A DNA stretch of 64,000 nucleotides from Styela clava (lineage: Eukaryota). A program made the translations under genes and the position numbers. Below are positions 1-64,000 of this stretch, one piece after another. Below the pieces are notes generated by a model that searched no databases, was not told where the DNA came from, and saw only the letters and a list, made by a program, of their open reading frames with translations. The stretch spans positions 13,454,001 to 13,518,000 of the forward strand of contig NC_135255.1 in assembly GCF_964204865.1 (NCBI RefSeq). The letters are read 5' to 3'. Positions within the stretch are counted from its first letter, which is position 1. Each line of letters begins with the position of its first letter.

Positions 1-493
1 TGCTGCCTATATATCAGAAAATTTAGTAATTACCCTTCTGTATCTCAAATTAGGTAAAATTCGGTAATCAGTCAATTTGCAGTTATTTGTAGGTTATTTT
101 GTAAATATGAGTTTGAAAAGAAAGCTGGTCAATTTAAAGAGATATTTGACTTAATATAGGAAGGAAAATACCACAATGTTTGCTTAAATATGTCTGCAAA
201 CTGTGTCGGTAACAATCTAAAACGGCATTTTCTCATTATGTCTCTTTATCCGTTATGAAGAGTTCGAAATATTATGCTAAATGTAGATATAGTAAGATTT
301 TTGCACGTTTTAGTGAGTTTTTTGGTGGTTGTTGCATGTTTCAGCTTGATAAATGACAAATAATGATCAATGTGATTTGAACAATAAAAGCGTTTGTTTT
401 GTACTGTTCAACTATTCTTGGCACTACTGTGACCCGCGAACATTACAAAAATATTAGTGTGGCCCGCGAGGCTGACAACTTTGGACCACCCTG
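1..493. mobile_element. Right end of a probable non-autonomous hAT (Charlie-like) element; other end outside the window
   Basis: Ends in ...ACTTTGGACCACCCTG (reverse complement CAGGGTGGTCCAAAGT) with subterminal GTGACCCGCG/GTGGCCCGCG motifs like those of the other hAT MITEs here. No TSD can be verified. Confidence 0.4.
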
Positions 494-497
494 TAGG

Positions 498-1202
498 CAT
501 CGATGTAATATATTGTGTATAATTTTGATGAATAGGGGTATCTTCAACAGGGGAGTACCCCAATTTATAAGTTTAAGTAGTTTTAGGCTCAAGGTGCGTG
601 ACAAACTTTATGTATTCCACTTTGATATAAAATAATAATATCACGTGCCTCTTGTGCGGAAAGGACATGCTATTAATCTTTGAAAATTCAACACTTTATC
701 GGTATACGTAATTTTGATAAATAGGGGCATCCTTGACAGGGAAGACCCCAATCTTTAGATTCGAGTATTTTTATAGGCTCAAAGTGTGTGACAAACTTTA
801 TTTATTCCACTTCGATATAGAATAATAAAATAGGACATGCTATTGTTCTTAGAAGTTTAACCTTTTTATAGGTATACGTAATTTTGATAAATACGGTCAT
901 CTTCTACAGGGAAAGGCGCAATTTCTAAGTTATAATTTTAGGTTCAAGGTGTGTGACAAACTTTACTTAATCTACTTTGATATAAAATAATAAAAACGCG
1001 TGCCTCTTGCGCGGAGACCATGCTATTAATCTTTGAAAGTTGCAATATTTAACAACTTATCGGCATAGGTAATTTTGATTAATAGGGGTATCTTCAAACA
1101 GGGAAAGATCCCAATTTCTAAGTTCGAGTAGCTCTATAGGTTCTAAGTGTGTGACAACTTTATATATTCCGATTTGACATAAAATCGCGTACCTCCTGTG
1201 CG
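498..1202. repeat. Tandem array of about 4 diverged 170-190 bp units
   Basis: AATTTTGATAAATAGGGG..ATCTT..ACAGGG....AAGGTGTGTGACAAACTTTA recurs at about 521, 711, 880 and 1071. Single copies recur at about 38990 and 58890. Confidence 0.85.
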
Positions 1203-4034
1203 GATACCGGTTTCATGTCATATTACCATTTTCAATGAGTTGCATTTACTTTTAAAAATCAGTTGAATAAAACAAATCAGCCGGTTCCGCGTTCATTATT
1301 TTGTTTCAGTTAGTATTGTATTATCTACCACTAGAGATTCTTGTATCGATACCCAACACCACTAAAATTTATGAGAATGTGATAGATACTTAGTTTATAC
1401 GCGTAGAACGGCGACGCTACATTTTGTGAACTGGTGAAACTGTCGTCGATTGTGTCGTGCAGTCCTATTCCCTAACTAAAGTGGAGCCCCAGTTTGAAGA
1501 GCCCTGTTCTAGACATTGACAGGGATAAACAAAGAGAAGGATATGGATAAATATCAAAACCTTATATCGACATAAAAACTGTTCTTTGACGGCCTTGTAT
1601 TTCTAAATCTGGACAAAATGTAAGGAAATCCAAGTTTGATAACAAAATGCAGACAAAGTTACGCAAATGTATTTATTAAAAAAAGTAATAATATGCCATC
1701 AAAAGCATTTTTGATTGCAGTGAGTGTCCAAGTGAAAAATGAAATACAGAAACGGGGCAAAGCAGTGACGGAAACATAAATAAAAAGACTGAAAAAATAA
1801 AAACTGCTGAAGATCAAAAAAAATCTTGGATCTTCTAAACTTCCAAATTTGCAGAAAATGAGATATTCTAGACAAGAATATTCTCACGAACTCGACAATA
1901 ATTGAGCATCATTCACAGGAACAAATCGTCTGCACAAAACTTTGGTTTAGGTCGGAAGGAATCATCCAGTTTCTTGACAATATTCTGGTGCAGAATTGAT
2001 CTTCACAAACACTTTCCATCAATTTGTTAAGGTTACACTTAAACTAAGCAAGTAGTCCTACAATACACCAAGTACTGCATAAAACAAAACAATATTAATT
2101 GGCATCTGCAAAGCCCATGAAGGAGCCGAGATGCGAAAATAACAGTTCATGTTTGTTGTAGAACGGGACCTACTGCAGTATTAAACAGTACTTACTGCAA
2201 GTTGAGAAGAACGGGTACTGCAGAATATTTGAATCGAAGATATAGCTGAAAAAAAATAAGTGGCAAAGATGTGTAGAAAAGATTAATGTTATGAGAGTTT
2301 TTTTTTATATTCTGCTCTATCGAAATGGAAGAAAAGTTTGATTAGAACAAATACAGGCAACCACCCTGCTATATTCTAAGGGCGCCCACTTCCAAATACC
2401 CTACTTCTATTTTCTGATGCAAAATATACTGTATATATACAAAAATGTAAAATATTGAGATGCTTAATATAGTAACAAAGATAACCAACCACTCTCACCT
2501 TTTTATTGCAAGAAATTAACTTGAGGAGTTTTGGGCAGAAGACATCCTGCATCCATCTGTAACCATGATGAACATCGAATCTTTTCCGGAATAAAATCTT
2601 CAGGTTTCGCATATGTTTTCAGAGTGGTGAGATACTGCAGTAACAGAGAAAACGTATATTAAAACAAATAAATCGTAACAACATTGTGTAAAATGGAAAG
2701 GAAAATAGAAAGAAGATTAACGAATCAAACAATCCACAATGTCAGTTCTTCTTGCGGTTTCAATACAAGACATGTTGAGTAATTTCCGAAGCAATCAAAA
2801 CACCTCCAACAGACAATGCAAGAGTGATTTCAAATATCTGAAGTTACTATAAACTTTATCTGCCTCTCTTAACACAATACTCTATCCTGTTGTTACTAAA
2901 CTGTTCTGATGAAGAGACTAAATACAAGTCGATATGAATATTTAACCTGAAGTTTTAGACTGGATGTTTCCTAAATATGCATGTTAATATTCGATAATAG
3001 GAAAAAAAAAAATACAGGAGCCCTAAGTCTGCTGAAACTATATTGAAATCAAATGAATATGAGTTTCTTATTACTTTATAATAGGACATTCCTAAAATAG
3101 TGTGAGAAAGAATTTTGAAAGAAAATTTCTTTATTTTTCTTCAGAATGCAAAATAATAGGAATGTCCATAGAATTCAGACACGACGAAGCCCGGGTTTCA
3201 GGGCTATAACATTCAGAAAACGCAATTTACTTCATTAAAATATTGTGAACAAATTGTACAAATTCAAAAAACTTGAAGATTCCAGACTTCAAAGTCAAAA
3301 ATAAAAGAATGACGAAATTCAAGCAAAGGAATAAATTAACAGTTTAAATGATTTGGTTTCTGCAGACGAACTACTTAACTTTTATGCTTTTGTGTCGGTG
3401 AATCCATATGCACTCAATGCAAGGATGCTGTAGTAAGAGTGAAGATAACTATCCTAGTGATTCAAAAGTCTTGATGCACACTAACAACTAAATATATTTC
3501 TATAACGTTTCGTCTGACATTGAACTTGAAACAATGATGACAGGCTTTCAAATCAAACTGAAATGCTAGTCTTTCAACCAGCAAGATTATTAAAACTTCT
3601 GGTGTATCACTAGCAAAACAAAGCAGTTTTACAATCCAACACTCTGACTCTTGATTCATTGAAATAAGAAAGTGCATCTGATTTCAGTATTAGTTTAAGA
3701 GAATGAACATTTAACTGTGGCAAATACAAGACACATTCAAAAATCTCATTCTATTAAAGCTGGAAATTTTCTACCTGCATCTTAAGGACATCTGAAATTA
3801 AAACTCCCATAATGGCTAGTTAATCTGAAAGTATGAAAATATGACCCACAAAAAACTTTAAAATGAATGCAATCAAAATAAATCGATTTTACATACATTT
3901 GCAAGAAGCCACATGGTCTCAATTTTTGTATGAAATTATCACTTTACAAATATAACAACTTTCTAATTGCACTCACCTGTTGCCCAGGAAACAAAGTTAA
4001 AACATTTTACCAGTTAAGAAAAATTTATATTTAC

Positions 4035-7000
4035 ATCAGTCCACAGCTCACGAGAATACGGTACTGCATCCACAGACCGCCGGGACAGATGTATTGCCTA
4101 AAATAGGGATTATTTTCAATAAACATAATTGTCACTTTGTCAATTTCACAAAATCAAAACTTGATACCCGTACCTTTGATATTCTTCCACGAGAGAAAAG
4201 TGACGAGACTGATCTAGATCATTTTGTGAAAAAAAAAAAAAAATTTTTTAAGTTCCCTCATGAAACTTTTATAAATCAATTACAAAAAGGATTTAAACAT
4301 TTAACATCTAAATACTTAGATTTACATACAACTCGTAAGAAAACATGTTGATTACCATAAAACTTGAATAGCAAATATATCAAATATCATTCAAAAAAGA
4401 TTATTCAAGATTTACTACATTTTCCATATCATCATGTTTTGACAAAATGTAGTTGAAGTTATCTTCCATAATATGGAAACGTTTGTTGAGTAATCCCCAA
4501 AACTGAGAAAATGTCGGCAAGCCCTGGAATATAAAAATATATTCCATAAAATTTGGAATATCTGAGTTAATGTTCCCGAAACCTTGATCTAAAATCCAGA
4601 TGAAAGTACAGTCGAAATTGAAAAACCAAACAAGTATTATTTTTCCATTACAAGATAATTTACAAAGACTGTGTATATCAAATACTAATTCTAAATGCCC
4701 ATGGAGTACGCTAAAGCTGAAATGTTTCTACAATTACATTTCCAAATTTGGTATACCCTAATGGTCCCTTGTTTGATTGAAAAAATGGTGTTAAAGAAAC
4801 CCTTTTACTTGAATATAAATTCAAAAAATCACCAAATCAAATACAAATATTTATAAACTTATTTAAATAGTCGTTGCATACTAGTTGGTGCTCCCGAAGT
4901 ATGTGAACCAAAATAGCAGACACCGGTACGTAGTACGTGTACTAGGTTAGGCCATATTTTTATGCCAATTTTCCTTATTTTAGTTCTACTACGAGTTCAG
5001 GGACTAGGCAAGTGACTCCTATACTATGTACCTGAAATTGTGGCCTAGCCCTAACCTGGTACACATACTACGCTCGAGTGTTTGCCATTTTGATTCACAT
5101 ACTACAGGAGTACCTACTAGTTTACCTTCCAACAAATCACCATTTATCCACTTACCTCAATAACAGTGGAACATTATACGGCATCAGATCAGTAAGAAAA
5201 TTATAAGCAGTTGATATGTGTTGCCTTGTATGAAAGCATGATAAGTAGATAGACGCAACCTGTAGTTTATAAAATACTAAACTCAATATCATCATGTAAA
5301 TACTGTCATTATCAAAAATCGTTCGGTCTACGCATTATTACATTTTATATTCAAAATATTCAGTATCCTAAATGAGTTTATTATCATTAAGCAAAAAAGA
5401 AAATTCACAAAAATCTTTATTATTCCGAGAATTAGACATAAACATCTATAAAAAATAAAAGGATATGAATTTTAATAAACAACTGTACACTTACTATTAT
5501 TATGTATCATGTTAGAATCTAGTAACCTAGAGTACATCATCGCCAATAAGTTCACATTATATTTCTACCTGATTATGAAATGTGTAGTCATAAAATCTGG
5601 CATCAGAGCTGAGCAATTCATCAATGGCTAAATCTGGAGAACAAGTTGTTATGCATCGACGAATAACTGCAGTAAAATTCTTTAGCCATATTTGACGCAT
5701 TTTTACAGTTATTGTCGTTGGTTCGACTAGTTTTGAAGCAAGATGCTGACGATATAGAAGATATCTGTAAAGAAAATTTGATATAAAAAATGGACTCGGG
5801 ATATTTTTTTTTCTAAATGAGAGATGCTTTGACCATTTATGTAGTAGTAGTACTTACATATTTATCCTGGAGGAGAGAAAAGAATGGAAATGGAACGCTT
5901 AGCACAATGCCACTGGATATCATCAAGATGTCAAAGGTGACGTGACAATTGAAATTTTAAGAAGTCGCTTAGACAATTTTTAATTCAAGATTTTCAGGCA
6001 TGGCTGGAAACATTATCTAGCAATTGATTAGTTTTTTCGTTGTCTCCAAAACTTGGGTACAAATTAAACAACTGAATGATTATTTTGTCTTCCAAAAAGT
6101 TTTAATTCAGTTACAAGGATCAAAAATGAATCCTGAGAAGAGAAACTAAAATTAGCTATCAATACTTTTGGATTTTACAATGATGGTATCAAGAAGTATC
6201 CAAATAAGTATTTCGAGGAAAATGAATTATTTGAATATTTTTTATTATTAAAAAAATTTGCGAATCTGATTATAAAGTCCCACCTTAGCCATATTTGTCT
6301 TCTATCATTTTCATCACCCACATCCACAATTGCCTTTTCATAATAATCCAGTATAACGTTGACAGATTCGCTGGATAAATCGAGAATTACACTGAAAAGA
6401 ACATGATACACCATAAAGCATTGTTCAAAAATGAATAGAATCCAAATAGGAATTCCATTACAATTTCCGTAATCACAAACATTGATTGAGTGGCACATCA
6501 GAATATTTCTGGATCTACAGGGTGTCCATAAAGTCCCTTTATATTTTCAATTTTGTTACGAAGTCAGGTCTAAATATATCTTAACCAGGTTTGTTGTTTT
6601 TTATTCAGTGAATTCAAAAGTGTTTTTACTTCATCGATCTCGATAAGTATGTTGATAGGTATTTGTTGGTTTGTTTGTCTATCAGACACTTTCGTATGTT
6701 ACGCAATATCTCACGAAAGCGAGGTTGAATCTACTCCAAATTTTGCATGTGCATTCATCATATATCGGACCAGAAGCCTATTGATTTTGGATGAATTATG
6801 TCGTATAATTAGCGAGTTATTAATTAATAAGTGATGGGACATGCAGTGTCGCTATTTAGTCAGAGCGAAGGAATCGAAACCGCAGAGACGGTCTCCGATT
6901 GCTAGCTAGTTTAATACATCTGTAAGGGCCGAAACAATATATGACATCGATAAATACCATTTGCAATATTAAAAAAAATTGAGACACCCAATATATCTTA

Positions 7001-10000
7001 ACACTCATAATTTCAACACCCTTGATCTATTTCACTTACATGTAAATCACCCATAAATATGCTTTGTTCTTCCCAACAATTTTCCAACTAATTTCCGGTA
7101 AAAGAGAAAGATGTTTGTCAGTTAATGAATCCGATAATCTCAATAAGTAGTGAAATAATTTCCTCAATTCTGATAAATTAATCACATCTATATCTGAAAA
7201 AGAAACCAAAATGAAGCTAAAATTGAGAACCTAATATTAATATTAAAATCTACTACAGGGTGGTGGCTAGAAAAACAGTACCAACCTAAAACAACCAAGA
7301 ACCTAAAAGAAAACACACATTTTATTTGTGGTGTCATGTGACCTTCAAATTTTCTGCTTTTTTATCGACCACCCTGGTGTATTTCACATGGTGAATCTTG
7401 ATTTTATAAAAACTACAAAACTTTTACCTATTTTCAAATAAGCTGAAGCACAAGTTTCAAAATACAGAAGTGCAGCATCAATGTCCGATGATTCTTGATT
7501 CAATTGAAACAAAGCTGCTTCATAACAAAGTTTTGCATCAGATGGATTTTCTGTCACAGCTTCTTCAAACACCTTCAAAAAAGTAATACTAAATAGAAGA
7601 AGATCTTCTTGCCTGTTTGTCCTATCCATGACTGTTATAATATCCCATTAAAAATAAGTATGCATCAACGATTTGACTTTTCTCATTTATTACCACAAGA
7701 AAAATAATTTTTTTAAAACTTAACATAATAATTTTGATATTTCAGTGCCTTTTTTATGCTTTTAATGGCTCAGTTATAGTTACATAGTTTATAGCTTTTT
7801 CAAGCTGCAGAATAACATTTCAAACGCCCAAATATCTGTTTTTCAGGCACTTCGTCATTTTCTCACACAATACATTTTGACAACAATACCAAACGCGCAG
7901 AAATTTCACAGTCAAATAGCATGGGAAACAAGTTTTTTGCAATTTCCCATGGCAATTCAAACTACTTCATGACAAAAATAGTACTTTTTTAGCCATTCAA
8001 ATTTAATGAATGGAAACATTCCAACCTCTGAAAGCTAAACGAATGCAACAATTCAATATAAATACTTTGCTTGCTACAGTAGTACAGTAGGCTGCTTAAT
8101 GCAGTAGGTTGGCATGCATAGATGTATTTGCCTCAACTTTATAAATAACAAATAGTAAGATAGAAGTTTCATTGAAATGGAATTGCAACTTGATTAATTT
8201 TAGACAGAAATGTATGCTAGACTGCATTTGAGTTTCAATTCTAATATTTGCTTTAAACAGGCGTTAAATATGAGTAAGGGTATACTATATTGTATGTTTT
8301 TGAGCATTCAATTGCTCGTCAACCAAGTATATTGCAATCAAAGAATTTGCATGCAAATTGAAAATGTCAATACAGAAGAAACGTACCCAATTCCACCACA
8401 ACGAAGTTCACAGGGTGTTCCGGGCAAACGAGGGCCACCTGGTGAAATTGGCCCGAAAGGATCACAGGGGCCCAGAGGACCAATAGGAATTGTTGATTAT
8501 GAAAGAATTGATGCAGCAATAGAATCAGGTAATTTAAATTAATATTGGCCGTAAGCATCAGTGGGGCTTGTACAAAGCCTTGTTTGAAGTGGAAGATCTT
8601 GCAAAAATTACAGATTTTCGTATATAAGAATATATTGAAGTTTACTTCTTATTGTATATATATATATAGTTTACATCTTTTTAAATGATGATATAATGAC
8701 TGTCTGTATGAATGGACTTGGTATAGACAAAACTTAATAATGGGGTTTGTGCAGAACATCCAAGTATGTTATGTTGTGGACTTTATTCACTCATTCATTG
8801 GTAAAATTAAAACCTTTTATCACTAATTTTGATGCTTTTATAAAATTTAGTTTGTTTGATTTGTATTATTACTTCAGCGACCCATACTTTTATATTTAAC
8901 CCATTGCAGCGATAAATGATCTGCGGACAGAAACGGAAGAGAAGATGAATGAAAATATGAATGATCTTCAGCAGAGAATGGGTAATATTTACTAATCTAT
9001 CAATTATGTAAAACTGTTTTGTTAACATTACATGATGGATTTTTTGTCAAAGAGTTTTGTCTCAAACATAAAATTAAATGCAAACTAGAAACAAATGAGA
9101 TTCAGAATCGAGAATTTCCAACATGAATATAAATTATTTTCAAACCGAGATAATTAAATTATTCATTTTCTAAATATAATAGGCAACTGCGAAGTCTTTT
9201 ACAAGAATACTTGTTATCGGATGATACTTCGCGAAACCCAAATGAATTTTGACCGAGCAACACAAGCATGTAGAGATATTGGGATGAATATTGGATACAT
9301 TCAAGATGAAACACATTATCAGAAAATAGCAGAGTTAGTCAGATCAAAATCAACATCATCTGTGACAGGATACTGGACAGGTCTATTGTACAAAAACTCA
9401 GTGAGTATTTAAATTTGATTCATAACGAATATGGTGAACCAGCAAATATTTATCATTTCTATCACATTAAATTATCATTGACTTATCTCGGATTAGGCTC
9501 AGAGCATAGTGCCAAGCATTAGGAATACACTTGCCACAACACCTCTGATTACCCTGCGTGGGTTGGATGGTCCGATCCTGTGTGGGATAACTATGTACAA
9601 GATAATTGCTGGATTCCTCGCTTCCATAGGGTGGTTCACATAACTGCTGGTCAGTTACAGCTTCCTTCACTGTCAAGTTCATGCATCAGAAAACTGGCCA
9701 ACTAACCCCATACCCAACATGTCTGGTACCCGTACAAGAGGCTGCGGTTCCCCATATCAATATTAAGTCGCCTTATCGCCTCACCCTTAATACATATGTA
9801 ACTCCTATCCTATCTATTTCAGCAACTTGTGACACTTTCTGGAAATCCATCACCATTCCCTAAATGGTATCCGAGTAAACCCAATAGTGATGAGCAATAC
9901 AAAAATGTGTACATTTGGGTCCAGAAAGATACAGGAAGTGTATACCACGGCATGGATAACTACATTCCAACAGCCACACAACCTGGAGTGTTATGTCAAA

Positions 10001-12488
10001 TCAAGTATACTTAAGATCATATTAACAAGCATTGTCTACAGATTTCTTATTTGTTAACTTCTCCGATCACACAATACTACAATGCTAGTTATATTGTCAA
10101 TATTCAAATAACGTAAATTGTATCGTGCACCTGATTACAGAATTCCATTTTTTATTATTTTTTCATGATTTGATTATAATCTTGCTTGATATCAATCACA
10201 TATCAAATGAATATGGTCAAAATTAATATTGTTTTTTTTTGGTACTGGCAACAAATATATAAATAATACGAAATTAAAATAGTATGGTCGGAATAAAAGA
10301 AAGAGATGAGAGAAGCATATTTGATTTTTAAAGTACGGTAGTAGTTTTGCGGAAAACATCAAATTTTCATTTCAAGGCAGTCGAAGGATTAATTGACTAA
10401 TTAATTGATTAATTTCAATAATATACCTGTGTGGCAGATAAGCTGTCGCCCTTCTTCACCAAAACATCTGCCCATGTTATAGAAATATCAGTCACTCCCT
10501 TTTTGATCTGGGTTATCGTTTCCTCATTTATTGACAGTTTTTGTATCGCATTAGTCATAGTTTTACACAAAAACCTGTAAAACCAGGAAACTCATTCAAA
10601 CTCATTGAAAACTCATTCAAACTTTTCCTCTCATTTCTAGAATCTTATTATTTTCAGGAACAAATTATTAAAGTTACAGAATTTCTGACATTACATTTTG
10701 ATGAATATGGAATAAAAATTTACATTTAGTTTTGAATTTGCGATAATCTTTAGAATAGAAAGACATAAATCAGAATGATATGTTTTACTTTTTAATGTAT
10801 ATATACTATGTAAATAAAAGCATTCAGTTAATCAGTTGTTTTATTCGTCGATATTGGGCTGATTGGCCATTGTGAAGAAACCAAATACAACGAAGATCAC
10901 ATCATGGGGGATGCAACATAGAATTCAATGATAGAAATGAACGGGTTGTAAAGTACTGGTTAGGATGACAATCAATAGAAGTAAAAAAGAGAATTCCCAA
11001 TTCTTACTTGCAACTATTAGCAGCGTTGTCCCATTTTTGCTGAGATATTTCCAATCGCAATCTTTCCCGAAGTAACTGTAGAGCTGATAATAGATCTTCA
11101 GTTGATGAAGAATCCTTGATAGCAACTGAATCAAACATATAGTAAAATTAAGAATAACTTTGAAAAATTAGAAAATACAAACGACAGAACTGCCCAAATG
11201 AGCGAAGCCATTGAAGAAATCATATATTTCAAATTTATTAAAAAATTAGTTGTGAACGATTATTCACAATATTTCATTACAGCAATGAGATGATGCCTAG
11301 TTTAGGTCGTAATTGTAATTATATCGATTCATACCCTACAGACAGAACAGAAGATATATGGCCTATTTAACTCATGATGACGTCACAAATATAAAAAAAC
11401 TAGTAAAAACAATGTTTATGCTATTCCTAATATTTTCAAATTTTATATGTGTAAATTTTTTCATCTTATCAAACGAAAAAATTCAAAAATAATTTCATGA
11501 TGTATTTGGAATGATAAATTATTTAATTTGGCCACCCCTGACCCGTACCATTATCTGAGTGAACAGGTCATAAAGCGTTGAGAATCACCCCTAATGGGCA
11601 GATTTGATAGTCCATTAGGCTACTCACCGTCAAGGTCAGCATGCAGGTTAGAATAGAAACTTTCGTCACATTTATTCCTTGAATTAAAGTCAAGCTGAAC
11701 TTCTAATCCTGGATAAACTTTGATCCCGAGATAATTTCGAGCATTGCATGCAGAGCTAAAAAGTGACAAATAAATGATATGTTTTTCTGCTCAATATAGA
11801 AATTTGACTCACTCACAAATTCAAATTAATTATGAGAATTACGGATTCAGGTATTTATTTTCAATGAGAAAACAAGGACAAGGGAGTGCTGCTTTGAGAG
11901 CAATAAGATAGAATGTTTCATATTTGATAGGATATTGTGGAGGAAAAAACAATAAAATAGCTTAATAACCACATTACACACCAAAACATATCCTATTATT
12001 CGATTGCTAGTCTACATTAGGTATGGGGAAAAGGTAACCAATTGATTATTTGAAATAGATAATGTGGATGTGGATAAAACTTGGCATTTTTGGACGCTCA
12101 CTCGCAACTTCCGCTGCCTACAACGCCCTGTACAGGTAGCAATTGGGAACTCACTCAAACCCAATCAAAATTTATGAAGCTACTGCTATTCGAACGACCC
12201 CGGATCTTCCCAGTTAGGCATTGCATTTTTATAATACCTTGGGTGAGGTGGGACTTATGGGGCATTAACCCAAGATGTTTAATAATATTAAAGTAAACAT
12301 AAAACTCAATTTTTGTTACATTACCTTATATTTGGAAAAAAGCACTGTGGAAGAGTATTGAAATGCACGACGTTTAAATATGCCAACCAAAGATGATTAA
12401 GATCAGTCAACGTCAAACATCTATTCAAAGAAGATGTAGAAAAGGTGGGAAACTTTTGACATTGTGGAGAGAATTCTTTTACTGTTAC
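4035..12488 (-). CDS. ZFC3H1: ZFC3H1-like (PAXT adaptor) C-terminal HAT/TPR region, copy 1; 12 in-phase exons, about 491 open codons, 5' part missing
   Basis: GT-AG exons 12488-12325, 11755-11628, 11125-11008, 10574-10427, 7572-7428, 7193-7040, 6391-6284, 5764-5569, 5259-5156, 4523-4419, 4213-4174, 4097-4035 join in frame without stops. Motifs match recalled vertebrate ZFC3H1 in order: LWLAYLNVVHFNTLP~LAWLAYIHLIEFNILP; VFEEAVTENP~VWLTAFEKNP; LFHYLL..AYLWVIY~LFRYLL..PYLWLIY; FTAVIRRCITT..DYTFHNQVASIYLSC..LMPYN~FTDLVNRCLVT..NYEFHNRVIFFYLSC..VMPAN; RRSVDAVPYSRELWTD~QRALQKLPLCASLWKD. Confidence 0.75.
4880..5121. mobile_element. Palindromic MITE (copy at 21194-21441)
   Basis: Long imperfect TIRs ACTAGTTGGTGCTCCCGAAGTATGTGAACCAAAAT ... 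ATTTTGATTCACATACTACAGGAGTACCTACTAGT, with internal GGTTAGG/CCTAACC. Lies in an intron of the ZFC3H1-like gene. Confidence 0.7.
6630..6910 (+). mobile_element. Non-autonomous Helitron/Helentron-like repeat (copy about 30580-30860)
   Basis: 5' GTTT/GTCT microsatellite, 3' GAGAC-G-GTCTC palindrome followed by terminal CTAG|T. Confidence 0.45.
8057..8154 (+). promoter_or_regulatory. Putative TATA box and non-coding first exon of collectin gene 1
   Basis: TATAAATA at 8057, donor GTAAGA at 8155, acceptor AAACAG before 8261. The same arrangement precedes all five exon-1 copies (donor GTAAGT at about 42872). Confidence 0.5.
8270..10014 (+). CDS. Mini-collectin 1 (signal peptide, short collagen, neck, C-type lectin domain), intact, 246 aa
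   Basis: Exons 8270-8528, 8910-8981, 9183-9400, 9823-10014 (phases 1,1,0) give 741 nt in frame. Hydrophobic N-terminus; GVPGKRGPPGEIGPKGSQGPRGPIG; heptad neck; C..CY..F..A..AC..YWTGL..W.P.KPN..GVLCQ. Confidence 0.9.
9495..9790 (+). mobile_element. tRNA-derived SINE-like repeat in collectin intron 3
   Basis: Family members elsewhere show B-box-like GTTCGAATC/GGTTTGAATCC and a shared core CCATAGGGTGGTTCAC. Orthologous intronic copies at about 33492, 39676, 44250, 50355, 55413, 59574 and 63878. Independent copies at 42258-42403 (-) and 46215-46435. Confidence 0.6.
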
Positions 12489-12548
12489 CTGTAGAAATGT
12501 TTTCGAATGTTAGAGGAACAAAAGTCGTAAAATAAGGTCAGTCTAGAT

Positions 12549-14319
12549 CAGTGGTTCCCAACCTTTCTATCCTGGCGGACCGGTAAAATTAAATTAAATG
12601 TACTCGCGGACCGGCAAAAAATTGAAATAACCGGAACAGATAATATAATGCAATGTCGGGCACTCAAAAAAGGCACACTTAAAAACATTTCACACGAAGA
12701 AAACTATCAAATAATGTGCCAGCCAAAAATTGAAATGGGTAAAACATAATTTAATACCATCTCTTTCGTAATAAAATGCAGTACTGGGCAGTGGCGTAGC
12801 AAGACTCTCGTGACCCCGCAAAAATATTTCGAGGAAATGACCCTAAAAACTCTCGGACAAAGGCTAAAACAACGCTTTTTTTATTTCGTCAAAAAGCATA
12901 ACATGTCGCTATTAAAAGGCAATGGTAACAAAAAATTTGCCGTTTATCTTGGTTACTTTATATTTTTTTCATACGTGCGTACTCTTCTGCCCTTTTTCCG
13001 CGTTTCTGTGCGCCACTGAGAGGTTTTGCTTTCGACATCATTGTGACAGCCTTTGCAATTTTGCCGGTGCGATCAATCCACAAGACGCCGAAAATCGACG
13101 ACTCCCTGGCATTGTTACTTAACAAAAGGATTTGAGCAGAACTAACATCAACATTAGATGTGCATTACTGGTTTTGCAATGTAACTTTTGGTTTTGCGGC
13201 TTACCTTTCTAAATTCTAACCGCTTGGGCCCCTTGGCGCTGTGGGCCCTCCCGCCACTGCGGGGGTGGATGCTATGCCACTGGTACTGGGCACCCATTAT
13301 GCGTGAGAAAGGCACGCATAAAACATTTCACATAAAAAACATGTACATGCCAAATATTGTATAAACACAATTAGCTCTAGTGAGAATTTTGCTGCTGTTT
13401 CGTTTCCAATATTGGATTGCAAACGAGGCCTCAAAGAAGTTTCTGCAACACGTAGCTCTGCAGAGGCGAGTAGCCGATTTTGTTGCTTCGTTTTAATTGA
13501 AGCTAGTGATGAAAATGTTTTTTCGCATAACGCAGTAACTGATTGAAAATACGGACAACAGTTTGATTGCTTACTTAGCGATGGGTATTCGCCATCAAGA
13601 GATATCCAAAATTGTGACAGTGATTCTTTCTTAAATCTGGACTGTAAAGTTGAATCACAATTTTAATTAAGTTTTTTTTTCTGACTGGCAAGTTGGCACC
13701 AGGATCAAAATCCTACTATGTCTGCTCAAAATATTGGAAAAGATCTCTGCCGCCCATTTTTTTGCGCGTCTCGTGACCACCTGCAGTGTCGCAACAAGTT
13801 CATATCTTACTGGAATATTATACTGCTCTTGACTGTTTTCTGGTTTAAACAAAGGAAATATGCATAACGTTTTATATAAATGGTCATAATAATCAGGAAT
13901 ATGACGCAGAACAGAAAAAGAACGCGTGCCAATTTTTAGCTTTTGAATTTTGCCATATTTGATGGAGTGCATTCGCGATGAATCGGACCAGAAAAAGCAA
14001 ACATTGTGATTACTCGGCGCCAAGATGTCGCAATATGACGGCGTGAGAGAAATTGCGTAATAAACCAAAGCAACCTCATCTTCGGTAAAGCGATCGGAGC
14101 GCATTCGCGATGAATCGAGGCCAAAAAAGGGAAAAGTGTGATTACTCGGCGCCAAGATGTCGCGAATTACGTCGCAATATAACGATGGACAAGAAATTGC
14201 GTAATAAACCAACGCAACTTCGTCTTCGGTAAAGCGATTGAGACGGAATAAAAACAACGAAATTTCTCGCGGACCGGCGAAAAAGCTTCGGTCCGCGGAC
14301 CGGCGGTTGGGAACCACTG
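12549..14319 (-). mobile_element. Non-autonomous hAT (Buster/Charlie-type) deletion derivative
   Basis: TIR CAGTGGTTCCCAACC; 8-bp TSD GTCTAGAT (12541-12548, 14320-14327). Relic C-terminal dimerisation motif QFWISLDGEYPSL..CEKTFSSLASIKTKQQNRL. Paralogous sites at about 36624, 47880 and 56437 are empty. Confidence 0.92.
12789..13282. mobile_element. hAT MITE nested in the Buster derivative
   Basis: TIR CAGTGGCGTAGC...GCTATGCCACTG with 8-bp TSD GTACTGGG on both sides. Confidence 0.88.
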
Positions 14320-15044
14320 GTCTAGATAAGGGTTATTCAAAATGAACCTTCCGCTCCACTAGGGGACCACAGAGAGTTTCCCTCTGGGCAAAAAGCACTT
14401 TAACTAGGTTTCATTCACGATGACGGTGACAGATCTAGATTAACATTCCAATTTATCAAGTAAAATCTTGTCTGATATTATGCAGAAAATTTGGAAAAAA
14501 AAAAAAAAATATTTCTTTTGAAATATTTTGCTCTCGGTCACAAACTATACATATGGTTAGCTATACTATTTCTCATTGTTGTTATTCTTGTTGACGTTAT
14601 TTGGAAAAAATTGCCAGTACTGCTTGATTTCTCATTTTTAGTACTTAGATAGAAAAAGTTGCAAATTTGCTATTGCTTTTATTTCATTTCTCAAATTTTT
14701 CTATGAGACCAATATAATTACGAAAAACTTTTAGGGCTTTAATTAAAGGGGACACTTTTTTATTCCATCACACTGGTCTTTTTTTGTCATAATTGGTGCT
14801 ATGAGGTCTTAAAATCATCGTACCGTGACCTTTGATGCACAGAGGGTCATATAGAAATGGTTATCTGGCCAGATTGGTTCAACAGTTATTGTTAATATAT
14901 ACCTTCAACATTGGAGCATTAATAAACATCGTTAGTCAAATGAACTTAACTTATTGAGACAATGTAACTATTTATTACGAAATTCGAATAATAAGAAATA
15001 TACTGGAAAATGATTAGTTTGATCAAAAAAATAATTCTTACTTT

Positions 15045-15350
15045 CAACAATGGTAAAACCTTTAAAAATTTGGCGATTATAATAATTAAAGTTGAGTTCG
15101 TTGCAACACTGTTTGCAAAAGCCATCTTGAAGTAACATCTGGTGATAAACCATTTACAGGGATTCCACCTTATAAAGAGAAAGATTATTGATAACAAACA
15201 ACAATAAAATTTACGAAAAGGTCCCAAAGTCAAAAACAAAGTGAAAGAATAACGTAAAAATCACCTTCAACATTATTCAGCAAGTTTGAAATGAGTTGAT
15301 CGTAAAGAAATTCCCTTTTTACAACATTTAAATCCTACGTCGGAAGCTGT
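15045..15350 (-). pseudogene. ZFC3H1: Two degraded upstream ZFC3H1-like exons (copy 1)
   Basis: They translate to ..KREFLYDQLISNLLNNVE|GGIPVNGLSPDVTSRWLLQTVLQRTQL*, similar to recalled SFQLLEALLFRVQL. In-frame stops are present in all four copies (also about 37265-37570, 48610-48920, 57175-57470). Confidence 0.55.
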
Positions 15351-15479
15351 AAAACAAGTCAAACAATCTTGTGGCATTATGAAATTAGAGGGGTAGCAAA
15401 CCAACTCCTGGCAACTACTTGACCAATAGAATGCAATTTGTTCAAATTGGTTCATACTGTTCTCTTACCTTGCCTGTGT

Positions 15480-16115
15480 CCTCCAGGGATCTTGCTTGTG
15501 TCTCAACATCATTCTTAATTTTTTCTCAATGATCTTCCCCACAGCTTCACATTATTTTCAAAATTGTTCGCTGATGACACAAACCTTCATGATAGCAACA
15601 AGTCTCCGGATGTGCTTGAGTCCAGAGTGAACACTAAAATACAAAAAAGTAGCAAATTGATGAAACTTAACAAACTAACATTGAATGTTGAAAAATCAAA
15701 AACTATGCTATTGCGGTAAGGATGCTGTATCGGCTTAGGTGTTTCACTTCAATTTCAACTTTGTGCATGGTTTACTTCACCCTGTTTCAGTCTCATTTGC
15801 AATATGGATTTGTAAATTGGGGATCAGCTAAGAAAACCATTCTACGTTGAACCGAGATAATTCAAAACAGCGCTATGTGTGCTGTACTCTTTGCTGGATC
15901 AATGTCAAAATTAAACCCCCACTACCATAAGATGCAACTAATCAAAATGGCAGATATTTATAAAAGCGAGGTATTAGAACTCATGCACCAGCACCATAAA
16001 ACTGCCTATTGCATTTTGTCAAACAAACCAGTGTACACTCTTGTGCAACTCGGTCCGCTGCCAATAGCCCATACTATGTGCCTCGTTATTCCACCAATCA
16101 GCCAATTGTTCTAGA
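15480..16115 (+). mobile_element. Degenerate LINE (CR1/L2-clade) reverse transcriptase fragment
   Basis: F.F.NDLPHSFTLFSKLFADDTNL ... LNVEKSKTM ... LYMVYF.LFQSHLQYG..AWGSA..I.IIQN.A.R. Copies at about 37700-38330, 49040-49686 and 57600-58220. Confidence 0.85.
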
Positions 16116-19100
16116 TTTATATGGTATGAGTGTTATCTTTATTTGTCCATGTTTTTTATAATAGGCTATCACCATCATCATAATAATTTTCATCAACACT
16201 GTGGTTTACTTTGTTTCCAGTATTATTTGCTCCCACCTGACAGAGCAAAATAACTCCAGTATGACTTTTTCCCACTAGTAGGTATTTTACCTCAATATGC
16301 TCAAGATACCTTAATACTGTAATAGGATATTCATCCATCATATAAATTTTCATAAATGTGGTAGTATGTGCACCTTAACAAAGTATGTGCACCTTGGTAG
16401 CAAAAATAACTTAATAGGCTATGAACTTTTCCAATAACTGAATGAAGGCAAATTTCATTTAATTTTCTGTTACCTTTAATAGTCAATGTTCCATAACAGG
16501 CTAATCATTATTTCATTAATACATTCCATATACGTTGTTTCACATTTTCCAATATTACGTGCTCCTGGCATCGCAATCAAACTTAAAAATGACATTTTTC
16601 TGCATAAAGTCTAATTCATGTATTTCTAGTTTCCACTGTTGTTGCGGGGAATCCCCTAGTTATTATGATCGATAAGCTTCGTCACCTCAGTGAAGTTACA
16701 GCTAAATGAAGTTTGACTTTGTGTGCGACTATCGTTGACATTTTTGAAATACATAAACGCAATAGCCCTCAGTGAAAAATATAATATTTATCCACTGAAA
16801 ATTTCCAAGCAATTGGTCCAGTAGGTAATAAGAAAATATATTTTTTCATAACAAGAGCAAGAAAATGAATTCTAACAACAACATAATAACAAAACGATCC
16901 ATATGTCCACTTTACTTAAAATAATAACTGTCATAGCAAAAATTTATTGCAATTTAAGAAGTTCAATTCGTTCACATGTCTTCCTGTGAGTCTGGATCGT
17001 AATTTGGAGACGGTAAGATGTAGCGGATGTTGCTGGGACACAGAGGTAGCCAACTTTTGGGCGACAACTGCGATATTTGATAAGTTTTTTTGTTTCGTTG
17101 ACGTTGGCACGTGTCCTTCACCCGCGTAACCGAGCGAGGGGGGGGGGGGGAGTATAAAAATATAGTGAAGTTTGCGATGTCGTAGCAACTGCACATAGCA
17201 GTTTATACATTTATGTGAATGACCAGGTGAATATACCCCCTGTCCATAGGTTTCAGTCCCTTTATACAACTTGATGTACAGTAGGCGAACAAAATTAGTT
17301 ACCTCCATATTTGTACACACACTTTTGGAGCGAGGTTTAATCATGGTGTTAAAATCAGTAGAAAAGACTAACTTCACATCCACGGAGATATTAGGATTAT
17401 CAATTCGTTCTTTGCTCGTAACAGTAAGACAGAACCAACGACTAACATACCTGAAGAGTGCTAACAAAAATAAATGTAGACTCCTCGAACCACAATCACC
17501 TAAGACAGGCCTGGCTATGTTGTAAAGTTGGTAATAGATACCGGTTTCATGTCATATTACCAATTTCAACGAGTTACGTTTACTTTTGGAAATCAGTTGA
17601 ATAAAACAATCAACTGGTTTAGTGTTCACTATTTTGTTTTAGTTGGTAATATATTATCTACTGCTAGAGATTCTCGCATCGATCCTCAAAGTCAACACCA
17701 CTATAATTTATGAGAACATTGATACCTAGTTTATACGCGGAAAACGGGGACGCTATATTTTTCGAACTAGTAAAACTGTCATCGATTGTTCTGCAGTCCT
17801 ATTCCCTTACTAATGTGGCGCCCTAGTTTGAAGAGTCTGATCTAGACATTGACTCATTGAGCAGATATGGGTAAATATCTAAACCGTATGGTACTACTTT
17901 ATGGACTTGAAAACTGCCTTGGACGTCTTTTCCCAATGTAACGAGATCCAGGCAATAACCAGTTTGGTAAAAAATGCACATAAAGTTACGCAAATGTATT
18001 TATTAAAAAAAATTAATAATATGCAATCAAAAGCATTTTTGCTTGCAGTGAGTGTCCAAGTGAAAAATGGAATCACGAAATACAGAAAAGGGGCAAAGCA
18101 GTGACGGAAACATAAATACAAAGACTGAAAAAATATAAAATAAACTGCTGAAGATCAAAAAAAATGTTGCATCTTTTAAACTTCCAAATTTGCAGAAAAT
18201 GAGATATTCTAGACAAGGATCTTCTCACAAACTCGACAATAATTGAGCATCATTCACAGGAACAAATTGTATGCACAAAACTTTGGTTCAGGTCGGAAGG
18301 AATCATCCAGTTTCTTGACAATATTCTGGTGCAGAATTGATCTTCACAAACACTTTCCATCAATTCGTTAAGGTTACACTTAAACTAAGCAAGTAGTCCT
18401 ACAATACACCAAGTACTGCATAAAACAAAACAATATTAATTGGCATCTGCGAAGCCCATGAAGGAGCCGAGATGCGAAAATAACAGTTCATGTTTGTTGT
18501 AGAACGGAACCTAGTGCAGTATTAAACAGTACTGCAGAATATGAAAATCGAAGATATACCTGAAAAAAATAAGTGGCAAAGATGTGTAGAAAAGATTAAT
18601 GTTATGAGAGTTTTTTTTTATATTCTGCTCTATCGAAATGGAAGAAAAGTTTGATTAGGACAAAGACAGGCAACCACCCTGCTGTATTCTAAGGGCGCCC
18701 ACTTCCGAATACCCTACATTTCTATTTTCTGATGCAAAATATACTGTATAATGTAAAATATTGAGATGCTTAATATAGTAACAAAGATAACCAACCACTC
18801 TCACCTTTTTATTGCAAGAAATTAACTTAAGGAGTTTTGGGCAGAAGACATCCTGCATCCATCTGTAACCATGATGAACATCGAATCTTTTCCGGAATAA
18901 AATCTTCAGGTTTCGCATATGTTTTCAGAGTGGTGAGATACTGCAGTAACAGAGAAAACGTATATTAAAACAAATAAATCGTAACAACATTGTGTAAAAT
19001 GGAAAGGAAAATAGAAAGAAGATTAACGAATCAAACAATCCACAATGTCAGTTCTTCTTGCGGTTTCAATACAAGACATGTTGAGTAATTTCCGAAGCAA

Positions 19101-22100
19101 TCAAAACACCTCCAACAGGCAATGCAAGAGGGATTTCAAATATCTGAAGTTACTATAAACTTTATCTGCATCTCTTAACACAATACTCTATCCTGTTGTT
19201 ACTAAACTGTTCTGATGAAGAGACTAAATACAAGTCGATATGAATATTTAACCTGAAGTTTTAGATTGGATGTTTCCTAAATATGCATGTTAATATTCGA
19301 TAATAGGAAGAAAAAAATCCAGGAGCCCTAAGTCTGCTGAAACTATACTGAAATCAAATGAATATGAGTTTCTTATTACTTTATAATAGGACATTCCTAA
19401 AATAGTGTGAGAAAGAATTTTGAAAGAAAATTTCTTTATTTTTCTTCAGAATGCAAAATAATAGGAATGTCCATAGAATTCAGACACGACGAAGCCCGGG
19501 TTTCAGGGCTATAACATTCAGAAAACCCAATTTACTTCATTAAAATATTGTGAACAAATTGTACAAATTCAAAAACTTGAAGATTCCAGACTTCAAAGTC
19601 AAAAATAAAAGAATGACGAAATTCAAGCAAAGGAATAAATTAACAGTTTAAATGATTTGGTTTCTGCAGACGAACTACTTAACTTTTATGCTTTTGTGTC
19701 GGTGAATCCATATTCACTTAATGCAAGAATGCTGTAGTAAGAGTGGAGATAACTATCCTAGTGATTCAAAAGTCTTGATGCACACTAACACAAATATATT
19801 TCTATAACGTTTCGTCTGACATTGAACTTGAAACAATGATGACAGGCTTTCAAATCAAACTGAAATGCTAGTCTTTCATCCAGCAAGATTATTAAAACTT
19901 CTGGTGTATCACTAGCAAAACAAAGCAGTTTTACAATCCAACACTCTGACTCTTGATTCATTGAAATAAGAAAGTGCATCTGATTTCAGTACTAGTTTAA
20001 GAGAATGAACATTTAACTGTGGCAAATACAAGACACATTCAAAAATCTCATTCTATTAAAGCTGGAAATTTTCTACCTGCATCTTAAGGACATCTGAAAT
20101 TAAAACTCCCATAATAGCTAGTTCAAATTTCAACTCATAATCTGAAAGTATGAAAATATGACCCACGAAGAACTCTAAAATGAATGCAATCAAAATAAAT
20201 CGATTTTACGTACATTTGCAAGAAGCCACATGGTCCCAATTTTTGTATGAAATTATCACTTTACAAATATAACAACTTTCTAATTGCACTCACCTGTTGC
20301 CCAGGAAACAAAGTTTAAAACATTTTACTAGTTAAGAAAAATTTATATTTACATCAGTCCACAGCTCACGAGAATACGGTACTGCATCCACAGACCGCCG
20401 GGACAGATGTATTGCCTAAAATAGGGATTATTTTCAATAAACATAATTGTCACTTTGTCAATTTCACAAAATCAAAACTTGATACCCGTACCTTTGATAT
20501 TCTTCCACGAGAGAAAAGTGACGAGACTGATCTAGATCATTTTGTGAAAAAAAAATATAGAAATTAATAAGTTGCCTCATGAAACTTTTATAAATCAATT
20601 ACAAAAAGGATTTAAACATTTAACATCTAAATACTTGGATTTACATACAACTCGTAAGAAAACATGTTGATTACCATAAAACTTGAATAGCAAATATATC
20701 AAATATCATTCAAAAAAGATTATTCAAGATTTACTACATTTTCCATATCATCATGTTTTGACACAATGTAGTTGAAGTTATCCTCCATAATATGGAAACG
20801 ATTGTTGAGTCATCTCCAAAACTGAGAAAATGTCGGCAAGCCCTGGAATATAAAAATATATTCCATAAAATTTGGAATATCCGAGTTAATGTTCCCGAAA
20901 CCTTGATCTAAAATGCTGATGAAAGTACAGTCGAAATTGAAAAACCAAACGAATATTATTTTTCCATTACAAGATAATTTACAAAGACTGTGTATATCAA
21001 ATACTAATTCTAAATGCCTATGAAGAACGCTAAAGCTAAAATGTTTCTACAATAACATTTCTAAATTTGGTATACTCTAATGGTCCCTTGTTTGATTGAA
21101 AGATTGTTGTGAAAGAAACCCATAGAATATAAATTCAAAAATTCACCAAATCAAATACAAATATTTATAAACTTATTTAAATAGATGTTGCATACTAGTT
21201 GGCGCTCCCGAAGTATGTGGACCAAAATAGCAGACACCGGAACGTAGTACGTGTACTAGGTTAGGGTTAGGCCATATTTTTATGCCAATTTTCCTTATTT
21301 TAGTTCTACTACGAGTTCAGGGACTAGGCAAGTGACTCCTATACTATGTACCTGAAATTATGGCCTAGCCCTAACCTGGTACACATACTACGCTCAAGTG
21401 TTTGCCATTCTGAATCACATACTTCAGGAGTACCTACTAGTTTACCTTCCAACAAATCACCATTTATCCACTTACCTCAATAACAGTGGAACATTATATG
21501 GCATCAGATCAGTAAGAAAATTATAAGCAGTTGATATGTGTTGCCTTGTATGAAAGCATGATAAGTAGATAGACGCAACCTGTAGTTTATAAAATACTAA
21601 AATCAATATTATCATGTAAATACTGTCATTATCAAAAATCGATCGGTCTATGCAAAATATTTAGTATCCTAAATGAGTTTATTATCATTAAGCAAAAAAG
21701 CAAATTCACAAAAATCTTTATTATTCCGAGAATTAGACATAAACATCTATAAAAAATAAAAATATATCAATTTTAATAAACAACTGTACACTTACTATTA
21801 TTATGTATCATGTTAGAATCTAGTAACCTAGAGCAGTGGTTCCCAACCGCCGGTCCGCGCAGCTTTTTTGCCGGTCCGCGAGAAATTTCGTAGTTTGGTT
21901 GTTTTAATGCCGTCTCAATTGCTATACCGAAGACGAGGTTGCGTTTATTACGCAATTTCTCTTCCGCCGTCATATTGCCACATCTTGGCGACGTCTTTCG
22001 GGACATCTTATCCCCAGGTAATAACACTTCGCTTTTTCGGCTCTGATTCGTCGCGAATGCGCGCCATCGAATCTCGCAAGAATCAGAAACCTAAAAATTG

Positions 22101-22883
22101 GCACGTGTGTTTTTCTGTTCTTCATGCTTTGCCCGATTAATATGACTATCCATATAAAACTTTATGCATATTTCTTTGTTTAAACAAAAATACAGTCAAG
22201 AACAGTATAATATTCTAGTAAGATATGAACTTGTTGCGACCCTGCAGGTGGTCACGACTCACGAGACGCGCAAAAAAGCATGGACCGCAGAGATCCATGT
22301 ATTTCGAGCAGGCACAGTAGGATTTTGGGCCAAGTTACCGACGACTTTGTCATTTCATTGTAAATTCATTTTGTTTGAGACGTCAAGCAACTACAGTGGG
22401 ATTAATATGATAAACTCGATGAAAAAGAAAAAACCTCGATTAAAATTGTGATTATACTTTACAGTTTAGATTTAAAAAAGTATCACAGTCACAATTTATG
22501 ATATCCCTCGATAACGAATACCCATCGCTAAGTAATCGAGCAATCAAACTGTTGTCCGTATTTTCAACTAGTTACTTATGCGTTAAAACATTTTCATCAT
22601 CAGCTTTAATCAAAACGAAGCAGAGAAATCGGCCACACGCCGCTGCATAGCTACGTGATGCAGAAACTTCTTTGAGGCCTCGTTTACAATCCTATATTTT
22701 TCATGTGAGATTTTTTTATGCTGCATTTCATATGCGTAATGAGTGTCCAGCACTGCATTTGATTACGCAAATATATGGTATTATTTTGTTTCACTCATTT
22801 CAATTTTTGGCTGTCACATTATTCGATATTTTTTTTTTGTGTGACATGTTTTTGGGTGTGCCTTTTATGTCCAGGAGCATATT

Positions 22884-23343
22884 TAGTTTGGATTTCTGCC
22901 CATTGACAAATCACCCTTGCCTACTATGTCTCTTTAACTAATATCCCGAAATGAAACGAATAGATTTCTCCCAAAGTGATTTAATCCAGATATCAGTAAG
23001 ACAAAGTGACCTGACAAACAATAAAGATGAATATTAAAATCAGTACAGGCAACCAGGCACAATACAAAGCAAGAATATACCAATTCACTTACATTTAAAT
23101 GAGACTTTGTCAGAACAGATTATCCCAATGTAAGAAACTTAAGAAATAGAATATTCATACCCAATGACTATAGCACCATTAACAAGCTTATGAGAACAGA
23201 TCTAAAGACAGACTAAAGCTCTAGACATTTAACCATAACAAGAAGTAATCAAGTAATCAGCCAATAATCGCGATGCAGTGAACCATACGTAAACACACCA
23301 AAAGTAAGTAGTACCAAGATAAATCAGTCAAATGTTCAAACCA
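22884..23343 (-). repeat. 3' LTR
   Basis: No differences from 28864-29323 seen by eye. Ends TGGTTTG...CAAACTA on the - strand. Confidence 0.95.
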
Positions 23344-23419
23344 CTCCCCCCCAGTCTATGAATGCAATGAAAAAGACGATAATATTGAACATTGTTGATT
23401 CGGAGTAACTGATATGAGA

Positions 23420-26400
23420 TTAGATGTCTTTCAACCCACACTGTAGCTCTTCTTTGGTCGCAATTAGACAAAGTTTATGTATTGGTCGATTGTATAAATT
23501 CCCATCGCTGTCTTTGATTGTAACACTTCTCACCAAGCCATCTGAACTGGGCATAATGTTGTGAACCAGTGCTTTTTTCCATAAACCTCTGGGTGCACTT
23601 CCGCCTTTAAATCCAGGTTGAAGAATTAATACGTAATCTTCCACTTGAAGATTGCGTCTTGTTCGAAACCATTTGTTAGCAAGTAATAGCTGAGGCGGTA
23701 TGTGTTTCATCCATGTTTTCCAGAACACCTCAACTCTGTTTTCCGCCACTTTTAGCATGTCTCGTGGATTGAATCTCTCTTCTTGTGTAGTTTGAGGGAC
23801 TACCTGCTTTTCATATGGATGTAAAAGAGTATTGCCAGTAATACAATTATATTCCAAAGGGTTTCCATCTGGGAAAAGTGGTCGACTATTGATGATATAA
23901 GTAATTTCGTTGAGAACAGTTGTCCATTCTTCGTAGGTCATAAGAGCCCTGCTGTAATTCACCACTGATGCATCGAGTGCTTTGCGAACCGAGTTGATAA
24001 GCGATTCTACTACTCCATTCATATGTGACGCGTAAGGCACATTATATTTCCAATCAAATTTCGTTTGATTCTCTGCCATCTCATGTTGAATCAACTGAAA
24101 ATTCCATTTCTCGATCCATTCCTTGATAGGCGTTTGACTAGCTTGAAATGTAGTACCTCCGTCGGAAAATACAAAAGCACGATGAATTCCCCTTATAGAT
24201 ACAAATCGTCTCCATGCCCGAAGGAACGAATTAGTATCCAGAGCCAGACACAGTTCCAGATGAATACAACGAGTGGTTGCACATGTAATAATTAAAACAG
24301 ACGCGTTGATAACTACATTTCGAGATTGCTTTACTTTCAAGTATCCGAAAAAATCCATTGCTACAGAATTGAATGGTGCCATCTGTGGTTGCATTCGAAA
24401 TGAAGGAAGTTCTCCCATGCGTTGCTGTAGCAACTTTCTACGACGAATCCTGCAAAATATACACATTGATGCTATTGATTTTAAGAGTATTCTTCCACCA
24501 ATAAGAACAATACCGTCATTCTTCATATTTGCCAATATAACTCGATACCCTTGATGTAAGACCTTTTTATGATAGAACACTCCAAGAAGACGAACGAGGG
24601 AATGTTCGCCCGGAAGCACGACTGGATGCTTCATTTCCATATATAAATCAGTTCTAGTCAGTCTTCCACCAATACGAAGAATTCCGTGAGAATCGAATAA
24701 CAAGTCTAATTTCCATAGAGTTTTGACAGCCTTCCCAAATTCATCAATCATAGATTTTTGACAAATTCTGAATATACACAATTTTGCTTTCTCTATGTAT
24801 TGTACGACATCGGCAGGTTTAAATTCCAAATTGACAAATGATTTTTGCTGAAATGCACCCTTCATCCAAGCTGTCGCTCTTAGCAAGTCTTGCCATGAAG
24901 AAAAATTATCCGCTAAATCATTATCATTTTGATAAGGTAAATCTGCTTTAACGACGTTGAATTGTCTTTTTCCGCGATATGCTTTTGACTTAGTTGGTGG
25001 TTTTTCTTCCAATATTTCTTGACGTAATTCATCTAATTTTAAGTCATCATCATTCGGCCAATATTCCATTGGTTGCCTTAGAAATTCAGGTCCTTCATGC
25101 CAAATTGTAAGCTTCTTGCAGGAAATAGGTTTTGTTAAACAATCTGCAGCATTAAGAAGACTTGGAATGAATTTGACTTCTTTTGTTAGATTCTTATGTG
25201 TATCTTGAAATTCTTGTACTCTTGAAGCAACGAATGGTTTGAATTTTCCAGATTGGGAATTCAACCAATAAATAACAACTTTGCTGTCTATCCAGAAATA
25301 TTTGAATGCAATATTGTACGGTAGTGCTTTACTTATTTCATGCACCAATCTGCTCATGCCTATTGCTCCCATTAGCTCCTTTCTTGGAGTACTTTTGTGT
25401 TTGAGTGGCGCCACAAATCCTTTTGCTGCAACGAATGTTAGCTTAACTCCACCTGTTGTAGGCCACCGTAAGAACACACAAGTGCCATAGGCTAAATCTC
25501 CACCGTCTGAAAATGCGTGCAGTTGAGGAGGTCCAGTTGTGTTTTCAGGTTTTAGACGTCTTGGAGTTGAAACTTGAGCTAACTTGGACATTTCTTGAAC
25601 ATTGTTATACCAGCATTTGACCACATCATCTGGCAAAGTTTGGTCCCAGCTAAATCCATCTGCCCAGATCTTTTGAAGATCTATTCTATACTGCATTGTG
25701 ACTGGAAGTAAATAACCCAGAGGGTCCCACAATTTCATTACACATGCTAATGCTTTTCTTTTAGAAAATCCTGTTTGCATGAAAGAAATGTCTTTGAATT
25801 TTGAACTGAAACTGTCATCAGTTTTATTCCAGGAATGACCAAGAACATCAACAACTTTTTCACCAGGATTTTGATCTACTTCAGGATGGTTTGAGTTCCA
25901 AATCTTTATAGAGAATTTTCCACGAATAAGTATTTGATCAACATCATTGATAACCTTGTTTGCAAGAATGTGATTCGAAACAGAATGGCTGACGTCATCA
26001 ATGTATGTATCTTTGTCCAATACAACAGCTCCAAGAGGATGATCTTTTCGAAATTTATCGGCTAAAAATTTAATTGTAAAGCATGCCAAGTCAGGACTAG
26101 ATTTATCTCCGAACATAACCCGAAGCCATTGAAAGATTGTTGGTTGCAACGATGAATCACCATAGCGCCAAAGGAAACGATGAAATTTCTGATCGACTTC
26201 TGCCATTTGAATTTGATTAAACATTTTCGATATATCACCAGCAATAGCCACACTATCAGCTCGCCATGCCATGAAACATCTGAACAAAGAATTCGCAAAG
26301 CTGGGGCCTTTCTCTAAACCATCATTGAGACATGTGCCCTTAAAAGGACACGCAGAATCAAATACTATTCTTAATTTTGTTGAGGTTTTATCCGGACGCT

Positions 26401-28750
26401 CTACGATACGATGATTGAGGTACCATGCATTTTCAACTTTAGCCGTTTTCGTTTCAACCGGTGTTAGTCGTCGTACCACGCCTCGCTGAAGCAGATTTTT
26501 AATCTCCATATTATACTCTTCCGTTTTTCCTTTTCTATACAATTCTTGTTCCCGTTTTTTCATTTGTTCATACGCCTTCTCAAAATTGTTGTGCAATTTT
26601 TCTGGGAAACCAGGTTTCCATGGCATTTTGACACAAACTCGGCCATCAGCACTAATATTGGTTGTCGCTTTTACATGTTTGATAAATGCTGATTCTGCAA
26701 TTTCTGAGTTAGAACAAACACACAAAGTTGTGGGTTGCACTCCAAGAACTTCACCATGGAAAAACTTGCGCAACTCTTCATTTTCTAATGATGAAAAACT
26801 ATTAATATTTGCTACATGATTGAAAGATCGTTGCGGTGCTTGAATAATGCCTCCATATAGATAGCATCCAAGAGATGTGAAAGCTGCTGAAGGATGATTA
26901 TCGGGATCAATTGGCGAACGTAATGTATGCATTGTTTGAATTAAAGGTGCATAATCTCTACCAACAAGAACATCGACTGTTTTTTGCCCAACTGGTATTT
27001 TATCCTGAATTCCTCTTAGATAATCAAACTGTTTAAGAATAGATGGCGGAATTGGTGTAACATCGTGACAAGGTTTTCTCACAGCCGTAACTCTGATATC
27101 GAATATCTGGTCTCGTGAAAGAGGTCTAACTTTTAAATTATAATCTTCAGAAGGTTCTTCATGAATGGCTCCTCCTGCGACACCAAACCGAATTGTTCCA
27201 TGACCTATTGCCTTTTGTTTCAATGATTTTGCAAAATTACGTCTTACCAAAGAATGGTTACTGCCACCATCAAGAAAGAAATTTGCCTTGATCCATGTTT
27301 TGTCACTCGCCTGCACTTCTGCAACAAGTAATGGAGAATAATCCAAATTAAAAGTGCTCAATTGTCTTGAATGCATCTGAGATTGGTTGAATACTGCTGC
27401 ATTAGAGTGAATATGTTGACTTTCCAAATTCGAGTCGTTCATACCAGAATTTCTCATTGTATTGTAATTTCCCTGTACGTTTCCGGGACATAATGACCAA
27501 TGATGTTGTCTTCGGTTACAATTTACACAGCTATCGGCTATTGTTCTTGCACAATTTCTTGCAAAGTGAGTTCCTAGACATATAAAACATCTTCGATCAT
27601 CTGCTATAAAGTTTTTTCTTTCAGGAATTGATAGGTTTTGATATTTGTTGCAGTCTATAAGGCGGTGCTGAATTCCACATCCAAAAATACAAGTGACTGT
27701 CCTTCGACGTGGCTGAACTGAACCCATGTTATCATTCTCGTCTGTAGCATGATTAACCGTATTGAAATTAGATCTTGGCGACTGGTTTTGTCTCGGTCGA
27801 AACCTCATATTCTCGCTTTGACTGATAAAGTTACCAGATATTTCCAACGCTGTAGCTTCAGATCTCAGAAAATTCGTTATAGATTCCAAGTTATGATTAC
27901 CTTTGCTGGAACTATTATATCGCAGTGCAGTGTCTGCATCTAGACACTCTAAGGCTCTATTGACAGAAATAACCGAGTTTGCATCCTGTTTTAACCCAAG
28001 ATCTTCCATACGTCGGCAGAAGAGAGAAATTTCGTGAGCTAGTCGCCTAAGGTTCGCTGGATTACGAGAGGTCTTATATAAAGGTTTTATTTGCTCGTAT
28101 TGCTTGATTACTTCACGTTGAACTACTGATTTAGGAATACGCTCTTCCAGGCGTTCCCATACACTTGAAATTGATTTACAGTCACATATCATTGTTTGAT
28201 ATTCGTTTGGCATTGCACCATTGCGTAAAAGCCATGAAATTTGCACTAAATCATCCGTAATTCTAGCATGGTGCATTATATGTGTGAAACGTTCTTTCCA
28301 GGTATAAAAGTCTACTTTTTGTCCGTTCCAGCATGGCGGATCCATACCACATAACTTAATCATAGGAGGATCATTATTATAATTGTTTTGAGTGGTTACA
28401 AGAGATGATATCACCGGCTTTATATCTAGTTTGTCTTCATATTTCTCAAAATCGATTGCAATCTTGTTTTCCAAACGTAAAATTTCTTCACTAAATTTGG
28501 ATATAACGGGTTTTTCCTCACTTTGTGTAGTACTGTCTTCTTCAATTAGAGCCAATTCCATAGTATCAATTAGACAGACCAAAAATGCTATTTTATCGTT
28601 AGCATCATGAAACAGTATTTTGACCTTTTCAAAATCTCTTCTTTCCAGAGAGTGCTCAAATCGTGTTAAAATTCTTTCCAAATTTACTTTGAGTACCGGA
28701 AACTTACTCTTGAGTTGTTTGAAATTCTGACCTTGAAAATATTCTGCCAT
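23420..28750 (-). CDS. BEL/Pao Gag-Pol polyprotein, 1776 aa
   Basis: Three Cys/His knuckles (CIFGCGIQHRLIDC, CFICLGTHFARNC, CVNCNRRQHHWSLC), protease FLDGGS, RT (AGDISKMF, YIDD), Pao RNase H (LHAFSD, ELMGA, WIDS), integrase (H..H..CIFC, MDFFG, FSDGG, VESL). Order PR-RT-RH-IN. Confidence 0.97.
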   Translation of the reverse strand: MAEYFQGQNFKQLKSKFPVLKVNLERILTRFEHSLERRDFEKVKILFHDANDKIAFLVCLIDTMELALIEEDSTTQSEEKPVISKFSEEILRLENKIAIDFEKYEDKLDIKPVISSLVTTQNNYNNDPPMIKLCGMDPPCWNGQKVDFYTWKERFTHIMHHARITDDLVQISWLLRNGAMPNEYQTMICDCKSISSVWERLEERIPKSVVQREVIKQYEQIKPLYKTSRNPANLRRLAHEISLFCRRMEDLGLKQDANSVISVNRALECLDADTALRYNSSSKGNHNLESITNFLRSEATALEISGNFISQSENMRFRPRQNQSPRSNFNTVNHATDENDNMGSVQPRRRTVTCIFGCGIQHRLIDCNKYQNLSIPERKNFIADDRRCFICLGTHFARNCARTIADSCVNCNRRQHHWSLCPGNVQGNYNTMRNSGMNDSNLESQHIHSNAAVFNQSQMHSRQLSTFNLDYSPLLVAEVQASDKTWIKANFFLDGGSNHSLVRRNFAKSLKQKAIGHGTIRFGVAGGAIHEEPSEDYNLKVRPLSRDQIFDIRVTAVRKPCHDVTPIPPSILKQFDYLRGIQDKIPVGQKTVDVLVGRDYAPLIQTMHTLRSPIDPDNHPSAAFTSLGCYLYGGIIQAPQRSFNHVANINSFSSLENEELRKFFHGEVLGVQPTTLCVCSNSEIAESAFIKHVKATTNISADGRVCVKMPWKPGFPEKLHNNFEKAYEQMKKREQELYRKGKTEEYNMEIKNLLQRGVVRRLTPVETKTAKVENAWYLNHRIVERPDKTSTKLRIVFDSACPFKGTCLNDGLEKGPSFANSLFRCFMAWRADSVAIAGDISKMFNQIQMAEVDQKFHRFLWRYGDSSLQPTIFQWLRVMFGDKSSPDLACFTIKFLADKFRKDHPLGAVVLDKDTYIDDVSHSVSNHILANKVINDVDQILIRGKFSIKIWNSNHPEVDQNPGEKVVDVLGHSWNKTDDSFSSKFKDISFMQTGFSKRKALACVMKLWDPLGYLLPVTMQYRIDLQKIWADGFSWDQTLPDDVVKCWYNNVQEMSKLAQVSTPRRLKPENTTGPPQLHAFSDGGDLAYGTCVFLRWPTTGGVKLTFVAAKGFVAPLKHKSTPRKELMGAIGMSRLVHEISKALPYNIAFKYFWIDSKVVIYWLNSQSGKFKPFVASRVQEFQDTHKNLTKEVKFIPSLLNAADCLTKPISCKKLTIWHEGPEFLRQPMEYWPNDDDLKLDELRQEILEEKPPTKSKAYRGKRQFNVVKADLPYQNDNDLADNFSSWQDLLRATAWMKGAFQQKSFVNLEFKPADVVQYIEKAKLCIFRICQKSMIDEFGKAVKTLWKLDLLFDSHGILRIGGRLTRTDLYMEMKHPVVLPGEHSLVRLLGVFYHKKVLHQGYRVILANMKNDGIVLIGGRILLKSIASMCIFCRIRRRKLLQQRMGELPSFRMQPQMAPFNSVAMDFFGYLKVKQSRNVVINASVLIITCATTRCIHLELCLALDTNSFLRAWRRFVSIRGIHRAFVFSDGGTTFQASQTPIKEWIEKWNFQLIQHEMAENQTKFDWKYNVPYASHMNGVVESLINSVRKALDASVVNYSRALMTYEEWTTVLNEITYIINSRPLFPDGNPLEYNCITGNTLLHPYEKQVVPQTTQEERFNPRDMLKVAENRVEVFWKTWMKHIPPQLLLANKWFRTRRNLQVEDYVLILQPGFKGGSAPRGLWKKALVHNIMPSSDGLVRSVTIKDSDGNLYNRPIHKLCLIATKEELQCGLKDI

Positions 28751-28863
28751 TGTTAGTTGGCATTCTTGCTTTGATGTATTGCTGAATCCTCGAAAGGTTG
28801 AAGAAGAACTGCTTGATTCAGACTCCAGTTTGTAGGTGTAGGTGCAGTATCATTAAATGTCAC

Positions 28864-29323
28864 TAGTTTGGATTTCTGCCCATTGACAAATCACCCTTGC
28901 CTACTATGTCTCTTTAACTAATATCCCGAAATGAAACGAATAGATTTCTCCCAAAGTGATTTAATCCAGATATCAGTAAGACAAAGTGACCTGACAAACA
29001 ATAAAGATGAATATTAAAATCAGTACAGGCAACCAGGCACAATACAAAGCAAGAATATACCAATTCACTTACATTTAAATGAGACTTTGTCAGAACAGAT
29101 TATCCCAATGTAAGAAACTTAAGAAATAGAATATTCATACCCAATGACTATAGCACCATTAACAAGCTTATGAGAACAGATCTAAAGACAGACTAAAGCT
29201 CTAGACATTTAACCATAACAAGAAGTAATCAAGTAATCAGCCAATAATCGCGATGCAGTGAACCATACGTAAACACACCAAAAGTAAGTAGTACCAAGAT
29301 AAATCAGTCAAATGTTCAAACCA
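28864..29323 (-). repeat. 5' LTR
   Basis: Direct repeat of 22884-23343. Confidence 0.95.
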
Positions 29324-32269
29324 ATATTGAGTGCCCTACATTGCATTATTTTACGCAAATATGTTACATTTTTTATGTTCCAGTCATTTTAATTTTTTGC
29401 CGTTCCGCAAGTACATTCAATTTAATTTTACCGGTCCGCCAGGTAGAAAGGTTGGGAACCACTGACCTAGAGTACATCATCGCCAATAAGTACACATTAT
29501 ATTTCTACCTGATTATGAAATGTGTAGTCAGAAAATCTGGCATCAGAGCTGAGCAATTCATCAATGGCTAAATCTGGAGAACAAGTTGTTATGCATCGAC
29601 GAATAACTGCAGTAAAATTCTTTAGCCATATTTGACGCGTTTTTACAGTTATTGTTGTTGGTTCGACTAGTTTTGAGGCAAGATGCTGACGATATAGAAG
29701 ATATCTGTAAAGGAAATTTGATATAAAAAATGGAATCGGGATATTTTTTTTTCCAAATGGGAGATGCTTTGACCATTTATGTAGTAGTAGTACTTGCATA
29801 TTTATCCTGGAGGAGAGAAAAGAATGGGAATGGAACGCTTAGCACAATGCGCCACTGGATATCATCAAGATGTCAAAGGTGATGTGACAATTGAAATTTT
29901 AAGAAGTCGCTTAGACAATTTTTAATTCAAGATTCTCAGGCATGGCTGGAAACATTATCTAGCAATTGATTAGTTTTTTCGTTGTCTCCAAAACTTGGGT
30001 ACAAATTAAACAATTGAATGATTATTTTGTCTTACTAAAAGTTTTAATTCAGTTACAAGGATCAAAAATGAGTCCTGAGAAGAGAAACTAAAATTAGCTA
30101 TCAATACTTTTGCATTTTACAATGATGGTATCAAGAAGTATCCAAATAAGTATTTCGAGGAAAATGAATTATTTGAATATACTTTTATTTTTATTATTAA
30201 AAAAATTTGCGAATCTGATTATAAAGTCCCACCTTAGCCATATTTGTCTTCTATCATTTTCATCACCCACATCCACAATTGCCTTTTCATAATAATCCAG
30301 TATAACGTTGACAGATTCGCTGGATAAATCGAGAATTACACTGAAAAGAACATGATACACCATAAAGCATTGTTCAAAAATGAATAGAATCCAAATAAGA
30401 ATTCTATTACGATTTCCGTAATCACAAACATTGATTGAGTGGCACATCAGGATATTTCTGGATCTACAGGGTGTCCATAAAGTCCCTTTATGATTTCAAT
30501 TTTGTTACGAAGTCAGTTCTGAATATATCTTAACCAGGTTTGTTGTTTTTCAATCAGTGAATTCAAAAGTATTTTTACTTCATCGATCTCGATAAGTATG
30601 TTGATAGGTATTTGTTTGTTTGTTTGTCTGTCAGACACTTTCGTATGTTACGCGATATCTCACGAAAGCAAGGTTGAATCTACTCCAAATTTTGCATGTG
30701 CATTCAATATATATTGAATCAGAAGCCTATTGCTTTTGGATGAATTATGTCGTATAATTAGCAAGTTATTAATTAATTAGTGATGGGACATGCGGTGTCG
30801 CTATTTAGTCAGAGCGAAGGAATCGAAACCGCAGAGACGGTCTCCGATTGCTAGCTAGTTTAATACATCTGAGGGCCGAAACAATATATGACATCGATAA
30901 ATACCATTTGCAATATTAAAAAAAATTGAGACACCCAATACATCTTAACACTCATAATTTCAACACCCTTGATCTATTTCACTTACATGTAAATCATCCA
31001 TAAATATGCTTTGTTCTTCCCAACAATTTTCCAACTAATTCCCGGTAAAAGAGAAAGATGTTTGTCAGTTAATGAATCCGATAATCTCAATAAGTAGTGA
31101 AATAATTTCTTCAATTCTGATAAATTAATCACATCTATATCTGAAAAAGAAACCAAAATGAAGCTAAAATTGAGAACCTAATATTAATATTAAAATCATG
31201 TCATCACTTAGGGTGTAATAAACTAGGCAATGCCGAAACCTGGTAACTACAGGGTGGTGGCTAGAAAAACAGTACCAACCTAAAACAACCAAGAACCTAA
31301 AAGAAAACACACATTTTATTTGTGGTGTCATGTGACCTTCAAATTTTCTGCTTTTTTATCGACCACCCTGGTGTATTTCACATGATGAATCTTGATTTTA
31401 TAAAAACTACGAAACTTTTACCTATTTTCAAATAAGCTGAAGCACAAGTTTCAAAATACAAAAGTGCAGCATCAATGTCCGATGATTCTTGATTCAATTG
31501 AAACAAAGCTGCTTCATAACAAAGTTTTGCATCATATGGATTTTCTGTCACAGCTTCTTCAAAGACCTTTAAAAAAGTAATATTAAATAGATAAGATCTT
31601 CTTGCCTGTTTGTCCTATCCATGACTGTTATAATATCCCATTAAAAATAAGTATGCATTAACGATTTGACATTTCTCATTTATTACCACAAGAAAAATAA
31701 TTTTTTTATTTTTTCAAACTTAACATAATAATTTTGATATTTCAGTGCCTTTTTTATGCTTTTAATGGCTCAGTTATAGTTACATAGTTTATAGCTTTTT
31801 CAAGCTGCAAAATAACATTTCAAACGCCCAAATATCTGTTTTTCAGGCACTTCGTAATTTTCTCACACAACACATTTTGACAACAATACCAAACACGCAG
31901 AAATTTCACAGCCAAATAGCATGGGAAACAAGTTTTTCGCAGTTTCCCATGGCAATTCAAAACACTTCACGACAAAAATAGTACTTTTGTAGCCATTCAA
32001 ATTTAATGAATGGAAACATTCCAACCTCTGAAATCTAAACGAATGCAACAATTCAATATAAATACTTTGCTTGCTACAGTAGTACAGTCGGCTGCTTAAT
32101 GCAGTAGGTTGGCATGCATAGATGTATTTGCCTCAACTTTATAAATAACAAATAGTAAGATAGAAGTTTCATTGAAATGGAATTGCAACTTGATTAATTT
32201 TAGACAGAAATGTATGCTAGACTGCATTTGAGTTTCAATTCTAATGTTTGCTTTAAACAGGCGTTAAAT

Positions 32270-34017
32270 ATGAGTAAGGGTATACCATATTGGATGTTTT
32301 TGAGCATTCAATTGCTCGTCAACCAAGTATATTGCAATCAAAGAATTTGCATGCAAATTGAAAATGTCAATGCAGAAGAAACCTACCCAATTCCACCACA
32401 ACGAAGTTCACAGGGTGTTCCGGGCAAACGTGGGCCACCTGGTGAAATTGGCCCAAAAGGATCACAAGGGCCCAGAGGCCCAAAAAGAATTGTCGATTAT
32501 GAAAGAATGAACGCAGCAATAGAATCAGGTAATTTAACTTAATATTTAATTCGTTATTGATTGTAAGCATCAGTGGGGCTTGTATAAAGCCTTGTTTGAG
32601 TGGAAGATCTTGCAGATTTCCCTTTAAAGGAATATATTGAGGTTTACTTCTTATTGTATATATATATAGTTTAAATGATGATATAATGACTGTTCGTATG
32701 AATGGACTTCGTATAGATAAACCTAAGAATGTGGTTTTGGCAGAACATCCAATAATATTCCGTTGCAAATCTATTCACTTATTCATTGGTATTAAATTGA
32801 AATAAGGTATCCCTAACATTGATTCATTTAAAAATTTAGTTTGTTTGATTTATACTATTAGTTCAGCGACCCATACTTTTATATGTAACTTGTTGCAGCG
32901 ATAAATGATCTGCGGACAGAAACGGAAGAGAAGATGAATAAAACTATGAATGATCTTCAGCAGAGGATGGGTAATAGTTACTAAACTATAAGTTATGTAA
33001 AACTGTTTTGTTAACATTACATGATGAATTTTTTGTCAAGGAGTTCTCAAACCTAAAATGCAAACTGGAAACATAAAAATTGTTGGGCAAATAAAATTCA
33101 GAATCCAGAATTCCCAACATGAATTTAATTCATTTTTAAATAGAGCCAATTGAAAATTTCATTTTCTAGATAAAACAGTCAGCTGTGAAGTCATTCACAA
33201 GAATAATTGTTATCGGATGATACTTCGCGAAACCCAAATGAATTTTGACCGAGCAACACAAGCCTGTAGAGATATTGGGATGAATATTGGATACATTGAA
33301 GATGAAACACATTACCAAAAAATAGCAGAGTTAGTCAGATCAAAATCAACATCACCTGGTACGGGATACTGGACAGGACTATTGTACAAAAACTCAGTGA
33401 GTATTTAAATTTGATTCATAACGAATATGGTGAACCAGCAAATATTTATCATTTCTATCACATTAAATTATCATTGACTTATCTCGGATTAGGCTCAGAG
33501 CATAGTGCCAAGCATTAGGAATACGCTTGCCCCAGCACCTCTGATTACCCTGCGTGGGTTGGATGGTCCAATCCTGTGTGGGATAACTATGTACAAGATA
33601 ATTGCTGGACTTCTCGCTTCCATAGGGTGGTTCACATAACCACTGTCCACTGGTCAGTTACAGCTTCCTTCACCGTCAAGTTCATGCATCAGAAAACTGG
33701 CTAACTAATCCCATACCCAACATGACTGGTACCCGTACAAGAGGCTGCGGTTCCCCATATCAATATTAAGTCGCCTTATCGCCTCACCCTTGATACATAT
33801 GTAACTCCTATCCTATCTATTTCAGCAACTTGTGACACTTTCTGGAAATCCATCACCGTTCACTAAATGGTATCCGGGTACACCCAATAGTGGTGAGCAA
33901 TACAAAAATGTGTACATTTATGTCACGAAAGATACAGGAAATGTAAAACAGGGCATGTTTAACTACATTCCAACAGCCACACGACCTGGAGTGTTATGTC
34001 GAATCATGCATACTTAA
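32270..34017 (+). CDS. Mini-collectin 2, intact, 246 aa
   Basis: Exons 32270-32528, 32899-32970, 33179-33396, 33826-34017 are in frame. The last collagen Gly is replaced by Arg (GPKRIV). Confidence 0.88.
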
Positions 34018-37000
34018 GATCATATTAAGAAGCATTGTCTACAGATTTCTTATTTGTTAACTTCTCCGATCACACAATACTACAATGCTAGTTATATTGA
34101 CAATGTCCAAATTACATGAATCAGTTGTTCCCCTGATTACAGAATTCCATTTTTTTTATTTCACGATTTGATTATAATCTTGCTTGATATCAATTACATA
34201 TCAAGTGAATATGGTCAAAATTAATGTTGTGTTTTTTTTTGGTACTGGCAACAAATATATAAATAATACAAAATTAAAATAGTATGGTCGAAATAAAAGA
34301 AAGAGATGAGAGAAGCATATTTGATTTTTAAAGTACGGTAGTAGTTTTGCGGAAAACATCAAATTTTCATTTCAAGGCAGTCGAAGGATTAATTGACTAA
34401 TTAATTGATTAATTCCAATAATATACCTGTGTGGCAGATAAGCTGTCGCCCTTCTTCACCAAAACATCTGCCCATATTATAGAAATATCAGTCACTCCCT
34501 TTTTGATCTGGCTTATCGTTTCCTCATTTATTGACAGTTTTTGTATCGCATTAGTCATAGTTTTACACAAAAACCTGTAAAACCAAGAAACTCATTCAAA
34601 CTCATTGAAAACTCATTCAAACTTTTCCTCTTATTTCTAGAATCTTATTATTTTCAGGAACAAATTATTAAAGTTACAAAATTTCTGACATTACATTTTG
34701 ATGAATATGGAATAAGAATTTACATTTAGTTTTGAATTTGCGATAATCTTTGGAATAGAAAGACATAAATCAGAATGATATGTTTTACTTTTTAATGTAT
34801 ATATACTATGTAAATAAAATCATTTAGTTAATCAGTTGTTTCATTCGTCGATATTGGGCTGATTGGCCATTGTGAAGAAACCAAATACAACGAAGATCAC
34901 ATCATAGGGGAAAATGCAACATAGAATTCAATGATAGAAATGAACAGGTTGTAAAGTACTGGTTAGGATGACAATCAATAGAAGTAAAAAAGAGAATTCC
35001 CAATTCTTACTTGCAACTATTAGCAACGTTGTCCCATTTTTGCTGAGATATTTCCAATCGCAATCTTTCCCGAAGTAACTGTAGAGCTGATAATGGATCT
35101 TCAGTTAATGAAGAATCCTTAATAGCAACTGAATCAAACATATAGTAAATTTAGGAATAACTTTGAAAAATCAGAAAATACAAACGACAGAACTGCCCAA
35201 ATGAGCGAAGCCATTGAAGAAATCATATATTTCAAAATTATTAAAAAATTAGTTGTGAACGATTATTCACAATATTTAATTACAGCAATGAGATGATGCC
35301 TAATTTAGGTCGTAATTGTAATTATATCGATTCATACCCTACAGACAGAACAGAAGATATATGGCCTATTTAACTCATGATGACGTCACAAATATAAAAA
35401 AAAAACTAGTAAAAACAATGTTTATGCTATTCCTAATATTTTCAAATTTTATATGTGTAAATTTTTTTATCTTATCAAACGAAAAAATTCAAAAATAATT
35501 TCATAATGTATTTGGAATGATAAATTATTTAATTTGGCCACCCCTGACCCGTACCATTATCTGAGTGAACAGGTCATAAAATGTAGAGAATCACCCCTAA
35601 TGGGCATATTCGATAGTCCATTAGGCTACTCACCGTCAAGGTCAGCATGCAGGTTAGAATAGAAACTTTCGTCACGTTTATTCCTTGAATTAAAGTCAAG
35701 CTGAACTTCTAATCCTGGATAAACTTTGATCCCGAGATAATTTCGAGCATTGCATGCAGAGCTAAAAGTGACAAATAAATGATATGTTTTTCTGCTCAAT
35801 ATAGAAATTTGACTCACTCACAAATTCAAAGTAATTACGAGAATAACGGATTCAGGTATTTATTATCACTGTGCATGAAAAATTCAGTCAGTTTTTAAAG
35901 TCTAAATTTGACTAGGCCTATTGAAATTTCGCAGGAGTAAATGAGAAAACAAGGACACATAAAAAGGAGTGCTGCTTTGAGAGCAATAGGATAGAATGTT
36001 TCATATTTGGTAGGATATTGTGGAGGAAAAAAACAATAAAACAGCTTAATAACCACATTACACACCCTAACATATCCTATTATTCGATTGCTAGTCTACA
36101 TTATGTATGGGGAAAAGGTAACCAATTGATTATTTGAAATAGATAATGTGGATGTGGATAAAACTTGGCATTTTTGGACGCTCACTCGCAACTTCCGCTG
36201 CCTACAACGCCCTGTACAGGTAGCAATTGGGAACTCACTCAAACCCAATCAAAATTTATGAAGCTACTGCTATTCGAACGGCCCCGGATCTTCCCAGTTA
36301 GGCATTGAATTTTTATAATACCTTGGGTGAGGTGGGACTTCTGGGGCATTAACCCAAGATGTTTAATATTATTAAAGTAAACATAAAACTCAATTTTTGT
36401 TACATTACCCTATATTTGGAAAAAAGCACTGTGGAAGAGTATTGAAATGCACAACGTTTAAATATGCCAACCAGGATGATTAAGATCAGTCGACGTCAAA
36501 CATCTATTCGAAGAAGATGTAGAAAAGGTGAGAAATTTCTGACATTGTTGAGAGAATTCTTTTACTGTTACCTGTAGAAATGTTTTCGAATGTTAGAGGG
36601 GCAAAAGTCGTAAAAAAAGGTCAGTCTAGATAAGGGTTATTCAAAATGAACCCTCCGATCCACTAGGGGACCACAGAGAGTTTCCCTCTGGGCAAAAAGC
36701 ACTTTCACTAGGTTTCATTCACAATGACGATGCCAGATCTAGTTGCTCTCAGTCACGAACTATACATATGGATCGCTATACTATTTCTCATTGTTGTTAT
36801 TCTTGTTGACATTATTTGGAAAAAATGGCCAGTACTGCTAGATTTCTCATTTTTAGTACTTAGATAGAAAAAGTTGCAAATTTGCTATTGCTTTTATTTT
36901 ATTTCTCAAATTTTTCTATGAGACCATTATATTTACGAAAAAATTTTAGGGCTTTAATTAAAGGGGACACTTTTTTATTTCATCACACTGGTCTTTTTTG

Positions 37001-39381
37001 TCATAATTGGTGCTATGATGTCTTAAAATCTTGGTACCAATACCGTAACCTTTGATGCACAGAGGGTCATATAGAAATGGTTATCTGGCCAGATTGGTTC
37101 AACAGTTATTGTTAATATATACCTTCAACATTGGAGCATTAATAAACATCGTTAGTCAAATGAACTTAACTTATTGAGACAATGTAACTATTTATTACGA
37201 AATTCGAATGATAAGAAATATACTTGAAAATGATTATATGTGATCAAAAAAATAATTCTTACTACAACAATGGTAAAACCTTTAAAAATTTGGCGATTAT
37301 AATAATTGAAGTTGAGTTCGTTGCAACACTGTTTGCAAAAGCCATCTTATAGTAACATCTGGTGATAAACCATTTACAGGGATCCCACCTTATAAAGAGA
37401 AAGAATATTGATAACAAACAACAATAAAATTTACGAAAAGGTCCCAAAGTCAAAAACAAAGTAAAAGAATAACGTAAAAATCCCCTTCAACATTATTCAG
37501 CAAGTTTGAAATGAGTTGATCGTAAAGAAATTCCCTTTTTACAACATTTAAATCCTACGTCGGAAGCTGTAAAACAAGTCAAACAATCTTGTGGCATTAT
37601 GGAATTAGAGGGGTAGCAAACCAACTCCTGGCTAACTACTTGACCAATAGAATGCAATTTGTTCAAATTGGTTCATACTGTTCTCTTACCTTGCCTGTGC
37701 CCTCCAGGGATCTTGCTTGTGTCTCAACATCATTCTTAATTTTTTCTCAATGATCTTCCCCACAGTTTCACACTATTTTCAAAATTGTTCGCTGATGACA
37801 CAAACCTTCATGATAGCGACAAGTCTCCGGATGTGCTTGAGTCCAGAGTGAACACTAAAATACAAAAAAGTAGCAAATTGATGAAACTTAAACTGACATT
37901 GAATGTTGAAAAATCAAAAACTATGCTATTGCGGTAAGGATGCTGTATCGGCTCAGGTTTTTCTCTTCAATTTCAACTTTGTACATGGTTTACTTTGTCT
38001 TGTTCCAGTCTCATTTGCAATATGGAATTGTAGCTTGGGGATCAGCTAAGAAAACCATTCTACGTAGAATCGAGATAATTCAAAACAGCGCTATGCGTGC
38101 TGTACTCTTTGCTGGACCAATGTCAAAAATAAACCCCCACTACCATAAGATGCAACTAATCAATATGGCAGATATTTATAAAAGCGAGGTATTAAAACTC
38201 ATGCACCAGCACCATAAAACTGCCTACTGCATTTTGTCAAACAAACCAGTGTACACTCTTGTGCAACTCGGTCCGCTGCCAATAGCCCATACTATGTGCC
38301 TCGCTATTCCACCAATCAGCCAATTGTTCTAGATTTATATGGAATGAGTGTTATCTTTATTTGTCCATGTTTTTTATAATATGCTATCACCATCACCATC
38401 ACCATAATTACCGTACTTTCATCAACACTGTGGTTTACTTTGTTTCCAGTATTATTTGCTCCCCCCTGACAGAGCAAAATAACTCCAGTATGACTTTTTC
38501 CCACAAGTATTTTACCTCAATATCCTCAAGATTCCTTAATAGGCTATCCATCATCATTATATAAATTCGCATAAATGTTGTATTTTTACCCAAATAGTAT
38601 GTGCACCTTGCAAGAGTCATAGCACAAAATAACTTTATAGCTTATGAACTTTTCCAATACTTGGATAAAGGCAAACTTCATTTAATATTCTGTTACCTTT
38701 AATACTATAATAGTCAATGTTCCATAACAGGCTAATCATCATTGTATCATTATATTCCATATACGTTGTTTAATATTTTCCAATATCATGTGTGGCATCG
38801 CAATCAAACTTAAAACTGACATTTTTCACCTAAAATCCAGTTTATGTATTTCTAGTTTCCACTATTGTTGCGGAGAATCCCCTATGTGGTTATATCGATA
38901 AGCCTTGTCACCTCTGTGAAGCTACAGCTGGTAGAAATTTGACTTTCGTGTGCAGCCATCGATGTAATTTCGTGATGTAATGTACGTACTTTTGATAAAT
39001 AGGGGTATCTCCAACAGGGGAGTACCACAATTTCATAGTTCGAGTAGTTTTAGGTTCAAGGTGTGTGAAAAACTTTAAAACCCTAAATGATCTTCAGCAG
39101 TCAGGGTAATAGTCAACTAAACTATCAATTATGTAAAACTGTTTTGTTAACATTACATGATGAATTTTTTTGTCAAAGAGTTCTCAAACATAACATCAAA
39201 TGCAAACTGGAAACACAAATAAGATTTGAATCTAGAATTCACAACAAACAGAACAAAATGTAATTTTCATTTTCTGAATAAAATAGTCAACTGTGATGAT
39301 TCAGAATCGAGAATTTCCAACATGAATATAAATTATTTTCAAACAGAGATAACTAAATTTTTCATTTTCTAAATATAATAG

Positions 39382-40218
39382 TCAACTGCGAAGTCTTTTA
39401 CAAGAATAATTGTTATCGGATGGAACTTCGCAAAACCCAAATGAATTTTGACCAAGCAACACAAGCATGTAGAGATATTGGTATGAATATTGGATACATT
39501 GAAGATGAAATACAGTTAGTCAGATCAAAATCAACATTATCTCATACAGGATACTGGACAGGACTATTGTACATAAACTCAGTGAGTATTTAAATTTGAT
39601 TCATAATGAATATGATGAACTACTGCTTCTTCATCATTTCTTCTCATTAGATTATCCATGATTCAGCTCAGTTTAGGCTCGGCGGTGTGTATAACATGAT
39701 GCTAAGCGTTGAGAAAATGCTTGCCACCCACAGCACCTCTGATTATCCTGCGTGGGTTCGCAGGCCCGAATCCTGTGTGGGTTAATTATGTACAAGATGA
39801 ATGCAGGACTCTTCGACTTTGTAGGGGGATTCACATAACCGCTGGTCGGTTACGTCTTCCTTCACCATCAAGTCCATGCATCCAAGAACAAAAAATGGCT
39901 GACTAATCACATACCCAACATGAACTGTTAATCGGACAAAAGGTCAAAGTCTTCCATATGATTATTATTAAACTGCCTTATTGTCCCCCCCTGATTAATA
40001 TGTAACTCCTATCTTATTTATTTCAGCAACTTGTGACTCTTTCTGGAGATCCATCACCCTTCACTAAATGGCATCCAAGTAAACCCAATATTGGTGCGCA
40101 ATACAAAAATGTGTACATTTGGGTCAATAAAGGTACAGGAAATGTATACCAGGGCATGGATAACTACATTCCAACACACAAACAAGCTGGAGTGTTATGT
40201 CAAATCATGAATACTTAA
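39382..40218 (+). other. Orphan CTLD exon pair B1 (no signal/collagen exon); pseudogene or alternative 3' cassette
   Basis: Exons 39382-39581 (in-frame 18-nt deletion, HYQKIAE to Q) and 40027-40218 are open with intact splice sites. Only a 3' remnant of the neck exon remains at about 39086-39105. Confidence 0.75.
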
Positions 40219-40543
40219 GATCAAATTAACAAGATCGGATTAGCAAGCATTGTCCACAGAGTTCTTTTCGTTAACTTCTCTGATCACACAATACTACAAT
40301 GCTAGTTTTATCGACAATATCCAAACTCAATAAAGCATATGATGAACTATTTAACTTCATGAATAATCATTTTATTTACAATCATCGATTCTGACTTATA
40401 TAGGTGGCATTGTGTTTTGCTTTTTGTTTTCATTGGCAACAAATATATAAATATTAAAAAATAAAGAAATACAATATTTATAAAATATAGAGATGGGGGA
40501 AGTTAAAGTACAATGATACCTCGGTAGTGGAATGACCTGGTAT

Positions 40544-41579
40544 CAAGGCTGTCCAAGTGAACCAAACATTCGAAATCGAAACGCAAATTATTCGAAGCGT
40601 TTTTCGGCCAATTGGGAATCACCAAAATTTGGTACATAATGCGCCTCACGACCACCTTTGCAGCGCGTTTTCCACCGAGCAAGCAAAAACGTATTTCTAT
40701 CGCTCTCTTTGCTGTAAAACGGTGTCTCTCTTATTGCCCGGTGACATGTAATCATCCATTTCATGCATGGTCATAAATGAAAAGTCATCGGTAACAAAGA
40801 TCTAAAGATGACGTTTTTTGAGAGAACACAAAAAAAAGGCAATTCAATATCAACAAAGACGCCAGTTCTATAAATAGAATCGATTTGTAGCTGTAGAGTC
40901 AGTAATCATAGGAACATGGTACAGGGCTGAGACATATTCTGGAGCTTGGAGGTACAATTCCTTTTTTCAATGAAATTTGTTATTTCTTCTAATGGCAATA
41001 CTTTGTACTGTATTACCCATCTATTACTATGACAAATAATTGCACGCTTGCATAATGATGGCTGCTGTACAGCAACAATATGGTCATCAAACTAGCTCTG
41101 AATTTGTGAGTTCCCGAAATGCAATTCTAAATTTTTTGGGCAACAGTTATATCTACATTAATAGTTGTTTATCATTTTGCTGAAAATTAAACAGAAAATC
41201 TTGAGTTAATAATACTAATGATAATAGGATAAAAATAGCAAATACAGGATTTGCATGCCCTATTGAAACTCAATCCATTAAAACTGAGTAAATAACGCAA
41301 TGATGAAGGTCTTTGCAATTTACAACTCTTAAAACTTGATAGTTTCCGAAACCCTAATATTTTGACCAGTTCAAGGAGGCTCGTGATCTCCTTTTATAAC
41401 TCTGGAAACATAATTATGCAAAATAGTAGCAATAATTTAGATGTAACTGCACATTCGTTATAACACTATCGAAGAGGAAGTTTTTATTGTACAATAGAAC
41501 CAAATTTAGGATTGCGCAGTAATATTCGATTATTCGGTTCAATTCGAATAAAAAAAATTATCGATTTTGGACAGCCCTA
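40544..41579. mobile_element. Non-autonomous hAT (Ac-like) element
   Basis: TIR (T/C)A(A/G)GGCTGTCCAA...TTGGACAGCCCTA, 8-bp TSD CCTGGTAT, subterminal ATTCGA repeats. Copies at 51220-52256 and 60460-~61230 (3'-deleted). Confidence 0.8.
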
Positions 41580-43003
41580 CCTGGTATTTGAACATTCGGC
41601 AGTCGACCAAAGAATTATAGTCAAAAATACTGCGGTATTTAAACAGAAATTAGGTGCTCGAACACCCGAGCATGCGGCCGAGTGAAATCACATTACTTGA
41701 ACCACGATCTCGGCTGCCTCTCGACTACTTAACAAGAGAGCGATGCTCAAATATATGAACACGAAAGACAAAACAAAGATGTATGATTTCTGTTACAATA
41801 GACTGCCGGTACACCTATTTTCACGACTAACGAGGAAGCAGAACCGCCACTAGATGGACAATTTTTTTGCATTCATCGAAAACAATAAACAAATCCCATG
41901 GAAGCCACAGATTTTTAATTTCATTATGTTTAATCTTTATTATGTACACATTTAAATAATTATTGTTGTTTAAATACACTTTCTGTTGATAGTTAGTCAA
42001 AAGCATATTACATTACATAGACTGTCTAATATATTATATTCTTTAATTTAACATTTCTCACCATTTCCTCACTTTTCTCCTCGACCTCCTCTTTCTCTTC
42101 TGTATCCTCTGTCTTCTCCTCTTCCACTTTTTTCTTCTTATTTACAGTGGAATACACAGGTTCTTTATCTGGTAGAAGCGGGAAATTTATGATTATTATA
42201 GAGTTAACAATTTTAATTTATTGCTCGTTTAATTTTGCCACCTAAGATGGGAGGATAAGTCGTAACCCGTAACTGACCAACGGTTTTGTGAACCACCCTA
42301 TGGCGACGAGGAGTCCAGCAATCTTCTCGCACATAATTATCCACCACAAGATTCGAACTTGTGAACCCAAGCAGGGTAATCAGAGGTGGCGAGCGTATTC
42401 CTAACATTTTTTTTATTTTTATATACTTTTCAAGAAATAATAATTTAGATAATTTAGTGCCATGTTTTTGTGGCTCAGTTGTAGTTGCAAAAAACATTGT
42501 TAATAACTTTTTTCAAGCTGCAAAAAACATTTAAATGCCCAAATGTCTGTGTTTTCGGTATTTCATCATTTCCTTGCACGAACAGGTCAAGACTTTGGTA
42601 TTGACAACAATACCAAAAGCGCAGAAATTTCACAGCCAAATAGTGTGGGAAACAAGTTTTTTGCAATTTCCCAAGACAGTTCAAAACACCCCACAACAAA
42701 AATAGCATTTTTTAGTCCTTAGAATTTAATGGCTGAAAACAACAAAGCATCTGAAAATGACCCAAAGGCATCAACCCAATATAAATACTCTACTTGCTAC
42801 AGTATGTTGCCTAATACAGTAGGTTAGCAAGCATAGATGTCTTTGCCCCAACTATATAAATTACAGAAAGAGTAAGTTATAAGTTTTATTGAAGTGGACT
42901 TGCAAGTGGATTAGTTGATGCAATATATAGCGTATATATATATATTCGATTCAATATAACCTACCAGCTGTGTTTTAATGTTAGCTTCAAACAGGCGTTG
43001 AAT

Positions 43004-44756
43004 ATGAGTAAGGGTATACTATATTGGATGTTTTTGAGCATTCAATTGCTCGTCAATCAAGTATATTGCAATCAAAGAATTTGCATGCAAATTGAAAATG
43101 TCAATGCAGAAGAAACGTACCCAATTCCACCACAACAAAGTTCACAGGGTGTTCCGGGCAAACGTGGACCACCTGGTGAAATTGGACCAAAAGGATCACA
43201 GGGGCCCAGAGGACCAAAAGGAATTGTTGATTATGAAAGAATTAATGCAGCAATAGAATCAGGTAATTTAAATTAATATTGGTCGTAAGCATCAGTGGGG
43301 CTTGTACAAAGCCTTGTTTGAAGTGGAAGATCTTGCAAAAATTACAGATTTCCGTATATAAGAATATACTGAAGTTTACTTCTTATTGTATATATATATA
43401 TATATAGTTTACATCTTTTTAAATGATGATATAATGACTGTCTGTATAAATGGACTTGGTATAGACAGAACTTAATAATTGGGTTTGTGCAGAACATCCA
43501 AGTATGTTATGTTGTGGACTTCATTTACTCATACATTGGTAAAATTAAAACAATGTATCCCTAATTTTGATGCTTTTATAAAATTTAGTTTGTTTGATTT
43601 GTATTATTACTTCAGCGACCCATACTTTTTTATTTAACCCATTGCAGCGATAAATGAGCTGCGGACAGAAACGGAAGAGAAGATGAATAAAACTATGAAT
43701 GATCTTCAGCAGAGGATGGGTAATAGTTACTAAACTATCAATTATGCAAAATTTTTTTGTTAACATTACATGATGAATTTTTTGTCAAAGAGTTTTGTCT
43801 CAAATATAAAATCAAATGCAAACTAGAAACCTAAAAATTGTTCGACAAATATGATTTAGAATCTTAGAATTCCCAACACAAAATTAATTTTTTCTCAAAC
43901 AGAGATAAATGAAATTTTCATTTTCTAAATATAATAGTCAACTGTGATGTCCTTCACATGAATAATTGTTATCGGATGATACTTCGTGGAACCAAAATGA
44001 ATTTTGACCAAGCAACACAAGCATGTGGAGATATTGGTATGAATATTGGATACATTCAAGATGGAACACATTATCAAAAAATAGCAGAGTTAGTCAGATC
44101 AAAATCAACATCATCTCTTACAGGATACTGGACAGGACTATTGTACATAAACTCAGTGAGTATTTAAATATGATTCATAACGAATATGGTGAACCAGCAA
44201 TTTTTTATCATTTCTATCACATTAAACTATCATTGACTTATCTCGGCTTAGGCTTAGAGCATAGTGCCAAACGTTAGGAATACGCTTGCCACAACACCTC
44301 TGATTACCCTGGGTGGGTTGGATGGTCCGATCCTGTGTGGGATAACTATGTACCAGATAATTGCTGGATTCCTCGCTTCCATAGGGTGGTTCACATAACC
44401 ACTGTCCACTGGTCAGTTACAGCTTCCTTCACCGTCAAGTTCATGCATCAGAAAACTGGCTAACTAACCCCATAACCAACATGACTGGGTTCCCCATATC
44501 ATTATTAAGTCACCTTATCGTCTCACCCTTGATACATATGTAACTCCCATCCTATCTATTTCAGCAACTTGTGACACTTTCTGGAAATCCATCACCATTC
44601 ACTAAATGGCATCCGGGTACACCCAGAAGTGGTGAGCAATACAAAAATGTGTTCATTTATGTCAGGAAAGATACAGGAAATGTTTACCAGGGCATGGATA
44701 ACTACATTCCAACACACAAACAAGCTGGAGTGTTATGTCAAATCATGAATACTTAA
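43004..44756 (+). CDS. Mini-collectin 3, intact, 246 aa
   Basis: Exons 43004-43262, 43648-43719, 43938-44155, 44565-44756 are in frame. Confidence 0.88.
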
Positions 44757-45340
44757 GATCGGATTAAAAGCATTATCCACAGAGTTATATTTGTTAACTT
44801 CTCTGATCACACAATACTACAATGCTAGTTATATTGTCAATATTCAAATAACGTAAATCGTATGGTGCACCTGATTACAGAATTCCATTTTTTATGTTTA
44901 TTTTATGATTTGATTAATATCTTGCTTGATATCAATCCTCCATGAGATGACTATGGTCAAAATTAATATTATATAAATAATGAAAAATAAAAAAGTATGG
45001 TATATATAAAAGATAGAAATGGGAGAAGCATATTTGATTATTAAAGCAGTTGTTTTGTGGAAAACAGCAAATTTCCATTTTATGACAGTTGAAGGATTAA
45101 TTAACATTAACAAACAGACAATTTTTCCTAATACCATTAATTCTTTGGAAGGGAATTTGATGAAAAAACAATGTCATGCGCACTCTAAAATAAAGGAAAT
45201 TGATAACCACTGAAGTATAAAGAGCTACTGAGATTATAAGAATTTTGATGTAGAATTCAGTGTTGGTGCATGTGTATTCAAAATATAATGCAATAAACGT
45301 AATAAAGGATCTATAATTAGAAAACATCTCAATACCATAC

Positions 45341-48300
45341 CTGTGTGGCAGCTAAGCTGTCTCCCCTCTTCACCAAAACATCTGCCCACATCATAGAAAT
45401 ATCAGTCACTTTCTTTTTCATCTGTCTTATCGTTTCCTCATTTAATAACAGTTTTTGTATCGCAGTAGTCATAGTTTTACACAAAAAACTGTAAATCCAA
45501 GAGAAAATTTTTTTCTCCAATGAAAATGATGTTATAAATATAACTTTGCCATTGTCAAGATAGAGTTTGTAAAACTTCATTTGTCTTTTCCTATTTTTTC
45601 TAACAAAAATGAAAATGAGATAGACAAGAAGAAATTGAAAACTCAGTCAAACCTTTCCTCTTATTACTAGAATCTTATCATTTTCAGGAACAAATTATTA
45701 AAGTTACAAAATTTCTGACATTACATTTTGATAAATGTGGAATGAAAATTTACATTTAGTTTTGAATTTGCGATAATCTTTAGAATAGAAAGACATAAAT
45801 CAGAATGATATGTTTAATTTGTTACTGTATATATGATACTATGTAAATAAAATCATTCAGTTATTCAGTTGTTTTATTCGTCGATCATGGGGGAATGCAA
45901 CATAGAATTCAATGAAAGGAATAAACAAGTTATAAAGTACTGGTTAGGATGAAGTTAAAAAAATAGAGGATTCTCAATTCTTACTTGCAACTATTAGCAG
46001 CGTCCAATTTTTGCTGAGATATTTCCAATCGCATTTTTTCCCGAAGTAATTGTAACGCTGATAATGGATCTTCAGTTGATGAAGAATTCTTGATAGCAAC
46101 TGAATCAATCATAATTATAGTAAAATTCGGTGTAACTTTGAAAAATCAGAAATACAAATGACAGAACTGCCCTAAGGAGTGAAACCATTGAATGGATCAA
46201 ATATCTAACTGCTAAGGGTGAGGAACATGATTGTCACCACTCTGATTACATGTGTAAGTTCGCAGGTTTGAATCCTGTGAGAGATAATTATGAGCGAGAA
46301 AATGGCATGATTACTCGCTGCCATAGGGTGGTTCACGTGACTGCAAACTCATCCCATACCCAACATGGACCGGGAACTGGACAAGAAGCTGTAGTTCATC
46401 ATGTGATATAGCAGTCTTAATGGCATTCCCCTCTGCCAGAATAAATATGTGGATCATCTCCTATGATAATACCTATGATATAGTCCTAATTGCCATTATA
46501 TCAAAATTCATACCCTACAGACACACTCCTATTCTTATATTTTCAAATTTTATCTATGCGAATTTTTTAGTCTTAACGAGAGAAAATATATTTTCATATG
46601 TATTTGGAATGGTAAATTATTTAGTTTGGCCATCCCGGACCCTCACCGTTATCCGAGTGAACAGGTCATAAAGCGTTGAGAATCACCCCCAATGGGCATA
46701 TTCGATAGTCTATTAGGCTACTCACCGTCAAGGTCAGCATGCAGGTTAGAATAGAAATTTTCATCAAGTTTATTCCTTGAATTAAAGTCAAGCTGAACTT
46801 CTAATCCTGGATAAACTTTGATCTCGATATAATTTCGAGCATTGTATGCAGAGCTGAAAAGCGACAAAAAAAATGATATGTATTTCTGCTCAGTACAGAA
46901 ATTTGACTCACAAATTCAAAGTAATTATGAGAATAACGGATTCAGGTATTTTTTTTCATTGTGCATGAAAAATTCAGTCAGTTTTTAGAGTCTGTAAATC
47001 TGAATATTGAAATTTCAAAGGAGTAAAGGATATGTATTTCTGCTCAATATAGAAATTTGACTCACTCACAAATACAAAGTAATTATGGGAATAACGGATT
47101 CAGGTATTTATTTTCACTGTGCATGAAAAATTTAGTCAGTTTTTAGTTTTTATAGTCTGTAAATTTGACTATTGCAATTTTCAAAAGAGTAAATGAGAAA
47201 ACAATAACACATAAAAAGCAGTGCTGTTTTGACAGCAAAAGAATAGGATGTTTCACTAAATAGTGCATTGTGAAAAAAAAACAATAAAACAGCTCAACCA
47301 ATAACCATATTGCAAACCATAACATATCCTATTATTCGATTGCTAGTCTACCTTGTGTATAAGGAAAAGGTAACTAATTGATCATTTGAGATAGATGGAT
47401 ATGGATAAAACTTGGTATTGTTTTTAGACGCTCACTTGCACCTTTCGCTGCCTACAACACCCTGTACCTGTAGCAACTGAGAACTCACTCAAACCCAATC
47501 AAAATTTATGGAGCTACTGCTATTCGAACGGCCACAGATCTTGCCAGTTAGGCATTGCCTACACATTTTTATAATACCTTGGGTGAGGTGGGACTCATGG
47601 GATATTAACCAAAGATGTTTAATATTATTAAAGTAAACATAAAACTCAATTTTTGTTACATTACCTTATATTTGGAAAAAAGCACTGTGGAAGAGTATTG
47701 AAATGCACGACGTTTAAATATGCCAACCAGGATGATTAAGATCAGTCGACGTCAAACATCTATTCGAAGAAGATGTAGAAAAGGTGGGAAACTTCTGACA
47801 TTGTGGAGAGAATTCTTTTACTGTTACCTGTAGAAATGTTTTCGAATGTTGGAGGGGCAAAAGTCGTAAATTAAGGTCAGTCTAGATAAGGATTATTCAA
47901 AATGAACCTTCCGCTCCACTAGGGGACCACAGAGAATTTCCCTCTGGGCAAAAAGAACTTTAACTAGGTTTCATTCACGATGACGATGACAGATCTAGAT
48001 TAACATTCCAATTTATCGAGTAAAATCTTGTCTGATATTATGCAGAAAATTTGAAAAAAAAAAAAAAAAAAATAACTTCTTTTGAAATATTTTGCTCTCG
48101 GTCACGAATTATACATATGGATAGCTATACTATTTCTCATTGTTGTTATTCTTGTTGACGTTATTTGGAAAAAAAGGCCAGTACTGCTTGATTTTTCATT
48201 TTTAGTACTTAGATAGAAAAAGTTGCAAATTTGCTATTGCTTTTATTTTATTTCTCAAATTTTTCTATGAGACCATTATATTTACAAAAAACTTTTAGGG

Positions 48301-48920
48301 CTTTAATTAAAGGGGACACTTTTTTATTCCATCATACTGGTCTTTTTTGTCATAGATGGTGCTATGAGGTCTTAAAATCCTGGTACCGATACCGTAACCT
48401 TTGATGCACAGAGGGTCATATAGAAATGGTTATCTGGCCAGATTGGTTCAACAGTTATTGTTAATATATGCCTTCAACATTGGAGCATTAATAAACATCG
48501 TTAGACAAATGAACTTAACTTATTGAGACAATGTAACTATTTATCACGAAATTCGAATTATTAGAAATATACTTGAAAATGATTAATTTGATCAAAAAAA
48601 TAATTCTTACTTTCAACAATGGTAAAACCTTTAAGAATTTGGCGATTAGAATAATTGAAGTTGAGTTTGTCGCAACACTGTTTGCAAAAGCCATCTTGAA
48701 GTAACATCTGGTGATAAACCATTTACAGGGATCCCACCTTATAAAGAGAAAGAATATTGATAACAAACAACAATAAAATTTACGAAAAGGTCCCAAAGTC
48801 AAAAACAAAGTAAAAGAATAACGTAAAAATCCCCTTCAACATTATTCAGCAAGTTTGAAATGAGTTGATCGTAAAGAAATTCCCTTTTTACAACATTTAA
48901 ATCCTACGTCGGAAGCTGTA
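45341..48920 (-). pseudogene. ZFC3H1: ZFC3H1-like fragment, copy 3
   Basis: Paralogous exons (..WADVLVKRGDSLAATQ; LWLAY exon with the same 1-nt deletion as copy 2). The downstream exons are absent. Confidence 0.65.
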
Positions 48921-50060
48921 AAACAAGTCAAACAATCTTGTGGCATTATGGAATTAGAGGGGTAGCAAACCAACTCCTGGCAACTACTTGACCAATAGAA
49001 TGCAATTTGTTCAAATTGGTTCATACTGTTCCCCTACCTTGCCTGTGTCCTCCAGGGATCTTGCTTGTGTCTCAACATTATTCTTCATTTTTATCAATGA
49101 TCTTCCCCACAGCTTCACACTATTTTCAAAATTTTTCGCTGATGACCCCAATCTTCATGATAGCGACAAGTCTCCGGATGTGCTTGAGTCAAGAGTGAAC
49201 ACTAAAATACAAAAAAGTAGCGAATTGATGAAACTTAAACTAACATTGAATGTTGAAAAATCAAAAACTATGCTATTGCGGTAAGGATGCTGTATCGGCT
49301 CAGGTTTTTCTCTTCAATTTCAACTTTGTACATGGTTTACTTCACCTTATTTCAGTCTCATTTGCAATATGGATTTGTAGCTTGGGGATCATCTAAGAAA
49401 ACCTTTCTACGTCGCATCAAAATATTTCAAAACAGCGCTATGCGTGTTGTACTCTTTGCTGGACCAATGTCAAAATTAAACCCCCACTAAGATGCAATTA
49501 ATCAAAATGGCAGATATTTATAAAAGCGAGGTATTAAAACTCATGCACCAGCACCATAAAACTGCCTACTGCATTTTGTCAAACAAACCAGTTGCCAGTG
49601 TACACTCTTGTGCAACTCGGTCCGCTGCCAATAGCCCATACCATGTGCCTCGCCTCGCTATTCCACCAATCAGCCAATTGTTCTAGATTTATATGGAATG
49701 AGTGTTATCTTTATTTGTCCATGTTTTTTATAATATGCTATCACCATCACCATCACCATAATTACCGTACTCTCATCAACACTGTGGTTTACTTTGTTTC
49801 CAGTATTATTTGCTCCCCCCTGACAGAGCAAAATAACTCCAGTATGACTTTTTCCCACAAGTATTTTACCTCAATATCCTCAAGATTCCTTAATAGGCTA
49901 TTCATCATTCAACTGTTTTGTTAACATTACATGATGAATTTTTTTGTCAAAGAGTTCTCAAACATAAAATCAAATGCAAACTGGAAACACAAATAAGATT
50001 TGAATCTAGAATTCCCAACAAACAGAACAAAATGTAATTTTCATTTTCTAAATATAATAG

Positions 50061-50894
50061 TCAACTGCGAAGTCTTTTACAAGAATAATTGTTATCGGAT
50101 GGAACTTCGCAAAACCCAAATGAATTTTGACCAAGCAACACAAGCATGTAGAGATATTGGTATGAATATTGGATACATTGAAGATGAAACACAGTTAGTC
50201 AGATCAAAATCAACATTATCTCATACAGGATACTGGACAGGACTATTGTACATAAACTCAGTGAGTATTTAAATTTGATTCATAATGAATATGATGAACT
50301 ACTGCTTCTTCATCATTTCTTCTCATTAGATTATCCATGATTCAGCTCAGTTTAGGCTCGGCGGTGTGTATAACATGATGCTAAGCGTTGAGAAAATGCT
50401 CGCCACAGCACCTCTGATTATCCTGCGTGGGTTCGCAGGCCCGAATCCTGTGTGGGTTAATTATGTACAAGATGAATGCAGGACTCCTCGACTTTGTAGG
50501 GGGATTCACATAACCGCTGGTCGGTTACGTCTTCCTTCACCATCAAGTCCATGCATCCAAGAACAAAAAATGGCTGACTAATCACATACCCAACATGAAC
50601 TGTTAATCGGACAAAAGGTCAAAGTCTTCCATATGATTAATATTAAACTACCTTATTGTCTCCCCCCTGATTAATATGTAACTCCTATCTTATTTATTTC
50701 AGCAACTTGTGACTCTTTCTGGAGATCCATCACCATTCACTAGATGGCATCCAAGTAAACCCAATATTGGTGCGCAATACAAAAATGTGTACATTTGGGT
50801 CAATAAAGATACAGGAAATGTATACCAGAGCATGGATAACTACATTCCAACACACAAACAAGCTGGAGTGTTATGTCAAATCATGAATACTTAA
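50061..50894 (+). other. Orphan CTLD exon pair B2
   Basis: Exons 50061-50260 and 50703-50894 are open with the same 18-nt deletion. The neck remnant was removed by a deletion near 49910. Confidence 0.75.
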
Positions 50895-51219
50895 GATCAA
50901 ATTAACAAGATCGGATTAGCAAGCATTGTCCACAGAGTTCTTTTCGTTAACTTCTCTGATCACACAATACTACAATGCTAGTTTTATCGACAATATCCAA
51001 ACTCAATAAAGCATATGATGAACTATTTAACTTCATGAATAATCATTTTATTTACAATCATCGATTCTGACTTATATAGGTGGCATTGTGTTTTGCTTTT
51101 TGTTTGCATTGGCAACAAATATATAAATATTAAAAAATAAAGAAATACAATATTTATAAAATATAGAGATGGGGGAAGTTAAAGTACAATGATACCTCGG
51201 TAGTGGAATGACCTGGTAT

Positions 51220-52256
51220 CAAGGCTGTCCAAGTGAACCAAATATTCGAAATCGAAACGCATATTATTCAAAGCGTTTTTCGGCCAATTTGGGAATCACT
51301 AAAATTTGGTACATAATGCGCCTCACGACCACCTTTGCAGCGCGTTTTTCACCGAGCAAGCAAGAACGTATTTCTATCGCTCTCTTTGCTGTAAAACGGT
51401 GTCTCTCCTATTGCCTAGTGACATGTAATCATCCATTTCATGCATGGTCATAAATGAAAAGTCATCGGTAACAAAGATTTAAAGATGACGTTTTTTGAGA
51501 GAACACAAAAAAAAGGCAATTCAATATCACCAAAGACGCCAGTTCTATAAATAGAATCGATTTGTAGCTGTAGAGTCAGTAATCATAGGAACATGGTACA
51601 GGGCTGAGACATGTTCTGGAGCTTGGAGGTACAATTCCTTTTTTCAATGAAATTTGTTATTTCTTCTAATGGCAATACTTTGTACTGTATTACCCATCTA
51701 TTACTATGACAAATAATTGCACGCTCGCATAATGATGGCTGCTGTACAGCAACAATATGGTCATCAAACTAGCTCTGAATTTGTGAGTTCCCGAAATGCA
51801 ATTCTAAATTTTTTGGGCAACAGTTATATCTATATTAATAGTTGTTTATCATTTTGCTGAAAATTAAACAGAAAATCTTGAGTTAATAATACTAATGATA
51901 ATAGGATAAAAATAGCAAATACAGGATTTGCATGCCCTATTGAAACTCAATCCATTAAAACTGAGTAAATAACGCAATGATGAAGGTCTTTGCAATTTAC
52001 AACTCTTAAAACTTGATAGTTTCCGAAACCCTAATATTTTGACCAGTTCAAGAAGGCTCGTGATCTCCTTTTATAACTCTGGAAACATAATTATGCAAAA
52101 TAGTAGCAATAATTTAGATGTAACTGCACATTCGTTATAACACTATCGAAGAGGAAGTTTTTATTGTACAATAGAACCAAATTTAGGATTGCGCAGTAAT
52201 ATTCGATTATTCGGTTCAATTCGAATAAAAAAAATTATCGATTTTGGACAGCCCTA
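51220..52256. mobile_element. hAT element, copy of 40544-41579
   Basis: Same TIRs and CCTGGTAT TSD, so it was duplicated with the segment. Confidence 0.8.
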
Positions 52257-53346
52257 CCTGGTATTTGAACATTCGGCAGTCGACCAAAGAATTATAGTCA
52301 AAAATACTGCGGTATTTAAACAGAAATTAGGTGCTCGAACACCCGAGCATGCGGCCGAGTGAAATCACATTACTTGAACCACGATCTCGGCTGCCTCTCG
52401 ACTACTTAACAAGAGAGCGATGCTCAAATATATGAACACGAAAGACAAAACAAAGATGTATGATTTCTGTTACAATAGACTGCCGGTACACCTATTTTCA
52501 CGACTAACGAGGAAGCAGAACCGCCACTAGATGGACAATTTTTTTGCATTCATCGAAAACAACATACAAATCCCACAGATTTTTAACTTCATTATGTTTA
52601 ATCTTTATTATGTACACATTTAAATAATTATTGTTGTTTAAATACACTTTCTGTTGATAGTTCGTCAAAAACATATTACATTACATAGACTGTCTAATAT
52701 ATTATATTCTTTAATTTAACATTTCTCATTTATTACCATAAGTCATATATTTTTTTTATTTTTATATACTTTTCAAGAAATAATAATTTAGATAATTTAG
52801 TGCCATGTTTTTGTGGCTCAGTTGTAGTTGCAAAAAACATTGTTAATAACTTTTTTCAAGCTGCAAAAAACATTCAAATGCCCAAATGTCTGTGTTTTCG
52901 GTATTTCATCATTTCCTTGCACGAACAGGTCGAGACTTTGGTATTGACAACAATACCAGAAGCGCAGAAATTTCACAGCCAAATAGTGTGGGAAACAAGT
53001 TTTTTGCAATTTCCCAAAAAAGTTCAAAACACCCCACAACAAAAATAGCATTTTTTAGTCGTTAGAATTTAATGGCTGAAAACAACAAAGCATCTGAAAA
53101 TGACCCAAAGGCATCAACCAAATATAAATACTTTACTTGCTACAGTATGTTGCCTAATACAGTAGGTTAGCAAGCATAGATGTCTTTGCCCCAACTATAT
53201 AAATTACAGAAAGAGTAAGTTATAAGTTTTATTGAAGTGGGCTTGCAAGTGGATTAGTTGATGCAATATAAAGCGTATATATATATATTCGATTCATCAT
53301 AACCTACCAGCTGTGTTTTAATGTTAGCTTTAAACAGGCGTTGAAT

Positions 53347-55318
53347 ATGAGTAAGGGTATACTATATTGTATGTTTTTGAGCATTCAATTGCTCGTCAAT
53401 CAAGTATATTGCAATCAAAGAATTTGCATGCAAATTGAAAATGTCAATGCAGAAGAAACCTACCCAATTCCACCACAACAAAGTTCACAGGGTGTTCCGG
53501 GCAAACGTGGACCACCTGGTGAAATTGGCCCGAAAGGATCACAGGGGCCCAGAGGACCAAAAGGAATTGTTGATTATGAAAGAATTAATGCAGCAATAGA
53601 ATCAGGTAATTTAAATTAATATTGGTCGTAAGCATCAGTGGGGCTTGTACAAAGTCTTGCAAAAATTACAGATTTCCATATATAAGAATATATATTGAAG
53701 TTTACTTCTTATTGTATATATATATAGTTTAAGAAATCTTTTTAAATGATGATATAATGACTGTCAGTATGGACTTGGTTTAGACCAGGGATGGCGAACC
53801 ACTGACCCGCGGGTCACAAAGTAACCCAACGCGTTTTATTCTTGACCCGCCAAGGCACTAATAAAATAAAAATGCTAACATATCACTGATGAGAGGTGAT
53901 AAAACCGGTCTTAAATTAATCTAACAATAACTAAACTATTATAATGTACCGTCAGTTGGTCATGACTGCGATCGCTCATATTTAAGTTGTTAATTTCCGG
54001 GCCGGTATGGTAATTTCCTAAACCTTTAATCTTGGGCGCATGTGTGCACCGTTCGTTATTCAACTATTGGCTCTGACATAACAATGCAATTGCTACTTTG
54101 CATTTTATTAGTTTCTCGCCTACAATGCCGTTGAGAAATCAAAATATTCCAGACTTGAAATAAAAACCGAGAAATCTGAAACAACAATGGGGCAGTGTAA
54201 AAGTTCCTTAATGTGGTTGAAAGCTGATCTAAAAATATAAAACTATCAGAGTGGAATTCTTGCCAAACTCTTTGGATCCGGAAAAGAATTTGCCGCATCG
54301 TCCTAAGCGTTTTTGGCGATTCATATGCGTGTTTTCGTACTCTGATTCCATAAAATCGAGTGAAATAAAAAGTCCCCGATTAAAGTGATGCATAAGTGAA
54401 ACCCAAAACTACAACAACAGCAACAGAAGCTTATAAGATTTGTTTCAGAAGTTTCTCATAGATACAAACATTGATTAAATATATGTGACCCACTCTCTTC
54501 TGTTCCGCGATAAAAATATAATTTTTGACCCATTCATTGGAAAAGGTTCGCCATCCCTGATAGACAAAACTTAATAATGGGGTTTGTGCAGAACATCCAA
54601 GTATGTTATGTTGTGAACTTTATTCACTCATTCATTGGTAAAATTAAAACCATGTATCACTAATTTTGATGCTTTTATAAAATTTAGTTTGTTTGATTTG
54701 TATTATTACTTCAGCGACCTATACTTTTATATTTAATCCATTGCAGCGATAAATGATCTGCGGACAGAAATGGAAGAGAAAATGAATAATGTCAACAAAA
54801 CCATGAATGATCTTCAGCAGAGGATGGGTAATAGTGCACTAAACTATCAATTATGTAAAACTGTTTTGTTAACATTACATGATGAATTTTTTGTCAGAGT
54901 TCTCAAACATAAAATTAAATGCGAATTGGAAACACAAATAAGATTTGAATTTATAATTCTTAACAAATAGAACTAAATGTAATTTTCATTTTCTAAATAA
55001 AATAGTTAACTGCGATGATTCAGAATCGAGAATTTCCAACATTAATATAAATTATTTTCAAACCGAAATACCTAAATTTTTCATTTTCTAAATATAATAG
55101 TCAACTGCGAAGTCTTTTACAAGAATAATTGTTATCGGATGAAACTTCGCAAAACCAAAATGGATTTTGACCAAGCAACGCAAGCATGTAGATATATTGG
55201 TATGAATATTGGATACATTGAAGATGAAACACATTACCAAAAAATAGCAGAGTTAGTCAGATCAAAATCAACATTGTTTCAAACAGGATACTGGACAGGG
55301 CTATTGTACATAAACTCA
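53347..55318 (+). CDS. Mini-collectin 4, exons 1-3 open but own exon 4 deleted
   Basis: Exons 53347-53605, 54747-54827 (+9 nt), 55101-55318. Intron 3 is fused near 55695 to the paralog of about 11719. Confidence 0.7.
53786..54559. mobile_element. hAT MITE in collectin intron 1
   Basis: TIR CAGGGATGGCGAACC...GGTTCGCCATCCCTG; imperfect TSD (GTTTAGAC / ATAGAC); empty site GTATAGAC in genes 1-3. Confidence 0.85.
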
Positions 55319-55694
55319 GTGAGTATTTAAATTTGATTCATAACGAATATGGTGAACCAGCAAATATTTATCATTTCTATCACATTAAACTATCATTGAC
55401 TTATCTCGGATTAGGCTCAGAGCATAGTGCCAAACGTTAGGAATATGCTTGCCCCAACACCTCTGATTACCCTGCGTGGGTTGGATGGTCCGATCCTGTG
55501 TGGGATAACTATGTACAAGATGATTGCTGGATTCCTCGCTTACATAGGGTGGTTCACATAACTGCTGGTCAGTTACAGCTTCCTTCACTGTCAAGTTCAT
55601 GCATCAGAAAACTGGCCAACTAACCCCATACCCAACATGACTGGTACCCGTACAAGAGGCTGCGGTTCCCCATATCAATATTAAGTCGCCTTAT

Positions 55695-57470
55695 CTTTGA
55701 TCCCGAGATAATTTCGAGCATTGCATGCAGAGCTAAAAGTGACAAATAAATGATATGTATTTCTGCTCAATATAGAAATTTGACTCACTCACAAACTCAA
55801 AGTAATTAAGAGATTAACGGATTCAGGTATTTATTTTTAATGAGAAAACAAGGACAAGGGAGTGCTGCTTTGAGAGCAATAGGATAGAATGTTTCATATT
55901 TGATAGGATATTGTGGAGGAAAAAACAATAAAATAGCTCAATAACCACATTATACACCACAACATATCCTATTATTCGATTGCTAGGGTACATTAGGTAT
56001 GGGGAAAAGGTAACCAATTGAATATTTGAAATAGATAATGTGGATGTGGATAAAACTTGGCATTTTTGGACGCTCACTCGCAACTTCCGCTGCCTACAAC
56101 GCCCTGTACAGGTAGCAATTGGGAACTCACTCAAACCCAATCAAAATTTATGAAGCTACTGCTATTCAAACGACCCCGAATCTTCCCAGTTAGGCATTGC
56201 ATTTTTATAATACCCTGGGTGAGGTGGGACTTGGAAAGCACTGTGGGAGAGTATTGAAATGCACGACGTTAAAATATGCCAACCAAAGATGATTAAGATC
56301 AGTCGACGTCAAACATCTATTCATAGAAGATGTAGAAAAGGTAGGAAACTTCTGACATTGTGGAGAGAATTCTTTTACCGTTACCTGTAGAAATATTTTC
56401 GAATTTTGGAGGGGCAAAAGTTGTAAATTAAGGTCAGTCTAGATAAGGGTTATTCAAAATGAACCTTCCGCTCCACTAGTGGACCACAGAAAGTTTCCCT
56501 CTGGGCAAAAAGCACTTTAACTAGGTATCATTCATGATGACGATGACAGATCTAGATTAACAGTCCAAGTTATCGAGTAAAATCTTGTCTGTTATTATTA
56601 TGCAGAAAATTTGAAAATTTAAAAAAAAAAAAAAAATTTCTTTTGAAATATTTTGCTCTCGGTCACGAATTATACATATGATCGCTATACTATTTCTCAT
56701 TGTTGTTATTCTTGTTGACATTATTTGGAAAAAATGGCCAGTACTGCTTGATTTCTCATTTTTAGTACTTAGATAGAAAAAGTTGCAAATTTGCTATTGC
56801 TTTTATTTTATTTCTCAAATTTTTCTATGAGACCATTATAATTACGAAAAACTTTTAGGGCTTTAATTAAAGGGGACACTTTTTTATTTCATCACACTGG
56901 TCTTTTTTGTCATAATTGGTGCTATGAGGTCTTAAATTCCTGGTACCGATACCGTAACCTTTGATGCACAGAAGGTCATATAGAAATGGTTATCTGGCCT
57001 GATTGGTTCAACAGTTATTTTTAATATATGCCTTCAACATTGAAGCATTAATAAACATCGCTAGTCAAATGAACTTAACTTATTGAGACAATGTAACTAT
57101 TTATTACGAAATTCGAATGATAAGAAATATACTTGAAAATGATTAATTTGATCAAAAAAATAAATATTACTTACAACAATGGTAAAACCTTATTAAATAT
57201 AATAATTGAAGTTGAGTTCGTTGCAACACTGTTTGCAAAAGCCATCTTGAAGTAACATCTGGTGATAAACCATTTACAGGGATCCCACCTTATAAAGAGA
57301 AAGAATATTGATAACAAACAACAATAAAATTTACGAAAAGGTCCCAAAGTCAAAAACAAAGTAAAAGAATAACGTAAAAATCACCTTCAACATTATTCAG
57401 CAAGTTTGAAATGAGTTGATCGTAAAGAAATTCCCTTTTTACAATATTTAAATCCTACGTCGGAAGCTGT
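55695..57470 (-). pseudogene. ZFC3H1: ZFC3H1-like fragment, copy 4
   Basis: VTVKEFSPQCQKFPTF..LWLAYFNVVHFNTLPQC exon plus degraded upstream exons, with several deletions. Confidence 0.6.
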
Positions 57471-59280
57471 AAAACAAGTCAAACAATCTTGTGGCATTAT
57501 GGAATTAGAGGGGTAGCAAACCAACTCCTGGCTAACTACTTGACCAATAGAATGCAATTTGTTCAAATTGGTTCATACTGTTCTCTTACCTTGCCTGTGT
57601 CCTCCAGGGATCTTGCTTGTGTCTCAACATCATTCTTAATTTTTTCTCAATGATCTTCCCCACAGTTTCACACTATTTTCAAAATTGTTCGCTGATGACA
57701 CAAACCTTCATGATAGCGACAAGTCTCCGGATGTGCTTGAGTCCAGAGTGAACACTAAAATACAAAAAAGTAGCAAATTGATGAAACTTAAACTGACATT
57801 GAATGTTGAAAAATCAAAAACTATGCTATTGCGGTAAGGATGCTGTATCGGCTCAGGTTTTTCTCTTCAATTTCAACTTTGTACATGGTTTACTTTGTCT
57901 TGTTCCAGTCTCATTTGCAATATGGAATTGTAGCTTGGGGATCAGCTAAGAAAACCATTCTACGTAGAATCGAGATAATTCAAAACAGCGCTATGCGTGC
58001 TGTACTCTTTGCTGGACCAATGTCAAAAATAAACCCCCACTACCATAAGATGCAACTAATCAAAATGGCAGATATTTTTAAAAGCGAGGTATTAGAACTC
58101 ATCACCAGCACCATAAAACTGCCTACTGCATTTTGTCAAACAAACCAGTGTACACTCTTGTGCAACTCGGTCCGCTGCCAATAGCCCATACTATGTGCCT
58201 CGCTATTCCACCAATTAGCCAATTGTTCTAGATATAATACCTGGAATGAGTGTTATCTTTATTTGTCCATGTTTTTTATAATATGCTATCACCATCACCA
58301 TCACCATAATAATTTTCATCACCACTGTGGTTTACTTTGTTTCTAGTATTATTTGCTCCCACCTGACAGAGAAAAATAACTCCAGTATGACTTTTTCCCA
58401 CAAGTATTTTACCTCAATATCCTCAAGATTACTTAATAGGCTATTCATCATCATTATATAAATTTGCATAAATGTTGTATTTTTACCCAAATAGTATGTG
58501 CACCTTGCAAGAGTCATAGCACAAAATAACTTTATGTCTTATGAACTTTTCCAATAACTGAATAAAGGCAAACTTCATTTAATATTCTGTTACCTTTAAT
58601 ACTGTAATAGTCAATGTTCCATAACAGGCTAATCATCATTGTATCATTATATTCCATATACGTTGTTTAATATTTTCCAATATCATGTGTGGCATCGCAA
58701 TCAAACTTAAAACTGACATTTTTCACCTAAAATTCAGTTTATGTATTTCTAGTTTCCACTATTGTTGCGGAGAATCCCCTATGTGGTTATATCGATAAGC
58801 CTTGTCACCTCTGTTAAGCTACAGCTGGTAGAAATTTGACTTTCGTGTGCAGCCATCGATGTAATTTTGTGATGTAATGTACGTTCTTCTGATAAATAGG
58901 GGTATCTCCAACATGGGAGTACCACAATTTCATAGTTCGAGTAGTTTTAGGTTCAAGGTGTGTGAAAAACTTTAAAACCCTAAATGATCTTCAGCAGAGG
59001 ATGGGTAATAGTCAACTAAACTATCAATTATGTAAAACTGTTTTGTTAACACTACATGATGAATTTTTTTGTCAAAGAGTTCTCAAACATAACATCAAAT
59101 GCAAACTGGAAACACAAATAAGATTTGAATCTAGAATTCCCAACAAACAGAACAAAATGTAATTTTCATTTTCTAAATAAAATAGTCAACTGTGATGATT
59201 CAGAATCGAGAATTTCCAACATGAATATAAATTATTTTCAAACCGAGATAACTAAATTTTTCATTTTCTAAATATAATAG

Positions 59281-60114
59281 TCAACTGCGAAGTCTTTTAC
59301 AAGAATAATTGTTATCGGATGGAACTTCGCAAAACCCAAATGAATTTTGACCAAGCAACGCAAGCATGTAGAGATATTGGTATGAATATTGGATACATCG
59401 AAGATGAAACACAGTTAGTCAGATCAAAATCAACATTATCTCATACAGGATACTGGACAGGACTATTGTACATAAACTCAGTGAGTATTTAAATTTGATT
59501 CATAATGAATATGATGAACTACTGCTTCTTCATCATTTCTTCTCATTAGATTATCCATGATTCAGCTCAATTTAGGCTCGGCGGTGTGTATAACATGATG
59601 CTAAGCGTTGAGAAAATGCTTGCCACAGCACCTCTGATTATCCTGTGTGGGTTCGCAGGCCCGAATCCTGTGTGGGTTAATTATGTACAAGATGAATGCA
59701 GGACTCCTCGACTTTGTAGGGGGATTCACATAACCGCTGGTCGGTTACGACTTCCTCCACCATCAAGTCCATGCATCCAAGAACAAAAAATGGCTGACTA
59801 ATCACATACCCAACATGAACTGTCAATCGGACAAAAGGTCAAAGTCTTCCATATGATTAATATTAAACTACCTTATTGTATCCCCCCTGATTAATATGTA
59901 ACTCCTATCTTATTTATTTCAGCAACTTGTGACTCTTTCTGGAGATCCATCACCATTCACTAAATGGCATCCAAGTAAACCCAATATTAGTGCGCAATAC
60001 AAAAATGTGTACATTTGGGTCAATAAAGATACCGGAAGTGTATACCAGGGCATGGATAACTACATTCCAACACACAAACAAGCTGGAGTGTTATGTCAAA
60101 TCATGCATACTTAA
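59281..60114 (+). other. Orphan CTLD exon pair B3
   Basis: Exons 59281-59480 and 59923-60114 are open. A neck remnant with its donor ends at 59004. Confidence 0.75.
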
Positions 60115-62134
60115 GATCAAATTAACAAGATCGGATTAGCAAATAGCAAGCATTGTCCACAGAGTTCTTTTCGTTAACTTCTCTGATCACACAATACTAC
60201 AATGCTAGGATTATCGACAATATCCAAACTCAATAAAGCATATGATGAACTATTTAACTTTATGAATAATCATTTTATTTACAATCATCGATTCTGACTT
60301 ATATAGGTGGCATTGTGTTTTGCTTTTTGTTTGCATTGGCAACAAATATATAAATATTAATATATAAATATTAAAAAATGAAGAAATACAATATTTATAA
60401 AATATTGAGATGGGGAAGTTAAAGTACAATGATACCTCGGTAGTGGAAGGACCTGGTATTAAGGCTGTCCAAGTGAACCAAATATTCGAAATCGAAACGC
60501 AAATTATTCAAAGCGTTTTTCGGCCAATTTGGAATCACTAAAATTTGGTACATAATGCGCCTCACGACCACCTTTGCAGCGCGTTTTCCACCGAGCAAGC
60601 AAAAACGTATTTCTATCGCTCTCTTTGCTGTAAAACGGTGTCTTCTCTCCTATTGCCCGGTGACATGTAATCATCCATTTCATGCATGGTCATAAATGAA
60701 AAGTCATCGGTAACAAAGATTTAAAGATGACGTTATTTGAGAGAACACAAAAAAAAGGCAATTCAATATCACCAAAGACGCCAGTTCTATAAATAGAATC
60801 GATTTGTAGCTGTAGAGTCAGTAATCATAGGAACATGGTACAGGGCTGAGACATGTTCTGGAGCTTGGAGGTACAATTCCTTTTTTCAATGAAATTTGTT
60901 ATTTCTTCTAATGGCAATACTTTGTACTGTATTACCCATCTATTACTATGACAAATAATTGCACGCTTGCATAATGATGGCTGCTGTACAGCAACAATAT
61001 GGTCATCAAACTAGCTCTGAATTTGTGAGTTCCCGAAATGCAATTCTAAATTTTTTGGGCAACAGTTATATCTATATTAATAGTTGTTTATCATTAAACA
61101 GAAAATCTAACAGAAAATCTTGAGTTGATAATACTAATGATAATAGGATAAAAATAGCAAATACAGGATTTGCATGCCCTATTGAAACTCAATCCATTAA
61201 AACTGAGTAAATAACGCAATGATGAGAGTCTTTGAAAACAGAGATGTATGGTTTCTGTTACAATAGACTGCCGGTACGCCAATTTTCACGACTAACGAGG
61301 AAGCATAACCGCCACCAGATGGACAATTTTTTTGCATTTATCGAAAACAATATACAAATCCCACAGATTTTTAACTTCATTATGTTTAATCTTTATTATG
61401 TACACATTTAAATAATTATTGTTGTTTAAATACACTTTCTGTTGATAGTTAGTCAAAAACATATTACATTACATAGACTGTCTAATATATTATATTCTCT
61501 TATTTAACATTTCTCATTTATTACCACAAGTGATATATATTTTTTATTTTTATATACTATTCAAGAAATAATAATTTAGATAATTTAGTGCCATGTTTTT
61601 GTGGCTCAGTTGTAGTTGCAAAAAACATTGTTAATAACTTTTTTCAAGCTGCAAAAAACATTTAAATGCCCAAATGTCTGTGTTTTTGGTATTTCATCAT
61701 TTCCTTGCACGAACAGGTCAAGACTTTGGTATTGACAACAATACCAAAAGCGCAGAAATTTCACAGCCAAATAGTGTGGGAAACAAGTTTTTTGCAATTT
61801 CCCAAGACAGTTCAAAACACCCCACAACAAAAATAGCATTTTTTAGTCCTTAGAATTTAATGGCTGAAAACAACAAAGCATCTGAAAATGACCCAAAGGC
61901 ATCAACCCAATATAAATACTTTACTTGCTACAGTATGTTGCCTAATACAGTAGGTTAGCAAGCATAGATGTCTTTGCCCCAACTATATAAATTACAGAAA
62001 GAGTAAGTTATAAGTTTTATTGAAGTGGACTTGCAAGTGGATTAGTTGATGCAATATATAGCGTATATACATATATTCGATTCATTATAACCTACCAGCT
62101 GTGTTTTAATGTTAGCTTTAAACAGGTGTTGAAT

Positions 62135-63782
62135 ATGAGTAAGGGTATACTATATTGGATGTGTTTGAGCATTCAATTGCTCGTCAATCAAGTATATTGC
62201 AATCAAAGAATTTGCATGCAAATTGAAAATGTCAATGCAGAAGAAACATACCCAATTCCACCACAACGAAGTTCACAGGGTGTTCCGGGCAAACGTGGAC
62301 CACCTGGTGAAATTGGCCCGAAAGGATCACAGGGGCCCATAGGACCAAAAGGAATTGTTGATTATGAAAGAATTAATGCAGCAATAGAATCAGGTAATTT
62401 AAATTAATATTGGTCGTAAGCATCAGTGGGGCTTGTACAAACTCTTGCAAAAATTACAGATTTCCATATATAAGAATATATTGAAGTTTACTTCTTATTG
62501 TATATATATATAGTTTACATCTTTTTAAATGATGATATAATGACTGTCAGTATGGACTTGGTTTAGACCAGGGATGGCGAACCACTGACCCGCGGGTCAC
62601 AAAGTAACCCAACGCGTTTTATTCTTGACCCGCCAAGGCACTAATAAAATAAAAATGCTAACATATCACTGATGAGAGGTGATAAAACCGGTCTTTAATT
62701 AATCTAACAATAACTAAACTATTATAATGTACCGTCAGTTGGTTATGACTGCGATAGCTCATATTTAAGTTGTTAATTTCCGGGCCGGTATGGTAATTTC
62801 CTAAACCTCTAATCTTGGGCGCATGTATGCACCGTTCGTTATTCAACTATTGGCTCTGACATAACAATGCAATTGCTACTTTGCATTTTATTAGTTTCTC
62901 GCCTACAATGCAGTTGAGAAATCAAAATATTCCAGACTTGAAATAAAAACCGAGAAATCTGAAACAACAATGGGGCAGTGTAAAAGTGCCTTAATGTGGT
63001 TGAAAGGTTCGCCATCCCTGATAGACAAAACTTAATAATGGGGTTTGTGCAGAACATCCAAGTATGTTATGTTGTGAACTTTATTCACTCATTCATTGGT
63101 AAAATTAAAACCATGTATCACTAATTTTGATGCTTTTATAAAATTTAGTTTGTTCGATTTGTATTATTACTTCAGCGACCCATACTTTTATATTTAATCC
63201 ATTGCAGCGATAAATGATCTGCGGACAGAAACGGAAGAGAAAATGAATAATGTCAACAAAACCATGAATGATCTTCAGCAGAGGATGGGTAATAAGCGAC
63301 TAAACTATCAATTATGTAAAACTGTTTTGTTAACATTACATGATGAATTTTTTGTCACAGAGTTCTCAAACATAAAATTAAATGCAAATTGGAAACACAA
63401 ATAGGATTTGAATCTATAATTCCCAACAAATAGAACTAAATGTAATTTTCATTTTCTAAATAAAATAGTCAACTGCGATGATTCAGAATCGAGAATTTCC
63501 AACATTAATATAAATTATTTTCAAACCGAAATACCTAAATTTTTCATTTTCTAAATATAATAGTCAACTGCGAAGTCTTTTACAAGAATAATTGTTATCG
63601 GATGGAACTTCACAAAACCCAAAATGAATTTTGATCAAGCAACACAAGCATGTAGAGATATTGGTATGAATATTGGATACATTCAAGATGAAACACATTA
63701 TCAAAAAATAGCAGAGTTAGTCAGATCAAAATCAACATTATCTAAAACAGGATACTGGACAGGACTATTGTACATAAACTCA
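62135..63782 (+). pseudogene. Mini-collectin 5, +1 frameshift in exon 3; exon 4 would lie beyond the window
   Basis: Exons 62135-62393, 63208-63288, 63564-63782 (219 vs 218 nt). ACCCAAAATG leads to TGA at 63632-63634. Confidence 0.65.
62569..63020. mobile_element. Internally deleted copy of the 53786 hAT MITE
   Basis: Same TIRs and insertion site; about 320 bp shorter. Confidence 0.85.
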
Positions 63783-64000
63783 GTGAGTATTTAAATATGA
63801 TTCATAACGAATATGGTGAACCACCAATTTTTTATCATTTCTATCACATTAAATTATCATTGACTTATCTCGGATTAGGCTCAGAGCATAGTGCCAAACG
63901 TTAGGAATACGCTTGCCCCAACACCTCTGATTACCCTGCGTGGGTTGGATGGTCCGATCCTGTGTGGGATAACTATGTACAAGATGATTGCTGGATTCCT

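What the first reader, a model, noticed from the sequence alone, without database searches (positions are those of the whole stretch)
8270..63782. Tandem array of mini-collectins whose ligand-binding exon diversifies almost only by amino-acid changes
Hand alignment of exon 4 of gene 1 (9823-10014) against gene 2 (33826-34017) gives 19 nt differences in 192. There are 14 amino-acid replacements, four of them double-nucleotide codon changes (W>Y, Q>T, Y>K, D>F), and only 1 synonymous change. The adjacent ~420-nt intron differs at only about 11 positions plus one indel. The changes cluster at the EPN-equivalent loop, the beta-3 strand and the WND-equivalent strand, which form the binding face in CTLDs. 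The collagen exon is nearly invariant. Inference: a germline-encoded repertoire of variable pattern-recognition heads on a constant complement-recruiting stalk, under diversifying selection (innate immunity, or possibly allo/gamete recognition).
Basis: partly seen in the sequence, partly recalled or inferred. Interest (0 to 1): 0.88.

Follow-up and report, generated by a model that had tools for sequence, protein, structure and literature searches.

The report
Diversifying mini-collectin gene array, sea squirt
The sea squirt Styela clava carries about 30 tandem copies of a small collectin-like gene whose predicted binding surface changes amino acids faster than its silent sites, which fits a germline repertoire of recognition proteins, but the statistical support is modest and expression is untested.

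Summary
Exon 4 of gene 1 and gene 2 differ at 19 of 192 nt: 14 replacements, four of them two-base codon changes, and 1 synonymous change. Intron 3 differs at 13 of 422 nt plus one indel.

The window is Styela clava chromosome DNA. It holds 8 of about 30 tandem copies. At least 17 of the 30 are intact; in the window 3 are intact and 5 are truncated or frameshifted.

Each intact gene encodes 246 aa: signal peptide, Cys-rich start, nine Gly-X-Y triplets carrying a conserved P-G-K-R-G-P (the MASP-binding motif type), a helical neck and a C-type lectin-like domain (CTLD). The fold matches CL-K1, SP-A and MBP. The CTLD lacks the calcium/sugar-binding residues and one canonical disulfide.

Family-wide dN/dS is 0.15 for collagen, 0.5 for exon 3 and 1.35-1.6 for exon 4. 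It is about 2.2-2.6 on the binding-face loops.

Paralogues exchange sequence heavily. My null simulations show that the standard site-model test is badly inflated here. Calibrated p values are about 0.05 for the exon and 0.01 for the face.

Verdict: diversifying selection plus gene conversion is likely (about 0.7). The complement-recruiting function is inferred, and expression could not be tested.

The parts
8270..10014 (+). G1, an intact 4-exon mini-collectin gene. Exons: e1 8270-8528 (signal, Cys-rich N-terminus, 9 GXY triplets); e2 8910-8981 (neck); e3 9183-9400 (CTLD N-terminal half); e4 9823-10014 (CTLD C-terminal half, binding face, stop).
   Evidence: All splice sites are AG/GT and the ORF is 741 nt. 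The translation is identical to RefSeq XP_077970036.1 (P0001).
32270..34017 (+). G2, an intact 4-exon copy. Exons: e1 32270-32528, e2 32899-32970, e3 33179-33396, e4 33826-34017. The last collagen Gly is replaced (GPKRIV).
   Evidence: L006
39382..40218 (+). G3, a 5'-truncated copy. It has e3 39382-39581 (18-nt in-frame deletion removing HYQKIA) and e4 40027-40218. There is no e1 and only the last 22 nt of e2. A LINE-like reverse-transcriptase remnant lies upstream.
43004..44756 (+). G4, an intact 4-exon copy. Exons: e1 43004-43262, e2 43648-43719, e3 43938-44155, e4 44565-44756.
   Evidence: The translation is identical to XP_077969861.1 (P0025).
50061..50894 (+). G5, a 5'-truncated copy of the G3 type. 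It has e3 50061-50260 and e4 50703-50894.
53347..55318 (+). G6, a copy lacking exon 4. Exons: e1 53347-53605, e2 54747-54827 (81-nt variant), e3 55101-55318. Homology to the gene ends at about 55695 and resumes in sequence that lies 1.7 kb downstream of G1.
   Evidence: NCBI models it as a 183-aa product (P0022).
59281..60114 (+). G7, a 5'-truncated copy of the G3 type. It has e3 59281-59480 and e4 59923-60114.
62135..63782 (+). G8, a frameshifted copy. Exons: e1 62135-62393, e2 63208-63288 (81 nt), e3 63564-63782 (219 nt, a +1 frameshift that brings stops). Its e4 lies just past the window end.
   Evidence: L009
8414..8494 (+). The collagen-like stretch G49-V75 (nine Gly-X-Y triplets). [quoted passage not shown]
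   Evidence: Sequence. Of the 23 copies whose exon 1 was translated, 21 read PGKRGP and 2 read GKHGP. The motif definition is from PMC2856262. Pfam Collagen scores 20.3 bits, below its cut-off of 27.2.
9868..9975 (+). Codons for residues 199-234, the hypervariable binding-face region of the CTLD. It covers the loop aligned to EPN (K202-P203-N204), the end of beta-3 (W215, Q217), the beta-3/beta-4 loop (Y224, H225), the WND-equivalent (D228) and the following loop (I231, A234).
   Evidence: Site posteriors, variability table, N:S counts, HMMER alignment to an EPN lectin, secondary structure of the model.
9504..9814 (.). A dispersed repeat that fills most of intron 3. It is shared by all copies of the array.
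   Evidence: Copies about 75% identical lie on at least 7 other chromosomes or contigs. No tRNA-like part was found.
22884..29323 (-). A BEL/Pao LTR retrotransposon inserted between the G1 and G2 duplication units. It accounts for part of their 24-kb spacing.
   Evidence: The 460-bp LTRs are 100% identical. An uninterrupted 1775-aa ORF carries Peptidase_A17, RVT_1 and DUF5641.

Best explanation
This is a birth-and-death tandem array in Styela clava. It has about 30 copies over 340 kb; at least 17 are intact, and 8 lie in this window. The genes encode small secreted collectin-like proteins.

The constant part consists of a signal peptide, an N-terminal Cys pair, nine Gly-X-Y triplets with a conserved P-G-K-R-G-P, and a 35-residue helical neck. 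It is under purifying selection. It most likely builds trimers or oligomers that can dock a MASP-type protease (inferred).

The C-terminal CTLD has the collectin head fold. It has lost the canonical Ca2+/sugar-binding ligands and the C2-C3 disulfide. Its upper loops and beta-3/beta-4 face, all encoded by exon 4, vary between paralogues mainly by amino-acid replacement.

The diversity is generated by point mutation and re-assorted among copies by gene conversion and unequal crossing-over. It is probably retained by diversifying selection. The result would be a germline repertoire of recognition heads on one effector stalk, most plausibly humoral non-self recognition.

Shown: the array, the gene structure, the fold, the motifs, the mosaicism, and dN/dS above 1 on the face. 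Inferred: secretion, oligomerisation, MASP docking, ligand class, immune role and expression.
For: Array and gene models:
- The copies and their exons were mapped.
- Nine of my spliced models equal RefSeq proteins exactly.

Fold:
- In the AlphaFold model the CTLD has pLDDT above 90 and a helix spans residues 77-111.
- Foldseek top hits are the CL-K1 trimer, SP-A neck+CRD, MBP-A, tetranectin and tunicate TC14, with probability 1.0 and E about 2e-8.

Constraint gradient (dN/dS):
- Collagen 0.15, neck 0.44, exon 3 0.55, exon 4 1.40.
- The one-ratio model (M0) gives omega 0.48 for exon 3 and 1.35 for exon 4.

Binding face:
- N:S changes are 112:13 on the face and 128:52 in the rest of the CTLD.
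- Synonymous changes per codon are similar in the two (0.41 and 0.50), so a mutational hot spot is unlikely.
- 13 of the 15 sites with posterior above 0.9 lie in exon 4.

Tests:
- With gamma rate variation allowed, the neutral model against the selection model still gives 2dlnL = 18.7.
- The result holds on an alternative tree and under M7/M8/M8a.
- Calibrated against a fully neutral, recombining, rate-heterogeneous null, the face dN/dS of 2.16 was reached in 1 of 139 simulations. Exon-wide values were reached in 7 of 139.
- Against the fitted neutral-plus-constrained null, the exon-wide value was reached in 0 of 62.

The genes are maintained:
- Exon 4 has no nonsense changes, where 7.4 would be expected from the synonymous count.
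- Exons have far fewer indels than introns.

Motif and context:
- The MASP motif type is defined in PMC2856262 and is present in all copies.
- The S. clava genome paper reports expanded collectin/MBL genes, with many of the expanded complement genes highly expressed at metamorphosis (PMC7540406).
Against: - Gene conversion is pervasive. The PHI test over the whole gene gives p<0.001, and G1 versus G2 is a mosaic of 3% and 14% diverged segments.
- Null simulations without any positive selection gave naive M1a/M2a 2dlnL values up to 60, with apparent omega of 2-4. The large likelihood ratios therefore carry little weight.
- Nonsynonymous positions of exon 4 are no more diverse than intron 3 or the 3' flank.
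- In 12 independent sister pairs pN/pS is only 1.16, which is not significant.
- The 'face' was delimited after I had seen the data.
- Five of the eight window copies are defective.
- The canonical Ca2+/sugar ligands are absent, so the ligand class is unknown.
- Trimer prediction gave no verdict.
- Xaa in the MASP motif is Arg, whereas the motif usually has an aliphatic residue there.
Confidence: 0.6

Rival explanations
1. There is no positive selection. Exon 4 is simply the least constrained part of a fast-duplicating family. Relaxed constraint (omega near 1 at many sites), among-site rate heterogeneity and frequent gene conversion together mimic omega above 1.
For: - Null simulations reproduce naive LRT values up to 60.
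- Diversity at codon positions 1+2 of exon 4 (0.120) is no higher than in intron 3 (0.130).
- Sister-pair pN/pS is 1.16, not significant.
- Exon-wide calibrated p is only about 0.05.
- Many copies are pseudogenes.
- The rest of the CTLD also has a high dN/dS of 0.84 by counting.
Against: - The face N:S of 121.5:17.5 (dN/dS 2.16) was reached in 1 of 139 fully neutral simulations.
- The fitted neutral-plus-constrained null never reached the observed exon-wide ratio (0 of 62).
- The simulations produce about 60 synonymous changes, where only 35.5 are seen.
- M2a+G still beats M1a+G by 18.7.
- Nonsense changes and indels are purged from exon 4.
- The signal rises when truncated copies are left out: 2.08 with 20 copies against 1.58 with 26.
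Confidence: 0.25
2. The diversification is real but the proteins are not complement-coupled immune receptors. They could act in metamorphosis or tissue remodelling, in tunic or extracellular-matrix binding, or in gamete or self recognition, with the CTLD binding proteins rather than glycans.
For: - The CTLD lacks EPN/QPD and a conserved WND Asp. Many such CTLDs bind non-sugar ligands (my own knowledge of the CTLD superfamily).
- The genome paper links the expanded complement-type genes to metamorphosis.
- The nine-triplet collagen is very short for a MASP-docking stalk.
Against: - The Lys-containing motif is invariant in a strongly constrained collagen exon.
- The architecture and fold match complement-activating collectins best.
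- Collagenous lectins of Styela plicata are secreted during inflammation, as cited in PMC5465252.
- A paralogue array, rather than allelic polymorphism at one locus, is not the usual layout of self-recognition loci (my own knowledge).
Confidence: 0.12
3. The array is mostly a silent remnant of duplication. The copies are not expressed, and the intact ORFs are young duplicates that have not yet decayed.
For: - Five of the eight window copies, and at least six of the 30 overall, are visibly defective.
- No transcript-derived protein of this family turned up in the protein collections; every hit was from the NCBI genome annotation.
Against: - Purifying selection on the collagen and neck parts (dN/dS 0.15-0.44).
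- No nonsense changes in 28 copies of exon 4, where about 7 are expected.
- Splice sites are conserved in at least 17 copies.
- Copies are up to about 10-14% diverged at neutral sites yet still intact.
Confidence: 0.03

Closest known systems
Vertebrate collectins that activate complement (MBL, CL-K1/collectin-11)
   Same: The domain order is the same: Cys-rich N-terminus, collagen-like region, alpha-helical neck, C-terminal CTLD. The best structural matches are the CL-K1 trimer, SP-A and MBP-A. The collagen region contains a Pro-Gly-Lys-X-Gly-Pro of the MASP-binding type.
   Different: There are only nine Gly-X-Y triplets. No EPN/QPD motif and no conserved WND Asp are present, so the canonical Ca2+/sugar site is absent. 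The C2-C3 disulfide is absent. Pfam Lectin_C and Collagen both score below their cut-offs. There are about 30 tandem paralogues with a hypervariable face instead of one or a few conserved genes.
Tunicate collagenous lectins and MBL-like genes (Styela plicata collectin-like proteins; Ciona MBL-like; the 25 'MBL' genes and the expanded 'collectin' family reported for S. clava)
   Same: The same animal group and the same general protein class. Expansion in S. clava is already published (PMC7540406). The S. plicata proteins are secreted in inflammation, as cited in PMC5465252. One member of this array was once named 'mannose-binding protein A-like'.
   Different: I found no paper that describes this array, its exon-4 hypervariability, the missing sugar-binding residues or the gene conversion. 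Whether the published 25 genes include these copies is unknown. Most of the RefSeq loci here carry LOC numbers of a newer series than the earlier S. clava entries.
Diversifying CTLD multigene families (snake-venom C-type lectin-like proteins, rodent Ly49/NKR-P1 clusters, expanded invertebrate CTL families)
   Same: Tandem paralogues. Accelerated amino-acid change on the loops and beta-3/beta-4 face of a CTLD, often one that no longer binds sugar through Ca2+. Birth-and-death evolution with pseudogenes. (My own knowledge, not tested here.)
   Different: Here the variable CTLD sits on a collagen/neck stalk with a MASP-type motif. This is a soluble collectin layout, not a membrane receptor or a venom heterodimer.
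Halocynthia roretzi glucose-binding lectin (GBL), the ascidian lectin-pathway recognition molecule
   Same: An ascidian CTLD protein that works with MASP, as cited in PMC5465252.
   Different: To my knowledge GBL lacks a collagen domain. No sequence comparison was made here.

Membership tests
Collectin (collagen-containing C-type lectin) | Collagen-like Gly-X-Y region after a Cys-containing N-terminal segment | tested here: met
   Residues G49-V75 form nine triplets. C22 and C27 lie upstream. The region is very short, and Pfam Collagen scores 20.3 bits against a cut-off of 27.2.
Collectin (collagen-containing C-type lectin) | Alpha-helical coiled-coil neck that trimerises the heads | tested here: inconclusive
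   The model has a helix at residues 77-111, at pLDDT 50-70. Structural matches include neck+CRD entries 4yli, 3par and 1htn. The homotrimer prediction gave no verdict.
Collectin (collagen-containing C-type lectin) | C-terminal C-type lectin-like fold | tested here: met
   Foldseek probability 1.0 with E 2e-8 to 1e-7 against many CRDs, and pLDDT above 90. Pfam Lectin_C scores 21.3 bits, just under its cut-off of 22.6.
Collectin (collagen-containing C-type lectin) | Ca2+-dependent sugar site: EPN or QPD motif plus WND with conserved Asn/Asp ligands | tested here: not met
   HMMER aligns K202-P203-N204 to the EPN of a mosquito lectin. Across copies this position reads K/T/R/A - P - N/R. The WND-equivalent D228 has 7 different residues. 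Biochemical binding was not tested.
Collectin (collagen-containing C-type lectin) | Four canonical CTLD cysteines (C1-C4 and C2-C3 disulfides) | tested here: not met
   Only C140 and C241 (the C1-C4 pair) and the long-form pair C113-C121 are present. There is no Cys in beta-3 or after beta-4 in any copy, nor in the distant S. clava relatives.
Complement-activating recognition molecules (MBL/ficolin/CL-K1 type) | [quoted passage not shown] | tested here: inconclusive
   The sequence P51-G-K53-R-G-P56 is present, with Lys in the X position. It is conserved in 21 of the 23 copies whose exon 1 was translated; the other two read GKHGP. The motif is as defined in PMC2856262. Xaa is Arg rather than an aliphatic residue. 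MASP binding cannot be tested with these tools.
Gene family under diversifying selection | dN/dS above 1 at a defined set of sites, after allowing for recombination and rate variation | tested here: inconclusive
   The binding face has dN/dS 2.16-2.64, with calibrated p about 0.01. Exon 4 as a whole has 1.35-1.6, with p about 0.05. M2a+G over M1a+G gives 18.7. However, the naive LRT is inflated, and sister-pair pN/pS is 1.16, not significant.

The most novel reading that the evidence does not exclude
Styela, among the closest invertebrate relatives of vertebrates, may run a germline-diversified humoral recognition system. Dozens of variable, non-sugar-binding CTLD heads would be re-assorted by gene conversion and perhaps mixed into heterotrimers. 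All would sit on one invariant mini-collagen stalk that docks MASP and fires complement. This would be a collectin-based functional analogue of 'variable head, constant effector stalk' immunity.
Probability: 0.2. Interest if true: 0.75.

Novelty: new variant of a known kind. Interest (0 to 1): 0.45.

Why it matters
Tunicates lack antibodies but have the lectin pathway of complement. A large array of collectin-like genes with a constant stalk and a variable, non-canonical binding face would show how a chordate without adaptive immunity widens its recognition range. It would also give about 17 natural variants for testing which residues set ligand specificity in a CTLD.

The work carries a methodological warning as well. 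In a tandem family that undergoes conversion, the standard site-model tests gave 'significant' positive selection in simulations that contained none.

Tried and rejected
The half of the region that I did fetch held no copies beyond L001-L030.
- Homotrimer of residues 76-246: complex prediction gave no verdict (score 0.02). This counts neither for nor against trimerisation.
- Naive M1a/M2a, M7/M8 and M8a/M8 likelihood ratios of 51-70: rejected as decisive after the null simulations.
- Per-site diversity of exon 4 against introns: no excess.
- PHI test within exon 4 alone: not significant, p=0.27.
- Pfam on single exons: only weak hits.
- Pfam on the minus-strand ORFs that flank G1, which another note calls a ZFC3H1-like host gene: no hit.
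- tRNA-derived SINE check of the intron-3 repeat: none found.
- Technical failures: two maximum-likelihood runs timed out because the machine has one core. The M0 fits inside the simulations stuck at their starting value; I discarded them and redid them. The M2a fit for exon 3 alone looked unconverged and is not used.
- Supplements of the genome paper are not held.
- Joined spliced models: not sent to any search or folding tool. Exons were searched by reference, and the database protein P0001, which is identical to the G1 model, was used instead. Exons were joined only inside local scripts, for the codon analyses.
Full report
**What is there**

The window is AT-rich animal DNA. It lies at C6:13,454,001-13,518,000 of a 377-Mb assembly. 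The organism is Styela clava: the proteins encoded here are RefSeq entries of that species, which agrees with earlier scan notes.

At 8270-10014 there is a four-exon gene with canonical AG/GT splice sites and a 741-nt ORF. A library search with exon 3 alone returned a 246-aa protein, P0001 = XP_077970036.1 ('uncharacterized protein LOC144424528'). It is identical to my spliced model.

Exons were searched by reference, and P0001 stood in for the joined product. Exons were joined only inside local scripts, for the codon analyses.

**The array**

BLAST of the four exons finds eight copies in the window.
- G1, G2 and G4 are intact.
- G3, G5 and G7 have only exon 3 (with an 18-nt in-frame deletion) and exon 4. 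They lie downstream of a LINE-like remnant.
- G6 has lost exon 4.
- G8 has a +1 frameshift in exon 3.

The genome holds about 30 copies, all on the + strand, between 13.268 and 13.605 Mb. The half of that region that I could fetch contained no additional copy. At least 17 copies have a complete uninterrupted ORF. Nine models equal RefSeq proteins exactly.

Large-scale self-alignment shows segmental duplication units 80-98% identical. A young BEL/Pao retrotransposon sits between the G1 and G2 units.

**The protein**

From the N-terminus:
- a hydrophobic start;
- cysteines C22 and C27;
- nine Gly-X-Y triplets (G49-V75);
- a predicted helix at 77-111;
- a CTLD at 112-246, modelled at pLDDT above 90.

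Foldseek's best matches are the CL-K1 trimer, DCIR2, CD23, SP-A neck+CRD, tetranectin, MBP-A and tunicate TC14. By sequence the domain is divergent: Pfam Lectin_C scores 21.3 bits against a cut-off of 22.6, and Collagen 20.3 against 27.2.

The collagen part contains P51-G-K53-R-G-P56. [quoted passage not shown] Of the 23 copies whose exon 1 was translated, 21 read PGKRGP and 2 read GKHGP.

Two canonical CTLD features are missing.
- The residues that HMMER aligns to EPN are K-P-N in G1, and K/T/R/A - P - N/R across copies. The WND-equivalent Asp is the most variable position.
- The beta-3/post-beta-4 disulfide is absent in all copies and in the distant S. clava relatives.

So the architecture is collectin-like, but membership as a classical Ca2+-dependent lectin fails.

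For exon 4, G1 versus G2:
- 19 of 192 nt differ;
- 18 differences are nonsynonymous and 1 is synonymous;
- there are 14 replacements, four of them two-base codon changes.

Intron 3 has 13 mismatches plus one indel in 422 nt. Within the pair, N versus S gives p=0.051 and N versus intron 3 gives p=1e-4.

The pair is a mosaic. Divergence by segment is 2.8% in the 5' flank, 13.8% in intron 1, 14.1% in intron 2, 3.1% in intron 3 and 4.6% in the 3' flank. For 11 of the 14 replacements, both states recur in other paralogues. Most of the G1/G2 contrast is therefore a re-assortment of family-wide variants, not new mutation since the duplication.

**Family-wide pattern**

Mean pairwise dN/dS is 0.15 for the collagen part, 0.44 for the neck, 0.55 for exon 3 and 1.40 for exon 4.

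My codon-likelihood code reproduced IQ-TREE's M0 likelihood, which validates it.
- For exon 4 (26 copies) M0 gives omega 1.35.
- M1a versus M2a gives 2dlnL 51, with 28% of sites at omega 4.1.
- M7/M8 gives 55.9 and M8a/M8 gives 51.0. On a tree built from the flanking non-coding DNA, M1a/M2a gives 70.
- Of the 15 sites with posterior above 0.9, 13 lie in exon 4: residues 201, 202, 204, 206, 209, 215, 217, 224, 225, 228, 231, 234 and 245.

These sites fall in the loop aligned to EPN, the end of beta-3, the beta-3/beta-4 loop, the WND-equivalent strand and the following loop.

Parsimony counts on 20 copies give N:S of 112:13 on residues 199-210 plus 215-234, against 128:52 elsewhere in the CTLD. 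Synonymous changes per codon are similar in the two regions.

**Why these numbers need discounting**

- Recombination is strong across the gene: PHI observed 0.226 against 0.387 for permuted data, p<0.001.
- Exon 4 fits its own tree far better than the flank tree (-1315 against -1440).
- Diversity at codon positions 1+2 of exon 4 (0.120) does not exceed intron 3 (0.130) or the 3' flank (0.178).
- Allowing gamma rate variation lowers the test statistic to 18.7.
- Most important, 19 simulations with no site above omega 1, gamma rates and two discordant trees gave naive 2dlnL from 0 to 60 (median about 21). Their apparent omega was 2-4 at 20-30% of sites.

I therefore calibrated simpler statistics by simulation.
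- Against a fully neutral recombining null (139 replicates): exon-wide parsimony dN/dS 1.58 was reached 7 times, M0 omega 1.35 was reached 7 times, and face dN/dS 2.16 was reached once.
- Against the fitted neutral-plus-constrained null, the exon-wide value was never reached in 62 replicates.
- In 12 independent sister pairs, exon-4 pN (0.0645) exceeds flank divergence (0.042; p=6e-5), but it does not significantly exceed pS (0.056).

The genes are clearly maintained. Exon 4 has no nonsense change where 7.4 are expected, and exons have far fewer indels than introns.

**Reading**

The most likely account is a birth-and-death family in which gene conversion shuffles binding-face variants and selection keeps them diverse. 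I put real positive selection on the face at about 0.7. The main rival, relaxed constraint plus conversion and rate heterogeneity, I put at about 0.25.

The functional chain is inference from architecture and motif: secreted oligomer, MASP docking, non-self recognition. The missing Ca2+/sugar ligands mean the ligand class is open. The trimer prediction gave no verdict.

**What is known**

The S. clava genome paper lists the collectin family among the expanded families. It counts 25 MBL genes and says many of the expanded complement genes are highly expressed at metamorphosis (PMC7540406). Collagenous lectins of S. plicata are secreted in inflammation, as cited in PMC5465252.

I found no paper describing this array, its variable exon or its non-canonical CTLD. 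The only close relatives in the 1.8-billion-protein library are other S. clava proteins. Some of these have longer collagen regions and PGKxGP; others have no collagen. All share the same unusual cysteine pattern.

I class it as a new variant of a known kind, of moderate interest.

Noticed in passing
window 22884-29323 (-): A BEL/Pao LTR retrotransposon with 100% identical 460-bp LTRs and an uninterrupted 1775-aa ORF (Peptidase_A17, RVT_1, DUF5641). It is a very recent insertion between the G1 and G2 duplication units. I observed it only.
   Followed up: partly
window 9504-9814, and the same part of intron 3 in all copies: Most of intron 3 is a dispersed repeat. Copies about 75% identical lie on at least 7 other chromosomes or contigs. 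It has no tRNA-like part. It was already in the ancestral gene, because every copy carries it.
   Followed up: partly
window 36743-38953, 14320-16747, 47880-49895, 56437-58872: A 2.2-2.4 kb repeat with a LINE-type reverse-transcriptase remnant (FADD motif, 37785-38332). It lies directly upstream of the 5'-truncated copies G3, G5 and G7, and also downstream of G1. It probably marks the event that removed exons 1-2.
   Followed up: partly
P0021, P0028, P0033 (RefSeq isoforms of array genes outside the window); same junction as window 9400/9401: Several RefSeq models end in ...NSVSI or ...NSVSTGI, meaning they read through the exon-3 donor into intron 3. If real, these isoforms would carry the stalk and half a CTLD without the variable exon.
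   Followed up: no
window 8210-8269: An in-frame upstream ATG adds 20 residues (MYARLHLSFNSNICFKQALN) ahead of the signal peptide. RefSeq uses this start for the 269-aa models of other copies (P0016).
   Followed up: no
window 54747-54827 and 63208-63288: Exon 2 comes in two lengths: 72 nt, and 81 nt with three extra codons (NVN) in the neck. This would shift the heptad register of the coiled coil in those copies.
   Followed up: no
P0007, P0014, P0004, P0005, P0008, P0011 (S. clava proteins on other chromosomes): These are distant paralogous families with the same CTLD type, lacking the C2-C3 disulfide. Two have longer collagen regions with PGKKGP or PGKLGP. Four have no collagen at all. At E<1e-3 the exon-3 search also hit nematode multi-CTLD proteins, two unnamed ENA proteins and four hits I did not check.
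   Followed up: partly
window 5557-7629 and 10415-10570 (-): Minus-strand ORFs flank G1 on both sides. Another note on this window reads them as exons of a ZFC3H1-like host gene, with the collectin gene inside one of its introns. Pfam gave no hit for the ORFs I tried, and none overlaps exon 4.
   Followed up: partly

What the first reader, a model, noticed from the sequence alone, without database searches (positions are those of the whole stretch)
7573..10426. The whole collectin gene sits antisense inside one intron of a ZFC3H1-like gene, and host fragments were co-amplified
The minus-strand exon ending ..KKGDSLSATQ (donor 10426, phase 0) joins the exon starting VFEEAVTENP (acceptor 7573, phase 0). 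This matches the continuous recalled vertebrate sequence ..HDKARAVWLTAFEKNP. The 2.85-kb intron holds the collectin promoter, all its exons and its 3' UTR. The same nesting recurs in unit A2, and the later units keep only the upstream host exons. An immune gene family thus appears to have expanded from within a normally single-copy RNA-surveillance gene, leaving four partial host copies.
Basis: partly seen in the sequence, partly recalled or inferred. Interest (0 to 1): 0.8.

Follow-up and report, generated by a model that had tools for sequence, protein, structure and literature searches.

The report
Collectin genes nested in amplified ZFC3H1 tail
A small immune-type lectin gene sits backwards inside one intron of the conserved RNA-surveillance gene ZFC3H1, and the lectin plus the gene's 3' exons were copied together at least 16 times; the copied host exons are still spliced into RNA and still evolve like coding sequence, so they may not be dead debris.

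Summary

- **The junction is real.** RNA-like contigs from two studies join minus-strand exon 10427-10574 to exon 7428-7572, removing a GT..AG intron at 7573-10426. A DNA-like run shows no such joint.
- **The nested gene.** A four-exon, about 246-codon collagen plus C-type-lectin gene lies on the plus strand inside that intron. Its 3' UTR probably runs on through the upstream host exon.
- **The host is a ZFC3H1 orthologue.** A profile of 11 orthologues hits only minus-strand pieces of the window, in exon order. The genome's only zf-C3H1 exon and the rest of the 5' half lie 93 kb beyond the window, on the same strand.
- **The window holds only 5'-truncated copies.** There are two nested units and two shorter fragments.
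- **Genome-wide counts.** There are 16-19 copies of the host 3' exons and about 30 collectin copies. All lie in about 345 kb directly downstream of the single-copy 5' half. Every copy of the downstream exon has 1-3 collectins beside it.
- **New here.** The copied host exons are conserved islands (pN/pS 0.12 for three exons). RNA carries a duplicate-specific upstream exon.

Neighbouring windows of this scan noted the same nesting. This is a tidy new example of known processes, with an open question about the truncated copies.

The parts
7573..10426 (-). Host intron (2,854 nt, GT..AG, phase 0) that holds the collectin-like gene
   Evidence: Joint 7572^10427 in RNA run X4 and a matching loose end in X5, absent from DNA-like run X10. 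Splice motifs read.
10427..10574 (-). Host exon E_d, just upstream of the intron (1 nt + 49 codons)
   Evidence: RNA joints 10574^11008 and 7572^10427. 19 copies in the cluster. No similarity to orthologues on its own. pN/pS about 0.6-1.5 among copies.
7428..7572 (-). Host exon E_e, just downstream of the intron (48 codons + 1 nt)
   Evidence: RNA joints. Matches ZFC3H1 profile positions 1626-1666, E 0.0065. Aligns to VWLTAFEKNP... in an Equus orthologue. 16 copies. pN/pS 0.06.
12325..12488 (-). Host exon E_a
   Evidence: RNA joint 11755^12325 and a loose end beyond 12488. Profile positions 1480-1513, E 4.6e-6. BLASTP to Lingula ZFC3H1-like, E 9e-8.
11628..11755 (-). Host exon E_b
   Evidence: RNA joints 11125^11628 and 11755^12325. 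Frame is continuous with its neighbours (arithmetic).
11008..11125 (-). Host exon E_c
   Evidence: RNA joints. Profile positions 1560-1596, weak (E 0.14) but in exon order. Alignment.
7040..7193 (-). Host exon E_f
   Evidence: RNA joint 7193^7428 in X1, X4 and X5. Profile positions 1667-1721.
6284..6391 (-). Host exon E_g. The start is RNA-supported; the donor is predicted and a shorter alternative cannot be excluded.
   Evidence: The loose end at 7040 matches 6362-6391. Profile positions 1715-1758.
4017..5853 (-). Further downstream host exons, with boundaries only predicted. They lie within pieces 5560-5853, 5156-5259, about 4418-4588 and about 4017-4097.
   Evidence: Profile positions 1772-1813 and 1811-1846, then weak in-order hits at 1843-1879 and 1896-1914.
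15042..15168 (-). Exon X of unit A1, the first host exon inside the duplicated unit. It carries a +2-nt change shared by all duplicates. An ATG at 15125 is in frame with E_a.
   Evidence: The RNA loose end beyond 12488 matches 48611-48640 exactly, 15042-15071 with 1 mismatch, and the parental copy not at all within 3 mismatches. Alignments. The acceptor is inferred.
8264..8528 (+). Collectin-like exon 1: 5' end about 8264, ATG at 8270, signal peptide, 8 Gly-X-Y triplets
   Evidence: A contig starts at 8264 next to adapter sequence. Joint 8528^8910. Pfam Collagen E 1.4e-4.
8910..8981 (+). Collectin-like exon 2 (charged, probably a coiled-coil neck)
   Evidence: Joint 8528^8910 and loose ends at 8907 and 9184. 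The neck is an inference from the sequence.
9183..9400 (+). Collectin-like exon 3 (first half of the C-type lectin domain)
   Evidence: Joint 9400^9823. Pfam Lectin_C E 0.006. PDB C-type lectin domains, E 0.002-0.5. 30 close copies in the cluster.
9823..10730 (+). Collectin-like exon 4: coding to the stop at 10012-10014, then 3' UTR. Poly(A) signals at 10273/10292 and 10667/10711. The long form overlaps host exon E_d antisense.
   Evidence: Continuous high RNA coverage from 9785 to about 10729 and none in 10730-10918. Contigs 10018-10454 and 10410-10549 cross the host splice site. Signals found. Strand not shown, because contigs are unstranded.
31381..34588 (-). Unit A2: the same two host exons (34427-34574 and 31428-31572 by homology) flanking a second collectin copy
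   Evidence: Self-BLAST 7252-11863 vs 31246-35868, 93.6%. tblastn of parental exons.
45338..47852 (-). Unit 3: upstream host exons only (E_a frameshifted, E_c and E_d present)
56235..56399 (-). Unit 4: E_a copy only

Best explanation
The minus strand of the window carries 5'-truncated tandem copies of the 3' (HAT-repeat) part of this animal's single ZFC3H1 orthologue. ZFC3H1 is the zinc-finger/HAT-repeat protein known from the nuclear RNA-decay adaptor.

**Structure (shown).** One intron of that part, between profile positions about 1625 and 1626 of 1957, contains a complete, independently transcribed gene on the opposite strand. That gene has four exons and about 246 codons, encoding a signal peptide, a short collagen stalk, a neck and a C-type lectin domain. 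The nest existed before amplification, because the proximal copy attached to the unique 5' half of ZFC3H1 has it too.

**Amplification (shown for the layout, inferred for the mechanism).** Unequal crossing-over or segmental duplication then copied a unit of about 11-24 kb many times. The unit runs from the intron upstream of exon X, through the gene's end, to the spacer beyond. The result is about 30 collectins and 16-19 sets of host 3' exons, head to tail over about 345 kb downstream of the 5' half.

**Transcription (partly inferred).** Collectin transcription starts about 690 bp from the downstream host exon and runs towards the upstream one, probably through it. The two genes therefore form a convergent sense/antisense pair.

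**Status of the copied host exons (inferred).** They are transcribed and spliced, and at least the better-conserved ones have been kept under amino-acid-level purifying selection. Some units therefore probably still make a product, most simply an N-terminally truncated HAT-repeat protein starting at an ATG in exon X. Other units are visibly broken.
For: **Splicing.** Both genes are spliced in RNA-like runs from three studies and not in a DNA-like run.

**Host identity.**
- The best zf-C3H1 hit in the 377-Mb genome lies on the same strand at C6:13611219-66 (22 bits, cut-off 20.9).
- A parental HAT exon finds Lingula 'zinc finger C3H1 domain-containing protein-like' at E 2.7e-4 among 1.8 billion proteins.
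- A profile of 11 orthologues hits 15 window pieces with E<1. All are on the minus strand and in exon order; the best plus-strand piece has E 6.2.
- The same profile matches the parental region in exon order from position 281 to 1846, best exon E 3.6e-17.

**Copy numbers and layout.** The 5' exon is single-copy. All 16 E_e copies have 1-3 collectin lectin-domain exons before the next E_d.

**Unit boundary.** Homology with the parental region stops at parental 13608368.

**Conservation of host exons.**
- Divergence among copies is 0.3-3% in host exons against 6-19% in introns.
- For E_e+E_f+E_g, pS is 0.061, pN 0.0072 and the ratio 0.12. Distinct codon variants split 17 synonymous to 8 non-synonymous, p 5e-7.
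- On the same 5-6 units, the ratio for all seven exons ranges from 0.07 to 0.84.

**Duplicate-type exon X in RNA.**
Against: - RNA contigs are unstranded, and copies are 87-99% alike, so no transcript can be assigned to a given copy or strand. Variants at 10415 and 10632 show that the contigs there do not come from copy A1 as assembled.
- Several copies are broken: frameshifts in E_a of A2 and unit 3, indels in E_c of three copies, and stops in two or three E_e copies.
- In all duplicates the ancestral frame of exon X runs into a stop.
- No promoter or 5' end of a duplicate-derived transcript was seen.
- E_b and E_d have no detectable cross-species similarity, and E_d evolves near neutrally.
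- Conservation around E_g extends 55-77 nt into the introns, so not all of it is coding constraint.
- The second half of the lectin domain is not recognisable by sequence.
Confidence: 0.85

Rival explanations
1. The copied host exons are inert by-products. They were dragged along with the collectin, are transcribed only as noise or not at all, and are decaying. The RNA comes from the proximal functional gene.
For: - The duplicates lack the whole 5' half, including the zinc finger.
- Exon X is frameshifted in all duplicates.
- E_a or E_c is disrupted in A2, unit 3, L021 and L022.
- E_d has pN/pS of about 1 or more.
- One old copy is 34% diverged and carries a stop.
Against: - pN/pS is 0.12 with pS about equal to intron divergence, over three exons in 10 copies, p 5e-7.
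- The peptides of E_e, E_f and E_g are nearly identical in copies whose introns differ by 12-13%.
- RNA contigs from two studies carry the duplicate-type exon X spliced to E_a, a sequence that the parental copy does not have within 3 mismatches.
Confidence: 0.3
2. The array is one very long ZFC3H1 transcription unit. The duplicated 3' exon sets are alternative terminal cassettes, chosen by long-range splicing from the single 5' half.
For: - All cassettes share the strand of the 5' half and lie downstream of it.
- The parental exon X ends in phase 0 and every E_a starts in phase 0, so a direct splice would stay in frame.
- Purifying selection on the cassettes.
Against: - The cassettes encode nearly identical peptides, so there is little to gain.
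- It would need transcription through up to 340 kb and 30 convergent, highly expressed collectin genes.
- The RNA seen upstream of E_a is the duplicate-type exon X, which is out of frame with the ancestral reading.
- No joint from a parental exon to a distant cassette could be looked for.
Confidence: 0.08
3. The repeat array is an assembly artefact, from haplotypes or reads mis-stacked into tandem copies.
For: None directly. Arrays of this kind are hard to assemble.
Against: - Units differ by 3-13% and fall into three well-supported clades.
- They carry different transposon insertions, for example the BEL/Pao element present only in A2.
- The DNA-like run X10 covers all 30 bins of the stretch that was laid.
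Confidence: 0.02

Closest known systems
ZFC3H1 / fission-yeast Red1 family (zinc-finger C3H1 plus HAT-repeat proteins of nuclear RNA decay)
   Same: - The parental locus has the zf-C3H1 motif.
- It matches an orthologue profile in exon order over about 1,560 positions.
- Its conserved 5' exon occurs once in the genome.
- The window's exons match the C-terminal HAT part in order.
   Different: - The window's copies lack everything upstream of profile position about 1460.
- 16-19 copies of the 3' part exist, whereas the gene is ordinarily single-copy (this is my own knowledge, and the searches here were not designed to count copies in other species).
- Function in RNA decay was not tested.
Genes nested antisense in an intron of a larger gene (textbook case: OMG, EVI2A and EVI2B in one intron of human NF1; my own knowledge)
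   Same: A complete, independently promoted gene lies on the opposite strand within one intron, and host splicing across it is intact.
   Different: - The nested gene and the flanking host exons were amplified together into a large array.
- Some host-type introns hold 2-3 nested copies.
- The nested gene's 3' UTR probably overlaps a host exon.
Partial (truncated) gene duplicates made by segmental duplication that stay expressed (for example human SRGAP2B/C; my own knowledge)
   Same: Copies of part of a conserved gene lack one end, are transcribed and spliced, and show constraint.
   Different: - Here the 5' end is the missing one.
- The copies are many and in tandem.
- They arose as passengers of an immune-gene expansion.
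- No protein product or effect has been shown.
Collectins (mannose-binding lectin, surfactant proteins A and D) and invertebrate collagen-plus-lectin proteins
   Same: Domain order is signal peptide, Cys-containing N-terminus, Gly-X-Y repeats, short neck exon, C-type lectin domain. One exon encodes the stalk and separate exons encode the neck and the lectin domain.
   Different: - Only 8 Gly-X-Y triplets.
- Per-exon Pfam scores are below the curated cut-offs.
- The second half of the lectin domain is unrecognisable by sequence.
- Read by eye against the canonical motifs (my own knowledge), it has KPN and MDN where EPN/QPD and WND are expected, and it lacks the inner cysteine pair.

Membership tests
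ZFC3H1 / Red1 family (host gene) | zf-C3H1 zinc finger (Pfam PF10650) | tested here: met
   Parental locus C6:13611219-66 (-): 22 bits against a cut-off of 20.9, the only hit above cut-off in the genome. As a whole exon it scores 19.7 bits, E 7e-4, and E 7e-11 against the orthologue profile. It is absent from the window itself, whose copies are 5'-truncated.
ZFC3H1 / Red1 family (host gene) | C-terminal HAT/TPR-like repeat region matching orthologues in order | tested here: met
   Seven window exons hit profile positions 1480-1846 in order, on the minus strand only. The parental region matches 281-1846. The Lingula orthologue P0006 has zf-C3H1 plus HAT repeats.
ZFC3H1 / Red1 family (host gene) | The two exons flanking the intron are themselves recognisable as ZFC3H1 | tested here: inconclusive
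The downstream exon is recognisable (E 0.0065; alignment). The upstream exon has no hit on its own and is tied in only by RNA splicing and its position in the exon order.
ZFC3H1 / Red1 family (host gene) | Single orthologue per genome | tested here: met
   The most conserved 5' exon occurs once in the genome. All copies of the 3' exons lie in one array next to it.
ZFC3H1 / Red1 family (host gene) | Binding to the MTR4 helicase and a role in nuclear RNA decay | not testable with these tools
   Needs biochemistry.
Collectin | Collagen-like Gly-X-Y region | tested here: met
   8 uninterrupted triplets at about 8414-8494. Pfam Collagen E 1.4e-4, 22 bits, below the 27.2-bit cut-off because the region is so short.
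Collectin | C-type lectin domain at the C-terminus | tested here: inconclusive
   Exon 3 matches Lectin_C at E 0.006 (17.8 bits against a cut-off of 22.6), PDB C-type lectin domains at E 0.002-0.5, and more than 100 other lectin-like loci in this genome at 25-40% identity. Exon 4 gives no match. The two halves were not joined for a search.
Collectin | Alpha-helical coiled-coil neck giving trimers | not tested
   Exon 2 (8910-8981) is short and charged. No structure was predicted, because that would need the joined model.
Collectin | Ca-dependent sugar-binding motifs (EPN or QPD, and WND) | tested here: not met
   Reading exon 4 gives KPN and MDN at the expected places, and there is no inner cysteine pair. 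The comparison is with the canonical motifs from my own knowledge.
Nested (intronic, antisense) gene | Whole transcription unit inside one host intron, on the opposite strand | tested here: inconclusive
   The promoter region, 5' end (about 8264) and all coding exons are inside. RNA coverage runs without a break to about 10,729, past the intron's end at 10,426, with a plus-strand AATAAA at 10711. The long 3' UTR form therefore overlaps a host exon. The strand is unproven.

The most novel reading that the evidence does not exclude
The amplification of an immune lectin gene inside ZFC3H1 also created a family of about ten or more conserved, expressed, N-terminally truncated ZFC3H1 paralogues. 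These would be HAT-repeat-only proteins of about 500 residues, starting at an ATG that a 2-nt change put in frame in exon X. Such proteins could compete with or modulate the full-length RNA-decay adaptor. Each one would be locked in a sense/antisense pair with a collectin, so their expression may be coupled to it.
Probability: 0.3. Interest if true: 0.7.

Novelty: new member of a known kind. Interest (0 to 1): 0.45.

Why it matters
- **Origin of an immune gene family.** It shows concretely how such a family can grow from inside a conserved housekeeping gene. One nested gene became about 30, and the duplications had to respect the host's need for one intact 3' end next to its single 5' half.
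- **Annotation.** Gene predictors will probably call many partial 'ZFC3H1-like' genes here and may mis-join them. The true gene is the 5' half at 13.608-13.628 Mb plus the proximal cassette.
- **A natural experiment.** The copied host exons look selected and are transcribed, so the locus is a case of the birth of truncated paralogues of an RNA-surveillance factor. It also bears on convergent transcription between a highly expressed nested gene and its host.
- **If the copies are inert.** Then the finding is an ordinary though neat case of nesting plus tandem duplication.

Tried and rejected
- **Pfam on single host exons.** Scans of the window's exons gave nothing useful. On the parental exons there were only weak HAT hits.
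- **BLASTP against one orthologue.** Comparing every open piece with the Lingula protein was mostly noise; only E_a stood out. A profile of 11 orthologues was needed.
- **E_d and E_b alone.** Neither shows any similarity to the profile.
- **Collectin exon 4 alone.** No Pfam or PDB match.
- **Other species.** This test remains undone.
- **Whole array.** The rest is known only from search coordinates.
- **Unexplained loose end.** X4 contigs carry GCACTCGTTCATC next to 7575. It is not in the array and has only two chance-level hits elsewhere.
- **Wrong boundaries, corrected.** A first dN/dS run used wrong limits for exon E_g and was redone. The E_g/E_h junction could not be settled, because two splice options both fit.
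- **Literature.** No paper links ZFC3H1 to a nested gene. A general search on co-duplication of nested and host genes gave nothing close.
- **Joined model.** All searches were exon by exon.
Full report
**What is at the coordinates**

On the minus strand, an open exon ends ...CACAG followed by GTATAT, so the donor is at 10426/10425. A pyrimidine tract and ...TTGAAG then precede an exon that begins GTGTTTGAAGAA at 7572. Both boundaries fall between codons.

I laid contigs of four public runs on 6950-12600.

- Three runs that behave like RNA (X1, X4, X5; three different studies) show joints with CT..AC ends on the plus strand. These are minus-strand GT..AG introns.
- The joints are 7193^7428, 10574^11008, 11125^11628 and 11755^12325, and in X4 the joint 7572^10427 itself.
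- An X5 contig covers 7040-7193 and 7428-7574, then carries nine more letters that match the beginning of exon 10427+.
- The fourth run (X10) covers every bin and has none of these joints, so it serves as a DNA control.
- No minus-strand splice joint inside 7573-10426 was listed.

The exon lengths and frames fit together without a break from 12488 down to 6391.

**The gene inside the intron**

Plus-strand GT..AG joints (8528^8910, 9400^9823) and loose ends (8907, 9184) give four exons.

| Exon | Coordinates | Content |
|---|---|---|
| 1 | 8264-8528 | ATG at 8270, hydrophobic leader, eight Gly-X-Y triplets |
| 2 | 8910-8981 | short charged exon, probably the neck |
| 3 | 9183-9400 | first half of the lectin domain |
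| 4 | 9823 onward | stop at 10012-10014, then 3' UTR |

This makes about 246 codons.

- **Domain evidence.** Exon 1 matches Pfam Collagen (E 1.4e-4). Exon 3 matches Lectin_C (E 0.006) and C-type lectin domains in the PDB. Exon 4 alone matches nothing. Read by eye, it has KPN and MDN where EPN and WND are expected. 'Collectin-like' is a fair name, but the domain is atypical.
- **5' end.** A contig in X1 begins at 8264 next to adapter sequence, so the 5' end is close to there. The promoter region therefore lies inside the intron, about 690 bp from the host exon at 7572.
- **3' end.** RNA coverage runs without a gap from 9785 to about 10,729 and is zero in the next bin. Contigs 10018-10454 and 10410-10549 cross the host donor site at depths several times those of the spliced host contigs. 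Plus-strand poly(A) signals sit at 10273/10292 and at 10667/10711. The long form of the collectin mRNA therefore probably runs antisense through host exon 10427-10574. This is inferred, since the contigs carry no strand.

**What the host is**

Pfam said nothing about the window's host exons one by one. The genome-wide picture settled it.

- **All copies are in one place.** The two flanking exons and the exon at 12325-12488 occur only on contig C6 between 13.264 and 13.608 Mb, always on the minus strand, in 16, 19 and 16 copies.
- **The zinc finger is next door.** The best zf-C3H1 hit in the 377-Mb genome, and the only one over Pfam's cut-off, lies at 13,611,219-266 on the same strand, just upstream of the last copy.
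- **The 5' half follows.** Reading 13.59-13.64 Mb showed the 5' half of a large gene there, including a 748-codon open exon.
- **Sequence search.** A 61-residue HAT exon from that region was searched against 1.8 billion representative proteins. It found a 2,325-residue Lingula protein named 'zinc finger C3H1 domain-containing protein-like', which has zf-C3H1 and HAT repeats.
- **Profile test.** With that protein I collected 48 orthologues, built a profile from 11 of them, and scored every stop-free piece of the window on both strands (2,174 pieces). The 15 hits with E<1 are all on the minus strand and fall in exon order, in unit A1 and again in unit A2.

| Window piece | Profile positions (of 1,957) |
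|---|---|
| 12324-12509 | 1480-1513 |
| 11007-11147 | 1560-1596 |
| 7387-7647 | 1626-1666 |
| 7039-7230 | 1667-1721 |
| 6178-6546 | 1715-1758 |
| 5560-5853 | 1772-1813 |
| 5155-5334 | 1811-1846 |

- **Parental region.** The same profile matches it in exon order from position 281 to 1846, best exon E 3.6e-17. That exon is unique in the genome.
- **The recalled string.** It exists in the Equus orthologue I fetched (...DQHDKARAVWLTAFEKNP...), and exon 7428-7572 aligns from VWLTAFE onward.
- **The weak point.** The upstream exon 10427-10574 has no detectable similarity of its own. It belongs to the gene because RNA splices it to its neighbours and because it fills the gap in the exon order.

**What the window's copies are**

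Homology between the parental region and the window stops at parental 13,608,368, which corresponds to window 15,358. None of the exons upstream of that point is in the window. All four host copies in the window are therefore 5'-truncated.

- **A1:** exon X at 15042-15168 down to about 4017.
- **A2:** 37.3 kb down to 17.5 kb, interrupted by a BEL/Pao retrotransposon.
- **Unit 3:** three upstream exons.
- **Unit 4:** one exon.

The true gene is the 5' half at 13.608-13.628 Mb plus, presumably, the proximal cassette. That cassette also has a collectin in the same intron, with lectin exon 3 at 13,604,221.

**The array**

Collectin exon 3 has 30 close copies (76-100% identical as protein). All are on the plus strand between 13.267 and 13.604 Mb. 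Other C-type lectin genes in the genome are at most 40% identical.

Ordering the coordinates shows that each of the 16 copies of the downstream exon is followed by collectin exons before the next copy of the upstream exon. In 12 cases there is one collectin, and in 4 cases there are two or three. The remaining collectins sit in units that kept only upstream host exons or none.

A tree of eleven 3.2-kb segments gives three well-supported clades that are interleaved along the chromosome, plus one old, decayed copy. Multi-unit blocks were therefore duplicated again. The parental cassette is only 2.7% from two distal units, which implies continuing exchange.

**Are the copied host exons debris?**

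Evidence that they are not:

- **Conserved islands.** Among ten copies, exons 7428-7572, 7040-7193 and 6284-6391 differ by 0.3-3% per 40-nt window, while the introns around them differ by 6-19%.
- **Selection on amino acids.** With RNA-supported boundaries, pS is 0.061 and pN is 0.0072 (ratio 0.12). Distinct codon variants split 17 synonymous to 8 non-synonymous, where about 79% non-synonymous is expected (p 5e-7). The three peptides are almost identical in all ten copies.
- **Same units, all seven exons.** On the five or six units for which I hold every exon, the ratios are 0.37, 0.36, 0.84 and 0.61 for the four exons upstream of the collectin, and 0.07, 0.18 and 0.43 for the three downstream.
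- **Duplicate-type RNA.** Contigs from two studies continue beyond 12488 into a sequence that matches window 48611-48640 exactly and 15042-15071 with one mismatch. It does not match the parental copy within three mismatches. Duplicate-type exon X is therefore spliced to the next exon in real RNA.
- **A possible start codon.** All duplicates share a 2-nt difference from the parental exon X. It breaks the ancestral frame, which then meets TAA, but it puts an ATG at 15125 (context caagATGG) in frame with the following exon in A1, unit 3 and two other copies.

Evidence that they are:

- A2 and unit 3 have a frameshift in the 12325-12488 exon, and three copies have an indel in 11008-11125.
- The upstream flanking exon evolves neutrally.
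- Conservation around 6284-6391 spills into the introns.
- No 5' end of a duplicate transcript was seen.
- The unstranded contigs cannot be assigned to single copies. Variants at 10415 and 10632 match other paralogues rather than A1.

My reading is that some units are probably still functional at the protein level and others are decaying. I put about 0.3 on a real family of truncated HAT-repeat proteins.

**Collectin evolution**

Sixteen copies of exon 3 give pS 0.139 and pN 0.073. The replacements cluster in two short patches. This indicates relaxed or locally diversifying evolution, as is common in immune gene arrays, but it is not a test of positive selection.

**Comparison with what is known**

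Nested antisense genes in introns and truncated segmental duplicates are both well known, so this case is a new example that combines the two. I found no paper linking ZFC3H1 with a nested gene.

Two first-stage notes on neighbouring windows of the same array describe the same nesting, and one on this window describes the long open frame of copy A1. Those notes are unverified. My genome-wide counts agree with them.

**Limits**

- Only about half of the array was read as sequence.

Noticed in passing
window 22884-29323 (LTRs 22884-23343 and 28864-29323; open frame 23423-28849, minus strand): A BEL/Pao-type LTR retrotransposon lies inside a host intron of unit A2. Its two 460-bp LTRs are 100% identical, and it has one uninterrupted 1,809-codon frame matching Pao peptidase (E 5e-37), reverse transcriptase and DUF5641. 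It is absent from A1 and from the parental cassette, so the insertion is very recent. Observed only.
   Followed up: partly
window 21776-22887 and 29324-29465; parental C6:13599240-13600349: A2 and the parental cassette share an insertion of about 1.1 kb that A1 lacks, between the exons matching profile positions 1772-1813 and 1811-1846. The Pao element then landed inside it in A2. This could serve as a marker for the order of duplications.
   Followed up: no
window 7575 (loose end in run X4): Two RNA contigs that fit exon 7428-7572 continue upstream with GCACTCGTTCATC instead of the expected exon. That sequence is nowhere in the array and occurs only twice elsewhere in the genome. It may be a chimeric contig, a strain-specific exon or an alternative first exon.
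   Followed up: partly
window 12549-12600 and 12556-14320: The DNA-like run X10 jumps to a depth of about 9,000 at 12431-12600, so a very high-copy repeat begins near 12549. The segment 12556-14320 is an insertion in A1 relative to the parental copy. It holds a 221-codon open frame with internal repeats and no Pfam match.
   Followed up: partly
window 6284-6300 and 5680-5700 (minus strand): The motif CAAATATGGCTAA(A/G)G, encoding QIWL, occurs at the end of one host exon and again early in the next open piece. Two different splice pairings would both give a sensible protein, so the real junction needs RNA.
   Followed up: partly
C6:13590827-13593880 (locus L032, minus strand): A 1,018-codon open frame lies just downstream of the parental cassette. 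By eye it looks like the reverse transcriptase of a LINE-type element. It was not scanned against Pfam.
   Followed up: no
C6:13310335-13323883, 13352427-13359827, 13413458-13420011, 13531946-13538775: In four units the host-type intron holds two or three collectin copies. The collectin has therefore also duplicated on its own within the intron, without the host exons.
   Followed up: partly
protein P0006 (Lingula XP_013383591.1), residues about 1405-1566 and 1721-1882: The public Lingula ZFC3H1-like model contains an internal 316-residue repeat, since identical BLAST hits appear 316 residues apart. This is probably an assembly or annotation duplication, so positions in that protein need care.
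   Followed up: no

What the first reader, a model, noticed from the sequence alone, without database searches (positions are those of the whole stretch)
39382..60114. Three orphan CTLD exon pairs downstream of full genes: possible alternative 3' head cassettes
The pattern gene-then-orphan occurs three times (gene 2 then B1, gene 3 then B2, gene 4 then B3). Each orphan lacks promoter, signal and collagen exons yet keeps open frames, a phase-1 acceptor, a phase-0 internal intron and the normal stop. These phases allow the upstream neck exon to splice onto orphan exon 3, or upstream exon 3 onto orphan exon 4. One stalk could then be combined with different heads. The shared 6-aa deletion in helix 2 of orphan exon 3 may instead mark them as pseudogenes or conversion donors.
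Basis: inference. Interest (0 to 1): 0.7.

Follow-up and report, generated by a model that had tools for sequence, protein, structure and literature searches.

The report
Front-truncated collectin copies in tandem array
In a sea-squirt array of 30 immune-lectin-like gene copies, the three 'orphan' exon pairs are copies that lost their front end in one shared deletion; they are likely decaying leftovers that swap sequence with intact genes, although one database gene model predicts that an intact neighbour borrows an orphan's last exon.

Summary
The three exon pairs are real, open and correctly phased. They lie in a Styela clava tandem array of 30 collectin-like units on 340 kb; 18 have a full ORF and 12 are damaged. 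B1, B3 and a fourth orphan outside the window (B0) keep about 30 nt of neck exon behind one shared deletion junction; B2 lost it by a second deletion. So this is one truncation copied several times, and the phases are inherited. Gene 4 is not full (exon 4 deleted) and gene 5 is frameshifted. The 6-aa deletion removes a stretch that is ungapped in 35 of 35 distant homologs, so splicing to orphan exon 3 likely gives a broken head. Divergence among B1-B3 does not differ from neutral (open frames by chance about 0.11). RNA contigs of three runs cross the orphan exon-4 acceptor unspliced. That annotation also holds another cross-unit chimera. Verdict: birth-and-death debris and recombination donor (0.6); borrowed last exon remains open (0.22).

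The parts
32270..34017 (+). Gene 2, intact collectin-like gene (exons 32270-32528, 32899-32970, 33179-33396, 33826-34017; the RefSeq models use an exon-3 acceptor 9 nt upstream)
38980..39076 (.). Last part of a 196-bp satellite monomer of the normal spacer, cut at the deletion junction of B1
39077..39105 (+). B1 remnant of neck exon 2 with donor; 2 nt shorter than in B0/B3, so out of phase
39382..39581 (+). B1 exon 3, open, 18-nt in-frame deletion near 39512
40027..40218 (+). B1 exon 4, open, normal stop; last exon of RefSeq model XP_077970026.1 (gene 2 isoform X2)
43004..44756 (+). Gene 3, intact (exons 43004-43262, 43648-43719, 43938-44155, 44565-44756)
49910..49911 (.). Second deletion junction that removed the satellite and exon-2 remnant from B2
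50061..50260 (+). B2 exon 3, open, same 18-nt deletion
50703..50894 (+). B2 exon 4, open; Gly to Ser in the QGM/HGM motif. RefSeq models B2 alone as a 110-aa protein with no signal, collagen or neck part (XP_077969885.1)
53347..55695 (+). Gene 4, 3'-truncated: exons 1-3 (53347-53605, 54747-54827, 55101-55318), intron 3 cut at 55695, no exon 4
56235..58870 (-). Spliced minus-strand transcript unit of the spacer (introns 56385-57170, 57289-57384, 57467-57589, 57755-58593, all GT-AG on the minus strand), no long ORF; repeated in many spacers, so the transcribed copy is not known
58880..58973 (.). Satellite monomer fragment at the deletion junction of B3
58974..59004 (+). B3 remnant of neck exon 2 with intact phase-1 donor
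59281..59480 (+). B3 exon 3, open, same 18-nt deletion
59923..60114 (+). B3 exon 4, open, normal stop
62135..64000 (+). Gene 5, 1-nt insertion in exon 3 (frameshift); exon 4 lies beyond the window

Best explanation
B1-B3 are copies of one collectin-like gene that lost promoter, exon 1 and most of exon 2 through a single deletion and was then tandemly re-duplicated; they are likely pseudogenes whose main effect is to exchange sequence with intact genes by unequal crossover or gene conversion. Shown: the shared junction between a spacer satellite and the end of exon 2; the near-identity of B1-B3; the mosaic state of B0 (orphan flank, ordinary head); other broken units in the array. Inferred: the deletion hit a working gene with a long-diverged 3' half, which explains why exon 4 still looks conserved; the 6-aa deletion came after loss of function and disrupts helix alpha-2; the RefSeq gene 2-B1 isoform reflects leaky read-through, multi-mapping, or reads from animals in which an intact gene carries this exon-4 type.
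For: One junction shared by B0, B1, B3, with the 276 nt upstream 98-100% identical; the satellite is a normal part of other spacers, so the junction is a deletion. The junction is bridged by contigs of three runs from two studies (X1 58615-59012, X2 58615-59092, X10 58615-59069). 12 of 30 units are damaged: 4 orphans, 2 without exon 4 through different deletions, 4 frameshifted, 2 with an altered start. Since B1-B3 split: 11 of 392 exon columns against 52 of 1582 non-coding columns differ (Fisher p 0.75); 7 nonsynonymous and 4 synonymous (p 0.16 against neutral). The deleted stretch is ungapped in 35 of 35 distant homologs. B2 changed a Gly found in 24 of the other 27 exon-4 copies by the motif search; the 3 non-matches are frameshifted u07, u20 (QGM present) aside, see full report. 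B0 groups with gene 5 in the 3' tree, not with B1-B3, which shows exchange between an orphan and an intact unit. Orphan-type exon 4 is joined to intron 3 unspliced in RNA-like runs X1, X2, X4.
Against: RefSeq XP_077970026.1 joins gene 2 exon 3 to B1 exon 4. All four orphans have open frames and intact splice sites; for B1-B3 the chance is about 0.11 and pN/pS is 0.44, which leans towards constraint without reaching significance. Orphan exon 4 has fewer private changes than its intron and UTR (5 of 184 against 61 of 656, p 0.002), as in the intact u08/u17 lineage (4 of 190 against 42 of 698). No intact gene in this assembly carries this exon-4 type. One X6 contig of orphan exon 4 and UTR starts at 40028, one base inside the exon, a weak hint of splicing. 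The B-to-gene 3 conversion tract in exon 4 reaches only global p 0.06-0.08.
Confidence: 0.6

Rival explanations
1. Borrowed last exon: the upstream gene reads through its own poly(A) site and splices exon 3 to the orphan exon 4 (introns of 6630, 6547 and 4604 nt), so one stalk carries two versions of the variable ligand loops; orphan exon 3 is skipped and free to decay.
For: RefSeq model XP_077970026.1. Exon 4 is the diversifying exon of the family (pN/pS 1.39 against 0.22 in exon 1, 16 intact genes). The orphan 3' half has the longest branch of the array (0.2) and occurs only in B1-B3. Exon 4 is intact while exon 3 is damaged. Gene 4 has no exon 4 of its own. X6 contig starts at the exon edge.
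Against: The same annotation holds a chimera over 31 kb across two intervening genes (XP_077970029.1) and splits one unit into two genes. Its gene 4 model splices from inside exon 3 to 55828, not to B3; its gene 3 model uses its own exon 4. Contigs of X1, X2, X4 cross the acceptor unspliced. Genes 2 and 3 keep their own AATAAA at +275 and +230; eight AATAAA lie between the gene 4 break and B3. A convergent spliced transcript unit lies in the spacer. B2 carries a substitution in a conserved motif.
Confidence: 0.22
2. Regulated head-cassette system as first proposed: neck exon spliced onto orphan exon 3 plus exon 4, giving whole alternative heads.
For: Phases and splice sites allow it. B0 has an undeleted exon 3. 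Exon 2-to-exon 3 joints were laid onto orphan exon 3.
Against: Those joints have 24-30 letters on the short side, inside the first 56 nt shared with up to seven paralogs, so they are not diagnostic. The deletion removes conserved helix residues. None of the 28 array proteins fetched joins an upstream exon to a deleted exon 3. One origin, not repeated design.
Confidence: 0.05
3. The triplet is partly an assembly artefact (allelic copies placed in tandem), so the thrice-repeated pattern is inflated.
For: B1-B3 differ by 1-3%, near the 1.72% heterozygosity reported for the species (PMC7540406, passage).
Against: Each unit has its own structural lesions and different neighbours; three copies cannot all be alleles of one diploid; the junction itself is in independent runs.
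Confidence: 0.08

Closest known systems
Birth-and-death immune gene arrays with deletions and pseudogenes, e.g. mouse intelectins (PMC8324875, abstract read)
   Same: Tandem secreted innate lectin genes, deletions, pseudogenes, adaptive change in part of the family
   Different: Here the fragments keep open frames and splice sites, and a fragment holds the array's most diverged 3' half
Sea urchin Sp185/333 clusters (PMC5103432, abstract and section titles read)
   Same: Clustered similar immune genes with segmental duplication, deletion and proposed conversion; repeats near deletion sites
   Different: That paper has a section titled 'There are no pseudogenes'; this array has many broken units and encodes collagen-neck-CTLD proteins
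Ascidian collectins / MBL-like genes (expansion reported for S. clava, PMC7540406 passages; review PMC5465252 passages)
   Same: Hydrophobic N-terminus, two N-terminal Cys, 8-9 Gly-X-Y triplets, helical neck, C-type lectin domain
   Different: No EPN, QPD or WND motif in 38 of 38 aligned proteins and only four Cys in the head; sugar binding untested; this array is named 'uncharacterized' in RefSeq
Chicken Ig pseudo-V conversion donors; Dscam or protocadherin exon cassettes (recalled, not looked up)
   Same: Promoterless coding modules beside expressed genes
   Different: No evidence here of somatic conversion or of regulated exclusive splicing; the modules derive from one deletion, and upstream genes keep their own last exon

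Membership tests
5'-truncated unprocessed pseudogene | Genomic (intron-bearing) copy lacking promoter and start, with a definable breakpoint | tested here: met
5'-truncated unprocessed pseudogene | Neutral evolution after truncation | tested here: inconclusive
   7 N / 4 S, p 0.16; exon rate equals flank rate, p 0.75; no stop or frameshift, chance 0.11
5'-truncated unprocessed pseudogene | No contribution to a protein product | tested here: inconclusive
   Unspliced contigs in three runs against one RefSeq isoform
Alternative last exon / exon cassette | Compatible phases and intact splice sites | tested here: met
   inherited by duplication, so uninformative
Alternative last exon / exon cassette | cDNA linking upstream gene-specific exons to the cassette in cis | not testable with these tools
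   Only contigs were served; they break at words shared between paralogs; RefSeq read support not visible
Alternative last exon / exon cassette | Cassette encodes an intact module: exon 3 | tested here: not met
   6-aa gap absent from 35 of 35 distant homologs; folds were too poor to confirm
Alternative last exon / exon cassette | Cassette encodes an intact module: exon 4 | tested here: met
   Full length, aligns without gaps; B2 has one motif change
Collectin (parent genes) | Collagen triplets + neck + C-type lectin domain | tested here: met
   Lectin_C 23.1 bits, above cut-off, for the gene 2 model; collagen match below cut-off but 8-9 triplets seen directly; CTLD hits in PDB E 0.002-0.009
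Collectin (parent genes) | Ca2+/sugar motifs EPN or QPD and WND (motifs recalled) | tested here: not met
   0 of 38 aligned proteins
MBL-type MASP binder | [quoted passage not shown] | tested here: inconclusive
   PGKRGP is present but Xaa is Arg; binding not tested

The most novel reading that the evidence does not exclude
Promoterless duplicates preserve the array's most diverged ligand-loop exon, and intact collectin genes reach it both by read-through splicing of exon 3 to the orphan exon 4 and by germline recombination: a head-swapping reservoir that widens lectin specificity in a chordate without adaptive immunity.
Probability: 0.2. Interest if true: 0.62.

Novelty: new member of a known kind. 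Interest (0 to 1): 0.3.

Why it matters
On the best reading it is an ordinary but clear case of turnover in an innate-immune gene array, and a warning that gene models in such arrays can be chimeric. The array itself (30 units, diversifying exon 4, atypical lectin heads) is a usable system for ascidian lectin diversity. If the borrowed last exon is real, a pseudogene fragment would add ligand loops to a neighbour's protein, which one long-read experiment can test.

Tried and rejected
No RNA holder is listed on record; nine runs are guessed RNA, of which five were laid (X1-X4, X6), plus one of four others (X10). X1, X2 and X4 show the spliced exon 1-exon 2 joint that X10 lacks, so they hold spliced RNA. 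No contig of X1, X3 or X6 covers the exon-3 deletion site (bin sums are explained by listed contigs; for X2 only by my estimate from hidden records). This is not evidence, since contigs drop rare variants. No joint from orphan exon 3 to exon 4 is among the 3 of 3 joints, and no 55318-to-59923 joint among the 15 of 57 shown; also not proof of absence. Depths were not used to rank genes. Structure predictions failed (mean pLDDT 32.5 and 38.3): the helix at 153-166 in the intact model and its absence in the B2 model are hints only; no fold search was run on them. The Atlas did not hold the query. A cryptic 54-nt in-frame exon (satellite AG plus remnant) exists in B0 and B3 but is out of frame in B1, and the AG is ordinary satellite sequence; set aside as chance. 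My first idea that the satellite was inserted at the breakpoint was dropped. Sub-threshold Pfam matches to the neck (Ribosomal_S20p, RNA_pol_Rpb1_4, Toxin_trans, DUF7201) were set aside as coiled-coil noise. Earlier findings: none. Seven paper searches listed no paper on this array or on orphan exons in it; the library lacks most subscription papers and I read no supplements (Table S8 of PMC7540406 may list these genes). PMC9953650 and PMC3927609 passages gave nothing that bears on the question.

Full report
Setting. The window is G000:C6:13454001-13518000. NCBI titles of the matching proteins name Styela clava. With 400 kb of neighbouring DNA I mapped 30 same-strand units of a four-exon gene over about 340 kb. 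Exon 1 holds a hydrophobic N-terminus, two Cys and 8-9 collagen triplets, exon 2 the neck, exons 3-4 a C-type lectin domain. Eighteen units have a full ORF. Four are orphans (B0-B3), two lack exon 4 (u06, gene 4), four are frameshifted (u07, u10, u11, gene 5) and two have an altered start (u15, u21). Among 16 of the 18 intact genes, pN/pS is 0.22, 0.40, 0.58 and 1.39 for exons 1-4 (u14 and u19 left out for length differences), so exon 4 is the diversifying part.

Observation. The three exon pairs, phases, open frames, stops, 18-nt deletion and marker peptides are as described. Two statements fail: gene 4 has no exon 4 (break at 55695), and the orphans are not bare exon pairs.

Origin. B0, B1 and B3 carry the last 29-31 nt of exon 2 behind the same junction. 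Left of it lies part of a 196-bp satellite monomer that also sits in other spacers of the array and on other contigs. The junction is thus a deletion from the spacer into exon 2 of the next gene. B2 lost the junction by a second deletion at 49910. Contigs of X1, X2 and X10 bridge the junction, and X1/X2 carry variants that X10 lacks, so it is real and occurs in more than one haplotype. B1-B3 are a clade in the 3' tree (100/100, branch 0.2); B0 groups with gene 5 there although its upstream flank is 98-100% like B1/B3. B0 is therefore a recombinant of an orphan flank and an ordinary head. The B1-B3 5' part is 95-100% like intact u14/u02, the 3' part 74-90% like anything else.

Selection. Across B1-B3, exons differ at 11 of 392 columns and non-coding DNA at 52 of 1582 (p 0.75); 7 changes are nonsynonymous and 4 synonymous (pN/pS 0.44, p 0.16). 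From the flank indel rate and nonsense sites, all three stay open by chance with probability 0.11. The deletion removes six residues in a stretch with no gap in 35 of 35 distant homologs, including His (30 of 35) and Tyr/Phe (29 of 35). By alignment to a solved CTLD and by general knowledge of the fold this is helix alpha-2; both models were too poor to confirm it. B2 has Ser for the Gly of the QGM/HGM motif; that Gly is seen in 26 of the other 27 exon-4 copies, the exception being frameshifted u07 (this count supersedes the looser wording in the evidence cell). Against plain decay: orphan exon 4 has 5 private states in 184 columns, its intron and UTR 61 in 656 (p 0.002), the same pattern as the intact u08/u17 pair. 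A recent truncation of a working gene explains this, as do conversion or continued use. A 72-column identity tract between B1 and gene 3 in exon 4 has pair p 0.006 but global p 0.06.

RNA. Only contigs were available, and 'RNA' is the tool's guess; the spliced exon 1-exon 2 joint in X1, X2, X4 and not in X10 shows that these hold spliced RNA. Orphan-type intron 3 and exon 4 lie on one unspliced contig across the acceptor in X1, X2 (594 nt) and X4 (205 nt). In X6 an exon 4-UTR contig begins at 40028. Exon 2-exon 3 joints laid on the orphans have 24-30 letters on the short side, in sequence shared with paralogs. In X3 a spliced contig has an exon-2 end matching the remnant, continued by ordinary exon-2 sequence: an intact gene of the parental type is expressed in some animals. 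Four CT..AC joints in the spacer reveal a spliced minus-strand unit with canonical sites and no ORF over 63 aa in the five exons joined; the unspliced orphan contigs may belong to it, but strand cannot be read from contigs.

Annotation. Of 28 array proteins fetched, two carry orphan sequence: XP_077970026.1 (gene 2 exons 1-3 + B1 exon 4) and XP_077969885.1 (B2 alone, 110 aa). I could not see its support. That alternative models need transcript evidence is my recollection of the pipeline. The same set has a u07-u10 chimera over 31 kb and one unit split in two, and its gene 4 model does not use B3. The exon-3 end of gene 2 differs from that of the orphans eight bases from the donor, so if reads support the model they came from a non-orphan exon 3: cis read-through, or an intact allele with this exon 4 in another animal. 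No such intact gene is in this assembly.

Mechanism. Most likely (0.6): one deletion, tandem re-duplication, decay, and exchange with intact units; any splicing is leak or mapping. Next (0.22): real use of orphan exon 4 as a second last exon. Whole-head cassettes through exon 3 are unlikely (0.05), as is inflation by assembly (0.08).

Known systems. It works like other birth-and-death immune arrays (PMC8324875 abstract; PMC5103432 abstract and section titles). Expansion of collectin/MBL-like genes in S. clava is already reported (PMC7540406 passages). The parents have collectin architecture but lack EPN/QPD/WND (0 of 38), and match the MASP motif only in part (PMC2592599 passage). Seven searches listed no paper on this array; no supplements were read.

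Verdict. Real feature, mostly ordinary; interest 0.3. One testable open branch: probability 0.2, interest 0.62 if true.

Noticed in passing
window 22884-29323: LTR retrotransposon of Pao/BEL type: two 460-bp repeats 100% identical and an uninterrupted 1809-codon frame on the minus strand with Pao peptidase, RT and DUF5641 matches; a recent insertion upstream of gene 2.
   Followed up: partly
window 56235-58870, minus strand; copies in most spacers: Multi-exon spliced transcript convergent with the collectin genes, partly over LINE-like fragments (recognised by eye), seen in RNA-like runs of two studies and not in the DNA-like run.
   Followed up: partly
G000:C6 about 13396060-13397210 (B0): Fourth orphan with the same junction but an undeleted exon 3 and an ordinary head, open frame; a recombinant.
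   Followed up: yes
G000:C6 about 13321360-13323110 (u06): Second gene without exon 4, from a different deletion that joins intron 3 to the 3' UTR.
   Followed up: partly
whole array, exon 4: pN/pS 1.39 in exon 4 against 0.22 in exon 1; heads lack EPN/WND and two Cys usual in CTLDs, as do the 35 distant homologs for the motifs; eight of nine looked-up... seven of nine named homologs are S. clava proteins on other contigs.
   Followed up: partly
window 53786-54559 and 62570-63019: High-copy element with short terminal inverted repeats in intron 1 of genes 4 and 5 (internally deleted in gene 5); another high-copy element sits in intron 3 of all units.
   Followed up: no
window 492-1162: Cluster of diverged 196-bp satellite monomers; the same satellite forms long arrays on contigs C1, C4, C10, C16.
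   Followed up: partly
window 33170-33178: Gene 2-type units have two in-frame exon-3 acceptors 9 nt apart; RefSeq uses the upstream one, adding three residues.
   Followed up: no
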